A stretch of DNA of 32,000 nucleotides, taken from the NCBI GenBank assembly GCA_025839675.1, contig CP104013.1, positions 1,860,001 through 1,892,000 of the forward strand, in the 5' to 3' direction. The notes below the pieces were generated by a model. It was not told where the DNA came from. It was given only the letters and a program-made list of their open reading frames with translations, and did not search any database. This stretch comes from Candidatus Lokiarchaeum ossiferum. GTDB taxonomy: Archaea; Asgardarchaeota; Lokiarchaeia; Sigyniarchaeales; Promethearchaeaceae. Positions 1 to 32,000 of the stretch are shown one piece after another. A program made the position numbers and the translations under genes. Within the stretch, counting starts at the first letter, position 1; each line of letters starts with the position of its first letter.

Positions 1-3000
1 CTCACCCCATGGATATATTATCGGAGGATTAATTACTTCTATTTCAGTCTCCCAATATTCAATTATTTCTAAATCGAGATTAACTGTTTTTGTTGCAGTA
101 TTCTCTTTTTGGGCACTTAGAGTTAAGGTGTATTGTCCTGCCGGGAAATTAATAAGCGATTTATTACAAATATATTCTCCTGTACTTACCTCATAGACAT
201 CTAAATCCAATCCGATTGAATCTATCCTTCCGGATAACGTCGGATAAATTTCGAGGAAACTCAAAAATTGAACTCCCAAGCTTAACACTTCATTTTGTGC
301 AATTTTTATCGCATTCGAAGATATTTTAAAATCTTTACCAATTGAATAAACGAAATCCACTGATCTTCGAAGAACTAAAATATTCACAGAAGATTTTTCG
401 GAAAGTGAATAATTGGTTAATTCCATTGTGAATTCAAGCAAGAATGATCCCACTTTACTCGCAAGGAAAGTAAAATTATATTCACCATTTTCTGTAAAGT
501 CCAGATACCCTCTTTCAATAGAATTACTTCCGGGTTGAGAAACGTTGTACAAATTATACTCTATTAATGCCCCATCGATCCTTTTTCCTAAAATACTGCT
601 GGAAGATTCAGTGACATTCATTATGACGTTTATGTCGATTGAATCATCGAAATAAAGTTCTACTTCTTGGATCTCCGATTCACTATCAAATGGTGTAAGA
701 GAAGTATCCACAGGACGAATTGAAACCCATGGTTTTACAGTTGCTATAGAATATTGAGATTGTTCAATGGTTGGAATGATATAGAATAATTTCTCACTTG
801 CTACTTCTAAAACACTCGTATTTACCTCAATTCGATAATAACCATCGCCATAAGCACCATCATCTTTTAGATTTTCCCAAGTCCAATTTGCAGGATCACT
901 CGAAGAAAGCAAAATTTCTTCAACTTCAGTAGCACCTTCCATATAAGTAATCGAGAGTTGAGAAATTTCGGCATCACTCAGCGGATCGCTTAATCGAGGT
1001 TCGGATGTGCATTCATAATAAACATAGAATGTGACATTATTACTCCAAGAAGTTGATAATGGAGGATTAACGATTTCTAATTTGGAACTCCAGGTAGATA
1101 AGATTTCCACATTTATTTTGATAGTTGAATTTTCGTGGTTCATTTTTTCAGTGATAATGTAAAATTCGTGGAAACCTAAACTAAAACCAGAAGCACTTAC
1201 CGTACAGTTATATTGCCATTCTCCAAGCCCATAATTATAATTCATTATAGGATTGGCAAGAGTATCTAAATATACCGTAATACTTGCATCATTGACTTGG
1301 CTGGAATTACTCACATAGGTATAATTCAAAAATGTCGTGATATTTTCCGTGATTGATGTTCGTAGTGAAGTATCACTTATTTTGAAGTCGGATTCAATAA
1401 AAGTATCTGTTTGAGTATCTACAGGTAAAATAGTAATCACTACAGTCAAGGATTGCGCCGTAAGGTTTCTTGCAGCAGCACTCAAACTGATTGTGTAAAC
1501 CCCAACATTCAAACTATATTTTGAAACAGTGAGTAAATACACACTACTGCTCGCATCTAAACTCGCTAATGTTCCCGAAAATACAGTATCTTGAATGGTA
1601 TATTCAATGGTTGAAATCGAATCAGAAATGTTCATAATTTCAGGAAGAACTGTTGTATAGTTGAAAGAAATAACAATATCTTGATCCCATTGTTTAGTAA
1701 GTTCAGATGTAGATGTTATTCGTTGGAATTTTGTGGTGTGATTCAATATTCGAATTTCACAAACAAAAGTAGAACTTTGCAAATCTTCAGTACCAGCATT
1801 TTGACCTCCTACTACAAATGTAAACACATAAGTTCCTGCCCCATACTGTGTTGAGAATAAACTAATATTGTATAAACCGGTCCCCACAGATAAATCATTG
1901 AAATCATCTGAGGATGAATCATTTATACTGTTTCCATTTTTAGTTAATTCCCAACTTCCTGTAGTTAGCCCTACTCCATGAGTTACAGCAGCATCATTGA
2001 AGAGATCATAAAAATATAGTTCTATTTCTACTGAATCCCCATAATACATTGTGAGATAAAATTGTGAACTTGAATCACTTGTTTGATTGTTATCATGAAC
2101 ACTGTCCCATCCTGTAATTCCAGATTTTCCAAAATATAAATCAGTATTTGATAAACTGGTTTTATGTTCTGTTAAGGAAACATACACAATTTTCGATTGG
2201 ATTGTGTCTGCAGTAATAGTCCAATTATAGATCCCATAATTTCCATTTGTTGGAGAAATAGATATTGGCCTGTATTTATTCTGATAGTTAACAGTAATAT
2301 TATAAATAGAACGAGGACAACGTATTGTGAGATTACCTTGGGCATTACTTTGGAAATAAGTAATATTTAACCCAGTATAGAAATTTTTAAGAGTAATATT
2401 TGCGTTGTATAAACCTCTGTAAGCAATTGGAATATTATCATCAGCATCCCAAACCATTAAGTTTATTGTTGTCAAATTACAATCCAATAAAGATCCGGTT
2501 AAAACATAATCTTGATCTTGTGGATCGATTGCTATGTAATTTGGGTTTTCATAAATAATATAATCTGTGGTTAACCCAGAAGATTCTTCTCCAACAGTAT
2601 ATTTTACCCATACATCCCAAGATGCACTATAAATGTTTTGTAATCGAATTTTACCACTCCCATCCGAAACAATCTCGAATGTTTTGGAAGAATCTGCGTT
2701 GTCAGTAAAATTAACAACCGCATTGGGAATAATATTACCATCATGATCATAGACTGTTAATTCATATGTTGTTAAGTTTGCATTAATCTCTTCAAAGATA
2801 TAATCATTTGCTGTAGCAATTTCTAAGGAAAAGTTTAAGATGATTTCCCTTCCACTACCAGCAGCAACATCCACAACTAAATTCCAAGAATCACTCTCAG
2901 TACTATTATATATTCCTAGAAATTCAATAACTCCATCATCCAAATTCCCACTAAAACTCGTACCATCCTTATTAGTCAATTGGATCGAAGGTGATACTGA

Positions 3001-5844
3001 GTTTGATAATGGTGTTCCCGAATAATCATTGATAGTAAATTGCACATTTGTTAAATTAGCTATAATTGTATCGAAGATCAATTCTTCATTATCTTCAAAT
3101 GTTGAATTTCTGACTTGATATACATTATCATAAATCACGTGATCATCAGATGAGGTAACAGTCAATTGCCAATTGCTGGAAGTTTCATATACTTCCGTTA
3201 AAGTGACGTTTCCATTGACATCCGTTATACCAGATTTGATAATAGATGGATCATTTAGATTAGTTAGCGCTACCGTGGCACCAGAGATATCATTCAATGA
3301 AGGATCTAAGAAATTCAACCTAGTATTTGTCAAATTTCTGTTTAATGTCAATTCAGAAGAATTTAATGATAAATAAAATATTTCCCAATTAAAAACAGGA
3401 CTATATAGAGGTTCAATTGTTTTAGTATAATTGGCAACTATGAAACCACTTTCAGTTTGTAACTTAATCCTATAATCACCAAAGGGGATTTGAGTAAACA
3501 AAGCTTCCTCACTTGTAACCAAAGATGAAAAACTGACAGATGGATTATCAATATATTCCATTAAAACTTGCCCATTTACTAAATTTGGTATATAGAATTT
3601 AACATTTGTTAAATTACATATAATTTCATAGTTTGATGTTGATATGGCACTATCTAACACATAGGTACTATTAAAAATTGTATAATAAGTTGGGGCACCA
3701 TATTTTACTTTTACAATCAACCTCCAAGTTTCATTATACATTCCTGTAACAGATAATGACCCATCTGTCAAATCCGCTAAATCATACGATGAAAATAGAG
3801 ATTGATCACTTTCTTTATAGATTGAAAAATTCAGATTTGCTATTGGATTTCCATCTTCAGTTTGATCAATTAATCTCCCCAGATCATCTTTAATAGTAAA
3901 AACCGCATCAATAAACACTTCCGTCTGCACTGTAAAATCTATATTGCTGAAGTATACTTTGCTTTGACTATCAGTAAAATAACTTAATTCCACTCCAGAA
4001 TCAATTTCAATTCCAACAGTCCAACGTAATCTGCCCGAATTATCTAAAGCATCACGTTGAGTAGAATTTAAGATCCACCCGAACTGATCACAACCTGTCC
4101 CATATCCAAGAGAAGCACCCCGAACATCAGCAAAGGAATTTAGAGAATAATTAGTAAATGTGTAGTCTGCATTAAATGTACCAGAAGAAGATTCATCAAT
4201 TTCCAAGATAGCAAATACACGAGCTTTTTCTAAAGTTTCTGATAAATTTGCAGCATTAGCACTTCTAATTGCAGTTGGAATTTGATATCCGAACGTCAGT
4301 TCAGCGGGAGATTCGGGTATTATTGATCGTTTAGATCCCCAAGCAACAGGATCTGAAGTAATTAAAATTTGCTCCGGAGAAGATGGTAAATCATAAGGAG
4401 TTGATTCAGTGACCTCTACATAAGGTTCCACAATTTCTACAGAAACACCATTATCTTGTTCAAAATATTCATATATTGCATTATCAATGTGATTAGGATC
4501 ATTACGAATACCTCGAAAATACCCATATTGATGATGAGTTAAATCAACAGTCATCTGTAAGAAATACCAACCTGTACTATCTAATTCTGATCCAAAGTCA
4601 CCACTTTGAGTAATGGAAACATCATCGTCAAATGCACCAGTTCCAGAATCTTCTGAGAAGGATTTAATTGATTGTGTATTGGGTACCATAACAGGTGATC
4701 CCCCATTATATTCCCAAATATCATAAGTCAATTCGCCCGTAATATCAGTTTGATAAAATGTTTCATTTGCAATCTCATATCCTTGATAATTTGAATTAAT
4801 TACGACTTTATCCAAAGGATGATATTCAAGTTCACCGATTTCATATAGATTAACATCAGCCCCATAATAGGCATTTGTTGAATCGGTAGTTTGATCATAG
4901 TAAAAATACATTCGAATTTCAGTTGAATAATCAAATGAAGTATCCCAGTACGCGTTCACATATTGAGTATTGTCAATCGTACCATCTTGACCTGTACTTT
5001 GAATATAAAGGTGCCACCAAGTAGTCCTTGCTGCTTCAATGCTGATTGTGTCTTGATCATAATCTACACTATAGCTCCTTTGAGGTGCGATTTTAGAATC
5101 AGCATAGTCACCATATGTACCGCTAGGTGTTGTAGTTGAAGATTGTAAAACAGCAGGTCCCAAAATAGTTCCAGATTCGTAAGTATTTGCAGGGTACGTG
5201 TAACTGTAGGATCGAGGATTATCTTGAAAAGTCCAATCTTCAGTATACATCATCACATTTGATAAGCTGTTTCCATATACACTCCGACCTGTACTATTAA
5301 ATTCTTCACCACTTGCTAAATAACCCACACTTGAAGGAGTTGACTCATCAATGTGCAATAACCCAGTAGATTCATTCATATCCGTATTATTCAGAGAAAA
5401 GAGTTTTGTTCTTCGAGCACTATCAAGTTGGATGGCCCCAACACCCAAATCCTCGAAATCAGTACTTCCAGCAACATAAGAATTAGAATCATATACATAA
5501 TCATTAAAAGGATTCCAATTTTGAGTATTAGTCTTTGTTTGGGTTGTTAGACCAGAAGTGATGGATCCATCCCCCCAATATGTATCAACGTAACTATTAG
5601 CACCATCATAAGTCCATACTGAAGGATTAAATTTTTCACTATATACTCCCTCGGGTATGAAGTTCTTTTCTTCATATAAACCATCAAGAGCACTATTTAT
5701 ATCTTGATTCGGTCCAAGTTCATCTCCCGTCGTTAAGTTTTCTTCAAAGTTATAAAAAGGATTATCAAACCCGACAGAAAAGATCTGGAGACAAAAGATA
5801 AAAACTAACACGATAGAATTTAGGTTATTTTTCTTTGTTTTCAT
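1..5844 (-). CDS. Giant secreted/surface protein, paralog 1. Only the N-terminal 1948 codons lie in the window; the ORF runs off the left edge.
   Basis: ATG at 5844-5842 follows a GAGGT Shine-Dalgarno-like motif (TTTGAGGTAATTAAATG). The N-terminus MKTKKNNLNSIVLVFIFCLQIFSVGF has a basic n-region and a hydrophobic core, like a signal peptide. I checked in-frame triplets in more than 15 sequence lines spread over the region and found no stop. The frame reaches base 1 (...LDLEIIEYWETEIEVINPPIIYPWGE). It is absent from the supplied ORF track, presumably because it has no stop in the window. Its C-terminal half is collinear with the 2017-aa protein (LEIVNPPLSTSW vs LEIITPPTVYPW; WTWENLKDDGAYGDGYYRIEVNTSV vs WDWENLKNNPNYGSGYYLIWFNTSV). 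Confidence 0.85.
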   Translation of the reverse strand, partial: MKTKKNNLNSIVLVFIFCLQIFSVGFDNPFYNFEENLTTGDELGPNQDINSALDGLYEEKNFIPEGVYSEKFNPSVWTYDGANSYVDTYWGDGSITSGLTTQTKTNTQNWNPFNDYVYDSNSYVAGSTDFEDLGVGAIQLDSARRTKLFSLNNTDMNESTGLLHIDESTPSSVGYLASGEEFNSTGRSVYGNSLSNVMMYTEDWTFQDNPRSYSYTYPANTYESGTILGPAVLQSSTTTPSGTYGDYADSKIAPQRSYSVDYDQDTISIEAARTTWWHLYIQSTGQDGTIDNTQYVNAYWDTSFDYSTEIRMYFYYDQTTDSTNAYYGADVNLYEIGELEYHPLDKVVINSNYQGYEIANETFYQTDITGELTYDIWEYNGGSPVMVPNTQSIKSFSEDSGTGAFDDDVSITQSGDFGSELDSTGWYFLQMTVDLTHHQYGYFRGIRNDPNHIDNAIYEYFEQDNGVSVEIVEPYVEVTESTPYDLPSSPEQILITSDPVAWGSKRSIIPESPAELTFGYQIPTAIRSANAANLSETLEKARVFAILEIDESSSGTFNADYTFTNYSLNSFADVRGASLGYGTGCDQFGWILNSTQRDALDNSGRLRWTVGIEIDSGVELSYFTDSQSKVYFSNIDFTVQTEVFIDAVFTIKDDLGRLIDQTEDGNPIANLNFSIYKESDQSLFSSYDLADLTDGSLSVTGMYNETWRLIVKVKYGAPTYYTIFNSTYVLDSAISTSNYEIICNLTNVKFYIPNLVNGQVLMEYIDNPSVSFSSLVTSEEALFTQIPFGDYRIKLQTESGFIVANYTKTIEPLYSPVFNWEIFYLSLNSSELTLNRNLTNTRLNFLDPSLNDISGATVALTNLNDPSIIKSGITDVNGNVTLTEVYETSSNWQLTVTSSDDHVIYDNVYQVRNSTFEDNEELIFDTIIANLTNVQFTINDYSGTPLSNSVSPSIQLTNKDGTSFSGNLDDGVIEFLGIYNSTESDSWNLVVDVAAGSGREIILNFSLEIATANDYIFEEINANLTTYELTVYDHDGNIIPNAVVNFTDNADSSKTFEIVSDGSGKIRLQNIYSASWDVWVKYTVGEESSGLTTDYIIYENPNYIAIDPQDQDYVLTGSLLDCNLTTINLMVWDADDNIPIAYRGLYNANITLKNFYTGLNITYFQSNAQGNLTIRCPRSIYNITVNYQNKYRPISISPTNGNYGIYNWTITADTIQSKIVYVSLTEHKTSLSNTDLYFGKSGITGWDSVHDNNQTSDSSSQFYLTMYYGDSVEIELYFYDLFNDAAVTHGVGLTTGSWELTKNGNSINDSSSDDFNDLSVGTGLYNISLFSTQYGAGTYVFTFVVGGQNAGTEDLQSSTFVCEIRILNHTTKFQRITSTSELTKQWDQDIVISFNYTTVLPEIMNISDSISTIEYTIQDTVFSGTLASLDASSSVYLLTVSKYSLNVGVYTISLSAAARNLTAQSLTVVITILPVDTQTDTFIESDFKISDTSLRTSITENITTFLNYTYVSNSSQVNDASITVYLDTLANPIMNYNYGLGEWQYNCTVSASGFSLGFHEFYIITEKMNHENSTIKINVEILSTWSSKLEIVNPPLSTSWSNNVTFYVYYECTSEPRLSDPLSDAEISQLSITYMEGATEVEEILLSSSDPANWTWENLKDDGAYGDGYYRIEVNTSVLEVASEKLFYIIPTIEQSQYSIATVKPWVSIRPVDTSLTPFDSESEIQEVELYFDDSIDINVIMNVTESSSSILGKRIDGALIEYNLYNVSQPGSNSIERGYLDFTENGEYNFTFLASKVGSFLLEFTMELTNYSLSEKSSVNILVLRRSVDFVYSIGKDFKISSNAIKIAQNEVLSLGVQFLSFLEIYPTLSGRIDSIGLDLDVYEVSTGEYICNKSLINFPAGQYTLTLSAQKENTATKTVNLDLEIIEYWETEIEVINPPIIYPWGE

Positions 5845-6106
5845 TTAATTACCTCAAATTTTTTGGTATTTAGTTATATTACTTACTCTAAAGGTCAAAT
5901 AAGTTTTATGGATAAATTTTCACAATTTACAAGCAAAATTTATTTAGCTAAAAGACTAAAACAAAACACTTTTTTTAAATTTAAGGAATTAAAAATAAAA
6001 CAATCAAGAAAAAATGAAAATTGAAAGCAGAAAGTCCAAATAAGAATGTCAAATTAAAAAATGAAACCTTACTTGGACCATATTTACAATAAATAAAGAA
6101 ATATTT

Positions 6107-6120
6107 AAAAAATCAAAAAA
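6107..6120 (-). terminator. Bipartite oligo-T tract (T6-GA-T6 on the minus strand) just downstream of partner gene copy 1
   Basis: The plus strand reads aaaaaatcaaaaaa at 6107-6120, 15-28 nt beyond the stop codon at 6135-6137. Oligo-T tracts act as archaeal terminators. An analogous T6-AA-T8 tract follows copy 2 although the flanks are otherwise unrelated. Confidence 0.5.
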
Positions 6121-6134
6121 GACTAAGTGAAGAA

Positions 6135-7268
6135 TCAATCAGCTGCGACTTCTTCCTTCTTTTTCGCCACCGCTTTCTTCAATTTCGCTTGAGCATAATA
6201 TTCGTCTTTCATCATATCCAAGGCTTTTAACAGCGCATTCGGATTTTGAGAGCGGGTACGATACTGTTGACGAATGTTGTCAATATTATAGCGCGGATAA
6301 AAGCGTTCAATGAAGAAATCCGAGGTCAAACAGAAATATTCATTGTTCTTATCGTCTTGGAAGACCGCAATCATCTTGGTTTCCCACATGGCTTTCAGAA
6401 CCCGATCCACATCATCCACCCCTTTCTTCCGAAGTTTTTCCAAGTCATTGCGGGTCACCATCGCTTCCCGCATCAATTTGATCACTTCGTAGCAAGCTGG
6501 ATCCAACAGAACTTTATCAATGATCGCCAAATTATCTGCTTCGCTGGGGACATACAGTTCAAAGAAATTCCGCACTTCCTTGATGTAAGAATCCTTCAAG
6601 GATGCAGGCAAGTGATGATCCACCGGATCTTTAACCAGCTCCACCGGAGGGGTGCGTAAGACCATGATATCTTCAGTTAAAAAGACCAAATCAGAAGATA
6701 ACCCCTTCACGGAAGCGATTTTCACGAGCCCAAGTTTCACCATCCCCGCCAAGAGGTTTTCCACATCCACAAAACCCTCGCGGTATTGATCCTTCATCCA
6801 AATCGAGATTTCAGATTTCGAAATGGCAGTTTCTTCCCGTAACCGATTCAGCAACATCCGTTTTACATCACTATTTAATAACATCCCATAGCGTTGTTCT
6901 TCGGTTAACGTTGGATAGACCGACAGACGTTGGAACAAGGGAGGCAAAATCGAATTTAAGGAATCCGACTCCAAATTCATCAGAATCTGGCGTGTAATTT
7001 CCGCTAAGCCCTCTTCATACACATCCCCATCTTCTTCAGCGGTGAGTATCAAGATCACATACACTGCCGATTCGGGTCCAGTATAATAGGAAGCGAGGTT
7101 GACCGCCCCTGCCGTCAATGACACCATTCCCGCTTCACCGGTAAATTCATGCTGAGAATACAGCTGCATCAAGGTTTTCTCTTGAATTACCACTTCTTCA
7201 GGGTAGGCACCTAACACTTCGACCCCTACCCGTTCATCCCAATGCATAATGACTAATCCGGTTGGCAT
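6135..7268 (-). CDS. 377-aa soluble partner protein, copy 1. Predicted longin/roadblock-like N-domain, two winged-helix-like domains and a Lys-rich tail. Function unknown.
   Basis: Complete ORF in the track. The ATG lies 1 nt after the stop of the upstream giant gene, with GGAGGG 7 nt upstream. No hydrophobic stretch long enough for a TM helix or signal peptide. No P-loop or catalytic motif recognised. Residues 1-360 are identical to the ORF at 13648-14781. Confidence 0.93.
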   Translation of the reverse strand: MPTGLVIMHWDERVGVEVLGAYPEEVVIQEKTLMQLYSQHEFTGEAGMVSLTAGAVNLASYYTGPESAVYVILILTAEEDGDVYEEGLAEITRQILMNLESDSLNSILPPLFQRLSVYPTLTEEQRYGMLLNSDVKRMLLNRLREETAISKSEISIWMKDQYREGFVDVENLLAGMVKLGLVKIASVKGLSSDLVFLTEDIMVLRTPPVELVKDPVDHHLPASLKDSYIKEVRNFFELYVPSEADNLAIIDKVLLDPACYEVIKLMREAMVTRNDLEKLRKKGVDDVDRVLKAMWETKMIAVFQDDKNNEYFCLTSDFFIERFYPRYNIDNIRQQYRTRSQNPNALLKALDMMKDEYYAQAKLKKAVAKKKEEVAAD

Positions 7269-7281
7269 TTTAAAGCCCTCC
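7266..7281 (-). promoter_or_regulatory. Translational-coupling junction: Shine-Dalgarno motif embedded in the last codons of the giant gene, then stop, 1 nt, start
   Basis: The minus strand reads GTA GGA GGG CTT TAA A ATG. GGAGGG (7281-7276) encodes the terminal ...VGGL and lies 7 nt upstream of the partner ATG (7268-7266). Confidence 0.7.
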
Positions 7282-10200
7282 TACTTTTTCATCACCTGAA
7301 GTGACATTTGCATCCTTATTAGATTTAACTTCATCGAGATTTAAAACTGCTGCTAAATCTAAATCGATTAAAGACCATCGATTTTTTAACCTTTCTAATA
7401 TTTCGTTCTTAGCAGACACTGTAATTAACTCATCTCCAATGGAACGCTTCTTTTCTATGTCCTTCTTAGTGGCGTCAATTTGCTTGATTATTAATGGAAT
7501 ATTGGCATACTTGATATAACTGTATGTTGCAAGTATTACTGCCATAGCTCCAATTGTAGCTCCAATTATCATCCAGGATCGATAAGTGACTCCTATTAGT
7601 GGATCTATAGGTAATCCAACTTGAAAAGCAATAGGAATAGAAGTTGTTGTATAATTTTCCCTTGTAATAATTATATTAAATTGATAGGGTTGATTTCTTG
7701 CTTCTAATAAAGCTAATTCATCTAAACTTAAGGTAATGGAATACACTCCAGCTGTGGCAGAATCTTCAATCAAATTGTACGTTTTTCCATTCAATTCAAA
7801 AGAGACGGATACATCAGACAAACTGATTCCACTAATTTTATCAGCAATATTAATACTAAAACTAATTTCCCTATTTTTCGGTGTAAATATAGTATTATTA
7901 TCGATATTTAATCCAGTTTGCAAGGAGAATTCTTTTCGTAAACAATTGAAAAATGCAGAAATTGTTGTAGATGTATAATTTTCAAGAAAACTAGTGACAT
8001 AAATTTTGTATTCACCAATTTTAATTGCATTTAATGAGAATTGATACAATCCATTACTTAGATCATCGAGAATTCCACTTTGAAGTATTTGAGACTCATC
8101 TTCTCTACTCACAATTTGATAATTCAATTGTGCACCTTCTATGTTTTTCCCATAAATCGCACTACTTTCATCAGTTACATTTAATTTAACGGAAAACTTT
8201 GTAGATTGATCTAAGATCAATTCAAAAGACTCTACATTTTGGATTTCAGTAGTTGAAGGAGTCAGACCAGTTCGAAGGGCTGTGATCCATATATATGGGC
8301 GAATCGATGCATTTTGGTATAATGAATAGTCTAGAGTTGGAATAGCATAAAATACCCCCGACGATTCGACAGATACAACACTAGTATTAAACCAAATTAA
8401 ATAGTACCCACTTCCATAATTCGGATTATTTTTCAAATTTTCCCAATCCCATAATAACCCTCGCTGATTTTCACCTAAGCTTAATAATTGTAATTCAATC
8501 CCTTCCACTTTATGAGTAATATTTAATGAAAGGACATCAGCAGCATCTAATGCCACATCAGAACGTGTTGGATCGACACTTTCATATCTTACAACGAAGG
8601 ATGAGATATTATTCCAAGGGTATACTGTTGGAGGAGTAATGATCTCCAGATTTGTATCCCAATAATCTAAAATCTCAAGATCGAGATAAATTGATTTGCT
8701 TTCATAGTAGAGCTTGGAAGCTTGAATCTTAACATCGTATTTCCCAATGTCATATAAATCAACATCAATGGAACAATTATAAACACCATTTCCATTGTTG
8801 AATAATGGAATTTCTGCATTATCTTCAACACCTTCAATGAATGCAGATACTGACGCACTCAAACCGAGATAGTTTTCAGATAAATCTGTATAATTGATTT
8901 GGAAGGTAATAATTTCTCCTTTAGCACCTTTCATATAAGTAGATGTGTAAGCAAATAAGTTATCGATAGACACATCTAATACTGTCGGATTTGCTATAAT
9001 TTGAAGGGCGTATGTTTGATCAACTTCCTTATAGTTGGTTTGATTTCCAAAAATTCTTAGAGTATAAATTCCAACAGGTAAATTCAAATTCACAATTGAA
9101 AGATTGTATGTACACCAGTTATCATCCATATCTTGATTCAAAACATATTGTTCAAGTACCCCCGAAACACTTCTACCTACTACTTCATAATTTAAAATGG
9201 CGTTAGAAATGTTTCTCATTTCAGGATAAACACTATAATAATCTACTTGAAGGGAAAGTGCACTATTCCATTGAATAACAAAATCTTCACCCTCATTTTT
9301 CATTTCGAGATAAGAATTGAAGTTCAATATTTCTATTTCAATCTCTAAAAACGAATCTTGAAGATCCGTTTTATTCAATAATAAACTAAAGATATAAGTG
9401 CCAGCAAATAATGATTCTGTGTAAAATGAAAGATTATAAAAACCAGAACCAACATCAAGATCTCCAATATTAGTTGAAGAATTCACAATTTGATTCGAAT
9501 CTTTCCGTAAAAGTGACCAAACACCTCCTGCACCTATAATAGGGACACCATCTTGAATATCTTCAAAATATAATTCTAATGAAAATATTTCTCCATAATA
9601 AACTTCTATAGAATAAGGTTCAATTGTGGTAATATTTTGTGAAGACCAATACTGAGAGCTAAACGAAGAGATAGTCAACTTAGTCTTATGTTCTTGAATA
9701 GAAACGTTGAATACTACAGAAGTTAAGCTAGTTAGTACAATAGTGTTTGTTAAGTTCTCATCTTGTCCGATATCATTTCCAATGATAAAACTACGCAATT
9801 TGTTTTTCACAGATACAGAAAAGTTCCATTGTGTTGCTGGTAATCTAAAAGTAACTATTCCATCACTGTTGGTTAAACTTGAGGTGATGTTAACATTCAC
9901 ACCAGAAGTTGCATTCATTAACGTGACATTTGCCGACCGTAAAATTTGATCATCATAATCTGAATAATAAATATCAGCAACAAAAATATTCAAGGTTGTT
10001 AGATTACAATTAAATATATCATAATAACGCCTACCATCAGAACCAATAGAAAACGTAATATCTTTGGTAAATATAGTATAGTTAACAGCATCATTCACAG
10101 AATATTTTACAGAAAATGACCATATATCATCATATAGTCCTTTAAAGGACACATTTCCAAATGAATTGCTTTGTTTTATAGTAATATCTTCGCCGCTGCT

Positions 10201-13200
10201 ATTTGATATTTGAATAAATGCCCCTTCAATGATTTTTTGGTCAATATCTTTTAAATTAACCATAATTCTGGCATCATAATTTTCGACAGCAGTTCCTTTA
10301 ATAACCCTAGGATCATTCTGTAACCCTTTGGCTCGAATTTTTGTTATACCACCATCATAATTATCAAAAACTTGACCGTACATCGTGAATGTCATCGTAT
10401 CTCCTGCAGGTACCGCTTGAGCACGAATTTGAAAAGAATTTGAAAGACCCCCTACCCCTAATGTCGCTCGATAAAGATAAGAATAAGATGTAGTTGGAGC
10501 AATATCCCAGACAGTTCCAACTCCAACCATATCATTTTCATCCCACATTGTATGCCAAGCTTCCTTACGGAATAGATAAGTTGCTGTAGTATCAATTGAA
10601 CTATAACTATCATCTGTACAAAATTCCTTTGATCCATCGATTCCTAAATCTGCATCGTCATCAAAATTCATCCCTCCAAATCCATAAGCTGTATCTTCGT
10701 CAACTGGTTGAGACCAATCATTTGTAAAAGTCCAGTATCCAGCACCTACTGCCGTTTTTGCATAGATTTGGTGATCAATTTTTATTGTATCATCAAGATA
10801 ATTCAGAGTATAAAATCGTTCGTAGATAAAATCTGACGAATCAAAAACCATCTTCATAACTACTCGGATTGGACCACTTGAAACAATTTGTAAACTTGAT
10901 AGACCATAAAAACAATTGTATGGCTCAGTATCATATCGCTGAGTTATTCCACCATATTGCCAATCTTTCAAAGCCCAGCCTCGACTTGTCCCTGGATTAG
11001 TTAAAGTTTTACCGGATCTAAGATCGGTCACCTCATAAATATGATCATGATATTGACCAACAGGAGGCAAACCTTCAGCCAAGGATATTTGAATCTTAGA
11101 GTTTCTAATTGTAAAATCATCGTTATCATTCATGATATAATCGAGAGCACTCGAACTTGTATAATTAACAGCGTCTTTATAATCAAATTCAGTATTGTCA
11201 AAATATATGAAATAAAATCGAGAACGTGATGAAGTAGTTTTCCCATCTGCCACCCAACAAAGAGTCCCTTTTGCGTTATTCTCTGCAATGAAATATTCAT
11301 CTTTATCAAATTGATAAGGAATTTCTCGAGATTCTCCCGAAAATTCATCCCATTCAATAATTCGAATTGAATTTTCGTCAAATGTGGAAAACACCCCTAA
11401 ATCAGTGAATATTTCAGTAAAATCCAATTCTTCTTCTATTAAATAATTACTGTAATAATGGTTTCCTTTTGGGGACGATAAATTCAAATTCAATCGATAG
11501 CTCCATTGGGCATCCCACCATGGAGCTTCAGAAATCATAGCTAAATTTGATTGATATTCACGATACGTTGGAGGATTCACATATATTTCAGGCATTCCCA
11601 TAAATGAAGAAGTTTGATTTAAATAAGCATAACCACCAAAATAATTGTTATTAATAATTGATTCTACTTCTCCAGTTGTATTGAAATATACGTAGTATTT
11701 TCTTACTTCACGAGTGTAGGTAGTTGATAAGGCAAGATCTGGGATTTCCGTTAAAACATTATTACTACTTGAAAAACCAGTCGTAAAACCCCAATTCGAA
11801 TCACCATCCCTATTTCTGTAACGTACCAATAAGGAATGCCACCCTTTAGTCACCTTAGCCAAATTATATCGTATATATTGAGTTAAATCCGCGGTTGAAT
11901 CATTATAATTATAACCTCGATTTACACCGTCCCAATAAAGCCACATATCATCAAGTCGTTCAGCAGTAAACCAAGTATATGTTGAATCAACAGTTTCAGG
12001 AAAATATATATAGGTTTGCGCCCAAGCATAATGATTTGTACCTCCTGGTACACCCAAAGGCACGCTAAAATCAATATAATTACCATTACTTAGGTATTCA
12101 TCCCATTGATATCCAAAAGTAATATCATCTGGACTATAATAGTTTTCTAAATTTATCACTCGAGTTTCCGTACCAACCACGGCCCAATTTCGAATAAAGC
12201 CTCCATAAGTATTATTACAAGATATTGTATCGGATCCATTTTTTATCCAAGAAATTGTAGCAGTTGCATTTAATTGTGAATCAAACCCAATAACTTCATC
12301 ATCCCAATCAATAGTCATTGTACGCTCGCCGTTCAAACTAGAAGTAGAATTATATTCAACTAAAATTGCAGAATCTAAGTCAATATCTGCAGATAATCGC
12401 ATATTCGAAAGCTGGTCAGTAAAATTTATTTTTTGAGAGAGAGTTTTATCTGTTTCCAAATTCATTTCATCAGTTACATCAATGGAAAATCTATATTGAT
12501 ATTCATTACCGTCAGAATACCATGGATCTTTTTGATCGCCATTATATATATCCACAATTTCTTCATCTGTTAGTTCCACATCATAGATACGTATGTCGTC
12601 GAGATAATCTGCAAAACGATAGTTATTTGATCGATAATTTCCAAGAATATACACTTCTGACATTGTTTTTCGGTTAGCACTCCCCAAAAATTCCCCATCT
12701 ATATAGAAATCAGTTTGAGAATCATGACCTGTTGCGACTAAATGATGCCATCCGGTATAAGAACTCAAGTCATGACCTATTCCAGACCAACCCGCATCAT
12801 AAGTTCCTAAATCATAAGTGTTAGGATAACCCCCAACCCAAAATTGTCCTTGACCACATACTAACATTTGCCACCTACCAACTTGGACAATATCTTTGAA
12901 CCAAGCAGATATGGTCCATTGTTCATCAAGATCCACATCATTTATTAAACGAATACGTGAATTGGATTCTGGAATATCCAACACATTTCCTCTTTCGGGA
13001 TCTAAATATTGACTCACGACTTCAGGAGTTCCGTCATGACCATTATTTGTGACATCGCGCCCCAAATCTTCGGAATCTTCAAAATCATAATGAGCAACTA
13101 AATGATCTGAGGCAATAATACCACTTGATCTAATAGATGCAGTATTTTCAGACTCATCGCCAACCAGATTTTCAAATGCGTCTGATGCGATATTAGAATC

Positions 13201-13323
13201 TAAAAAACTACTCATTTGAAGACTACTACTACACACGATAAATAGTATGCTTATAATTTTTACTTTATTTTTGAGAGATTTCAACATATTTTCATTCTCC
13301 TTTTTAAAAATCTTAATCTGCAT
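7270..13323 (-). CDS. Giant surface protein, paralog 2 (2017 aa): signal peptide, LamG-like lectin head, beta-sandwich modules, one C-terminal TM helix and a conserved cytoplasmic tail
   Basis: Complete ORF in the track. The true start is probably M13 (ATG at 13287-13285). It is preceded by AAAAAGGAGAATGAAAAT and gives MLKSLKNKVKIISILFIVCSSS, which looks like a signal peptide. N-x-S/T sequons are very frequent. Confidence 0.93.
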   Translation of the reverse strand: MQIKIFKKENENMLKSLKNKVKIISILFIVCSSSLQMSSFLDSNIASDAFENLVGDESENTASIRSSGIIASDHLVAHYDFEDSEDLGRDVTNNGHDGTPEVVSQYLDPERGNVLDIPESNSRIRLINDVDLDEQWTISAWFKDIVQVGRWQMLVCGQGQFWVGGYPNTYDLGTYDAGWSGIGHDLSSYTGWHHLVATGHDSQTDFYIDGEFLGSANRKTMSEVYILGNYRSNNYRFADYLDDIRIYDVELTDEEIVDIYNGDQKDPWYSDGNEYQYRFSIDVTDEMNLETDKTLSQKINFTDQLSNMRLSADIDLDSAILVEYNSTSSLNGERTMTIDWDDEVIGFDSQLNATATISWIKNGSDTISCNNTYGGFIRNWAVVGTETRVINLENYYSPDDITFGYQWDEYLSNGNYIDFSVPLGVPGGTNHYAWAQTYIYFPETVDSTYTWFTAERLDDMWLYWDGVNRGYNYNDSTADLTQYIRYNLAKVTKGWHSLLVRYRNRDGDSNWGFTTGFSSSNNVLTEIPDLALSTTYTREVRKYYVYFNTTGEVESIINNNYFGGYAYLNQTSSFMGMPEIYVNPPTYREYQSNLAMISEAPWWDAQWSYRLNLNLSSPKGNHYYSNYLIEEELDFTEIFTDLGVFSTFDENSIRIIEWDEFSGESREIPYQFDKDEYFIAENNAKGTLCWVADGKTTSSRSRFYFIYFDNTEFDYKDAVNYTSSSALDYIMNDNDDFTIRNSKIQISLAEGLPPVGQYHDHIYEVTDLRSGKTLTNPGTSRGWALKDWQYGGITQRYDTEPYNCFYGLSSLQIVSSGPIRVVMKMVFDSSDFIYERFYTLNYLDDTIKIDHQIYAKTAVGAGYWTFTNDWSQPVDEDTAYGFGGMNFDDDADLGIDGSKEFCTDDSYSSIDTTATYLFRKEAWHTMWDENDMVGVGTVWDIAPTTSYSYLYRATLGVGGLSNSFQIRAQAVPAGDTMTFTMYGQVFDNYDGGITKIRAKGLQNDPRVIKGTAVENYDARIMVNLKDIDQKIIEGAFIQISNSSGEDITIKQSNSFGNVSFKGLYDDIWSFSVKYSVNDAVNYTIFTKDITFSIGSDGRRYYDIFNCNLTTLNIFVADIYYSDYDDQILRSANVTLMNATSGVNVNITSSLTNSDGIVTFRLPATQWNFSVSVKNKLRSFIIGNDIGQDENLTNTIVLTSLTSVVFNVSIQEHKTKLTISSFSSQYWSSQNITTIEPYSIEVYYGEIFSLELYFEDIQDGVPIIGAGGVWSLLRKDSNQIVNSSTNIGDLDVGSGFYNLSFYTESLFAGTYIFSLLLNKTDLQDSFLEIEIEILNFNSYLEMKNEGEDFVIQWNSALSLQVDYYSVYPEMRNISNAILNYEVVGRSVSGVLEQYVLNQDMDDNWCTYNLSIVNLNLPVGIYTLRIFGNQTNYKEVDQTYALQIIANPTVLDVSIDNLFAYTSTYMKGAKGEIITFQINYTDLSENYLGLSASVSAFIEGVEDNAEIPLFNNGNGVYNCSIDVDLYDIGKYDVKIQASKLYYESKSIYLDLEILDYWDTNLEIITPPTVYPWNNISSFVVRYESVDPTRSDVALDAADVLSLNITHKVEGIELQLLSLGENQRGLLWDWENLKNNPNYGSGYYLIWFNTSVVSVESSGVFYAIPTLDYSLYQNASIRPYIWITALRTGLTPSTTEIQNVESFELILDQSTKFSVKLNVTDESSAIYGKNIEGAQLNYQIVSREDESQILQSGILDDLSNGLYQFSLNAIKIGEYKIYVTSFLENYTSTTISAFFNCLRKEFSLQTGLNIDNNTIFTPKNREISFSINIADKISGISLSDVSVSFELNGKTYNLIEDSATAGVYSITLSLDELALLEARNQPYQFNIIITRENYTTTSIPIAFQVGLPIDPLIGVTYRSWMIIGATIGAMAVILATYSYIKYANIPLIIKQIDATKKDIEKKRSIGDELITVSAKNEILERLKNRWSLIDLDLAAVLNLDEVKSNKDANVTSGDEKVGGL
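7273..7578 (-). other. C-terminal membrane anchor (SWMIIGATIGAMAVILATYSYIK) plus the 79-aa conserved cytoplasmic tail of paralog 2
   Basis: A roughly 23-residue hydrophobic helix is followed by YANIPLIIKQIDATKKDIEKKRSIGDELITVSAKNEILERLKNRWSLIDLDLAAVLNLDEVKSNKDANVTSGDEKVGGL. The tail aligns without gaps to the paralog 3 tail with 47/79 identities by hand. Confidence 0.8.
11188..11526 (-). other. DUF2341-like module (aa ~600-712) in paralog 2
   Basis: APWWDAQWSYRLNLNLSS...FDENSIRIIEWDE...EIPYQFDK...GTLCWVADG...RFYFIYFDN matches my recollection of the DUF2341 pattern (W-x-Y-R-K...I.F.D..G..LPYWIE...WVKV...IYMYYGN). Assigned by eye only. Confidence 0.45.
11764..12141 (-). other. Possible PA14-like carbohydrate-binding module (aa ~395-520) in paralog 2
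   Basis: YAWAQTYIYFPETVDSTYTWFTAERLDDMWLYWDGVNRG...LAKVTKGWHSLLVRYRNRDGDSNWGF resembles the PA14 core (F.a..G.YtF....DD...L.iDG......L..G.h.i.v.Y.n..G). Pattern recognition only. Confidence 0.3.
12538..13101 (-). other. LamG / concanavalin-A-like lectin domain (Laminin_G_3-type; aa ~75-262) in paralog 2
   Basis: LVAHYDFEDS...DVTNNGHDGT...GNVLDIPES...WTISAWFK...GWHHLVATGHDSQTDFYIDGEFLG...FADYLDDIRIYDVELTDEEI follows the characteristic Laminin_G_3 order (LvahY.FD..a.DsSGNG..G...g.al.FdG...T.saWvk...WhHvA.t.d...l.lYvDG...f.G.iDevRIYnraLs.eEI). Confidence 0.7.
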
Positions 13324-13619
13324 TTATAGTTTGTATAAGTCGTATATTTATTTTTCGCTCATCCCCATAGATTTTGGAATTCCAATACAATAATGGAAAT
13401 TGAAGTTTTATCAATTTCTTTCACATTAGAACCATTCCTTATAATAATGGATTTTTCTTTTGTTATAATCGAATTAAGGAATCAAAATGCTAAGGAAATT
13501 TGATAGATTAATTCACATTTAAGAGTTAGAAGAGGTTATTCCATATCCAGAAATGAGAAATGGTAAAAATCAAAAAAAATGTTGAAGAAGTAAAATTGGT
13601 TAAATTGTTTTTAGGAAGT

Positions 13620-13635
13620 AAAAAAAATTAAAAAA
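13620..13635 (-). terminator. Bipartite oligo-T tract (T6-AA-T8 on the minus strand) downstream of partner gene copy 2
   Basis: The plus strand has A8 (13620-13627), tt, then A6 (13630-13635), 13-28 nt beyond the stop at 13648-13650. The arrangement matches that after copy 1. Confidence 0.5.
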
Positions 13636-13647
13636 TTACGCCACGAA

Positions 13648-14781
13648 TTATTCTACTGCGACTTCTTCCTTCTTTTTCGCCGCCGCTTTCTTCAATTTCA
13701 CTTGGGCATAATACTCGTCCTTCATCATATCCAAGGCTTTTAACAGCGCATTCGGATTTTGAGAGCGGGTACGATACTGTTGACGAATGTTGTCAATATT
13801 ATAACGCGGATAAAAACGTTCAATGAAGAAATCCGAGGTCAAACAGAAATATTCATTGTTCTTATCATCTTGGAAGACCGCAATCATCTTGGTTTCCCAC
13901 ATGGCTTTCAAAACCCGATCCACATCATCCACCCCTTTCTTCCGAAGTTTTTCCAAATCGTTGCGAGTCACCATGGCTTCCCGCATCAATTTAATCACTT
14001 CATAGCAGGCCGGATCCAAGAGTACTTTATCGATGATCGCCAAATTATCCGCTTCACTGGGGACATACAGTTCAAAGAAATTGCGTACTTCCTTGATGTA
14101 AGAATCCTTCAAAGATGCCGGTAGATGATGATCCACGGGATCTTTGACCAACTCCACCGGAGGAGTACGTAAAACCATGATATCCTCGGTTAAAAAGACC
14201 AAATCAGAAGATAACCCCTTCACGGAAGCGATTTTCACAAGCCCAAGTTTCACCATCCCCGCCAAGAGGTTTTCCACATCCACAAAACCTTCGCGGTATT
14301 GATCCTTCATCCAAATCGAGATTTCGGATTTCGAGATGGCGGTTTCTTCCCGTAACCGATTCAATAACATCCGTTTGACATCACTATTTAATAACATCCC
14401 ATAGCGTTGTTCTTCGGTTAACGTTGGATAGACTGATAGACGTTGGAACAAGGGAGGCAAAATCGAATTTAAGGAATCCGACTCCAAATTCATCAGAATC
14501 TGACGCGTAATTTCCGCCAATCCTTCTTCATACACATCCCCATCTTCTTCAGCGGTGAGAATCAAGATCACATACACTGCCGATTCGGGTCCGGTATAAT
14601 AGGAAGCGAGATTGACCGCCCCTGCCGTCAATGACACCATTCCAGCTTCACCGGTAAATTCATGTTGGGAATAGAGTTGCATCAAGGTTTTCTCTTGAAT
14701 GACCACTTCTTCAGGGTAGGCCCCTAACACTTCGACACCCACCCGTTCATCCCAATGCATAATGACTAATCCGGTGGGCAT
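13648..14781 (-). CDS. 377-aa soluble partner protein, copy 2
   Basis: Complete ORF. The junction with the upstream giant gene is the same (GGAGGGCTTTAAAATG). Amino acid differences from copy 1 occur only at residues 361, 367, 376 and 377. The stop codon differs (TAA here, TGA in copy 1). Confidence 0.93.
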   Translation of the reverse strand: MPTGLVIMHWDERVGVEVLGAYPEEVVIQEKTLMQLYSQHEFTGEAGMVSLTAGAVNLASYYTGPESAVYVILILTAEEDGDVYEEGLAEITRQILMNLESDSLNSILPPLFQRLSVYPTLTEEQRYGMLLNSDVKRMLLNRLREETAISKSEISIWMKDQYREGFVDVENLLAGMVKLGLVKIASVKGLSSDLVFLTEDIMVLRTPPVELVKDPVDHHLPASLKDSYIKEVRNFFELYVPSEADNLAIIDKVLLDPACYEVIKLMREAMVTRNDLEKLRKKGVDDVDRVLKAMWETKMIAVFQDDKNNEYFCLTSDFFIERFYPRYNIDNIRQQYRTRSQNPNALLKALDMMKDEYYAQVKLKKAAAKKKEEVAVE

Positions 14782-14794
14782 TTTAAAGCCCTCC
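14779..14794 (-). promoter_or_regulatory. Translational-coupling junction (SD in terminal codons, stop, 1 nt, start), second instance
   Basis: The plus strand has cat at 14779-14781, t, tta at 14783-14785 and ccctcc at 14789-14794. This is identical to the junction at 7266-7281. Confidence 0.7.
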
Positions 14795-17700
14795 TACTTC
14801 TTCATCACCAGTGGTAATGACAGAATCTGATGCAGTTTTAACATCATTCACCCCTAAAATCGAAGCAAGATCTAAATCTAAAATATCCCATCGATCTTTA
14901 AGACGTTCAACAATTTCTTCTTTGGAGCTTATTGAGATATTGGATTCACCGATCTCATTGTTCTTTTCAATATCTTTTTTCGTTGCATTAATCTTTTTGA
15001 TAATCATCGGAATATTTGCATATTGGACATACTTGGTCACTCCTGCAATAACTATTGCCAATAATCCCACTGCACCACCAATAAATACAAAGATCTTTGG
15101 AACACCTACATTTCCTACAGTAAATTCTGGAGGTGTTACTGAAATAGTAATTGTAAATGGCTCAATGGTATAATTTGCTTTATCTACTGAAACGATTGCA
15201 ATTTCGGTTTTTGCTGCAAGTAGTGCGTTATAATCGATGGAAGCAGTATCTATCACATATCGATATGTTCCAAGAGTATCAGTTTCTTCGACAGTCCAAT
15301 TACTACCTCGATAGTTCATTGAAACTGCTGCCCCCGTTAAAGGTGCTTGAGCGACGGGATCATATAAAGAAAATTCGATCACAATATTTTCACCTTCAGG
15401 CATTTCAACAATTTTATCCGCCAATTCAGCGCTCAATGTTAGAGATATTGGTTTTTCTTTAATATTCAAAGTAATTGACGCAGATCGTTCAATATAATTT
15501 GCTTGACCCAAATGAACAACAAAGAAATACATTCCAACTTGACGTGTAGCAGTATTGAAATCAAGGAGATATTTTCCATCCCCAATATCAACCAATTGGC
15601 CTTCATGAGTTATGCCTTGGAATTCCCATTCGTAGTAAGCAACAATTGCATTTGAAATGCCAACGTATTCACTATCCTCATAAGCGAAAATCATCTGATA
15701 TCCTGTGGTCACATTAATTGAAGTATCCAAATTTACAAATATGGAATTATTAATACTCGTTTGAATCCGATTGATTTTTACATTTATCACTAAGTTTTGA
15801 GTTTGATATTGATATTTTGTGGCTTCAAGATGCATAGTATAAGACCCAACACTTAAAAACTCAGTAGAATTTAGTTCGATCTCATATACTCCTCCACCAA
15901 TCGGAGTCAAATACCCTGTAAAACCAGAAACTTGTCCAACATAATAAGAAATTTCCCCATCCGTTATTGGTCCGTCATTATGAGTATCGAAGAAAGAGAC
16001 TGAAACGGTGAAATTTTCCTTCCATGTTTTATCAAATGACGTTGCTTCTGCACTTATAGATGTGGAAATACCATTAACATAGACGGTGATATATATTTGA
16101 TTCGTTTCATATTGCGACTTGGTGAATTTAACTCGGAATGTGTAAGTTCCTTGTTTACCAAAATCAATCGTATTGAGTTCAAGAGTATATAACCCCATTC
16201 CAGAGTCTGTGAAGATCCCATTACCATATCCAACAGCGGAATAGGTTACTGGACCTCCAATTATGGCGGCAGGAACACTGAGGTTTCTAATATCCATAAG
16301 GTTTACAGAAATATTAAAAATATCTCCCCAATATGCCACTTTTTCATCATCTATATGATTAGAGGACAAAGAAGTTGGAATTATCTTGATGGTCAAAACA
16401 ATTAAAGCTTGGCGACTTCCATATGTTTCTGCGAAGGCATCCAATTGAATGGTATAGGTACCGTTTTGACCAAACTGTGTTGTATTAAATTCCAAACGGA
16501 ATTCATTAGAACCTATATAATTCAAAAATCCTGTAATTTCAGATAAAGAAGAGACATTATACGAGATTTGACCACCAATTACTTCTTGAATATCTTGAGG
16601 ATCTACAACATCTTCATAATATGCACCAATTGTAAAATTCTCTCCCCAGAAATATTCAATTTCATCTGAATAGATTAAAGTTAGATTTGTTTTGATTAAA
16701 TTAATATCTACAATAACTGTTAACTGTCGAGATTGATATTCATCCTTACTCGCTACAACGATGAAAGTATAAGTTCCAGCTCCAGGAAAATCGTCATCAG
16801 TATTAAATGTGATATTGTAGGTACCACCACCAACATGGGAAATAGTCCCAGACGCAGAATACCCACTTGGTCCAGAAACCACATAAGAAATGGATCCATC
16901 GGTAATTGCTATAGGATTCTGTGAATCAGAGTTATCCAAGTAACTTACAGATATGTTAAAATTCTGATTCAATTGTTTTGAAATAGTTAATTCATCTGCT
17001 GTCAAAATTGTAGAAATAATTGAAACATCAACGGTTAACACTACCTGTTGAGTCAAATATTGATTTTTCGTTGCAGTCATGGTTATGGTATAAGTTCCAT
17101 TACCTCCAATATCGGTTTCAGAATTTAATGATAAATAATAAATTCCTGAGCCTTGAGGAGTAAGAAAACCAGAAGCAATTACACCTACAGGACTTATGGT
17201 AAAAGAGACGGTTCCATCATTTATCGGAATAGAAGACGCAAGTTGTTCATCCGTAAAAGTAACCGAAAGAACAAAATTTTCACCCCAGATCACTTCAATA
17301 ACGGAATCACCATTAAGAACTAAATCTGTAGGTACAATGGAAATAGTTAACACTATACTCATTTGAACGGTTTCATATTGGTTCTTTGTTGCAGTGATTG
17401 TAAAAGTATAAGTTCCTGCGTGATCAAAATTAATTGAATTGAAATCAAAGGAATACACACCTGGATTGCTCGATTGATGATTAAGGATACCTAAATCTGA
17501 ATATCCTGAACCCGAGACACTAAAATCGACATTGCTATCAAGAATAGGAGAATCATCTCTAGAATCAGTTAAAGTAACAGAAACAGTAAACCCTTCACCC
17601 CAAAATACATCAATTTCATCATTCCCGACCAAATTAACGGGAATCTTGGAAATATTCAAGAGAATGGATAACGATCTAGTTCCATAATTTACTTTACTCG

Positions 17701-20700
17701 CTTCAATTTGGATCGTATATGTTCCAGCACTAGTAAACACAGTTGAATTTAATTCCATTTGGTAATTTCCATTTGCAATATGAATCAGATCTCCAAAAAT
17801 TGCACTCTTTCCAACTACAGAATAAGAAACACTTCCATCTGTAATGCCAATCGGCGATGCTGGAATTGTTAAATCTTCATACGTCAATGAAAGGGTGAAA
17901 TTCTGATTCCAAAATACATCAATTTGAGATTCAAGGGAAGTTAAATCAGTTGGTCGAATATCAATATCAACGGAAATAACAATTACTTTCTGCTGAAATT
18001 CTTCCTTAGTTGCTGTAATAGTATAATAAAACGTCCCACCGCTTTCAGGGAAGTCATCCGTATAAAATACGGTAGAATTATAAATCCCAGATGATGTATG
18101 AGTTAAAGTTCCAGAACCTGTATAACCATCGGGACCACTAACTGAATAAGAAACAAGATCTGCATTTGTAATTGGGAGAGAACTGCTGTTATGTTCATCA
18201 TAATAATTAATAGACAACACAAAAGATTCTCCAAAATTTCGGGATATTTGTGTACTTGCTGTGCTGATGGACGTTGGGATAATATTTACATTTATAGAGA
18301 CCCACATCTGCTGACTTTGATAGTTATCTTTTTGAGCCACAACCTGTAGGGTATAGGATCCTGTCGTACCGAAACTTGTAGAATTCAGGGTAATATTATA
18401 AATTCCAGCTTCATTTGATTCAGAAATATAATAAGCATTGAATTCAGGATCACCAACCAAGTTATAATAAACTGTTGCCCCTGAGACAGGTAAATTATTA
18501 ATTGTATCAGTAAAGTTTACTGAAAGTGTTAAGTTTTCATTCCAATATTTCTCAAGCGCACTAGCGTAATCATCACGATTAATATCGGTTGCGATAGGAA
18601 GTATTATCAAATCGATCCAAGTATTTTGACTTGTATAGTTTTGCAGAGTAACAACTATCTCCAGGCGATATTGTCCAATTTCCAAGGCTTTCAACGTATC
18701 TATCTCATAAGTATAGTTAGAAAATTCACCTGAAGATTGCTCCGAAAATAATGCATTCGTTTCATAATCCCAGTTCAATAATACACTTGCTCCCGAAAGA
18801 TCTTGTGAATTATGCTGATAAACTAAAGTGACATCAAATTGTTCACCCCAAATTTTTGATATCACCACTTTATTAATTTGAGCTTGATTAGACTCGTCAA
18901 TAATAGAGACCGAAGTATCTAAATTGAAGACTTGAAGAGGAATTGTGGTTTTATTATGTACGGGGTATCCAGCTTTAGTTGCAACCGCTTCAAGAGTATA
19001 ATAATTGCCACCCACAAGATTGGAAGAATTGAGAGTAAATTGATATATTCCTTGAGATATCCGTTGCATAGAACTAGTTAAGACCAGCACCAACTCTTGA
19101 TCGTATACAAAATAGTTGATGTTATCAGCATCCAGCAATGCAAACGGATCTTCACCATCGGAACTTGAGAAATTCACTGCAAAGGATTGAGATTCTCCCC
19201 AATAAAGATTCACTCCTGTGGAATTAATTTCAACTTTTGTTTGATAACTAGATAAATCCAGAAAATCCACCAGTACATCTTTTGTTTCTGCAGTGTCCAT
19301 TGAAAAATCGAGACTAGGACTCCAACTTCCAACAGCCAGGGGATCAAAAACCCAAGAAGTTTTATTCAAACTTTGAGGTTCCCCAACAAATTCGATTCCA
19401 AGAGAGTAATTACCGTAGGATGATGGTGTATATCTAAAATAAGTATAATCTATTTGCCCATCGGTTGGAGTAGTTATATTTGCTATAGACTCCGACGAAG
19501 AAGCATTTGAAAACATACAGATTGCATTGGACAAAGGTTGATTTGATCCATCTTCTTGAGTAAGGGCGCTAACATTGAATGAAATTGTGGTCAAATTGGC
19601 CGTGATAAATTCAGTGCTTCTTTCATAATAGCTGACATTGATTTTCCCACTCTGTGCCGAAGATGTATCGCTTATTTGGAATCTAAGATCTTTTACATCA
19701 ATCCCATTTGTCGAGACTGTTATATTTGAGTTTTGAATACTTGCATTGTGCAATAATTCGACTTCAATATCTTGATAATTTGTTCCATAAACATAATATT
19801 CAGTAATGTTGGTATCAAAATTAATAAAATCAGCGGTTACATACCCGATTCGCTTTGAATTAAATAAAGAAGCATCCAATGAAATAATAAAAAGAGTTCC
19901 ACTAGTAAAGTTTCCAGAACCTGCATCAAAATTGGATTGATCAATCAAATCCAGGGTAATCAAATCAGATGATTCAGTGGAAGTTCGAGTCATCGTTCCA
20001 TTATAGATACTAAAAATGGGATCATTGTAAACATAAGTTGCTGGCAAGAAAGTAGTATCATAAAAGACTTCGTAATCAAATTGATTAGAATAATTCTGAC
20101 ATCGAATTGTGGTATAGCCATTTGAATCCACTGTGCTATTTGCAAGAATTTCTTGACTTATTGAATCATTATACACCACCACCCTCGCATTTGAGATCGG
20201 TAAATCATCAAAATCATTAACATGAAAATCCATGGACCAAATGTTAGACTGGATCAAAATGCTATAATCAAATTCATCTAAAAGGACTTCATCAATAAAC
20301 GCTGCAATGAATGTTTCAGTCCTTCCTTCAGAAAGATATTCAATAGTAATATTGTATCGTTGATTAATTAAAACATTGGTAAAAACCGTATAACCATTTT
20401 CATCTGTTGATTGAATTTGCTCAAATACACTATCAGTTTTATTGATCGTAACCACAGCATTAGGCACCGGAAACCCATCAATATCCAATACTTGAACTTC
20501 AAGGTTTGAAGAGACAGACTCGATAGCACCTAATGTTGGAATAACATCATTCGTTTTGTGTTGATTAACAGTAACGTTCCAAATTGACATATCATCGAAT
20601 AAGACATAGTTGTTGAGGGAACGACTGGAATCATCATCAAAAATGTAGACCAAATATTCAATATCAGTTGCAAAACTACTCAAATCAACATTAAAATTAT

Positions 20701-21652
20701 TCCACTCACCCAATGCGTCAACATAATCGCCTTGTTCCAAATAAGCCCAAGTTTGCGAACCAGAATTTTGTATACCTAAAAATTCATTTGTATAACTAGT
20801 TCTTACATTGGATACAGCACATCCGACAATTTCTGCCGTCCCATATGCTTCCCACGCAAAAGTACTGTAAGTTAACCAAGTTTCCCCTATAACTGGTATT
20901 GGTGCACCCACATCTTGAGCTCTCCAATCATTATACTCAATTCTCATAGAAGAAGCTCCACGATGGACTTCATCAGAGTATAAATAATAATCATCATAGC
21001 CATCATCGTTCCCGTCATAAAAATCCAAAATTACTCCACTCAGAGTACTTCTTTCAAACCCTTCATGAAAAAGCCGAAGTGGGCCATAATTCAAGCCCCG
21101 TGTATCAGGATGTCTTATAATAGGGTCATTCAACGCGTTAGTATTACCTAAGCAGAAATAGAGGAAATATGTTTTGGATATTGAGGGTCCAAAACTTCCC
21201 TCAATGATCCAAGCAAGCTCTCCATTATCAGAAGTATCGGATATAGCAGGATCATATTGCATTGGAATAGAATTTGCTGAACCAGAAGTAGTTTGTTCAA
21301 TCAACCTTAAACTACTTGCATTAACTCTATTATTTAAATCAAACTCGTTAAAATATTCTGTAAAATTCAAATAGAGTTGAACAGGCGCATCAGTTTGAGA
21401 AACCCCATTTGGTGAGACTTCAATTTCTATCCTATATTCATATGATTCATCCCACCATCGGAAACTACTTGCTGCTGATGAAATAGGATTTGCAATCATT
21501 TCATCCAGATGTGTTTCCTTTTTTTCCAACATATTTTTTTCGTGTAGAACATTACCTTGACTAGATTCACTAAATATATTTGAAATTATTGAATCATTGC
21601 AAAGAAAAATACTGAAAATTACAATAACTGTGATTGTTTTTTTAAATTTCAT
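14783..21652 (-). CDS. Giant surface protein, paralog 3 (2289 aa): signal peptide, DUF2341-like and jelly-roll-like head, prealbumin-like domains, 13 tandem Ig-like repeats, one TM helix and a conserved cytoplasmic tail
   Basis: Complete ORF. The N-terminus MKFKKTITVIVIFSIFLCNDS looks like a signal peptide. GAAGGT lies immediately upstream of the ATG. N-x-S/T sequons are dense. Confidence 0.95.
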   Translation of the reverse strand: MKFKKTITVIVIFSIFLCNDSIISNIFSESSQGNVLHEKNMLEKKETHLDEMIANPISSAASSFRWWDESYEYRIEIEVSPNGVSQTDAPVQLYLNFTEYFNEFDLNNRVNASSLRLIEQTTSGSANSIPMQYDPAISDTSDNGELAWIIEGSFGPSISKTYFLYFCLGNTNALNDPIIRHPDTRGLNYGPLRLFHEGFERSTLSGVILDFYDGNDDGYDDYYLYSDEVHRGASSMRIEYNDWRAQDVGAPIPVIGETWLTYSTFAWEAYGTAEIVGCAVSNVRTSYTNEFLGIQNSGSQTWAYLEQGDYVDALGEWNNFNVDLSSFATDIEYLVYIFDDDSSRSLNNYVLFDDMSIWNVTVNQHKTNDVIPTLGAIESVSSNLEVQVLDIDGFPVPNAVVTINKTDSVFEQIQSTDENGYTVFTNVLINQRYNITIEYLSEGRTETFIAAFIDEVLLDEFDYSILIQSNIWSMDFHVNDFDDLPISNARVVVYNDSISQEILANSTVDSNGYTTIRCQNYSNQFDYEVFYDTTFLPATYVYNDPIFSIYNGTMTRTSTESSDLITLDLIDQSNFDAGSGNFTSGTLFIISLDASLFNSKRIGYVTADFINFDTNITEYYVYGTNYQDIEVELLHNASIQNSNITVSTNGIDVKDLRFQISDTSSAQSGKINVSYYERSTEFITANLTTISFNVSALTQEDGSNQPLSNAICMFSNASSSESIANITTPTDGQIDYTYFRYTPSSYGNYSLGIEFVGEPQSLNKTSWVFDPLAVGSWSPSLDFSMDTAETKDVLVDFLDLSSYQTKVEINSTGVNLYWGESQSFAVNFSSSDGEDPFALLDADNINYFVYDQELVLVLTSSMQRISQGIYQFTLNSSNLVGGNYYTLEAVATKAGYPVHNKTTIPLQVFNLDTSVSIIDESNQAQINKVVISKIWGEQFDVTLVYQHNSQDLSGASVLLNWDYETNALFSEQSSGEFSNYTYEIDTLKALEIGQYRLEIVVTLQNYTSQNTWIDLIILPIATDINRDDYASALEKYWNENLTLSVNFTDTINNLPVSGATVYYNLVGDPEFNAYYISESNEAGIYNITLNSTSFGTTGSYTLQVVAQKDNYQSQQMWVSINVNIIPTSISTASTQISRNFGESFVLSINYYDEHNSSSLPITNADLVSYSVSGPDGYTGSGTLTHTSSGIYNSTVFYTDDFPESGGTFYYTITATKEEFQQKVIVISVDIDIRPTDLTSLESQIDVFWNQNFTLSLTYEDLTIPASPIGITDGSVSYSVVGKSAIFGDLIHIANGNYQMELNSTVFTSAGTYTIQIEASKVNYGTRSLSILLNISKIPVNLVGNDEIDVFWGEGFTVSVTLTDSRDDSPILDSNVDFSVSGSGYSDLGILNHQSSNPGVYSFDFNSINFDHAGTYTFTITATKNQYETVQMSIVLTISIVPTDLVLNGDSVIEVIWGENFVLSVTFTDEQLASSIPINDGTVSFTISPVGVIASGFLTPQGSGIYYLSLNSETDIGGNGTYTITMTATKNQYLTQQVVLTVDVSIISTILTADELTISKQLNQNFNISVSYLDNSDSQNPIAITDGSISYVVSGPSGYSASGTISHVGGGTYNITFNTDDDFPGAGTYTFIVVASKDEYQSRQLTVIVDINLIKTNLTLIYSDEIEYFWGENFTIGAYYEDVVDPQDIQEVIGGQISYNVSSLSEITGFLNYIGSNEFRLEFNTTQFGQNGTYTIQLDAFAETYGSRQALIVLTIKIIPTSLSSNHIDDEKVAYWGDIFNISVNLMDIRNLSVPAAIIGGPVTYSAVGYGNGIFTDSGMGLYTLELNTIDFGKQGTYTFRVKFTKSQYETNQIYITVYVNGISTSISAEATSFDKTWKENFTVSVSFFDTHNDGPITDGEISYYVGQVSGFTGYLTPIGGGVYEIELNSTEFLSVGSYTMHLEATKYQYQTQNLVINVKINRIQTSINNSIFVNLDTSINVTTGYQMIFAYEDSEYVGISNAIVAYYEWEFQGITHEGQLVDIGDGKYLLDFNTATRQVGMYFFVVHLGQANYIERSASITLNIKEKPISLTLSAELADKIVEMPEGENIVIEFSLYDPVAQAPLTGAAVSMNYRGSNWTVEETDTLGTYRYVIDTASIDYNALLAAKTEIAIVSVDKANYTIEPFTITISVTPPEFTVGNVGVPKIFVFIGGAVGLLAIVIAGVTKYVQYANIPMIIKKINATKKDIEKNNEIGESNISISSKEEIVERLKDRWDILDLDLASILGVNDVKTASDSVITTGDEEVGGL
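14786..15103 (-). other. C-terminal membrane anchor (IFVFIGGAVGLLAIVIAGV) plus the 79-aa conserved cytoplasmic tail of paralog 3
   Basis: The tail is YANIPMIIKKINATKKDIEKNNEIGESNISISSKEEIVERLKDRWDILDLDLASILGVNDVKTASDSVITTGDEEVGGL. It has the same length as the paralog 2 tail and the same YANIP...ATKKDIEK...ERLK.RW...DLDLA...GDE.VGGL landmarks. Confidence 0.8.
15134..19246 (-). repeat. 13 tandem protein-level repeats of 101-108 aa (Ig-like/beta-sandwich pattern) in paralog 3, aa ~803-2173
   Basis: Repeat starts, counted by hand, fall at aa 803, 911, 1019, 1125, 1233, 1337, 1440, 1546, 1653, 1758, 1862, 1963 and 2068. The recurring consensus is I-P-T-x-L...(I/V)-x-V-x-W-G-E-x-F-x-(L/V)-S-V-x-(F/Y)-x-D...P-I-x-D-G-x-V-S-Y-x-V...G-x-L...G-x-Y-x-(L/F)-x-(L/F)-N-(S/T)...G-T-Y-T-(F/I)-x-(I/V)-x-A-x-K-x-x-Y-x-(S/T). 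The repeats are diverged at DNA level. Confidence 0.8.
20060..20503 (-). other. Two carboxypeptidase-regulatory-like (prealbumin-fold) modules in paralog 3, aa ~384-531
   Basis: LEVQVLDIDGFPVPNAVVTINKTDSVFEQIQSTDENGYTVFTNVLINQRYNITIEY and DFHVNDFDDLPISNARVVVYNDSISQEILANSTVDSNGYTTIRC fit the pattern v.V.D..G.Pi..A.V.........T.TD.nG.y.f..l..g.Y.i.v. Similar stretches occur in paralogs 1 and 2. By eye only. Confidence 0.45.
21137..21463 (-). other. DUF2341-like module (aa ~64-172) at the mature N-terminus of paralog 3
   Basis: FRWWDESYEYRIEIEVSPNG...APVQLYLNF...NASSLRLIEQ...SIPMQYDP...GELAWIIEG...TYFLYFCLGN parallels the module in paralog 2 (WWDAQWSYRLNLNLSS...RFYFIYFDN). Confidence 0.45.
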
Positions 21653-21961
21653 ACCTTCATTTTCATTCCTTTAAATTTTTGTTCCTTATCTAACATCTTA
21701 CATAGGATCATATTTTAAAATAATCTTTTTTGTGATTTAACTAGGTGATCTTTATCATTTTGTCAAATTAATTGACTTTCATGAATGATAATTGGACCAA
21801 TACAAATAGAATCAAGTTAATTTTAGTAAAAATACATTTTAATTTCCCGTTTTTTAGGGATTAATCTGGTTTCTTTAAAGAATGATGAAAATCTGACTGT
21901 AATCAAGGAGCGATCAAGACCTTCATACTAAGCAAATGATTTTTAAGGTAGAACTACATCA

Positions 21962-22456
21962 ATGACATGTATGAGACAATTTAGGATCAATTTTGAATGT
22001 GAGATATGTGGTCTTGATACGAAGAGTTATTCCACTCAAATTCATAGATGTGTTGAATGTGGAAGGATCAAGTGCGCAAATTGTCGTCAGGGAGACTTTT
22101 GTATCAATTGTTATGAAAAATTAACTTTTAATCTCAAAAAAGAATTTGAACAAAAAAGAATTATTTGGCGATTATTATACACCCTATTCGCTTTTGGAAC
22201 AATAATATTCACAATTTTCTTATTCATGAACAAATTATTTTCCCATCCTAAGGCGAACTTGGGAATTGGAGGTTTATTTCTTGTTATGATAGGTTTCATC
22301 GGATTAAATAAATATTATGGATGGATCCATGGTCCCCTTTATCACGTAGCAGAGCATCTTGCGGCGCAAAATTTTTCATTTTTGCGAGAAAAAGAAAAAG
22401 CTCAATCAAATCAAGTCAAGGAAGAAATCATCGATATGCACAATGCCACAAATTGA
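21962..22456 (+). CDS. Membrane protein with an N-terminal four-CxxC zinc-binding module and two predicted TM helices
   Basis: The ORF encodes CEIC...CVEC..KCANC...FCINC (four CxxC pairs in about 40 aa). Hydrophobic stretches follow: IIWRLLYTLFAFGTIIFTIFLFM and LGIGGLFLVMIGFIGL. It is transcribed divergently from giant paralog 3. Confidence 0.7.
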   Translation: MTCMRQFRINFECEICGLDTKSYSTQIHRCVECGRIKCANCRQGDFCINCYEKLTFNLKKEFEQKRIIWRLLYTLFAFGTIIFTIFLFMNKLFSHPKANLGIGGLFLVMIGFIGLNKYYGWIHGPLYHVAEHLAAQNFSFLREKEKAQSNQVKEEIIDMHNATN

Positions 22457-22737
22457 ACTTAGAAAATAAGGAAACTAACTCATACGATTTTATTCAGTTA
22501 ATCAAAAATGGTCAATATTCCTCTTTCAAAAAAGAAGTTTTGAACACACTCACCCAATAAAACCATATTTTTTTTTCCCAGCTTTTGAAAAAATGGGATT
22601 TTAATAGCAAAATACAAGTTTAGATAACAAATTTTGGATATGAGAGCGTAAGAACTATAAGTAGAAGTATAGAGAAGTCCAATGATATTTTCAAGGATAA
22701 TTTTGCATATTGTTAACAGAATGTTGTCAAAAAACAC

Positions 22738-22819
22738 TTCGAATGCGAAGCTTTAAATTAACGTTTTGTTATTATTATTTTAGAGTTCGAAAACGAATAC
22801 TTCGAAATCGAATAATTCG
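22738..22819 (+). promoter_or_regulatory. Cluster of TTCGAA palindromes, including a tandem 15-nt direct repeat; candidate operator upstream of the PadR gene
   Basis: TTCGAA occurs at 22738-22743, 22786-22791 and 22801-22806. TTCGAAAACGAATAC (22786-22800) is followed directly by TTCGAAATCGAATAA (22801-22815), with 13/15 identical. A 5-bp hairpin CTTCG-aatg-CGAAG lies at 22737-22750. All sit within about 105 nt upstream of the probable ATG at 22842. Confidence 0.4.
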
Positions 22820-22841
22820 TACAAGAGGAAATCGGAAAAAA

Positions 22842-23450
22842 ATGTTCCCGCGTAAAGCTTTGGATCTAATCATACTATCAATTCTAAATGACAACACCGA
22901 AGGATTATCTGGTTATTCATTAGTGATGAAAATTAAAGAATTCTTTCCGATAACAAATGTATCCCCCGGCACAATCTACCCAAAACTCAAGAAACTTAGT
23001 GATGCAAATGATATCAAAGAACTGGAGAAAATATACAAAATCACAGATCAAGGAAAACAACGATTACAAGAGAGTACACCAAAGATTATCGACGATACCC
23101 TTAGCTTTATGCCCAAACTCTATAAAATATTGATTGGCACTTTACCTTTCAATAAAAGAATGAATTATATGTCAGACATTCCTTCTTGTTTCCATTTTGG
23201 AGCCGGTCACGAGTATGATGAAACAATATTTTCAAAAGAATCTGTTTGTTCATCCAATATCTCCGGTTCTTTAAAACACTTGACAGCTATGAAGGAAAAA
23301 CTCGAAGAATCCAAAATTCGAATTCAACAACAAGCAGACCAGCGATTGCAACATATCGAGAAACGTTTAAAAGCAATACAACAGAAAATCGATGAATGTA
23401 ATAAGGAAAAAGAACAATGGACCAAGATTCCAATCGTGGAAGATGATTGA
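22842..23450 (+). CDS. PadR-family transcriptional regulator with a C-terminal coiled-coil extension
   Basis: ALDLIILSILNDNTEGLSGYSLVMKIKEFF...VSPGTIYPKLKKLSDANDIKE...YKITDQGKQRL matches the PadR winged-helix pattern (hGYei...i...vs.GtlYp.L.rLe..G.i...Y.lT..G). The track ORF begins at a TTG at 22710. The ATG at 22842, preceded by GAGGAA, is more plausible because the upstream 44 residues look like non-coding translation. Confidence 0.8.
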   Translation: MFPRKALDLIILSILNDNTEGLSGYSLVMKIKEFFPITNVSPGTIYPKLKKLSDANDIKELEKIYKITDQGKQRLQESTPKIIDDTLSFMPKLYKILIGTLPFNKRMNYMSDIPSCFHFGAGHEYDETIFSKESVCSSNISGSLKHLTAMKEKLEESKIRIQQQADQRLQHIEKRLKAIQQKIDECNKEKEQWTKIPIVEDD

Positions 23451-23510
23451 TTCATACCTTTAACATTCAGCTTTTGCAATTATGAATTTCATAAATTCAC
23501 ACCATTTTTT

Positions 23511-23613
23511 AAAACACCAACCCAAACCCCAACTACAAGACCAAACAAAAAAAAAACCCAACCAAAACCCAACCATAAGACCAACCCTACCCCAAACCAT
23601 CAACCAACAGACC
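23511..23613. repeat. Strand-asymmetric A+C-only low-complexity tract, G/T-rich with six G3-4 runs on the opposite strand
   Basis: In about 103 nt I count only 3 G and 4 T on the plus strand. The tract has three degenerate units, each ending in A(A/C)AGACC (acaagacc, ataagacc, aacagacc), and an A10 run at 23547-23556. CA-rich sequence resumes at about 23950-24030 around the Hsp20 start. Confidence 0.75.
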
Positions 23614-23706
23614 TGGAGATGATGTCAAAAAACACGAAACCATCCACCTAAACAACTGAATAAAATCATTTTTTTATGAACTATCTGATACTATGGAGAC
23701 CTAGCG

Positions 23707-23946
23707 ATGTCCGAAGGACTTACAATTGACCAACTACAGAATCCGGCATGGGAAGCCATCTTTGATCAACAGATTTTCATGCCACAAGATCTCATGGAGA
23801 TAAATATCCAAACACCAAACGAACTATCCGTAAAGGAACAAGTGGCCAGTAGAACTGGTAAAATTGAACAGAAAGATTGGAAATATTTTAATCAGAGTAA
23901 CAAGCAACTTAAAACTTTACAGAAACGATACCCCTATCTCTATTAA
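23707..23946 (+). CDS. Hypothetical 79-aa protein
   Basis: The ATG is preceded by GGAGA 7 nt upstream (tatGGAGAcctagcgATG). It has the same orientation as hsp20 and lies immediately upstream of it. No recognisable motif. Confidence 0.4.
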   Translation: MSEGLTIDQLQNPAWEAIFDQQIFMPQDLMEINIQTPNELSVKEQVASRTGKIEQKDWKYFNQSNKQLKTLQKRYPYLY

Positions 23947-23991
23947 ATTTTTTTAGAAACACACCATTAACACACAGGAGACACACGACAC

Positions 23992-24399
23992 ATGCACTAC
24001 ACACACGGATGCCACGGACCAAACCCCCAAATGTTTCAATTCTACATGAATAAATATGCGGGGTATATGCCCTACGATTTAGAAGAAGACGAAGGGACAT
24101 ACTATGTCACTATGCCCTTACCTGGATTTGATGTCAAAGATATCGAAGTTTCTGTCAAAGGAGATGCAATTCTGATAGAAGCAAAGAAACCACAAGAAAA
24201 CACCGAAAAAGACCCTCCAAAACGGAAAAAAATTATAAACATTGGAGATGCAATATGGAAACGGCCGATTAGCGTAAAAATTCCGGTTCATGATGAAATC
24301 GATCCGGCAAAAGTAAAAGCTAAATTAAAACGCGGAATTTTAGAAGTAAATTTTTCTAAAAAACCAGGGATGAAAGTTCCTATCGCTGAAGAGGAATAA
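23992..24399 (+). CDS. hsp20: Small heat-shock protein, Hsp20/alpha-crystallin family
   Basis: YYVTMPLPGFDVKDIEVSVKGDAILIEAKK...ISVKIPVHDEIDPAKVKAKLKRGILEVNFSKK matches the alpha-crystallin domain pattern. AGGAGA lies about 10 nt upstream of the ATG. Confidence 0.85.
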   Translation: MHYTHGCHGPNPQMFQFYMNKYAGYMPYDLEEDEGTYYVTMPLPGFDVKDIEVSVKGDAILIEAKKPQENTEKDPPKRKKIINIGDAIWKRPISVKIPVHDEIDPAKVKAKLKRGILEVNFSKKPGMKVPIAEEE

Positions 24400-24412
24400 A
24401 ATTCCATTCTAA

Positions 24413-24419
24413 TTTTTTT
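24413..24419 (+). terminator. Oligo-T (T7) tract 14 nt after the hsp20 stop
   Basis: taaaattccattctaaTTTTTTTc. Archaeal-type oligo-T terminator candidate. Confidence 0.4.
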
Positions 24420-24724
24420 CTAGTTTATCTAACAAAAAAGAAGTATGAAAATGACCCCGCCCACTAATTCTCCGAAAATTCAAGTCAATGAAAACCGCTT
24501 AATCTTACTGAAGAAAACGCGGAGCGAGACTCATAAACTAAAAATTGACAACCATCAGCCAATAAAGCAAATGTGGGGACCCACTAAACAATATTTTGCA
24601 TCCCTCGAAAATATTTATAACGAAGTGTTACAACCAAAAGTTGAAAGAGACTGAGATAGAGAGTAGTTCACCAAAAAATACTTGCAAATTTCGATATTAT
24701 TCGTCAAACATTTCACTTCTCAAT

Positions 24725-26014
24725 TCAATTAACAATTATGCTGTTTTTTCCCACTTTTTCAGCCATAAATGGTTTCAAGAAGAAGATAGATACCCAGTAT
24801 AATGGGACTAAGAATATTTCAACGAAAATCGAGATAATGAATGGAGCCCTATGATCAACACGATCCCAGACTAAACCTCCAATATTAGGCCCAAAAAATC
24901 CACCCAAAAGTTTCATCCATTCAGCCATTCCGAAGATTTTCCCTCGATGTAATTGAGAAGTCCGGCTAAGGACATTTTCCATTAAAAGTAGATTAGCTCG
25001 TGCGAAAGTGAAATCAAAGGTGAGCAAAAGACTGAAAACAACGGGAGAAGAAGTCTGAATGAGAAACCAAGTCATTGCCCCACCGATACAACTTAAGAAT
25101 AAAATACCCACACGTGGATTGATGCGATCACAAATTTTCCCCATGTAGGGCGCCATCAATAAGGAGGTAATTTGGGCGGGAAAATATATGAGCATGACGA
25201 GAGTAGGATTTTGGATGATATTTTCAATCAGATAGACTTGCAAAAAGGGTTCAGCCAAAGTATCGTTCATCCGGCTTGCCATCAGAGCAAGAGTTAACAA
25301 AAAAAATGCCCCTAAAAATTTCTTGGACATTTTGTTTGATTCCATTTGAGTGGGTAGACCTTCAGAGGAATTTTTGATTACAAGTTCAGATTGCTCGTTA
25401 CGATCACTATTATAAGAGAAGATTTTTTCTTTTTTAAACTCCGCAAACGAGTAATGCTCATCCACATTTCGGTAAAAATACAGCCCTGCAAAGATATTAA
25501 TAACTGCAAAAATTAGAAAGGGGGAATAGACGATTAATAACTTATCCGGAATAAAATGGTGAGCTAAAGTGAAAACAGAAAAGCTGAAAGCTGAACCAGC
25601 CAAACTCCCCCATCCAATCATGCTACTCCTTTTTCCGTAGGCTTCTGATCGAAAGTATTTATTCGATTTTTCCGCAACGAGTGAATTGAAGGGGGGCCAA
25701 AAAAATCCCACTAAAACACCTTGGGTAAAAATTCCCGCTCCAAAGAGAGGTATGGAGTGCAACACAATGGATAAATAATACATAATATAAGAAATACAAC
25801 GACCTAAAGCCCCCACCATGACAAGTTTCTTTTTAGAGACCCGATCTGTCAGATAACCGATTAAGGGAGTGCTAAGAAGTCTTCCAAAAGCTTGAAGAGA
25901 GACGATTAAGCCCATCTCAGATCCACTAGCTCCAAATAATTGAATCGGTACATAAGAAACAATAAAGCCAAAAAAGAGAAATCCAAGACTATTCCAAAAC
26001 ACAATTTGAATCAT
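24725..26014 (-). CDS. MFS-type transporter (429 aa), paralog A
   Basis: Multiple hydrophobic helices. The motif-A-like GYLTDRVSKKK follows TM2. It is collinear with the ORF at 28677-30026 (FWNSLGFLFFGF/FWNSMGFFFFNF; FWPPFNSLVAEKSNK/FWPPFNALVSEKSNK; APFIISIFVE/SPFIISIFVE). Confidence 0.85.
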   Translation of the reverse strand: MIQIVFWNSLGFLFFGFIVSYVPIQLFGASGSEMGLIVSLQAFGRLLSTPLIGYLTDRVSKKKLVMVGALGRCISYIMYYLSIVLHSIPLFGAGIFTQGVLVGFFWPPFNSLVAEKSNKYFRSEAYGKRSSMIGWGSLAGSAFSFSVFTLAHHFIPDKLLIVYSPFLIFAVINIFAGLYFYRNVDEHYSFAEFKKEKIFSYNSDRNEQSELVIKNSSEGLPTQMESNKMSKKFLGAFFLLTLALMASRMNDTLAEPFLQVYLIENIIQNPTLVMLIYFPAQITSLLMAPYMGKICDRINPRVGILFLSCIGGAMTWFLIQTSSPVVFSLLLTFDFTFARANLLLMENVLSRTSQLHRGKIFGMAEWMKLLGGFFGPNIGGLVWDRVDHRAPFIISIFVEIFLVPLYWVSIFFLKPFMAEKVGKNSIIVN

Positions 26015-26192
26015 CGGTTTAAAATCAGGGGTAACGATAGGATCATTAATCGATTGTGCTCGCTTTTTTATTTGAAATGGTATGATTTATCCCCAGATCA
26101 AATGAATGGAGGATGAAATAAGTAAGTTATCAATTTTCACAAACGACAAATAGGATGATTACTTTACCTTAACCAGAAAGTGATTGTCTGTT

Positions 26193-27485
26193 ATGACCTC
26201 AAAAATTCCTTCCCCAGAACTCTTAGCTCCGTTGAGTAATTGGAAATCCCTCGAACCTCAAACGAATATTTTAAGAAATGCTGACGCCTTTTACTTTGGT
26301 TTAGATACAAATTTTTCCATGCGAGCCAGAGCAGACAATTTTTCAATAGATGATTTGACCAAACTTGTCACTACTATCCACGAAGCCCACCGAAAATGCT
26401 ATCTCACCACCAATATCTTGATATATAATACTGAACTTGTTGAATTACACCAAACAATCAAATTGGCAAAAGACGCAGGTGTGGATGCTCTAATATGTCA
26501 TGATCTTGCAACAATAATGATAGCAAAACAGGTAGGAATCCCCTTTCATATCTCTACTCAAGCGAACATTTCAAACAAAATTGCGGCAAAATTTTATGAA
26601 TCACTTGGAGCAGAACGCCTTATTCTCGCACGAGAAGTTAATTTGGAAGATATTAAGGATATAGTTTCAGAAGTTTCTATCCCGGTAGAGTGTTTTGTGC
26701 ACGGAGCAATGTGTACTGCGGTTAGTGGCCGATGTTATCTCTCTGCCGACTTGATGCAACACAATTCTGAATTTTCAGCAAATCGCGGAAAATGCGTCCA
26801 ACCTTGCCGTCGGTATTTTACTTTCCAAGGAGAAGAAGGGGAATTATTAGATTATGATCAATTTTCTGGTATGTTCTTTAATGCTAAAGACTTATGTATG
26901 ATCGGCCATATTCCGGAATTAATTGAAGCGGGAATTGCGAGTTTCAAAATTGAGGGCCGAATGCGCGATCCACTATATCTTACAGAAGTTGTTGGGTGCT
27001 ATCGCGAAGCTATTTCAAGTTATTATGAAAATACATACACCCAAGAGAAAGTGGACAAATGGTTGAATAAATTAACTCATGTATTTAATCGTGGCTTTCA
27101 TACAGGGTATTATTTTAATCGTCCAAACATTGAAGATATAGAAAAAAATGTACGAGGCAACATATCAACTTGGCAAAAAAAACAAATTGGAAAAGTAACC
27201 AATTACTATCGCAAGGCAATGGCCATCGAAATAGATCTCTTTGATGAATATTTGCACGAAGGACAAGAAATTGTGATTGAAAACCGATCTTCTTTTTTTC
27301 ATAAGCAAATAATTACCTCACTTCAATTGGAAGGCGCATTAGTTGAGGAAACACCAATGGCGAATCGCGAAAATCATATTATTGTAGGCATCAAAGTAGA
27401 TCGTCCTGTGCCAATAAATGCCCTCGTGTATATCATGGAAAATCGTTCTAAACCAAAAATATTTCCCAAGAAGGATCATATATAA
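26193..27485 (+). CDS. Peptidase U32 family protein
   Basis: ECFVHGAMCTAVSGRCYLS matches the U32 signature E-x-F-x(2)-G-[SA]-[LIVM]-C-x(4)-G-x-C-x-[LIVM]-S exactly. The N-terminal ELLAP...ADAFYFG is typical of the family. The track ORF starts at a TTG (26184); the ATG at 26193 is taken as the start. Confidence 0.9.
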   Translation: MTSKIPSPELLAPLSNWKSLEPQTNILRNADAFYFGLDTNFSMRARADNFSIDDLTKLVTTIHEAHRKCYLTTNILIYNTELVELHQTIKLAKDAGVDALICHDLATIMIAKQVGIPFHISTQANISNKIAAKFYESLGAERLILAREVNLEDIKDIVSEVSIPVECFVHGAMCTAVSGRCYLSADLMQHNSEFSANRGKCVQPCRRYFTFQGEEGELLDYDQFSGMFFNAKDLCMIGHIPELIEAGIASFKIEGRMRDPLYLTEVVGCYREAISSYYENTYTQEKVDKWLNKLTHVFNRGFHTGYYFNRPNIEDIEKNVRGNISTWQKKQIGKVTNYYRKAMAIEIDLFDEYLHEGQEIVIENRSSFFHKQIITSLQLEGALVEETPMANRENHIIVGIKVDRPVPINALVYIMENRSKPKIFPKKDHI

Positions 27486-27511
27486 GCAATCTTAACAAAA
27501 TAACTAGTGAC

Positions 27512-27895
27512 ATGTTTCGTGTTAAAATGAATAAGTATCTTGCACAGTTTGCTGAAGTATCAATTCTGCGATCCACCGGAAGTTGCAATTTTTTCGGATT
27601 AGAATCGAAAGGCCGAAAGCAGATACGAGGGAATGGAGTCTTAGTACTCACAACCCAAGAACTTTGTTTTCAAATGTATCTGCCCACAAGAGAATGGCGC
27701 ATCCCTTTGTCATCTATTACATCAATAGAAACCCCAAAAAGTCACTTAGGTAAAACCAAATTTCGTCCTTTATTAATGGTCAAATTTATCAACAATGAAG
27801 GACTACCCGACTCGATAGCATGGTGGATTTTAGAATTAGACAAATGGGTTAAAGATATCCAGCAAGCAAGGGAGAAGGCCAAATCTAGTTTTTAA
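27512..27895 (+). CDS. Small protein with a PH-like/GRAM-like sequence pattern
   Basis: GNGVLVLTTQELCFQMYL...WRIPLSSITSIETPK...LLMVKF...DSIAWWILELDKWVKDIQQA resembles GRAM/bacterial-PH folds (G.l.lT...l.F......ipl..I..ie, then a C-terminal helix). It lies 26 nt after the U32 gene on the same strand. Fold assignment is by eye. Confidence 0.6.
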   Translation: MFRVKMNKYLAQFAEVSILRSTGSCNFFGLESKGRKQIRGNGVLVLTTQELCFQMYLPTREWRIPLSSITSIETPKSHLGKTKFRPLLMVKFINNEGLPDSIAWWILELDKWVKDIQQAREKAKSSF

Positions 27896-28109
27896 CAATT
27901 CTAAGGAAAATTACCAATCTTTTTCTAATACTAACGCATGGCTAATCCCCCATTGTTTGTCTCTTATATATCTTTAGATTAGAGAACCGCTACCAAATTT
28001 ATGAGTGAAATTAAGAAAATTTAATCTATCTTTTTTTGTCGTCATTTTATTGCAATTTTTCCAATATGAATATTATTAGTACTCACCTTCCTACTTTCAT
28101 TGTATAACG

Positions 28110-28409
28110 ATGGCTAGACGAGTTGTTCTACGATGTCCAATTTGTGGAAAGGCCTCCCTCCATAAGTTAAGTAATGATCTCATAACTAAAAGAGAACAAA
28201 ATTCATTGGGGATAGTGCCAATATTGGTTGATCATGTGGTATGTGAGCACCTCTTTTTGATTTATGTAGATGCTCACATGGCTATAAGAAACTATATGCC
28301 TGTTTCAAATTTCAATGACCATCCTTATGAATTAAAAATTGAAGAAAAAAAGATTTTGGGGTTTAATTCAGCCCCATTAAAAGAAAAAGAACAAGTTACT
28401 GCATATTAA
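28110..28409 (+). CDS. Hypothetical 99-aa protein with an N-terminal CPICG knuckle
   Basis: ORF in the track. It has a single CxxC plus a later CEH. No family recognised. Confidence 0.45.
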   Translation: MARRVVLRCPICGKASLHKLSNDLITKREQNSLGIVPILVDHVVCEHLFLIYVDAHMAIRNYMPVSNFNDHPYELKIEEKKILGFNSAPLKEKEQVTAY

Positions 28410-28552
28410 ACAAGAATTCTGTCTTTCTGCTCAATTATTGGTAATTCAAAGATTTTATCTTTGTTTGGATTTCGTTCCATTCTTATCTCTATCCTATCTT
28501 CAATGAAATGCATAATGTTATTGGGATCCATTAGTTTTGCGATATTAGTCAT
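28406..28552 (-). CDS. Candidate small protein (48 aa), below the length cut-off of the ORF track
   Basis: The minus strand reads GGAGGGTTGTAAAATATG, a strong SD 9 nt upstream of the ATG at 28552-28550. My translation is MTNIAKLMDPNNIMHFIEDRIEIRMERNPNKDKIFELPIIEQKDRILV*. Its stop (28408-28406) overlaps the stop of the convergent 99-aa ORF. Confidence 0.35.
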   Translation of the reverse strand: MTNIAKLMDPNNIMHFIEDRIEIRMERNPNKDKIFELPIIEQKDRILV

Positions 28553-28676
28553 ATTTTACAACCCTCCATTATATTGCGAAGCCCAATTATAAAAAAGTCT
28601 ATAAAAAAATGGACAATTGGTAATAATTTATTCGAAAAAATTATGAATCTATTTTAATTAAACAATTTACGCTAAA

Positions 28677-30026
28677 ATGGCTAAACTCACAGAAAATAGC
28701 AATAGTTTCTCAGAAAAAGTTACCCCTGATTTTAATTCTATGATAAAAATCTTGTTTTGGAACAGTATGGGCTTTTTTTTCTTCAATTTCATGGTCCCCT
28801 ATGTAACTGGACAATTGATGGATGCTTCTGGAACACAATTAGGATTTATGTTTTCAGCTTTCACAATTGGGGCGATAATTTCCACACCTCTTGTTGGTTA
28901 TTTTACCGATAGAAGTTCGAAGAAAAATTTAGTGCTTTTTGGTTCTATCGGTAGAGGAATATCCTATATTTGGATGTACATAACAATCTTATTTCGATCT
29001 TTAATTGGATTTACAGGCTCAATGCTCTTTTTAGGTATGTCTGTAGGCGTTTTTTGGCCTCCCTTCAATGCTTTGGTTTCGGAAAAATCCAATAAAGAAA
29101 ATAGGTCCACAGCATTCGGTAAAAGTTATGGTAAAATGGGAATTGGAAATTTAGTAGGGGCTTGTATCGGTGTTCCAATTTTTGTTGTTATTGACAATTT
29201 TTTCCCAGGACTCGAATTTATCCAATATTCACCTTTACTTCTTTATGCTATTTCAAATTTTTACGCTGGGATCTACTTCTCTAAAAATGTTGATGAAGAT
29301 CTGACTTATGATCGCTTCCTGAATTCAGAAGTTGAATCGCTTCCACAGCAAAATATGGAAAAATTATCTAATAATGAAGAGGATGTCAAGGAATTTTTAA
29401 AATCTGAACCTTCAAAAGAACCATTTTTTAAAAATATGCCGAAGGGGTTAGCTTTTGGGCTTTTACTTATGATTTTGGGAATGTTTTTTGCCAATATGAA
29501 TGAATCCATGGCTTACCCATTTTTACAAGCATATTTAACGGCCAACATCCAAGATAATGCGACAATTATTATGCTCATTTATTTTCCATCAGGCATATTA
29601 ACACTGATTATTTCCCCCAAGATTGGTGAACTCTGTGATAAGATTAACCTCCCTTTGGGTGTAGCCCTTTCATCTTTTTTAGGTGCCCTTACTACGTTTT
29701 TCTTGATTCGAACGGATTCAGAAATTCTGTTTTCTCTTTTATTAATTATTGATTCCACATTAGCAACTGCAGGAGGTCTAATATTGCAAAATGTGATGTC
29801 CCGAGTGAATAAAACTAACCGTGGGAAACTTTTCGGATTACAAGGATGGTTAGGTCGTTTAGGAGGAGTTTTGGGCCCAATTATTGGAGGCTTGGCTTGG
29901 GATAAATTTGGAACTCAATCTCCTTTCATTATTAGTATTTTTGTTGAATTGGCTTTAATTCCCATATTTATTCTGACCCTGAAAACTTTGGAACCAGTTA
30001 TGGAGGAAAAAATTTCTAAAAAATAA
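28677..30026 (+). CDS. MFS-type transporter (449 aa), paralog B
   Basis: Multiple hydrophobic helices and the motif GYFTDRSSKKN. Collinear with 24725-26014, which lies on the opposite strand. Confidence 0.85.
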   Translation: MAKLTENSNSFSEKVTPDFNSMIKILFWNSMGFFFFNFMVPYVTGQLMDASGTQLGFMFSAFTIGAIISTPLVGYFTDRSSKKNLVLFGSIGRGISYIWMYITILFRSLIGFTGSMLFLGMSVGVFWPPFNALVSEKSNKENRSTAFGKSYGKMGIGNLVGACIGVPIFVVIDNFFPGLEFIQYSPLLLYAISNFYAGIYFSKNVDEDLTYDRFLNSEVESLPQQNMEKLSNNEEDVKEFLKSEPSKEPFFKNMPKGLAFGLLLMILGMFFANMNESMAYPFLQAYLTANIQDNATIIMLIYFPSGILTLIISPKIGELCDKINLPLGVALSSFLGALTTFFLIRTDSEILFSLLLIIDSTLATAGGLILQNVMSRVNKTNRGKLFGLQGWLGRLGGVLGPIIGGLAWDKFGTQSPFIISIFVELALIPIFILTLKTLEPVMEEKISKK

Positions 30027-30358
30027 AAAAAAACGAAAAATAAACCTGTGAAGTTATAGAGGACCATTGTTACCTCACCATTTAATAAGAGGGTTTACCA
30101 AATTACAATAACAAACAAATTTTTTGTGGATCAACAATGGGAAAATTGAATCAATTTTTATTAGTCATAGAGAATCGGTTATTTGACATTGAACTGGACG
30201 AAGAAATCCAAACCCTTGAAAACGAAGTTATTCCCTACATCCGAAACAATCCAAACTGGTTATATCACAGTTGATGTGACTTTTTTCACAGTTTTTATAA
30301 TTTAAATATTCTAAAATAGCAGATCTTGTTAAATAAGAATAAAAATGAAGAAAAAGAA

Positions 30359-30844
30359 TTAATATTTCGTTTTAACTTCCTTGGTCACGAAGCAGGTTTC
30401 TTTGATCGAGACTCCGGAAATTTTCGAGATTTGATCTTCTATTAAAGGATCCAAATGTTCGAGAGAAGGCAATTCAACTCTTACAAAAACACCACAATCG
30501 CCACTAAGTCGCCAAATGTCTGTTATAGCATCAATTTTAAGCAATTCTTCAGTAATGCTTTTTATTTTATTTAAGTCAGGTTGTATTTTAATTGTTGCTT
30601 TGGTTGGATTATCAAGGCGTTTTTCATCTAGAACGATAGTAAATTTTCGGATAATTTGATCCCGAATCATTCGATTGACTCTTCTTCTGACAGTCGCTTC
30701 AGTTTTCCCAATTTCATCAGCAATTTGACGATAGGAAGTGCGAGCATCATTCTTTAAAATGGAAATAATATTACGATCGATAAGATCAATATGGGGTTTT
30801 TCTTCATGCTCCATATTACCACCACTATTATAATTAGAAATCAT
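30359..30844 (-). CDS. Lrp/AsnC-family transcriptional regulator
   Basis: LIDRNIISILKNDARTSYRQIADEIGKTEATVRRRVNRMIRDQIIRKFTIVLD is the Lrp/AsnC HTH. A RAM-like C-terminal half follows (ATIKIQ...ITDIWRLSGDCGVFVRVELPSLEHL). The start may be M11 (30814), which is preceded by GGTGGT. Confidence 0.85.
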   Translation of the reverse strand: MISNYNSGGNMEHEEKPHIDLIDRNIISILKNDARTSYRQIADEIGKTEATVRRRVNRMIRDQIIRKFTIVLDEKRLDNPTKATIKIQPDLNKIKSITEELLKIDAITDIWRLSGDCGVFVRVELPSLEHLDPLIEDQISKISGVSIKETCFVTKEVKTKY

Positions 30845-31128
30845 TGAAATGTCCTCACTTGATTTAATTTAAAATGAATTAAAAAATTATTGGTTTTGAT
30901 CATTATAAGGCTTTTTCCCGAAATTTAGTGATAAAAGTCAATGATAAAATTCAATTAACAAAATTGAGTGATATATTTTTGAAACTTACATTTTTGAAAA
31001 ATAGGAAGTTCCCTAATTCAATGCACTTTTTTCTAAATTTGATATAAATTATGGATGATATTGATGAATTTTCTACAAAAAAGAATCAATAAATTGATAT
31101 TATCAACACTCTATTTTGAATTTGATTT

Positions 31129-31971
31129 TTAAATGATCCAAGGCATTGCGACAAAATTATACATTGAATGAATCACAAACCCAAGTATCAATGATTCTCC
31201 CCACTCATTTCGCAAGAAACACAAAAATAAACCGACAAAAAAAGCGGAATAGAAAATCATGAAACTGAAAACATGCCAAAAAGCAAATAATACAGCAGAA
31301 CAAAATGCTTCAATCAAGATGAAATAATTCCGATTTAATTTTTTTGCAAATTGATTCCATTCTTTAACTCTAGAATAAAAAAATCCGCGAAAATATAATT
31401 CTTCGACTAAAGGGGCTTGAATACAGGAATAAAAAATATAAGCCCATGTTGATTTTTCGGGAAACCTCACAACTAAAGGATTAAAATCAATTAAAACATT
31501 CAAAATACTTAAAATCAAGATAAAAATTAATGCAATGGTTAAAATTTGCACCCAACGATGTTCTTGAACAGGTTTTTTTGGTAAATGGAGTATGATCTTT
31601 GAAAATTCTTCTTTTAGAACACCTTTCTGAAATATCGAAAGCCAAAGTAACAAAAGAGGATAGGAGAGAAACAATTTCCATGTTATTGGAAAATATTCAA
31701 CTCCCATGATTATAATAGCCGTACCCGTAATAAATATAATAATTTCCAAACCCATTTGATGCAATTTTAAAGGTTTATCATTAAATAATTCGATTTTCTC
31801 CCACTCAAAAAAATCAGAATCAGTCCCTTCTGCAAAAGTGAACCATCGTAAAATCGCTTTTTCGGGATTTTGCTTATTTTTAAATAATCCAACGAGCACA
31901 CTGATGATTGCAGCCGCTAACAAAATCCCCAAGGCAGCTGCTAAGAAATTAAAATCCACTGCAGCCATCAT
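31129..31971 (-). CDS. CPBP (CAAX/Abi-type) intramembrane glutamic endopeptidase family protein
   Basis: Polytopic hydrophobic protein with EELYFRGFF (the EExxxR motif), FAFWHV (FxxxH) and HSMYNF (HxxxN). Confidence 0.8.
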   Translation of the reverse strand: MMAAVDFNFLAAALGILLAAAIISVLVGLFKNKQNPEKAILRWFTFAEGTDSDFFEWEKIELFNDKPLKLHQMGLEIIIFITGTAIIIMGVEYFPITWKLFLSYPLLLLWLSIFQKGVLKEEFSKIILHLPKKPVQEHRWVQILTIALIFILILSILNVLIDFNPLVVRFPEKSTWAYIFYSCIQAPLVEELYFRGFFYSRVKEWNQFAKKLNRNYFILIEAFCSAVLFAFWHVFSFMIFYSAFFVGLFLCFLRNEWGESLILGFVIHSMYNFVAMPWII

Positions 31972-32000
31972 ATTAAAAGCTTCAATTTTGTTTAATAAGA

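Follow-up and report, generated by a model that had tools for sequence, protein, structure and literature searches.

The window analysed here is a stretch of 32,000 nucleotides from Candidatus Lokiarchaeum ossiferum (contig CP104013.1, positions 1,860,001 to 1,892,000). It carries three minus-strand units, each of which encodes a type-I membrane glycoprotein of 2000–2400 aa (the giant; G1, G2 and G3) and, 1 nt further downstream, a cytoplasmic protein of 377 aa (the partner; P2 and P3 within the window) (Table 1). The original prediction, an earlier reading of this DNA, had suspected a third partner gene beyond the left edge of the window, and the leftward extension that it proposed located this gene: NEF87_001531 lies just outside the window and, together with NEF87_001533 and NEF87_001535, makes up the three partners of the array. 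The flank of module 1 was also reached in a second L. ossiferum genome (L078) through P0270, an identical paralogue of the partner in the window. In that genome, G1 is 2380 aa long, ends in ...GDEEVGGL at its stop codon and is followed by the partner 1 nt downstream.

Table 1. Features of the giant–partner array, with positions numbered from the first nucleotide of the window.
Feature	Position	Strand	Description
Giant G1	1–5844	minus	ORF; N-terminal 1948 aa in the window, 3' end beyond the left edge
Spacer G1/P2	5845–6134	minus	290 nt, AT-rich; read directly
Partner P2 (NEF87_001533)	6135–7268	minus	377 aa, acidic
Junction G2/P2	7269–7281	minus	SD GGAGGG 7276–7281, TAA 7270–7272, 1-nt gap 7269, ATG 7266–7268
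G2 cytoplasmic tail	7273–7512	minus	80 aa, KYANIPLIIKQ...RWSLIDLDL...VGGL
G2 TM helix	7513–7575	minus	WMIIGATIGAMAVILATYSYI
Giant G2	7270–13323	minus	ORF, 2017 aa
Spacer G2/P3	13324–13647	minus	324 nt, AT-rich, oligo-T runs after the P3 stop
Partner P3 (NEF87_001535)	13648–14781	minus	377 aa
Junction G3/P3	14782–14794	minus	SD GGAGGG 14789–14794, TAA 14783–14785, 1-nt gap 14782
G3 TM helix and tail	14786–15094	minus	TM helix 15035–15094; 83-aa tail 14786–15034
Giant G3	14783–21652	minus	ORF, 2289 aa
Module 3 upstream (promoter) region	21653–21961	minus	Common to the divergent plus-strand gene at 21962

Both junctions in the window read ...GTA GGA GGG CTT TAA A ATG, with GGAGGG placed 7 nt upstream of the partner ATG, in line with the 1-nt gap and 377-aa protein described earlier for each complete giant. 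The oligo-T tract closing each pair and the AT-rich spacer of about 300 nt were likewise present: immediately after the partner stop codons, the spacers open with T6/T6 (290 nt) and T6/T8 (324 nt) runs, and the 290-nt spacer then continues into the upstream region of G1, where GAGGT precedes the ATG. Genes around the module code for a Zn-ribbon protein, PadR, Hsp20, MFS transporters and a U32 peptidase, and a tRNA scan found no tRNA.

At their N-termini, G1, G2 and G3 show a basic n-region and then a hydrophobic stretch, i.e., the signal peptide attributed to each of them, and the abundance of N-x-S/T sequons is also real, with 48, 38 and 54, respectively, where composition alone would predict 31, 25 and 33. 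The soluble, cytoplasmic partners contain no sequons, are acidic and have no TM helix. Both G2 and G3 end in a single TM helix and a conserved cytoplasmic tail, as claimed; the length of the tail, given as 79 aa, was measured as 80 aa in G2 and 83 aa in G3. In the G2 tail, a juxtamembrane helix is basic and a second helix carries a conserved Trp; the tail motifs are IP..[IV]K and W..L[DG]L. Between signal peptide and TM helix, G2 has a LamG head (residues 128–256) and an Ig/prealbumin-like stalk, while many repeated beta-sandwich domains occupy this part of G3.

Paralogy of the three giants is clear in their C-terminal halves only (22–34% identity in patches), and the heads do not align. The head also varies by lineage: it is LamG here, an FG-GAP propeller (FG-GAP_3) occurs in one P. 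syntrophicum paralogue only, and a domain search found no FG-GAP repeats in the giants of the window. Nevertheless, the term hypervariable, applied to them earlier, is too strong, since G1 shares 91% identity with its orthologue in the second L. ossiferum genome, at a dN/dS of 0.19. Mean pairwise identity is 0.50 for TM helix plus tail vs. 0.23–0.37 for the ectodomain, and the basic cytoplasmic tail of ~80 aa is the best-conserved part of the giant.

Purifying selection on the partner is extreme. P2 and P3 are distinguished by 69 of 1134 nt and by only 4 aa, all of them in the last 17 residues (dN/dS 0.014, dS 0.32); these values rule out recent duplication as the source of the identity, which is therefore kept by selection rather than by recent copying. 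Overall, partner dN/dS lies between 0.01 and 0.05 vs. 0.19 for G1, and mean column identity of the partner is 62%. Modules 1 and 3 show gene conversion over the 3' end of the tail and the partner (dS 0.07 vs. 0.32). The description of the partner as invariant is nearly right for P2 and P3, but not for a fourth module of L. ossiferum, the partner of which is 60% identical.

Across Lokiarchaeia, 74 of 78 partner copies, with every copy counted, directly follow a tail-bearing giant. When the best partner match was considered, a large tail-bearing ORF preceded it, with −1 to +3 nt in between, in all 73 loci with upstream DNA, and one exception to this adjacency is a probable frameshift. The reciprocal metagenome scan was seeded with the tail alignment of the major clade only, the wider tail alignment being too divergent; here, a partner follows 68 of 72 tails, and two of the other four simply have longer tails (~70/72). 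The co-occurrence check proposed with the original prediction was thus run in both directions, and the predicted layout of variable ectodomain, constant TM helix plus tail and cytoplasmic partner was borne out by these adjacencies and by the fusions described below.

A Shine–Dalgarno (SD) sequence, GGAGGT, is located at −14 to −9 in 79 of 84 partner starts, within the last codons of the giant, and the partner is therefore predicted to be translationally coupled to the giant through an SD in the last tail codons. Programmed frameshifting or readthrough joining the two proteins was rejected: the spacing is not constant among loci (−1 to +3 nt), a TAG lies in the partner frame five codons before the partner ATG at the window junction, and the SD is the conserved feature. 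In at least one lineage, giant, TM helix, tail and partner form one polypeptide (at least nine representative proteins), which indicates that tail and partner act together as a receptor's cytoplasmic half. In an AlphaFold model of such a natural fusion, the tail helices reach pLDDT values of 80–92, above those of the TM helix, and the connecting linker is disordered.

Tandem arrays were found at 14 other loci, single-copy modules being the rule. In 12 of 13 other loci compared, the tandem partner copies are only 61–85% identical. Together with the divergent partner of the fourth module and the partner–giant fusions, this argues against one shared adaptor as a general arrangement, as had been proposed, and for cognate, co-diverging giant–partner pairs. 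A conserved third gene was also considered and rejected, since the RuBisCO-like, HisC-like, DNA ligase and LRR/HEAT neighbours represent synteny confined to a single clade and do not occur in L. ossiferum.

An AF2 model of the partner (pLDDT 89, pTM 0.78) comprises a longin domain (residues 1–97; E2-11, E15-22, H30-43, E47-53, E56-62, E69-76, H81-97), a helical linker, two winged helices (~134–206 and ~257–324) and a C-terminal helix. In Foldseek searches, the longin domain matched Ykt6, Sec22b, VAMP7, sigma-adaptin and a Loki Roadblock-Longin protein with a probability of 1.00. The best full-length matches were the NPRL2/NPRL3 chains of GATOR1 (~365–440 columns, E 9e-4 to 2e-3, probability 0.84–0.98; 9v0j_A, E 9e-4, probability 0.98), but with an rmsd above 20 Å and TM-scores of 0.21–0.25, which are low because the domains are oriented differently. 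NPRL2/NPRL3 were also the top matches of a second family member. Fuzzy/Inturned, BLOC-3, Mon1-Ccz1 and DENND1 came next, and a weak fold match to ESCRT-II (2zme_A and 3cuq_A; E 0.01–0.02, probability 0.72–0.90) had no counterpart in Pfam, where the partner family did not match EAP30/ESCRT-II.

Sequence comparisons yielded no relatives. A Pfam search with 28 partner members at E ≤ 10 gave no family assignment and no NPR2/NPR3 match, a sequence-profile search of the PDB with the partner returned nothing, and hhalign of the partner against human NPRL2 gave a probability of 0.3. The fold search that had been recommended found relatives at the fold level (longin plus tandem winged helices, with NPRL2/NPRL3 closest).

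Two loops of the longin domain stand out by their conservation. In the β1–β2 loop, W10, R13 and G15 are invariant and D11 is nearly so, with V, T or A at position 16. The loop corresponding to the arginine-finger loop of NPRL2, in a register taken from secondary structure and not from superposition, is an invariant S60-Y-Y-T-G-P65; as it contains no Arg, a canonical GAP mechanism of the partner is not supported. The partner has no heptad SNARE motif, no TM helix and no lipid-anchor signal.

The partner family also has members without a giant, namely a remote branch in Thorarchaeota and a divergent solo Loki paralogue. The 731-aa protein encoded downstream of the latter and the 728-aa protein downstream of partner 1 are not homologous. 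In the Thorarchaeota branch, a gene for a 546–605-aa protein with an Arf-like GTPase domain lies 0.5–1.5 kb away, and this domain is 39–43% identical to the Arf-like GTPase near Loki modules. In 7 Loki loci, the latter, which has an N-terminal extension of ~120 aa, is encoded at a distance of 50–92 nt from the module. A GTPase is encoded within 10 kb of the module in 27 of 77 loci, which by our own estimate is about what chance would give at the GTPase density of Asgard genomes, and a Gtr1/RagA GTPase was found in 20 of 77 loci at 1.7–9 kb, not clearly above chance. No GTPase gene is present in this window or beside the L. ossiferum array.

With moderate confidence, we interpret the module as a receptor–adaptor complex in which the longin platform of the partner probably engages a small GTPase. 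Giant and partner of each unit would be the halves of a single receptor-like complex that spans the membrane. Made from the same mRNA as the giant, through an SD in the last tail codons that would restart translation, the partner would dock 1:1 on the giant's tail under the membrane, where the acidic longin domain (net charge ~−12) and the basic juxtamembrane tail are complementary in charge. There, it would recruit or regulate an Arf- or Rag-type GTPase, a step proposed because of an architecture like that of the longin platforms by which small GTPases are bound and regulated on membranes (NPRL2/NPRL3, C9orf72/SMCR8, FLCN/FNIP) and because of the WD..G loop resembling that of C9orf72, with the Arf-like GTPase genes near the Thorarchaeota branch and near 7 Loki modules also in its favour, and contacts of the ectodomain with partner cells, particles or glycans could in this way be coupled to cytoskeletal or membrane remodelling. 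A bolder version, which is possible but in our view doubtful, would make the module the first prokaryotic outside-in receptor to act via eukaryote-type small-GTPase machinery: an NPRL2/C9orf72-like platform bound or fused to the tail would act as the switch of an Arf- or Rag-like GTPase, thereby directing actin- or ESCRT-driven membrane remodelling, e.g., the growth of protrusions around syntrophic partners. If true, it would represent a forerunner, predating eukaryotes, of both receptor-to-GTPase signalling and membrane-tethered longin GAP/GEF complexes.

The same 1:1 complex of tail and partner could serve without any GTPase, the partner being a structural anchor or biogenesis factor, either a cortical scaffold or a dedicated chaperone clamping its cognate tail; we regard this as a serious competitor, though an unlikely one. 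The giant coat would then be stabilised, clustered, positioned or sorted, e.g., by being tied to the lokiactin cortex or to protrusions. The evidence for a tail–partner complex fits this reading equally well, the fixed order, with the giant first, would favour assembly during translation on membrane-bound ribosomes, and the absence of an arginine finger in the partner and of a GTPase gene at the L. ossiferum locus is in keeping with it, as is the report that L. ossiferum has no S-layer yet many surface proteins (PMC9834061). However, the conservation of the loop surface (WD.R.G and SYYTGP) and of both winged helices exceeds the apparent needs of tail binding. The giant-less branches in Thorarchaeota and Loki also argue against a mere anchor, as they imply a function of the partner fold that is independent of giants, and distant members of the family are fused to SIR2/TPR signalling-type modules.

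The winged helices raise another question, namely whether the partner is a membrane-sequestered transcription factor, held by the tail until the ectodomain senses a ligand, after the manner of anti-sigma or Mlc-type sequestration, with the fused forms being ToxR-like or Notch-like. Automatic pipelines label some family members "ArsR family transcriptional regulator", and weak Foldseek matches to CodY and Vfr, both sensor plus wHTH proteins, were obtained. These observations were outweighed by the chemistry of the protein, which is acidic (pI ~5.0, net charge −14), with putative recognition helices (H3) of net charge −1.6 and −1.9 in the two winged helices across 28 members. Further, Pfam HTH models were silent except for HTH_24 (one of 28 members, at E 0.15), longin/winged-helix platforms that bind proteins lead the full-length structural matches, and a permanent fusion behind a giant membrane protein, as seen in several lineages, is awkward for DNA binding, all of which makes this role improbable. 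Least probable of all is that the array is a contingency set of alternative coats that serve to recognise partners or to evade viruses or predators, the partner being only a conserved cassette end that promotes recombination or gene conversion: despite the tandem arrays at other loci, the gene conversion between modules 1 and 3 and heads that differ completely between paralogues, a partner dN/dS of 0.01 at a dS of 0.32 indicates selection on the protein and not on DNA identity, most modules are single, G1 is under purifying selection with no overall sign of diversifying selection, and spacer and upstream region are separate for every module, with no invertible or silent cassettes noted.

Asgard genomes encode hundreds of eukaryotic-signature longin, roadblock and small-GTPase proteins, almost none of which has a known cellular context. 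One such longin family is now tied by adjacency, translational coupling and fusion to a defined class of cell-surface proteins, so that a connection from the cell surface of Asgard archaea to their "eukaryote-like" machinery inside can be put to the test. The hosts are cultured and imaged Lokiarchaeia that have no S-layer and whose cell bodies and protrusions bear "complex surface proteins" as yet without explanation. Should the adaptor engage a GTPase, the module would be an archaeal precedent for receptor-to-GTPase coupling, with a bearing on how the archaeal ancestor of eukaryotes dealt with its partner cells; even if the partner is only an anchor, the giants would be a major, previously unannotated component of the lokiarchaeal envelope.

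Among known systems, archaeal S-layer and PGF-CTERM glycoproteins are, like the giants, secreted and heavily N-glycosylated, with Ig-like repeats and a C-terminal anchor. The giants differ from PGF-CTERM and LPxTG substrates in having neither motif and in continuing after the TM helix into a hydrophilic tail of 80–83 aa ending in GGL, so that their exclusion from archaeosortase and sortase substrates was justified. A type I or type V secretion operon was also rightly discarded, as the host is a single-membrane archaeon and the neighbouring genes include no ABC/MFP/OMP components or beta-barrel translocator. The same applies to an S-layer locus, given the conserved tail and the dedicated partner, in an organism reported by cryo-ET to have "complex surface proteins" and no ordered S-layer (PMC9834061).

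The catalogue of eukaryotic signature proteins in Asgard archaea already includes "NPRL2-like longin" proteins (asCOGs; Liu et al. 2021), and L. ossiferum has been reported to be enriched in NPRL2-like longin domain proteins. The partner belongs to the same broad class, and NEF87_001531, NEF87_001533 and NEF87_001535 may be members of that orthogroup; these locus tags do not appear in the supplements of the L. ossiferum paper. Papers on NPRL2-like longin proteins describe two-component-domain fusions and a Thor/Loki family, but not an obligatory pairing or fusion with tail-bearing giants, of which no prior description was found in the searchable literature. Within that literature, the statement that no described prokaryotic system has this composition stands for the pairing, but not for the class of longin protein, which was already on record.

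NPRL2 and NPRL3 (Npr2/Npr3 of the SEA complex) consist, as the partner does in its model, of an N-terminal longin domain and a helical and winged-helix C-terminal region, ~380 aa in all, and act, as the partner would, at a membrane surface via membrane-bound factors, a likeness at the fold level only, with no detectable sequence relationship. NPRL2 has an arginine finger, R78, in its longin β4–β5 loop, in contrast to the Arg-free loop of the partner. GATOR1 contains DEPDC5 and an NPRL2/NPRL3 heterodimer, whereas neither DEPDC5 nor such a heterodimer partner was identified at the locus, and it is tethered by KICSTOR/Rag-Ragulator, where the giant's tail would fulfil this role for the partner. 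In C9orf72-SMCR8, the W33-D34...G38-P39 loop of C9orf72 has been described as essential; W10-D11-x3-G15 of the partner has the same spacing as W33-D34...G38, with V, T or A instead of Pro as the next residue. Here and in FLCN-FNIP, DENN/dDENN domains follow the longin domain, in place of the winged helices of the partner. C9orf72-SMCR8 and FLCN-FNIP are recruited to membranes by integral membrane proteins (PQLC2 and SLC38A9).

Longin SNAREs (Ykt6, Sec22 and VAMP7) have a SNARE motif and a C-terminal anchor, both absent from the partner. In Myxococcus, the Ras-like GTPase MglA and the Roadblock GAP MglB control adhesion complexes. In this pair, a prokaryote already has a small GTPase that is tied to surface adhesion and regulated by a protein of longin/roadblock fold; however, MglB is small and single-domain, is not known to bind an adhesin or to share a locus or a polypeptide with one, and shows no sequence relationship to the partner. 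Integrin–talin and cadherin–catenin, named in the original prediction, share the logic of a modular ectodomain of large size that is joined through a single TM helix to a short, conserved cytoplasmic tail with its own dedicated adaptor, but tail and adaptor are not homologous, and the module has no α/β heterodimer and no NPxY or GFFKR motif. The resemblance is thus one of analogy only, and the modelled fold of the adaptor would point instead to small-GTPase regulation.

All ORFs named in the original prediction were recovered by ORF calling, on the minus strand, in this stretch of Candidatus Lokiarchaeum ossiferum, class Promethearchaeia (= Lokiarchaeia): three giant surface-protein paralogues (G1-G3) and two of the cytoplasmic partners encoded directly after them (P2, P3). 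These two were 100% identical to NEF87_001533 and NEF87_001535, and the third partner suspected beyond the truncated G1 exists as NEF87_001531. The complete G1 of a second L. ossiferum genome, 2380 aa in length, has the same tail at its C-terminus, and its partner starts after 1 nt. L. ossiferum also has a fourth module elsewhere in its genome, in which a 1-nt gap separates a tail-bearing giant of 3420 aa from a partner of only 60% identity. As predicted, each giant starts with a signal-peptide-like N-terminus and is rich in N-x-S/T sequons (38-54 each, ~1.5 times the composition-based expectation; the same count gave none in the partners), and the C-termini of G2 and G3 consist of a single TM helix followed by a hydrophilic tail of 80-83 aa. 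The 1-nt gap was found at both window junctions (GTA GGA GGG CTT TAA A ATG), and the spacers measure 290 and 324 nt, with oligo-T runs at their start. G+C was 0.41-0.43 in the partner genes vs 0.30-0.36 in giants and spacers (window 6001-7000, 14001-15000), perhaps because a gene this conserved is constrained in its amino acids or codons. Inside both partner genes lie antisense ORFs of 121-137 aa (6246-6659 and 13759-14124, plus strand), probably by-products of the higher G+C and duplication, not genes.

Features of the array, its right flank and the solo partner copies (window coordinates unless a locus is named)
Feature	Position	Strand	Remarks
G1	1..5844	minus	giant, truncated; 1948 aa visible
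P2	6135..7268	minus	partner, 377 aa
G2	7270..13323	minus	giant, 2017 aa
P3	13648..14781	minus	partner, 377 aa
G3	14783..21652	minus	giant, 2289 aa
164-aa protein	within 21962-23450	plus	divergent from G3; N-terminal Cys-rich (zinc-ribbon-like) motifs, two hydrophobic segments
PadR-family regulator	within 21962-23450	plus	divergent from G3; true start probably near 22830
MFS transporter	24725-26014	minus	paralogue of MFS at 28677-30026
U32 peptidase	26184-27485		between the two MFS genes
MFS transporter	28677-30026	plus	paralogue of MFS at 24725-26014, opposite orientation
Rce1-like CAAX-type intramembrane protease	31129-31971	minus	Pfam Rce1-like, E 8e-15
Solo partner copy, locus L029	4377-5489		own SD, no giant upstream
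Solo partner copy, locus L033	4352-5455		own SD, no giant upstream
Solo partner copy, locus L044	4282-5385		own SD, no giant upstream
Solo partner copy, locus L066	3550-4653		own SD, no giant upstream

The PadR-family protein is a candidate for regulating the array locally. Two small ORFs without a Pfam match also lie between the MFS genes, and no link of the Rce1-like protease gene to the module was seen. Just beyond the left edge of the window, following partner 1, the second L. ossiferum genome encodes a 728-aa polytopic membrane protein (L078 11337-13523) without a Pfam match, whose soluble C-terminal domain of ~110 aa has a roadblock- or longin-like appearance by eye; this protein and the 731-aa neighbour of a solo Lokiarchaeial partner paralogue are not homologous.

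The close relatives of the partner number no fewer than 587; not one of these has a Pfam domain, and almost all carry the name "hypothetical". At 50% identity, the family comprises 455 representatives. Scanning GTDB species genomes with the partner gave 270 confirmed places, and 77 loci were analysed. Among the 73 with upstream DNA, a large same-strand ORF lay at -1 to +3 nt before the partner start with one exception, a probable frameshift; these ORFs span 1287-2602 aa if complete, each with a C-terminal TM helix and the conserved tail. When all partner copies were counted, 74 of 78 directly followed a tail-bearing giant, and each of the four solo copies was found 200-400 nt before a further complete module, so that the gene order there is partner-giant-partner. 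Reciprocally, when metagenome contigs were searched with the giant tail alone, a partner N-terminus followed 68 of the 72 tails with downstream DNA, two of the other four being merely longer. The proposed co-occurrence of partner and tail as neighbours thus holds both ways. The Shine-Dalgarno motif GGAGGT at -14 to -9 (79/84 partner starts) falls within the last codons of the giant, which explains the conserved C-terminal Gly-Gly of the latter. Further, at least nine representatives are natural fusions, running from ectodomain through TM helix, tail and a ~25-residue linker into the partner as a single polypeptide that lacks a stop, Met or GG.

Two-module tandem arrays were present in 14 other loci. 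Partner copies within an array were only 61-85% identical in 12 of the 13 arrays compared, and near-identical copies were confined to this array and locus L038. Giant and partner therefore form cognate, co-diverging pairs, and the single shared adaptor originally proposed is not general. The observation stood and its generality was established; its interpretation was supported in part. Modules of Lokiarchaeial type were also found on five contigs (L030, L060, L046, L048, L052) from MAGs labelled Nanopelagicaceae bacterium, Hyphomicrobiales bacterium, Hodarchaeota, Odinarchaeota or Hermodarchaeota; as their tails are near-identical to those in Promethearchaeota MAGs, mis-binning or mislabelling is likely.

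The AlphaFold2 model of the partner (pLDDT 89, pTM 0.78) comprises a longin fold (1-97), a helical linker, two winged-helix (WH) domains (~134-206 and ~257-324) and a long C-terminal helix. In full-length Foldseek searches against the PDB, GATOR1 NPRL2/NPRL3 chains ranked first (9v0j_A, E 9e-4, probability 0.98), followed by the multi-longin GTPase regulators Fuzzy/Inturned, BLOC-3, Mon1-Ccz1 and DENND1; a second modelled family member gave identical top matches. The N-domain alone matched longin domains with a Foldseek probability of 1.00, and the C-terminal part gave weak ESCRT-II and CodY/Vfr matches. No relationship was demonstrable at the sequence level. Within the longin domain, the beta1-beta2 loop has an invariant W10-D11-x-R13-x-G15...P23, which parallels the W33-D34...G38-P39 of C9orf72 that is reportedly essential for the C9orf72-SMCR8 GAP (PMC12290439). 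Unlike NPRL2, FLCN and SMCR8, which have an arginine finger in the beta4-beta5 loop, the partner has an invariant SYYTGP there, with no Arg.

A remote branch of the family in Thorarchaeota (21-25% identical, auto-annotated "ArsR family") retains the MP.G...WD...G..P, ASYYTG and R.PP motifs. In two Thorarchaeota genomes the homologue is solo, without a giant, and at a distance of 0.5-1.5 kb a gene encodes a protein of 546-605 aa whose residues 122-259 form an Arf-like GTPase domain. Within 10 kb there are two more small GTPases, and all three small-GTPase genes fall within ~15-17 kb around the homologue (L161 3894-18909, L162 2789-19933). In seven Lokiarchaeial loci, an Arf-like GTPase with a ~120-aa N-terminal extension is encoded 50-92 nt from the module, and the Arf-like domain of the Thorarchaeota protein shares 39-43% identity with it. 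Seen in Lokiarchaeia and Thorarchaeota alike, this neighbourhood offers the sole genomic clue to a GTPase client. It is circumstantial, since no GTPase gene adjoins the L. ossiferum array and a GTPase near the module in 27 of 77 loci is about the chance expectation by our estimate. One divergent Lokiarchaeial paralogue is also solo, and distant members (P0163, P0170, P0198) carry longin-WH-WH at the N-terminus of 570-1050-aa proteins ending in SIR2-like (SIR2_2) plus TPR domains, or TPR alone, architectures reminiscent of signalling or conflict systems. The longin-WH-WH unit thus seems to be a reusable adaptor, attached to giant surface proteins in a single Lokiarchaeial clade.

The best supported reading, to which we give an even chance, is a receptor-like complex in which the ectodomain would meet the environment, the conserved tail would keep the cognate longin-WH platform beneath the membrane and the platform would engage a small GTPase. 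A complex of tail with cognate partner is highly probable, while the GTPase step is tentative. The partner could instead be a scaffold or biogenesis factor with no GTPase involved, a somewhat unlikely alternative. That it is a membrane-sequestered transcription factor is improbable, given its unfavourable charge, the lack of matches to HTH profiles and the giant-partner fusions. The partner is acidic (pI ~5, net -14; longin domain ~-12) and the putative recognition helices of both WH domains are net negative, which argues against DNA binding and fits docking to the basic juxtamembrane tail. In a modelled natural fusion, the tail helices (pLDDT 80-92) scored above the TM helix and the linker to the partner was disordered, as would fit a docked tail.

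Between P2 and P3, 69 of 1134 nucleotides are substituted but just four residues, all in the last 17; with dS 0.32 and dN/dS 0.014, it is selection that keeps the partner copies of the array identical. Modules 1 and 3 share their last 32 tail residues (LDLDLASILGVNDVKTASDSVITTGDEEVGGL; window 14783-15034 vs L078 9900-9999) and their partners have a dS of 0.07 (0.32-0.33 for both vs module 2), which indicates gene conversion across the tail-partner boundary. A variable-coat cassette system, with the partner as recombination handle, is very improbable because selection acts on the partner protein.

The giants are distant paralogues (22-34% identity in patches, mostly in the C-terminal half), and G1 orthologues of the two L. 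ossiferum genomes are 91% identical (dN/dS 0.19). Thus, the ectodomains evolve faster than the partner, yet they are not hypervariable, contrary to the original claim. Their heads vary: LamG in G2, one P. syntrophicum paralogue and others is replaced in a second P. syntrophicum paralogue (MK-D1, L012 5166-9995) by an integrin-alpha-type FG-GAP propeller (FG-GAP_3, E 4e-17). Stalks gave weak CarboxypepD_reg, SpaA and Big_1 matches, and the membrane-proximal domain of a modelled giant is predicted to be Ig-like. Conservation increases toward the membrane, mean pairwise identity being 0.23-0.37 in the final 325 residues of the ectodomain and 0.50 over TM helix plus tail, where an I-P just past the helix, one Lys and the Trp of the second helix are invariant. 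In L018, L019 and L034, long acidic Pro/Glu repeats (EPPEPEREYPEVEKE...) separate the conserved Trp helix from the terminal GG, marking the distal tail as a linker of variable length.

L. ossiferum has no S-layer, and cryo-ET showed "complex surface proteins"; "NPRL2-like longin domain" eukaryotic signature proteins (ESPs) are enriched in this organism (PMC9834061). Liu et al. reported NPRL2-like proteins in Thorarchaeota and some Lokiarchaeial MAGs, including fusions to two-component domains, and described no link to surface proteins. The domain class of the partner is therefore known, and the window partner may itself be one of these catalogued ESPs. No description of the giant-partner pairing was found in the full-text literature searched; both the tail and the partner's obligate coupling or fusion to giants that bear it appear undescribed. 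The module has no described prokaryotic counterpart, and its nearest class is a longin platform tethered to the membrane or, put differently, a single-pass receptor with a cytoplasmic adaptor.

Follow-up and report, generated by a model that had tools for sequence, protein, structure and literature searches.

Two neighbouring genes of the Asgard archaeon Candidatus Lokiarchaeum ossiferum B35 encode 377-aa proteins that are identical over residues 1–360, and their DNA differs there at silent sites only. We consider it probable that they are copies of an invariant subunit of a receptor module, held in this state by exceptional purifying selection together with gene conversion bounded by the ORFs. 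Copies wA and wB (the partner genes) and the features discussed below lie as follows in the window, the whole 32,000-nt stretch of DNA analysed:

6135–7268, minus strand: partner copy A (wA), NEF87_001533 / UYP45248.1, 377 aa
13648–14781, minus strand: partner copy B (wB), NEF87_001535 / UYP45250.1, 377 aa, residues 1–360 as in copy A
6138–6188, minus strand: copy A codons 361–377, the Lys-rich end of the C-terminal helix (copy B counterpart 13651–13701)
7270–13323, minus strand: giant surface protein G1, 2017 aa, with signal peptide, Laminin_G_3, Ig-like/CarboxypepD_reg-like domains, C-terminal TM helix and cytoplasmic tail
14783–21652, minus strand: giant surface protein G2, 2289 aa
1–5844, minus strand: third giant of the cluster, G3, cut off by the window edge at more than 1948 aa (strain B36 has three modules)
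7273–7557, minus strand: G1 TM helix and conserved cytoplasmic tail of ~80 aa (G2 counterpart 14786–15070)
7266–7281, minus strand: coupling junction of module A (module B counterpart 14779–14794)
6107–6120, minus strand: two oligo-T tracts just past the copy A stop (copy B: 13620–13635)

The two ORFs align without gaps, with 69 differences in 1134 nt (6.1%). Codons 1–360 contain 63 of these in 62 codons, all 62 synonymous (Nei–Gojobori: S=234.5, N=845.5, Sd=63, Nd=0, dS=0.33). As synonymous positions make up ~22% of sites, these counts put the chance of 63/63 silent changes without selection at ~1e-42. The replacements are confined to positions 361 (A/V), 367 (V/A), 376 (A/V) and 377 (D/E), all within the last 17 residues, and one ORF ends in TGA, the other in TAA. 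This pattern, including the roughly 60 silent changes, is as an earlier note on this DNA had described it. That note regarded clustered substitutions with long identical tracts as fatal to its reading; in the wA/wB pair, the differences are evenly spread, no identical run exceeds 83 nt, and no clustering was detected (maximum gap, P=0.27; dispersion, P=0.23; GENECONV-like test, P=0.55).

The same silent-only pattern recurs in the three copies of strain B36 (CP163304; s2_A, s2_B and s2_C) and in a sister-lineage metagenome contig. Across the five copies of the two strains, the core (residues 1–360) has accumulated at least 159 silent changes and a single replacement, V212I, giving an ω of ~0.0017 (95% upper bound 0.008); for the wA/wB pair alone ω is below 0.011. 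The tail, residues 361–377, is relaxed relative to this core and is the sole part that tolerates replacements: among the five copies it has five nonsynonymous changes and four synonymous ones, where the core has 1 and 159 (Fisher p=7e-7). Similarly, the two copies on the metagenome contig differ by six silent changes and no replacement in core codons 326–360, and by five replacements in the tail. Compared with the sister lineage L014, the core shows five replacements at a dS of at least 1.2 (1.2–1.6), that is, an ω of ~0.01, and neighbouring genes lie at 0.05–0.15. Single-copy orthologues in Promethearchaeum, on the other hand, evolve at an ω of 0.057–0.069, equal to that of their own neighbours; at this value, the wA/wB counts predict ~16 replacements between the two copies. 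Thus, the near-absolute constraint on residues 1–360 is real and specific to the genus Lokiarchaeum. Both the dN/dS estimate and the comparison with related genomes, which the earlier note had proposed as checks, bear out its claim of near-absolute purifying selection.

Each partner gene is translationally coupled to the gene of a giant, single-pass surface protein. At the module A junction, a Shine–Dalgarno sequence GGAGG (7281–7277) lies within the last codons of the giant, followed by its stop TAA (7272–7270), a 1-nt spacer and the partner ATG (7268–7266); in 16/16 loci the gap from giant stop to partner start is 1–3 nt. The conserved tail, with the motifs A.IP..[IV]K, W..[LI]D.D and a terminal GG[LI], precedes each of the 16 partner homologues that were examined. 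Beyond this region the giants are hypervariable: in BLASTP, G2 aligns substantially with G1 only over the C-terminal ~280 aa (34% identity), the remaining matches being short or of 21–32% identity. The G3 module has its own partner, copy C (NEF87_001531), beyond the window, and a 60%-identical paralogue is likewise placed after a giant of 3420 aa. In some lineages, the two proteins are fused: at least nine giants (P0124–P0131 and P0163) end in the partner domain, and the six that were read through (P0125 and P0127–P0131) run from ectodomain through TM, conserved tail and linker to the partner. Such fusions in other genomes are a Rosetta-stone signal linking giant and partner. The partner had been taken for an accessory-looking gene, a description that does not fit; its product is the module's conserved cytoplasmic subunit. 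Three such modules stand in tandem in L. ossiferum. We suggest that each forms one transcription unit, with the oligo-T tracts as putative archaeal terminator-like signals closing it. The partner would dock on the giant's cytoplasmic tail at 1:1 stoichiometry; an AF2 model of an artificial tail–partner fusion gave no confident docking (tail pLDDT 26–57).

As to its fold, the partner consists of a longin domain, annotated as NPRL2-like, followed by a pair of winged helices and then a basic helix. The AF2 model (pLDDT 90, falling in the 361–377 tail) shows an N-terminal element order, β-β-α-β-β-β-α, that is of the longin fold, followed by winged-helix domains. In copy A the longin domain spans residues ~1–120 (nt 7268–6909), the two winged-helix domains residues ~123–323 (nt 6902–6300), and a long C-terminal helix residues 343–376. 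Foldseek ranks GATOR1 NPRL2/3 at the top, together with further longin proteins and ESCRT-II; the longin matches Ykt6, VAMP7, Sec22b and the Loki Roadblock–Longin 8yqg reach probabilities of 0.99–1.0, and global TM-scores are only ~0.2. The L. ossiferum authors assigned UYP45248.1 and UYP45250.1 to cog.008476, "NPRL2-like longin domain", and cog.000164, "HTH domain" (10.64898/2026.02.13.705702, supplement), a pair also borne by ORTHOMCL28 (PMC9834061). The longin/winged-helix fold agrees with this assignment to an Asgard ESP family. At the sequence level, the partner does not fall within eukaryotic NPRL2/NPRL3: Pfam NPR2/NPR3 models matched 0/51 family members at E≤1, the partner hit no Pfam family at E≤0.01, and a PDB profile search returned no match. 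Two arginines, R13 (in the WDER.G hairpin) and R114, are invariant in the family. Within the window there is no GTPase gene and no DEPDC5-like or Rag-like neighbour.

This architecture also admits another function. The partner could be a winged-helix transcription factor that the giant's tail keeps at the membrane until a surface signal frees it, rather than an adaptor of GTPase or cytoskeletal type. The two winged-helix domains, the Lys-rich C-terminal helix, the asCOG label "HTH domain, transcription" on part of the protein and one source that calls a homologue ArsR-family point in this direction. However, the whole-chain structural matches are to longin/winged-helix assemblies of protein interaction (GATOR1, ESCRT-II), the fusion proteins stay tethered to the membrane, and no Pfam or NCBIfam DNA-binding family was matched. 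We thus regard a transcription factor as possible but rather unlikely.

Why, then, is the core so invariant in Lokiarchaeum? We propose that the first cause of the silent-only divergence is an exceptionally strong, genus-specific purifying selection on residues 1–360, most likely since one sequence would have to serve several co-resident, divergent giants and shared cytoplasmic partners. With one partner sequence shared by several giants, co-evolution with any single giant would be blocked. The earlier note had likewise invoked a protein locked into a multi-partner complex. Such a lock is plausible, as the constraint is confined to cases in which one partner sequence is common to several giants; as a cause, it is proposed from a correlation across two genera. 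Against our account, the redundancy of three copies would usually relax rather than tighten selection, and the strong codon bias (GC4 0.71) could instead indicate high expression, which would also slow protein evolution.

The partner ORFs are marked by a GC enrichment confined to four-fold sites (GC4 0.70–0.74 vs a background of 0.25–0.34), two-fold sites being near background (C/(C+T) 0.17–0.26; G/(A+G) 0.22–0.27). Codon shares are.66 for ACC,.55 for GTG,.53 for GGG and.03 for GGC, and AGA/AGG account for none of 38 Arg codons. GC-biased gene conversion is not supported as the cause of this GC3 island: it would enrich GC at every synonymous W/S site of the converting copies, two-fold ones included, whereas the two-fold sites are near background and GGG is preferred over GGC. 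A second reading of the constraint starts from these codons: in Lokiarchaeum the partner would be very abundant, with three copies and optimised codons, and its slow evolution would follow from expression, the multi-giant context being incidental. The codon-specific shift is strong and is missing from the single-copy paralogue and the single-copy orthologues, as this reading would have it. Yet two-fold codons show no shift to C- or G-ending forms, no gene in the window has a lower GC3 than the co-transcribed, coupled giant (0.22), and a search for expression data on the partner proteins found none. An expression-driven constraint therefore seems to us a minority prospect.

The second cause that we propose is the occasional overwriting of a copy by gene conversion or recombination. 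Directly upstream of the partner ORFs, the last 280 codons of G1 and G2 are saturated (dS 1.1–2.1) until ~8 codons before the stop, against 0.33 in the ORFs, and past the partner stop codon identity collapses within ~30 nt. The partner ORFs were thus homogenised after the modules had diverged. The comparison of strains is in agreement. By position, the flanks of B35 and B36 are orthologous (wA~s2_A, wB~s2_B; alignment A2), but the ORFs at matching positions differ by 94 nt (wA vs s2_A) and 80 nt (wB vs s2_B), and the wB ORF matches s2_C, with 15 differences. Four ORF lineages occupy three positions, each copy carries 22–32 private variants, and the ORFs form islands of 88–95% identity within a ~99% background. 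A GENECONV-type test found significant identical tracts in s2_A/s2_B (191 nt, P<0.0002) and wB/s2_C (362 nt, P=0.009), along with tracts of 119 nt (P~0.03); 503/1128 site pairs failed the four-gamete test, and a PHI-like test on the five sequences was borderline (P=0.054). Together, the dS drop at the segment borders, the ORF/flank discordance and the shared tracts, which are the signs of concerted evolution, indicate that the partner ORFs undergo ORF-limited gene conversion. The GENECONV check that the earlier note had suggested is accordingly divided: it gives no detectable tract in wA/wB itself (P=0.55), as that note expected, but significant ones in other pairs. Conversion would be bounded by the ORF edges because homology stops there, and some donors may have been alleles absent from both sequenced genomes. 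It would keep the ORFs at a dS of 0.06–0.5 beside saturated giant genes, while striking seldom enough that the copies gather dozens of silent differences between events.

Could the silent divergence itself be selected? A difference of 6–9% among three direct repeats of 1.1 kb might suppress the recombination that deletes giants and so stabilise the array. The repeats are indeed direct and 6–7 kb apart, and, the three conversion-affected pairs aside, their longest identical runs are 50–119 nt. Still, the wA/wB differences are spaced no more evenly than random (dispersion 0.99 vs 0.76 in simulations), conversion does happen and yields runs of 191–362 nt, and selection on single silent sites would be very weak, which makes this explanation highly improbable. 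Equally remote is the view, taken by the earlier note, of an old duplication after which the copies evolved entirely apart, kept alike by absolute purifying selection with no conversion. The even spread of the wA/wB differences, the lack of a significant tract in that pair and the truly extreme selection speak for it, but it is already contradicted by the contrast between giant tails and partner ORFs, by the disagreement of ORFs and flanks between strains and by the tracts in other pairs. Moreover, against the sister lineage the synonymous sites of the ORFs evolve at a normal rate (dS 1.2–1.6), so their low dS between copies does not stem from synonymous constraint. Misassembly or polishing error, conceivable among repeated 1.1-kb genes that are hard to assemble, is excluded, since errors would not be purely synonymous and the pattern also occurs in an independent closed genome and a metagenome contig, with private variants in every copy.

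Paralogues with identical or near-identical proteins and differing silent sites are known from vertebrate CALM1–3, histone H4 and bacterial tufA/tufB; in tuf and histone genes, strong constraint is joined by episodic gene conversion, and converting histone paralogues are reported to have a GC3 excess. The partner genes resemble these families in their identical core protein and silent drift, in the combination of conversion and constraint seen in tuf and histone genes, and in a GC3 excess like that of converting histones, here confined to four-fold sites. Unlike them, the partner is no universal housekeeping protein but a lineage-restricted subunit encoded between hypervariable giant genes, the limits of its conversion coincide exactly with those of the ORF, and its constraint is genus-specific (ω 0.002 vs 0.06). 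With NPRL2/NPRL3 of GATOR1 and other longin GTPase regulators (FLCN, C9orf72–SMCR8, DENN, CPLANE) it shares the order of longin then winged helix, and its 377 aa are close to the matched GATOR1 chains (362–406 residues); the coupling to a giant surface protein, however, has no GATOR1 counterpart. Integrins and talin/kindlin likewise join a single-pass receptor, its ectodomain large and its conserved cytoplasmic tail short, to a conserved cytosolic protein. The likeness is a functional analogy only, with no homology, and the giant–partner pair is encoded as a translationally coupled operon or, in some lineages, as a fusion. Consecutive genes for extracellular proteins of several thousand residues occur in the bacterium Apilactobacillus kunkeei as Giant1–5 (PMC12863079); the Lokiarchaeum array resembles them in this respect, while the abstract of that account describes no interleaved, invariant cytoplasmic partner gene. 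More speculatively, and with considerable doubt, we suggest that the modules form an archaeal outside-in signalling device, in which the conserved tail wires hypervariable adhesins to an unchanging longin/winged-helix platform of NPRL2-like type that regulates small GTPases or the cytoskeleton, the partner ORFs also acting as homology arms that exchange giant ectodomain cassettes between strains. If true, this signalling module would be a prokaryotic forerunner of the eukaryotic receptor–adaptor–longin control of GTPases.

The minus strand of the window holds three consecutive giant modules, in each of which a giant surface-protein gene is followed by a 377-codon gene, here called the partner. 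Two open reading frames lie antisense within the partner genes:
14783-21652, minus strand, giant gene G2, then 13648-14781, minus strand, partner B
7270-13323, minus strand, giant gene G1, then 6135-7268, minus strand, partner A
from 5844 to before position 1, minus strand, third giant gene, which exits the window
6246-6659, plus strand, antisense ORF of 137 aa
13759-14124, plus strand, antisense ORF of 121 aa

In Candidatus Lokiarchaeum ossiferum B35, partner A corresponds to NEF87_001533 (100% identity) and partner B to NEF87_001535; the third copy (NEF87_001531) falls just beyond the window edge. Strain B36, whose genome is closed (CP163304; ANI to B35 97.2%), shares the three-module array. 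At the DNA level copy C was represented by B36 only, and our five-copy set comprises two B35 and three B36 ORFs. Two oligo-T tracts stand right behind each partner stop codon (6107-6120 and 13620-13635), and their paired occurrence suggests that each giant plus partner would form its own transcription unit. The neighbours of the array (21962-31971) are ordinary: a PadR regulator, HSP20, two MFS transporters, peptidase U32, an AsnC/Lrp regulator, and a CAAX protease. Among the window genes, no GTPase or cytoskeletal gene was found adjoining the array, nor does the window hold a tRNA gene.

Read on the minus strand, partners A and B give a gap-free alignment with 69 differences in 1134 nt. Within codons 1-360, the core, 62 codons (63 nt) differ and every difference is synonymous (Nei-Gojobori Sd=63, Nd=0, dS=0.33); the only replacements are four, at residues 361, 367, 376, and 377 of the tail, and the stops are TGA and TAA, respectively. 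An earlier note had described this all-silent core, variable tail, and unlike stops from the sequence alone, and each detail is confirmed. Since only ~22% of sites are synonymous, the pattern is not due to chance. The differences are evenly spread, and tests for clustering and conversion tracts on this pair gave nothing significant. Across the five copies, 148 codon columns are variable. Residues 1-360 require no fewer than 159 silent substitutions but only one replacement, the conservative V212I, whereas in the 17 residues of the tail 5 replacements accompany 4 silent changes (Fisher p=7e-7 vs. the core). The resulting omega (dN/dS) of ~0.0017 (95% upper bound 0.008) shows the partner to be among the most tightly constrained genes measurable. 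The ratio of four-fold to two-fold silent differences (2.0-2.9) lies within that of the controls (2.1-3.4), which rejects an unusual site-class distribution; the anomaly is thus one of missing replacements, not of surplus silent change. An overlapping antisense gene is rejected as the cause, as both antisense ORFs are altered or shortened by the silent differences and are unconserved between copies; they are probably a by-product of G/C-rich third positions.

This near-absolute constraint is lineage-specific. Compared with L014, a sister-lineage metagenome contig, the partner differs by 5 core replacements at a dS of at least 1.2 (omega ~0.01), as against omega 0.05-0.15 for six syntenic neighbour genes; a second partner copy on that contig again combines a silent core with a variable tail. 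Promethearchaeum has a single partner copy; there, orthologue pairs of comparable dS (0.43-0.87) differ at 6-9% of residues, and omega (0.057-0.069) is indistinguishable from that of neighbouring genes (0.05-0.16). An omega of that size predicts ~16 core replacements between A and B, yet none is observed. The near-absolute purifying selection put forward in the earlier note is therefore real, and stronger than its author could have known, while its description of the partner as an "accessory-looking" gene was mistaken.

The same note held that the copies had merely been separate, without conversion, and this too is wrong. The 280 codons at the 3' ends of G1 and G2 are saturated in dS (1.1-2.1) up to ~8 codons before the stops; in the final 8 codons dS is 0, owing to overlap with the Shine-Dalgarno sequence of the partner gene. 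Silent sites of the partner ORF evolve at a normal rate when measured against L014. With saturated flanks and an ORF dS of only 0.33, the common ancestor of the ORFs must thus be much younger than that of their flanks. When the five copies are aligned together with flanking sequence, both flanks pair by position across strains (A with A, B with B), in mismatch with the ORF interiors: those of B35 and B36 differ by 94 nt at position A and by 80 nt at position B, and the B35 copy B ORF pairs instead with B36 copy C (15 differences), reverting to B-type sequence between codons 368 and 374. Between strains, the partner ORFs stand as islands of 88-95% identity in a background of ~99%. Four ORF lineages occupy three positions, so that at least one allele is external to both genomes or derives from a lost copy. 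Significant tracts of 191 nt between B36 copies A and B (P<0.0002) and of 362 nt between B35 copy B and B36 copy C (P=0.009), together with 119-nt tracts (P~0.03), emerged from a GENECONV-like permutation test; the four-gamete test was failed by 503 of 1128 site pairs, and a PHI-like recombination test was borderline (P=0.054). The picture is one of episodic, ORF-bounded gene conversion or recombination on top of extreme purifying selection, and belongs to a known kind, that of identical-protein paralogues under concerted evolution. The giants are themselves mosaic between B35 and B36, with blocks of 65-85% identity in a ~99% background (21480-20730, 18330-15033, 4380-3934, and 3300-1684; dS ~0.9-1.2, omega ~0.11-0.15 in the G2 block), which suggests recombinational replacement of ectodomain segments.

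Profile searches of Pfam, NCBIfam, and PDB with the partner returned no match, nor did Pfam for 51 family members. In its AF2 model (pLDDT 90), an N-terminal longin domain is followed by two winged-helix domains and a long basic C-terminal helix, the end of which is the variable tail. The best Foldseek matches are the GATOR1 chains NPRL2/NPRL3 (E 1.7e-4, TM ~0.2), followed by CPLANE, DENND1, the longin domains of Ykt6/VAMP7/Sec22, a Lokiarchaeal Roadblock-Longin protein, and ESCRT-II Vps22. The partner belongs to an asCOG family already known as an Asgard ESP family (10.1101/2020.10.19.343400) and was until now merely listed as an "NPRL2-like" ESP. Sequence comparison does not place it within eukaryotic NPRL2/3, and the fold match, albeit top-ranked, reaches a TM of only ~0.2.

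Each giant comprises a signal peptide, LamG and Ig-like domains, and a single C-terminal TM helix, behind which lies a cytoplasmic tail of ~80 aa. The partner's Shine-Dalgarno GGAGG lies inside the giant's final codons (V-G-G-L), with 1 nt between stop and ATG; the giants' conserved terminal "GG[LI]" overlaps it (7266-7281 and 14779-14794), and this protein motif may be a side effect of the ribosome-binding site. At all 16 loci with sequence upstream of a partner homologue, from Promethearchaeum, Harpocratesius, other Lokiarchaeia, and an L. ossiferum paralogue (60% identical to the partner, behind a 3420-aa giant), a large ORF stops 1-3 nt before the ATG, with TM helix and tail conserved. A metagenome scan added only four loci, all distant. 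Among 456 cluster representatives from an exhaustive profile search, at least nine are single-polypeptide fusions carrying the partner domain (~365 aa) at a giant's C-terminus (P0124-P0131 and P0163; 588-2548 aa), and the six examined along their whole length (P0125, P0127-P0131) run in the order ectodomain, TM helix, conserved tail, linker, and partner. Such fusions are Rosetta-stone evidence that giant and partner are one working unit, and taken with the translational coupling they favour, as the likeliest case, a physical 1:1 complex on the cytoplasmic side. In an AF2 model of the G1 tail (82 aa) artificially fused to the partner, the tail was of low confidence and no confident docking emerged. 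In other family members (P0167, P0173, and P0201) the longin/winged-helix module is followed C-terminally by TPR, with or without SIR2_2, and is thus also wired to other effector-like domains. A contig assigned to a Methanosarcinaceae MAG carries a partner-gene fragment at its edge (L010:1-276; 86% aa identity, residues 35-126) and is most likely mis-binned, coming in truth from a Lokiarchaeon. In MAG CSMAG_2474 (L001:9890-10000), the giant changes frame ~85 nt before the partner gene, with the conserved tail continuing in another frame, so that the locus is either misassembled or holds a giant turned pseudogene.

Why the partner is frozen in Lokiarchaeum may, we infer, lie in one protein serving several tails. 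The tails of the three giants are only ~60% identical, and a single partner sequence would be made beside all three. With conversion shuttling the ORFs among modules, any replacement would have to fit every tail as well as common cytoplasmic partners; the lone giant/partner pair of Promethearchaeum would be at liberty to co-evolve. High expression is a rival cause, at which the codon usage of the partner ORFs hints. Their GC3 is 0.50-0.52, compared with 0.19-0.37 in every other L. ossiferum gene examined, and steps abruptly at the ORF borders, also in the partner ORFs of loci L011-L013; that of L014 (5969-7102) is 0.44. Yet only four-fold boxes are shifted (GC4 0.70-0.74 vs. a background of 0.25-0.34), with two-fold sites at background, a pattern that classical translational selection does not predict and that simple GC-biased gene conversion does not fit either. 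The shift is codon-specific (GGG.53, GGC.03; AGA and AGG absent). The island is missing from the single-copy paralogue of the same genome and from single-copy orthologues of Promethearchaeum, Harpocratesius, and L005; the L008 and L018/L006 lineages are intermediate (GC4 0.44-0.47).

Searches of the accessible literature turned up no mention of the locus tags and no account of a longin/winged-helix subunit coupled to hypervariable Asgard giants. Few relatives of the archaeon that gave rise to eukaryotes have been cultured. L. ossiferum is one of them, and bears an irregular coat of large surface proteins thought to mediate cell-cell contacts relevant to eukaryogenesis (PMC9834061). The present analysis ties these giants to a eukaryote-like protein with a longin domain, through their genes and, in some lineages, through covalent fusion. 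The partner ORFs offer a clean natural archaeal case of concerted evolution combined with a lineage-specific protein freeze, and giant and partner together provide a specific, testable candidate pair for the connection of the Asgard cell surface to its interior.

Follow-up and report, generated by a model that had tools for sequence, protein, structure and literature searches.

The window, that is, the whole 32,000-nt stretch of DNA analysed here, contains three cassettes in tandem in which a gene for a giant surface protein is paired with a gene for a smaller partner protein of 377 amino acids, the third cassette being incomplete at the window edge (Table 1). The open reading frame (ORF) of partner copy 1 was confirmed to be a real gene at its coordinates, and its product is 100% identical to NEF87_001533, a "hypothetical" protein of Ca. 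Lokiarchaeum ossiferum. Giant 1 has a signal peptide, a ConA-like/Laminin_G_3 domain (Pfam, E=4e-12), Ig-like domains, one C-terminal transmembrane (TM) helix and an 84-aa cytoplasmic tail. Giant 2 gave weak Pfam matches to Ig-like and CarboxypepD_reg families, and giant 3 matched CarboxypepD_reg and Big_1 in Pfam; the tail of giant 3, and a third partner copy if there is one, lie beyond the window start. A single nucleotide separates the stop codon of giant 1 from the ATG of partner copy 1, and the GGAGGG site is spaced 7 nt from this ATG (junction sequence GTAGGAGGGCTTTAAAATG). The junction sequence before partner copy 2 is the same, with GGAGGG at positions 14789-14794.

Table 1. Coordinates of the cassettes in the window and of the predicted domains of partner copy 1
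Feature	Position	Strand	Basis
Giant surface protein 3, N-terminal 1,948 aa, signal peptide	1..5844	(-)	Frame open to window edge
Partner gene copy 1, 377 aa, ATG start	6135..7268	(-)	ORF call, structure model, Foldseek
Predicted long C-terminal helix, residues 343-377, Lys/Ala/Glu-rich end	6138..6242	(-)	DSSP H343-376
Predicted winged helix 2, residues ~243-323, invariant E277-K278-L279-x-K281-K282-G283-V284	6300..6542	(-)	DSSP, ArsR-type profile match
Predicted winged helix 1, residues ~123-206	6651..6902	(-)	DSSP pattern H-E-H-H-E-E; weak Mnd1 winged-helix profile match, E=0.02
Predicted longin domain, residues 1-100, β-β-α-β-β-β-α	6969..7268	(-)	DSSP, invariant columns, longin matches at probability 1.00
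Giant surface protein 1, 2,017 aa	7270..13323	(-)	ORF, Pfam, tail/TM sequence
Conserved cytoplasmic tail of giant 1, last 84 aa, YSYIKYANIPLIIKQ...RWSLIDLDLAAVL...GGL	7273..7524	(-)	Consensus over 85 pairs
GGAGGG Shine-Dalgarno-like site of partner copy 1	7276..7281	(-)	Within giant 1's last codons
Partner gene copy 2, 377 aa	13648..14781	(-)	ORF; residues 1-360 identical to copy 1
Giant surface protein 2, 2,289 aa, many Ig-like repeats, TM helix, tail ending GDEEVGGL	14783..21652	(-)	ORF

When the window was compared with itself, DNA similarity between the cassettes of giants 1 and 2 was confined to positions 6107-7518 and 13622-15031, which correspond to the TM helix, the tail and the partner. 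The partner is under purifying selection: copies 1 and 2 differ at 69 nucleotides, 61 of them at third codon positions (dS 0.32, dN 0.0045, omega 0.014), and the four amino acid differences (residues 361, 367, 376 and 377) all fall in the C-terminal helix. The tails of the two giants paired with these near-identical copies have a dN of 0.36.

Three other readings of the locus were set aside. A "GG" near the tail end is conserved among the giants because the GGAGGG site is embedded in their last codons, and the idea of a ubiquitin-like processing site was dropped in favour of this embedded GGAGG ribosome-binding site. An archaeosortase/PGF-CTERM-type sorting signal was ruled out, as 83 residues extend beyond the TM helix. 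A polymorphic toxin/immunity pair, considered in view of the small gene that comes after a gene for a giant surface protein, was also ruled out. In such pairs both the C-terminal toxin domain and the cognate immunity gene vary; the giants vary on their N-terminal side instead and close with a TM helix and a conserved tail, and the extreme conservation of the downstream gene (omega 0.014) contradicts this reading as well.

Predicted structure of the partner and its look-alikes

The partner belongs to a family with 587 matches at E<=1e-3 among 8,000 candidates scored. In the representative library its members group into 458 clusters when cut at 50% identity, and the family occurs at 278 places in GTDB genomes. 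Across the family 54 residues are invariant, of which about 20, including W10, D11, R13, G15, P23, H40, E41, S60, Y61 and G64, fall in the N-terminal domain. Searches for a named family in Pfam, NCBIfam and the PDB (phmmer/hmmsearch), with the single protein and a close alignment as queries, returned noise alone (TAZ1_RBM, MukE and CHRAC-14 at E ~0.1-1). Pfam and NCBIfam revealed neither an enzymatic nor a nucleotide-binding domain in the 377-aa protein, in agreement with the earlier note, which had seen no nucleotide-binding or catalytic motif.

The AlphaFold2 (AF2) model, built with a 42-sequence alignment (pLDDT 89.8, pTM 0.78), shows a longin domain, two winged helices (WH1 and WH2) and a C-terminal helix. 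This predicted architecture largely bears out what the earlier note had read from the letters, namely, a longin/roadblock domain at residues 1-105, winged helices at residues ~133-200 and ~255-320 and a Lys/Ala/Glu tail at residues 361-377, and the structure prediction and Foldseek search that it had proposed as a check returned a longin domain and two winged helices. The elements assigned by DSSP in WH1 (H134-145, E148-150, H151-161, H169-178, E182-185, E194-197) coincide one by one with the claimed segments, as do those in WH2 (H257-266, H273-282, H287-296, E300-304, E310-314) and in the N-terminal domain, and the Lys/Ala/Glu stretch is modelled as the end of the helix H343-376. For the N-terminal domain, the longin assignment stood and the roadblock alternative did not. 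Its modelled elements (E2-11, E15-22, H30-43, E47-53, E56-62, E69-76, H81-97) follow the longin rather than the roadblock order, because a strand begins at residue 2 and no helix comes before β1, whereas Roadblock/LC7 domains of the MglB type have the order α-β-β-α-β-β-β, with the N-terminal helix first. Foldseek matched this domain to Ykt6, VAMP7, Sec22b, AP sigma subunits and a Lokiarchaeota Roadblock-Longin protein at probabilities of 0.96-1.00; Ykt6, VAMP7 and Sec22b superposed on it at probability 1.00 with TMt 0.37-0.54, and the Lokiarchaeota protein (8yqg_A) at probability 1.00 with TMt 0.46. Roadblock structures (3kye, 3ms6) aligned solely through the core that they have in common with longins. 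In Pfam, the partner matched neither Roadblock (PF03259) nor, at E<=10 and a spurious TAZ1_RBM match aside, Longin (PF13774).

On the modelled fold, the nearest eukaryotic look-alike of the partner is NPRL2/NPRL3 rather than ESCRT-II. NPRL2 and NPRL3 (Npr2 and Npr3 in yeast) are subunits of GATOR1/SEACIT, the GTPase-activating protein (GAP) complex for RagA/Gtr1, in which they assemble with DEPDC5 and with each other as paralogous longin subunits, and themselves consist of a longin domain and tandem winged-helix-like domains. The top overall Foldseek matches, all full length, were 8adl_S, which was checked to be yeast Npr2, and the human GATOR1 chains 9o5d_D, 9v0j_A, 7t3b_B and 8fw5_C (E 5e-4 to 1e-3, probability 0.85-0.96). 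The full-length alignments to these five chains and to 7t3a_C span 358-444 columns, and a homologue at 47% identity also matched 9v0j_A (E 2.7e-3) and 9o5d_D (E 3.5e-3). NPRL2 has the same domain order as the partner, with an N-terminal longin domain and then tandem winged-helix-like domains, a similar length (380 aa in humans versus 377 aa) and, at β2, the spacing G20-x7-P28-E29, which parallels G15-x7-P23-E24 of the partner; it is not coupled or fused to a giant surface-protein tail, whereas the partner is. Global TM-scores between the partner and the Npr2/GATOR1 chains are 0.2-0.25, and the relative domain placement therefore differs. At the sequence level, the partner gave no Pfam match to PF06218 (NPR2), and hhalign of two alignments of the partner family against NPRL2 returned a probability of <1%, which is a weak test given the shallow NPRL2 profile (Neff 1.4; 14 vertebrate sequences, NPRL2 being all vertebrate among the matches listed).

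Two further comparisons fit the model in part. ESCRT-II (Vps22/EAP30, Vps25 and Vps36), which the earlier note had cited as an example of a winged-helix scaffold, also uses tandem winged helices as protein-protein scaffolds, and its structures 2zme_A and 3cuq_A were matched at probabilities of 0.82 and 0.51, respectively. The likeness to Vps22-type tandem winged helices thus held up, but NPRL2/NPRL3 is nearer: ESCRT-II subunits have no longin domain, their match is weaker than that of NPRL2, and Asgard ESCRT genes occupy a neighbourhood of their own, a genomic context different from that of the partner. The longin adaptors VAMP7, Ykt6, Sec22 and AP sigma have the fold in common with the partner (probability 0.96-1.00, target-normalised TM-score 0.36-0.54) and bind helical or linear motifs on the cytoplasmic side of membrane proteins, which is the role that we propose for the partner. 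Unlike the partner, however, these vesicle-coat or SNARE components lack the two winged helices, and their genes do not lie beside those of their cargo.

Coupling, fusions and neighbouring genes among relatives

The close linkage of the two genes is a general feature of the family. The stop codon of the giant lies at -3 to +1 nt from the partner start in 87 of 94 non-redundant relatives, with an overlap of 1 nt in 45, while four paralogues have no giant gene upstream. The paired giants are secreted, single-pass proteins of 490-2,571 aa when complete ORFs are counted and of up to 3,420 aa as called, and all four relatives' loci found by exact protein carry the giant/partner pair (giants of 1,355-3,420 aa). 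The TM helix is located ~83 aa before the C terminus and is followed by a conserved tail with the consensus Y-R-x-I-Q-x-A-R-I-P-x-F-V-K-K...W-E-x-L-G-L-S-L-x-x-I-L-G, whereas the ectodomains vary. No secretion or insertion genes were linked to the giant/partner loci examined.

In some relatives the two genes are joined. At least 21 partial proteins from JGI, ENA and NCBI assemblies, 48-67% identical to the query fusion, carry ectodomain, TM helix, tail, linker and partner in one frame; one shorter form is extended at the N terminus, and further fusion clusters are present in the representative library. In the AF2 model of one fusion (P0123), the block with the tail helices 148-161 and 175-188 has a pLDDT of 80-94 and the linker a pLDDT of 49-62. 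Tail and partner distances also correlate (mirror-tree, r=0.93, Mantel p=0.001), but we discarded this as evidence of co-evolution, because adjacent co-inherited genes share their history and any two of them would be expected to show such a correlation.

Small GTPases are common in Asgard genomes, and their genes lie near the partner family in three sub-lineages. A 311-aa Gtr1/RagA-type GTPase (Pfam, E=3e-25) is encoded 6-9 kb upstream in ~22 loci. In 7 loci a 346-aa Arf/Ras-type GTPase gene directly follows one paralogue pair on its downstream side, and Roadblock-Ras or large Arf/Ras GTPases are encoded no more than two genes downstream of three of the four fusion genes. Neither the 32,000-nt window nor, with the exception of one locus (L008, ~8 kb away), the surrounding 10 kb in P. 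syntrophicum and Harpocratesius, the closest relatives, contain a GTPase gene. No homology was detectable between the longin domain of the partner and the first ~115 aa of this 346-aa GTPase. The GTPase neighbourhoods partly represent conserved synteny among related MAGs.

Possible roles of the partner and their significance

Taken together, the coupling, the fusions and the conserved tails suggest that giant and partner form an archaeal surface-receptor-plus-adaptor pair. We hold it to be moderately probable that the partner is the adaptor subunit, on the cytoplasmic side, of a module of two genes (giant surface protein and partner) that occurs in Lokiarchaeia and other Asgard archaea. On this reading, the giant is a type-I membrane protein whose lectin/Ig-like ectodomain is variable and whose cytoplasmic tail of ~83 aa is conserved and basic. 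The partner, whose ribosome-binding site and start codon are placed on the last codons of the giant, is translated by coupling from the same mRNA and would dock onto the conserved tail. Whereas the fold, the coupling of the genes, the fusions, the conservation of the tail and the purifying selection are shown, we infer this docking from genomic linkage, the fusions and the pLDDT values of the tail helices. The partner itself would serve as an acidic scaffold of longin and two winged helices and not as an enzyme, and the very strong constraint on almost all of its surface would suit a hub that binds several partners. Within the adaptor explanation, the likeliest downstream partner is a small Arf/Rag/Ras-type GTPase, a proposal for which we consider the prospects evenly balanced; the longin domain could recruit or regulate such a GTPase, perhaps by pairing with another longin or a roadblock domain. 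The biological output may be adhesion or sensing that is linked to the inside of the cell. Of the two roles raised in the earlier note, the tail-bound scaffold is favoured over the regulator because the partner is coupled to a tail-bearing giant, natural fusions exist and GTPase genes lie nearby in some lineages.

It is conceivable, though in our judgement unlikely, that the partner is a GTPase-activating or exchange factor whose longin domain, located at the receptor tail, acts catalytically on a Rag/Arf-like GTPase of Asgard archaea, in the manner of the longin-type GAPs NPRL2, FLCN and SMCR8 or the exchange factors DENN and Mon1-Ccz1. The full-length fold matches to Npr2/NPRL2, the spacing at β2 that parallels NPRL2 and the GTPase genes close by in three sub-lineages would be in keeping with this. 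In addition, the β1-β2 loop W10-D11-x-R13-x-G15 is invariant and its W-D-x3-G spacing equals that of C9orf72, in which W33-D34...G38-P39 is essential (PMC12290439). However, a "GP" motif just before β2 is specific to GAP-type longins (PMC12290439), and at this position the invariant G15 of the partner family is followed by V, A or T instead of P. The catalytic arginine finger of human NPRL2, Arg78, is invariant within the vertebrate alignment, whereas the equivalent partner loop by secondary-structure order, S60-Y61-Y62-T63-G64-P65-E66, has no conserved basic residue, and the choice of R13 as an alternative finger is pure conjecture. No sequence-level relation to PF06218 is detectable, and coupling and fusion suit a stoichiometric subunit better than a catalyst. 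We are similarly doubtful that the partner is a biogenesis, sorting or quality-control factor, that is, a chaperone or targeting adaptor in the cytoplasm that would keep the tail bound around the time of membrane insertion or later, comparable to the longin-fold cargo and tail binders AP sigma, the SRX domain of SR-alpha and the VAMP7 longin. Strict one-to-one pairing with translational coupling would fit such a factor, as would fold matches to AP1/AP2 sigma in cargo-tail complexes and to VAMP7 longin-peptide complexes and the use of one essentially identical partner by two giants with a tail dN of 0.36. Against it, a transient chaperone is not expected to be fused permanently behind the tail, the presence of two winged helices and the constraint on almost the entire surface point to partners beyond the tail, and no secretion or insertion genes are linked.

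The other role raised in the earlier note, a membrane-tethered DNA-binding regulator, finds less favour. It would correspond to a membrane-sequestered transcription factor that is held at the receptor tail and freed on a signal, so that its winged helices can bind DNA; in the fused forms, release would need Notch-like proteolysis. The broad family profile over WH2 does resemble ArsR/SmtB/MarR-type DNA-binding domains (PH1932, E=3e-4; HlyU, E=0.014; AdcR/ZitR also matched), and 3-4 of 56 members, divergent ones, matched HTH_5/HTH_20 at E ~3e-4, with TFIIE_alpha and TrmB also matched in a few; the window protein itself gave no Pfam match to wHTH families. One JGI record labels a family member as an ArsR-family regulator, and the asCOG annotation that likely covers the partner family includes "HTH domain". 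The partner is strongly acidic, however, with a net charge of -16 and a pI of 4.9 (family mean charge, -10), and by a charge count, as distinct from a surface calculation, the net charge is negative in each putative recognition helix and in each wing (WH1 H3 -1 and wing -1; WH2 H3 -1 and wing -2; whole WH2 -4). D168, D286 and D288 show no or almost no variation in the family. Because of this acidity, DNA binding by the partner is probably to be discounted, and the natural fusions would anchor the domain permanently to a membrane protein. In eukaryotic NPRL2/NPRL3 and ESCRT-II, the tandem winged-helix arrangement serves protein contacts. We regard a transcription factor as very unlikely.

Families of Asgard "NPRL2-like longin domain" proteins are already present in the asCOG catalogue (Liu et al. 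2021), which was applied to L. ossiferum by Rodrigues-Oliveira et al. (2022). In the latter work, the orthogroup ORTHOMCL28, common to L. ossiferum and P. syntrophicum, is listed in a table without locus tags under a description that fits the partner family. By this description ORTHOMCL28 is a candidate for, and probably is, the partner family, and the domain-level reading has therefore probably already been published. The published fusions of asCOG NPRL2-like longins involve two-component signalling domains, not giant surface proteins, and a full-text literature search found no mention of the partner/giant pairing or fusion. The new part is thus the genomic context, namely, the coupling and fusion to giant tails.

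Asgard archaea have hundreds of longin, roadblock and small-GTPase genes, and their unusual surface bears large proteins instead of an S-layer, a feature central to ideas on how an archaeal host met its bacterial partner. The module described here would link a conserved eukaryote-like scaffold to the cytoplasmic tails of such giants. We suggest, tentatively and as something possible rather than likely, that it is a receptor-adaptor system in which contact of the surface with partners, particles or polymers is coupled to Arf/Rag-type GTPases via an NPRL2-like longin scaffold, as a prokaryotic forerunner of eukaryotic membrane-anchored Rag/GATOR-type regulation or of eukaryotic longin cargo-tail adaptors, and that the giants are the "complex surface proteins" reportedly observed on Lokiarchaeum cells by cryo-tomography. 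Two cultured species allow the pair to be tested: Ca. L. ossiferum, with NEF87_001533 and the giant gene beside it, and P. syntrophicum MK-D1, which has two or more such loci. If no GTPase is recruited, a widespread two-gene surface module, found at 278 places in reference genomes, is still defined. If the adaptor does recruit a GTPase, an input to a GTPase circuit of Asgard archaea would be defined for the first time, which would also hint at an origin of NPRL2-type regulators as adaptors of membrane receptors.

Predicted fold of the partner and its likeness to NPRL2

The partner, a 377-aa protein encoded directly downstream of a giant surface-protein gene, is 100% identical to NEF87_001533 of Candidatus Lokiarchaeum ossiferum, the organism from which the window derives, and is annotated as a hypothetical protein. 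No Pfam or NCBIfam family was recognized in it, and PDB sequence searches returned only noise. An AlphaFold2 model calculated from an alignment of 42 homologues was confident (mean pLDDT, 89.8; pTM, 0.78), and its secondary structure falls on each of the segments that the earlier note had read from the sequence, namely, a longin-like part, two winged helices (WH1 and WH2), and a Lys/Ala/Glu tail. That note had described the first domain as longin/roadblock; since the model shows the order β-β-α-β-β-β-α without a leading helix, the longin order was retained and the roadblock order was dropped.

Foldseek searches of the PDB gave four matches below an E value of 1e-3, each of them full length (8adl_S, 9o5d_D, 8fw5_C, and 9v0j_A), followed by 7t3b_B, 9h4q_T, and 7t3a_C. 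Sequence searches identified 8adl_S as yeast Npr2 and showed that entries 9o5d, 9v0j, 7t3a/b, and 8fw5 contain human NPRL2, and the model of a homologue 47% identical to the partner also matched the GATOR1 chains 9v0j_A (E = 2.7e-3) and 9o5d_D (E = 3.5e-3). Lower matches included the multi-longin GTPase regulators BLOC-3, DENND1, C9orf72-SMCR8, and Fuzzy-Inturned; isolated longins (probability, 0.96 to 1.00) from Ykt6, VAMP7, Sec22b, AP sigma subunits, and a Lokiarchaeota Roadblock-Longin protein; and, among winged-helix proteins, ESCRT-II Vps22 (probability, 0.82) and CodY or Phr regulators. The proposal of a longin domain plus two winged helices thus stands and can be sharpened, in that the predicted architecture is NPRL2-like.

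NPRL2 and Npr2, subunits of GATOR1 and SEACIT, themselves consist of a longin followed by tandem winged-helix-like domains, and human NPRL2 is of similar length (380 aa). Global TM-scores between GATOR1/SEACIT chains and the partner are low (0.2 to 0.25), so that the proteins are alike in domain order and local shape but differ in how the domains are positioned relative to one another. The partner does not match PF06218, and hhalign of its family against an NPRL2 alignment found nothing, a weak test because that profile contains vertebrates only. Within the longin domain, G15-x7-P23-E24 of the partner parallels G20-x7-P28-E29 of NPRL2, a small resemblance. The "GP" motif, specific to GAP-type longins according to a 2025 survey (PMC12290439), is represented in the partner family by G15, which is invariant, and a next residue that is V, A, or T. 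The same survey lists W33-D34...G38 of C9orf72 as essential. In the partner family, the loop W10-D11-x-R13-x-G15 is invariant and shows, as a second small resemblance, the W-D-x3-G spacing of C9orf72. The architecture is like that of NPRL2, but the sequence comparisons do not support membership in the NPRL2 family. Asgard families with an "NPRL2-like longin domain" were described by Liu et al., and an enrichment of L. ossiferum in such families has been remarked on in print; orthogroup ORTHOMCL28, from an L. ossiferum table without locus tags, is probably the partner family.

Coordinates of partner domains, window cassettes, and GTPase genes beside fusion genes
Feature	Position	Strand	Description
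Longin part	strands 2-11, 15-22; helix 30-43; strands 47-53, 56-62, 69-76; helix 81-97		partner residues, AlphaFold2 model
WH1	residues about 123-206		helix-strand-helix-helix-wing, AlphaFold2 model
WH2	residues about 243-323		helix-strand-helix-helix-wing, AlphaFold2 model
C-terminal helix	residues 343-376		ends in Lys/Ala/Glu tail, AlphaFold2 model
Giant 2	14783-21652	(-)	2,289 aa; then partner copy 2
Partner copy 2	13648-14781	(-)	377 aa
Giant 1	7270-13323	(-)	2,017 aa; then partner copy 1
Partner copy 1	6135-7268	(-)	377 aa
Giant 3	5844 down to window start	(-)	1,948 aa seen; gene end outside window
GGAGGG Shine-Dalgarno-like sites	7276-7281 and 14789-14794	(-)	within giants' last codons (conserved E-G-G-x)
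Roadblock/LC7-Ras fusion	L084:3824-4807		327 aa; beside fusion gene
Two tandem Arf/Ras proteins	L085:3376-7323	same strand	~600 aa; beside fusion gene
Double Arf+Ras GTPase	L087:4964-6838		624 aa; beside fusion gene

Pairing and fusion with giant surface proteins

The minus strand of the window carries three tandem cassettes, two made up of a giant gene and a partner gene and the third represented by a giant gene that runs past the window start. The same pair was present at all four relatives' loci fetched by exact protein look-up, where the giants (1,355 to 3,420 aa, with DUF2341, Laminin_G_3, CarboxypepD_reg, or Ig-like domains) end on or beside the partner start. Across 83 loci from reference genomes, which yielded 98 partner genes (94 nonredundant), a long open reading frame stops at -3 to +1 nt from the partner start in 87 of the 94, with a 1-base overlap of stop and start in 45 of these. 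Of the other seven, two lie on contigs too short to tell, one follows a frameshifted-looking giant, and four are paralogues without a giant. The frameshifted-looking giant (L007:~6000-10000) stops 85 nt early with the aberrant tail ...NIGNCSIWI, probably through an assembly frameshift or as a pseudogene. The four paralogues (L035:4377, L039:4352, L050:4282, and L072:3550) are 47 to 50% identical to the window partner and lie directly upstream of another cassette.

The giants have a signal peptide and one hydrophobic helix ~83 residues before the C terminus, followed by a conserved basic tail (Y-R-x-I-Q-x-A-R-I-P-x-F-V-K-K...W-E-x-L-G-L-S-L-x-x-I-L-G...G-G) that is Lys/Arg rich near the membrane, in contrast to the acidic partner; their ectodomains are related in neither length nor content. 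At four loci (L024, L025, L027, and L043), a long acidic repeat (PEPE.EYPE.E...) separates the conserved motif from a terminal ...DENQEGGSEE. The last codons of the giant, GTAGGAGGGCTTTAAAATG, hold a GGAGGG ribosome-binding site 7 nt ahead of the partner ATG, which would explain why the terminal E-G-G-x is conserved: the constraint probably stems from the signal in the mRNA and not from protein function. Judged from sequence, this site is a signature of translational coupling.

Between the two complete window cassettes, the sole DNA similarity (6107-7518 versus 13622-15031) spans the transmembrane (TM) helix, tail, and partner. The partner copies differ at 69 of 1,134 nt, 61 of them third codon positions, and at only 4 amino acids, all within the last 17 residues (dS, 0.32; dN, 0.0045; omega, 0.014), so that almost the whole partner surface is constrained. 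The adjacent tails (7273-7524 versus 14786-15034) are far more diverged (dN, 0.36; dS, about 1.9, saturated), and therefore one essentially identical partner serves two different giants. The difference in dS suggests gene conversion or later replacement of the partner copies alone.

The representative library also contains proteins with a partner-family domain C-terminal to >1,000 residues, in which the ectodomain, TM helix, conserved tail, a 25- to 35-aa linker, and the partner follow one another in a single frame. A query with one such fusion retrieved 21 partial proteins of this architecture and one shorter, N-terminally extended form; as these come from separate assemblies (JGI, ENA, and NCBI) and are 48 to 67% identical to the query, they are no sequencing artifact. 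In an AlphaFold2 model of the fusion P0123 (pLDDT, 85.1), block pLDDT is 80 to 94 in the two tail helices (148-161 and 175-188), above that of the TM helix, and falls to 49 to 62 in the linker, a pattern that fits packing of the tail on something. In the literature searched in full text, we found no account of the partner being paired with, or fused to, giant surface proteins, which is not proof of absence.

Elsewhere in the window, two MFS transporter paralogues with similar N-terminal sequences (24725-26014, minus strand, 429 aa; 28677-30026, plus strand, 449 aa) lie on either side of a peptidase U32 gene (26184-27485), along with two small open reading frames that have no assignment. Other genes (21962-23450, 23992-24399, and 30359-31971) encode a Zn-ribbon protein (two TM helices, no Pfam match), a PadR-family regulator whose C terminus is long and coiled, Hsp20, an Lrp/AsnC regulator, and an Rce1-like CPBP intramembrane protease, for none of which was a link to the cassettes seen.

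GTPase genes near partner loci

As the earlier note had called for, GTPase genes were sought around partner loci. The window contains none, and the same holds for the surroundings of the closest relatives' loci, L008 excepted (8 kb away); three sub-lineages do have such a gene nearby. At about 22 loci, a 311-aa Gtr1/RagA-type GTPase (Pfam E = 3e-25) is encoded 6 to 9 kb upstream of the pair, with housekeeping genes between; this may be plain synteny. The protein (e.g., L003:2326-3261 and L006:1491-2426) has a G domain and a C-terminal extension, and genes for ThiI, ThiS, PfkB, and ribosomal protein S25 are kept with it. At seven loci (L070, L071, L074, L075, L076, L078, and L081), a 346-aa Arf/Ras-domain protein is encoded directly downstream of one paralogue pair, in convergent orientation (e.g., L078:4587-5516, minus strand). 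Its gene lies about 60 to 125 nt past the partner paralogue of the "ARIPKHVKK"-tail pair, between two cassettes; its N-terminal ~115 residues have no family assignment. By eye, these residues alternate as a longin domain does; by hhalign, they show no similarity to the partner. In the fusion clade, GTPase genes lie no more than two genes downstream at three of four loci, and at the fourth (L086) three JAB-domain proteins are encoded there instead. This proximity is suggestive; in part it reflects conserved synteny, and these genomes commonly carry small GTPases. Some relatives come from metagenome-assembled genomes labeled Thorarchaeota, Hodarchaeota, Hermodarchaeota, or Odinarchaeota, and the labels of L036 and L066 even name bacterial groups (Nanopelagicaceae or Hyphomicrobiales); at least the bacterial labels look like binning errors, since the sequences are those expected of the Lokiarchaeial clade.

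Function of the partner

Winged helices raise the possibility of a membrane-sequestered transcription factor, and a family profile built from 56 divergent members matches ArsR-type structures over WH2 (PH1932; E = 3e-4) and, weakly, Mnd1 over WH1, while a few divergent members match HTH_5, HTH_20, or TFIIE_alpha. The partner is, however, acidic (net charge, -16; pI 4.9; family mean charge, -10), the net charge is negative in each of the two putative recognition helices and in each wing, and several acidic residues in these helices are invariant or nearly so. DNA binding is for these reasons unlikely, and we regard a transcription factor as quite improbable. A true GAP or GEF is a slightly better but still doubtful candidate: the catalytic Arg78, invariant in the (vertebrate-only) NPRL2 alignment, sits on the loop that leads into the last longin strand, and the equivalent loop of the partner, S-Y-Y-T-G-P-E, has no basic residue. 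A role in biogenesis or sorting seems no more and no less doubtful than that. The best-supported function, which we consider reasonably probable, is that of an adaptor in the cytoplasm that would bind the giant surface proteins by their conserved tail, and this adaptor would possibly serve as a platform for a small GTPase.

Follow-up and report, generated by a model that had tools for sequence, protein, structure and literature searches.

Introduction

In eukaryotes, single-pass type-I adhesion proteins are served from the cytosol by adaptors common to many receptors, cadherin tails by β-catenin and p120, and integrin β tails by talin and kindlin. Cytoplasmic tails are also read by the longin fold. 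In eukaryotic membrane proteins, short cytoplasmic motifs or helices are bound by longin folds; tails are recognised by the AP σ and μ subunits and by VAMP7, while other longin domains (NPRL2/3, FLCN, DENN) serve as platforms for small GTPases. Large archaeal surface glycoproteins may carry a PGF-CTERM or other archaeosortase signal, in which a short motif and a transmembrane (TM) segment precede no more than a few basic residues, and which is cleaved. In Asgard archaea, cryo-tomography showed "complex surface proteins" on the protrusions, which are thought to mediate cell-cell contacts relevant to eukaryogenesis (PMC9834061), and Asgard crawling requires regulated adhesion (bioRxiv 10.1101/2025.11.30.690169). 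To our knowledge, neither the identity of these proteins nor their connection to the cell interior has been established, and cultured Asgard archaea are not known to have an S-layer.

Here we describe three tandem two-gene modules in one window, the whole 32,000-nucleotide stretch of Candidatus Lokiarchaeum ossiferum DNA that was analysed. In each module, a giant type-I surface protein is encoded ahead of a 377-aa partner protein, and the conserved tail of the former probably docks onto the latter. No description of a comparable tail-adaptor arrangement was found in the literature searched.

Organization of the Locus

The features are collected in Table 1. The open frame of the third giant begins at 5844, and its 1948 aa match P0185 without a difference; the TM helix, the tail and the giant's own partner (NEF87_001531) lie outside, past the window start. 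Evidence for the tail of giant3 comes from the tail profile described below, which recovered the tail of P0185/P0123. The same layout recurs in L. ossiferum at NEF87_000608/609, a fourth module.

At the giant1/partner A junction, the stop codon (7270-7272) and the ATG (7266-7268) are separated by a single spacer base. A poly-T run immediately past the partner B stop is terminator-like, and an AT-rich stretch upstream of giant1 may be the promoter region; both functions are inferred from the sequence. A conserved third gene (GTPase, actin-related or ESCRT) accompanying the module was found neither in the window nor in long contigs. Likewise, no conserved GTPase or DEP-domain neighbour was present in the window or at other loci, and the module loci lie in no ESCRT gene neighbourhood, their neighbours being unrelated. 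At one locus, an Arf/Ras-like gene is located 2.6 kb downstream.

Table 1. Positions of the module features within the window; (-) denotes the minus strand.
Feature	Locus tag or size	Position (strand)	Remark
Giant surface protein 3	NEF87_001532, 2384 aa	1..5844 (-)	N-terminal 1948 aa inside window
Partner A	NEF87_001533, 377 aa	6135..7268 (-)	100% identical to P0001
Putative Shine-Dalgarno GGAGG for partner A		7277..7281 (-)	Within Gly-Gly codons of the giant1 C-terminus
Giant surface protein 1	NEF87_001534, 2017 aa	7270..13323 (-)	
Giant1 cytoplasmic tail (topology inferred)	79 aa	7273..7509 (-)	Alignment, tail profile
Giant1 single C-terminal TM helix	residues 1919-1937	7513..7569 (-)	Kyte-Doolittle scan
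Intergenic region, module 2/module 1		13324..13647 (-)	Sequence read
Partner B	NEF87_001535, 377 aa	13648..14781 (-)	374/377 identical to partner A
Putative Shine-Dalgarno GGAGG for partner B		14790..14794 (-)	Within Gly-Gly codons of the giant2 C-terminus
Giant surface protein 2	NEF87_001536, 2289 aa	14783..21652 (-)	
Giant2 cytoplasmic tail (topology inferred)	79 aa	14786..15022 (-)	
Giant2 single C-terminal TM helix	residues 2187-2205	15038..15094 (-)	

Giant Surface Proteins

Both complete giants have a signal-like hydrophobic N-terminus and one strong C-terminal hydrophobic segment. A weak segment of giant2 (residues 1428-1446), which scores 1.65 and lies at the cut-off, was assigned to the ectodomain. 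In giant1, residues 128-256 form a Laminin_G_3 domain, and the ectodomain further has Ig-like repeats and 38 N-x-S/T sequons, while that of giant2 comprises about 12 Ig-like repeats (weak YtkA, CarboxypepD_reg and MG4 matches) and 54 sequons.

The signal-like N-terminus, the excess of sequons in the ectodomain and the K-rich segment after the TM helix are all in keeping with a cytoplasmic tail. The question is settled by natural fusions of the tail to the partner (see below), because the partner has neither a signal peptide nor a TM segment. The cytoplasmic location, which the original prediction had assumed and which would have failed had the tail lain outside the cell, is thus held with high confidence, though it rests on sequence features and on the fusions.

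Conserved Cytoplasmic Tail

The original prediction, made from the sequence alone, held that the two complete giants end in tails of exactly 79 residues which align without gaps at 47 identical positions. The alignment was confirmed: the last 79 residues of giant1 and giant2 are identical at 47/79 positions with no gaps, and every named block, YANIP(L/M)IIK, ATKKDIEK, E(I/L)(L/V)ERLK(N/D)RW, DLDLA and GDE(K/E)VGGL, is present in both. The exact length held only in part. The gap-free block counted from YANIP is 79 aa long, but this figure varies with the end point chosen for the TM helix, and by hydropathy the stretch after the helix amounts to 80 (giant1) and 84 (giant2) residues. The tail was further claimed to be the sole well-conserved part of the giants. 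Within the window it is indeed the best-conserved part, since BLASTP of the two ectodomains returned nothing beyond local matches at 21-32% identity. When genera are compared, conservation extends to the membrane-proximal stalk and the TM helix, of which there are at least three class-specific versions.

The search for further tail-bearing proteins was made with a profile built from the two tails against 1.84 billion proteins. Both giants were retrieved at E about 1e-42 together with 60 relatives, a similarity far beyond chance, and all 62 representative matches (62/62) place the tail at the extreme C-terminus. The length across the family is narrow (76-85 aa). In giant1, the juxtamembrane A-N-I-P runs into a basic amphipathic helix; a loop then leads to the EILERLKNRW-LIDLDL-AVL helices, after which come the variable acidic linker and GGL. 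In the family as a whole, the tail starts with an A-(R/K/N)-I-P kink, the basic amphipathic helix and an I-S-x-x-L loop. Two short helices, which close on an invariant Trp, come next, then the helix L-(D/G)-L-(D/S)-L-x-x-I-L, and last a variable linker. The tail is under purifying selection at the protein level, with ω about 0.18 (dN 0.35, dS about 2 and saturated), while DNA identity over the tail is 47-73%.

A cleaved sorting signal, which the original prediction had ruled out along with a simple anchor, remains ruled out. A PGF-CTERM/archaeosortase signal was rejected for both giants on account of the approximately 80 conserved residues after the TM helix and the absence of a match to any NCBIfam CTERM model; in the fusions, moreover, the chain runs on into a cytosolic protein of 360 aa.

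Linkage of Tail and Partner

In the fetched loci, from Lokiarchaeia and other Asgard MAGs, the partner directly follows the tail-bearing ORF in 73/73 cases. The tail is upstream of the partner, or fused to it, for 72 of 77 assessable partner genes, and the linkage is seen at all nine genome loci (9/9). Five orphan partner genes (L024, L026, L035, L073, L076) have no upstream tail, so the partner is able to exist without a tail in cis.

The distance from giant stop to partner start is usually -1 to +3 nt. An exact GGAGG lies 8-13 nt 5' of the partner start at 53 of the 65 unfused junctions and at none of the five fused loci (0/5). The terminal GG-x of the tail is therefore read, with considerable confidence although by inference from the sequence, as an embedded Shine-Dalgarno for the partner gene. 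GDE(K/E)VGGL, proposed as one of the conserved tail blocks, is indeed present, but its final GGL is constrained at the nucleotide level, and the block probably reflects a ribosome-binding site for the most part rather than a peptide motif. That the terminal GG is processed or conjugated in the manner of ubiquitin or SAMP was considered and rejected, because the tail is helical and not a β-grasp, the GGAGG stands at Shine-Dalgarno distance, and it is lost in fusions.

Within genomes, tail divergence follows partner divergence: tails of 58-65% identity occur with partners of 99-100%, and tails of 37-41% with partners of 59%. Tail and partner identities are correlated (Spearman 0.82), which is confounded by co-inheritance; among the approximately 110 pairs a few ancient classes are dominant, and residue-level covariation between tail and partner would be confounded by phylogeny.

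Natural Fusions and AlphaFold2 Model

Tail and partner occur as one polypeptide in at least 44 protein clusters and at five fetched loci, in the order ectodomain, TM helix, tail, linker of about 25 residues and partner (a 360-aa cytosolic protein). In the AlphaFold2 model of the natural fusion P0228, the conserved tail motifs have pLDDT of 91-95 and the linker 55-68, and the pTM is 0.84 for the whole chain versus 0.82 for the partner alone. From the tail pLDDT and the whole-chain pTM, the tail is predicted to be ordered and fixed against the partner. Docking was read from pLDDT and pTM only; the output came without PAE or coordinates, and there is no multimer model. Fusion and synteny prove the functional linkage and co-localisation of the two proteins, not a specific interface.

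Fold and Evolution of the Partner

The partner is predicted by AlphaFold2 (pLDDT 91.2) to comprise a longin domain, two winged-helix domains and a basic C-terminal helix. The longin domain (residues 2-116, pLDDT about 90) follows the order β-β-α-β-β-β-α-α, and the two helix plus β-hairpin units of winged-helix type span about 123-206 and 243-323. The partner gave no Pfam or NCBIfam match, and its profile found nothing relevant among PDB sequences.

In Foldseek, the best full-length matches are GATOR1 NPRL2/NPRL3 (8fw5_C, 7t3b_B/C, 9h4q_T) and SEAC. These matches are weak, with E of 5e-4 to 2e-3 and a global TM-score of about 0.2. At the level of the longin domain, Ykt6, Sec22b, VAMP7 and the σ/ζ adaptins are found with probability 0.9-1.0, while the winged-helix part matches ESCRT-II (2zme_A, 3cuq_A) weakly (E 6e-3 to 4e-2). 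No EAP30 or Vps25 Pfam match was obtained in the partner.

Partner A and partner B are identical at 374 of 377 aa and differ at 69 of 1134 nucleotides, which corresponds to dS 0.32, dN 0.0045 and ω 0.014. Partner identity across the class is 50-80%, and DNA identity between modules drops to about 35% directly past the partner stop. The partner had been called invariant in the original prediction. This held in part; the near-identity is real, but it is likely to stem to some extent from concerted evolution confined to the partner ORF.

Docking Interpretation and Proposed Mechanism

The proposal that the tail is a docking site for the co-translated 377-aa protein is supported by synteny, fusions and the AlphaFold2 model, in the absence of binding data. 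Relatives that keep the partner and lack the tail would have spoken against it; this case was not met, the family keeping both. Taken together, docking of the tail onto the longin/winged-helix partner is the probable reading of the module, with physical binding not shown and inferred from sequence and structure prediction.

In this reading, the first gene would supply a giant, fast-evolving, glycosylated type-I surface protein with adhesin-like features (LamG, Ig-like repeats), and the second the cytosolic partner, putatively translated from the Shine-Dalgarno in the last Gly-Gly codons of the first. The folded part of the tail would dock onto the partner, so that receptor and adaptor form a constitutive 1:1 complex on the cytoplasmic side of the membrane, an inferred step with strong support, and in one large subfamily the two would have merged to a single polypeptide. 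As a second step, inferred and weakly supported, the near-invariant adaptor may link many ectodomains to one shared cytoplasmic machinery. The favoured role would be to sort or position surface proteins, or to signal outside-in via small GTPases or the cytoskeleton, proposed because known longin domains read tails or host small GTPases. A DNA-binding role of the partner is regarded as less likely. The downstream function is without direct support, because no third conserved gene goes with the module.

Alternative Explanations

The alternative that survives best, and which we regard as possible, takes the partner as a regulator of small GTPases comparable to NPRL2/FLCN/C9orf72, acting as a longin GAP/GEF platform, and the giant as its receptor, relaying an outside ligand or adhesion state to Rag-, Arf- or Rab-like GTPases. 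It is compatible with docking and adds a downstream step. The full-length structural best matches to GATOR1 and SEAC speak for it. Moreover, the β1-loop-β2 of the partner reads HWDERxG(V/I), in which W10 and G15 are invariant and D11 and R13 reach ≥90%, and its spacing equals that of C9orf72 W33-D34...G38-P39, a hallmark of GAP-type longins (PMC12290439). Such GTPases and "NPRL2-like longin" proteins are abundant in Asgard genomes, and the Arf/Ras-like gene downstream of one locus may be counted on the same side. Against it, the Pro position of the GP motif is Val/Ile in the partner, and the equivalent of the NPRL2 Arg-finger loop is YYTGPES, without Arg, as judged by hand alignment and not by structural superposition. 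No Pfam match to NPR2 (PF06218) or NPR3 (PF03666) was found for the window protein and 76 homologs at E up to 1, Folliculin membership is equally absent, a conserved GTPase neighbour is lacking, and the global TM-scores are as low as given above.

A biogenesis or quality-control factor, either chaperone or targeting protein, is an unlikely alternative. In this case the partner would capture the nascent tail and aid membrane insertion or export of a chain of more than 2000 aa, and would not be a permanent adaptor. Translational coupling would supply the partner when and where the giant C-terminus emerges, and the pairing of each giant gene with a single partner copy suggests that the need is stoichiometric. 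Nevertheless, the permanent fusions, which form a large subfamily, favour a lasting over a transient association, and ω of 0.014 over the whole 377-aa surface suggests additional conserved partners. Longin or winged-helix folds are not known to have a chaperone role.

Less probable still, and very unlikely in our view, is a membrane-tethered winged-helix transcription factor that is held by the tail and freed on an ectodomain signal in an anti-sigma- or Notch-like manner. For this reading stand the two winged-helix domains, the label "ArsR family regulator" given by JGI to two partner homologs, and a weak eWH_GTF3C1 match in 21 of 76 homologs (best E 0.016). However, no HTH model of Pfam or NCBIfam was matched at significance in the partner, which is acidic (pI 4.9), and the second winged helix likewise has an acidic helix, VDDVDRVLKAMWE, at its recognition position. 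Permanent fusion to the membrane protein, through the linker of about 25 residues, is seen in at least 44 clusters, and the nearest winged-helix structures are of the protein-binding ESCRT-II and GATOR1 type.

Finally, conservation of the tail merely as nucleotide signals for the downstream gene (promoter, ribosome-binding site, mRNA structure), without protein function, is supported by the GGAGG of the terminal GG-x, which is gone in fusions, and is rejected and all but excluded for everything else in the tail, since the other ~75 residues show protein-level selection (ω about 0.18) at only 47-73% DNA identity and keep their motifs across genera with different codons and in fusions free of a ribosome-binding site.

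Significance

Under the docking reading, the module provides testable candidates, namely a giant type-I surface-protein family marked by one tail and one genetically welded cytosolic protein. One of the many orphan Asgard longin proteins would gain a defined ligand, the binding being inferred, and the reading of membrane-protein tails is suggested to be an old function of the longin fold. The tail profile and the partner lend themselves to annotation of the Asgard surface proteome, to the design of cryo-ET antibodies or tags and to pull-down of downstream machinery, and the natural fusions are ready-made single-chain constructs for structural work.

A bolder reading, which we offer tentatively, is an archaeal forerunner of eukaryote-style coupling of surface receptors to the cell interior. 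In a wall-less, protrusion-forming Asgard cell, giant adhesins would be hard-wired by a common tail to an adaptor that recruits small GTPases, the lokiactin cytoskeleton or ESCRT. If true, this would mean adhesion-dependent signalling, sorting into protrusions or vesicle budding, and longin tail-reading would be older than the eukaryotic coats and the GATOR/FLCN complexes.

Comparison with Known Systems

Archaeal S-layer and surface glycoproteins with PGF-CTERM resemble the giants in being large and glycosylated with a single C-terminal TM segment; in place of the short cleaved signal, the Asgard proteins have a conserved tail of about 80 aa that is predicted to be folded. Tandem winged helices of the protein-binding kind are shared with ESCRT-II (Vps22, Vps25, Vps36), which has no longin domain, whereas the partner has one and is encoded outside the Asgard ESCRT neighbourhood.

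The longin fold itself is shared with the N-terminal domains of AP σ/μ, ζ-COP, VAMP7, Sec22b and Ykt6. While these act in multi-subunit coats or as vesicle SNAREs, the partner stands alone, tied to a single cargo through operon or fusion, and coat components are not linked to the Asgard module. With GATOR1 NPRL2/NPRL3, and with FLCN, SMCR8 and C9orf72, the partner has in common an N-terminal longin domain followed by winged-helix-type domains and a WD-x3-G-like β1-β2 motif. Unlike NPRL2/NPRL3, it has no evident GP proline or Arg finger and no DEPDC5 or Rag partner nearby, and binding to a surface-protein tail is not known for NPRL2/3.

The cadherin/β-catenin/p120 and integrin β/talin/kindlin pairs have no sequence or fold kinship with the module, which combines longin and winged helix in place of armadillo or FERM. 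The Asgard genes follow a prokaryotic logic, in operon or fused, and no link to actin has been shown. Nevertheless, the arrangement is alike: single-pass type-I adhesion proteins with repeat-rich, fast-evolving ectodomains have the short tail as their best-conserved part, and a conserved 1:1 cytosolic adaptor, whose binding in Lokiarchaeum is inferred, is common to many receptors.

Gene Organization

The ORF map revealed a repeated two-gene pair on the minus strand, present as three tandem modules, in which a very large type-I surface protein (giant1, giant2, giant3) is followed by a partner gene; those behind giant1 and giant2 encode 377-aa proteins (partners A and B). The window belongs to the genome of a cultured Asgard archaeon. 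A fourth L. ossiferum module, NEF87_000608/609, has the same layout with a 3420-aa giant and a partner paralog at 60% identity. The other genes of the window (PadR, HSP20, MFS transporters, U32 peptidase, Lrp/AsnC and CAAX protease) have no evident tie to the modules. The true start of giant1 is unresolved, as GenBank gives 2005 aa for NEF87_001534 versus 2017 aa from the first in-frame ATG; a Logan assembly has the 2017-aa form (P0184). A poly-T run (TTTTTTAATTTTTTTT) immediately 3′ of the partner B stop, within 13324–13647, resembles an archaeal intrinsic terminator and, as inferred from sequence alone, suggests that each giant–partner pair may be a separate transcription unit.

Coordinates of the modules and of related features (window positions unless a locus or residues are named)
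Feature	Position	Strand	Remarks
Giant2	14783–21652	minus	2289 aa, NEF87_001536; then 377-aa gene
Partner B	13648–14781	minus	377 aa, NEF87_001535
Giant1	7270–13323	minus	2017 aa, NEF87_001534; then 377-aa gene
Partner A	6135–7268	minus	377 aa; 100% identical to NEF87_001533 of Candidatus Lokiarchaeum ossiferum
Giant3	start 5844, continuing past window start	minus	NEF87_001532; its partner NEF87_001531
Embedded GGAGG	7277–7281 (partner A), 14790–14794 (partner B)	minus	C-terminal Gly-Gly codons of giants
Stalk/TM regions	7510–7600 and 15023–15130		also homologous loci L002–L009 and proteins P0121–P0182
Gene before orphan partner	L024 351–1049; L026 7164–7796; L073 2194–2847		conserved, 210–233 aa
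Partner longin fold	residues 2–116		β-β-α-β-β-β-α-α; AF2
Partner winged-helix units	about residues 123–206 and 243–323		AF2
Partner basic C-terminal helix	residues 343–376		long; AF2

Giant1 and giant2 each contain a signal-like hydrophobic N-terminal segment and one strong hydrophobic C-terminal segment, followed by a K-rich stretch. An extra weak segment of giant2 (1428–1446, score 1.65, at the cut-off) was taken as part of the ectodomain. N-x-S/T sequons exceed the expectation from composition (38 vs 25 in giant1, 54 vs 33 in giant2). At least three class-specific stalk/TM versions, each conserved across genera, are joined to the same tail: VTPPEFxVGxxGVPKIFVYIGG, LP(V/I)DPxLG(V/I)xYxxWxIIG and (M/V)EE(I/V)FxG(F/I)PTFYFLL.

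Linkage and Fusion of Tail and Partner

Tail and partner HMMs were applied to all ORFs of the fetched loci, comprising 10 from GTDB genomes (9 assessable; Promethearchaeum syntrophicum MK-D1 and Ca. Harpocratesius repetitus included), 69 metagenomic loci and several more obtained via exact protein look-up. Every tail-bearing ORF was followed by a partner gene (73/73), and a tail was found upstream of, or fused to, the partner gene in 72 of 77 assessable cases, the distance from giant stop to partner start being usually −1 to +3 nt. Five "orphan" partner genes have no upstream tail; those of L024, L026 and L073 sit behind a 210–233-aa gene, and that of L073, possibly also that of L035, lies just upstream of the next giant. 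By eye only, the product of the gene before these three orphans appears SAM-dependent methyltransferase-like. A contig-edge partner fragment, 86% identical over residues 35–126, was also met in a MAG labelled Methanosarcinaceae archaeon (L010, JAUVKD010000130.1), which is probably a mis-binned Lokiarchaeial contig.

In five metagenomic loci (L046, L055, L058, L059 and L061) the two are fused in a single ORF in the order ectodomain, TM helix, tail, linker of ~25 residues and partner, for example ...ILGIKIEKEK joined to PSGLLVMKWDERIGTE. The partner part of these fusions is 43–49% identical to the window partner, and L058 encodes a full-length fusion of 2301 aa with a signal-like N-terminal segment. 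One fusion protein, used as query, retrieved 44 further clusters in which the tail motif immediately precedes the partner domain; their source MAGs are labelled Promethearchaeota, Thor-, Hod- and Lokiarchaeia. Such Rosetta-stone evidence indicates that tail and partner cooperate on one side of the membrane, the cytoplasmic one, which answers in the affirmative whether the tail is cytoplasmic, as the original prediction had assumed.

In the module, conserved as an operon or a fusion, a variable type-I surface glycoprotein bearing a conserved cytoplasmic tail is combined with a cytosolic longin/winged-helix protein that is likewise conserved. Co-diversification was compared where a contig or genome carries two or more modules. 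There, tail identities of 58–65% were paired with partner identities of 99–100%, 89% with 100%, 64% with 81%, 52% with 79% and 35–44% with 59–61% (Spearman rho 0.82 across all module pairs). This may reflect co-evolving units; it is not decisive, because co-inheritance predicts the same outcome.

Conservation of the Tail

The original prediction held that the two tails, each of exactly 79 residues, align without gaps at 47/79 positions and that the ectodomains share only module-level similarity. The identity was confirmed over the 79 C-terminal residues of giant1 and giant2, with every named block present, and ectodomain matches by BLASTP were only local (21–32% identity). The exact length held in part, as 79 residues describe the aligned block from YANIP and not a boundary set by hydropathy. 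The tails are saturated at synonymous sites (dS ~2) with dN 0.35 and omega ~0.18, so the conservation acts at the protein level.

A two-tail profile, run exhaustively against 1.84 billion representative proteins (E ≤ 1e-3), matched 62 proteins, always at the far C-terminal end; many of the matched proteins span 1200–3400 aa, the short ones being contig fragments. The consensus of 110 aligned tails, of 76–85 residues in total, begins x-I-Q-x-A-(R/K)-I-P-x-F-V-K-K ... K-K-x-I-K-G-x-K-x-I-S-(D/E)-S-L-L-Y-P-S-K-E-E-x-I-V-E-K-F-G-D-x-W-E-x-L-(G/D)-L-(S/D)-L-E-x-I-L-G and ends with a variable Lys- or acid-rich linker and G-G plus 1–2 residues. In the tails at L036 (1–1818), L042 and L017, the stretch from the ILG helix to the C-terminal GG is lengthened by long insertions of acidic Glu/Lys/Leu-rich repeats (EEKLETEELE...), so the linker tolerates large expansions. 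The tail of P0125 (335 aa, ENA, 1116-nt contig) runs past GDEETG into a rubredoxin-like extension (...DDWLCPVCGAGKDEF) without the GG-x end, which may be another kind of fusion or an artefact of assembly.

Two Corrections: the GG-x End and the Partner Invariance

The terminal GDE(K/E)VGGL had been listed as a conserved tail block. It is present; we reinterpret it as mainly an embedded Shine-Dalgarno for the partner gene, that is, as dual coding. GG-x is the most invariant feature of unfused tails (95–97%), and its codons read GGAGG(T/G). An exact GGAGG lies 8–13 nt 5′ of the partner start codon at 53 of 65 junctions, while an SD-like core was found at all 65 unfused junctions and at none of five fusions. 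The partner gene begins only a few nucleotides from the giant stop, behind an SD-like GGAGG in the last tail codons. This role explains both the fixed distance of GG from the stop codon and its loss upon fusion.

The description of the partner as invariant holds in that partners A and B share 374/377 residues, and is corrected in that selection alone does not account for it. Their dS is 0.32 (dN 0.0045, omega 0.014), against saturation in the adjoining tails. The inter-module DNA identity rises from 47–73% in the tails to 93–100% from ~10 nt before the partner ATG, holds at ~94% over the ORF and drops to ~35% immediately past the stop. This jump, limited to the partner ORF, together with the low dS, indicates concerted evolution (gene conversion) confined there, in addition to very strong purifying selection. 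Across Lokiarchaeia the partner family is 50–80% identical. The GC content of the partner regions is 0.385–0.393 vs 0.32–0.34 in the surroundings.

Structure Predictions

The AlphaFold2 (AF2) model of the partner alone, built with 76 homologs, had a mean pLDDT of 91.2 and a pTM of 0.82. Foldseek against the PDB placed GATOR1/SEAC NPRL2/NPRL3 at the top (E 5e-4 to 2e-3, global TM ~0.2), followed by longin domains of Ykt6, Sec22b, VAMP7 and zeta-COP/sigma-adaptin (probability 0.9–1.0), with ESCRT-II aligning to the winged-helix part. Pfam and NCBIfam scans of the window partner gave no match, a Pfam scan of the 76 homologs nothing significant and a sequence-profile search of the PDB nothing relevant.

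The natural fusion P0228 (470 aa; TM helix, tail and partner) was modelled with 92 sequences (mean pLDDT 89.9, pTM 0.84). In this model the TM helix continues into the juxtamembrane region and is broken at the conserved I/L-P, the basic FVKK...IK helix spans residues 33–47, ISE-x-LY is an ordered loop, and E-x-F-x-G-E-I/R-D-K-W and L-S-L-G-D-I-L are short helices. The tail elements reach pLDDT 91–95 and linker residues 91–110 only 55–68. The confidence of these short elements and a whole-chain pTM not below the partner-only value indicate packing of the tail against the partner by AF2. This packing is a prediction from pLDDT and pTM without PAE or coordinates, and the interface is not resolved.

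Function and Comparison with Known Systems

The tail observation is real, and strong comparative evidence supports the proposal that the tail docks on the 377-aa protein, subject to the corrections on GG-x and partner invariance; the biological output of the complex is left open. We consider it likely, by inference, that the tail docks through its folded part on the partner, giving a constitutive 1:1 complex beneath the membrane. More tentatively, this adaptor would tie many different ectodomains to one common intracellular machinery. In AP complexes and VAMP7 the longin domain recognises cytoplasmic tails, and in NPRL2/3, FLCN and DENN it acts as a GAP/GEF platform for GTPases. Because of such roles we weakly favour, by analogy, a part in sorting or placing surface proteins, or in outside-in signalling, over DNA binding. 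The rival reading of the partner as a transcription factor is improbable, since the protein and its recognition-position helix are acidic and many lineages have it permanently fused to a membrane protein.

The partner β1-β2 motif H-W-D-E-R-x-G-(V/I) has the spacing of the C9orf72 signature W33-D34...G38-P39 (discussed in PMC12290439), but Pro is replaced; no Arg finger was identified in the partner. No GTPase, ESCRT or actin-related gene was a conserved neighbour in the window and other loci inspected. On one long contig, L083 (13337–14487), the module is followed 2–3 kb downstream by an unannotated gene of 137 aa and a gene for an Arf/Ras/Roc-like small GTPase, both amid β-helix (NosD) and LRR surface-protein genes; the other loci inspected did not show this arrangement.

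L. ossiferum was described with "complex surface proteins" and no S-layer (PMC9834061), "NPRL2-like longin" families were noted in Asgard genomes (bioRxiv 10.1101/2020.10.19.343400), and adhesion-dependent crawling was documented (bioRxiv 10.1101/2025.11.30.690169). The literature searched holds no description of the tail, the partner family or their linkage, which does not prove that they are unpublished. A cleaved archaeal C-terminal sorting signal was rejected as the identity of the tail. NPRL2/NPRL3 have an architecture similar to that of the partner, which failed the sequence-membership and neighbourhood tests. Read as a receptor at the cell surface paired with its own cytosolic adaptor, the module is directly relevant to how Asgard cells link their unusual surface to the interior. 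Its nearest functional analogues are eukaryotic adhesion receptor–adaptor pairs such as cadherin–catenin and integrin–talin, in which conservation is likewise highest in the tail and one adaptor is common to many receptors.
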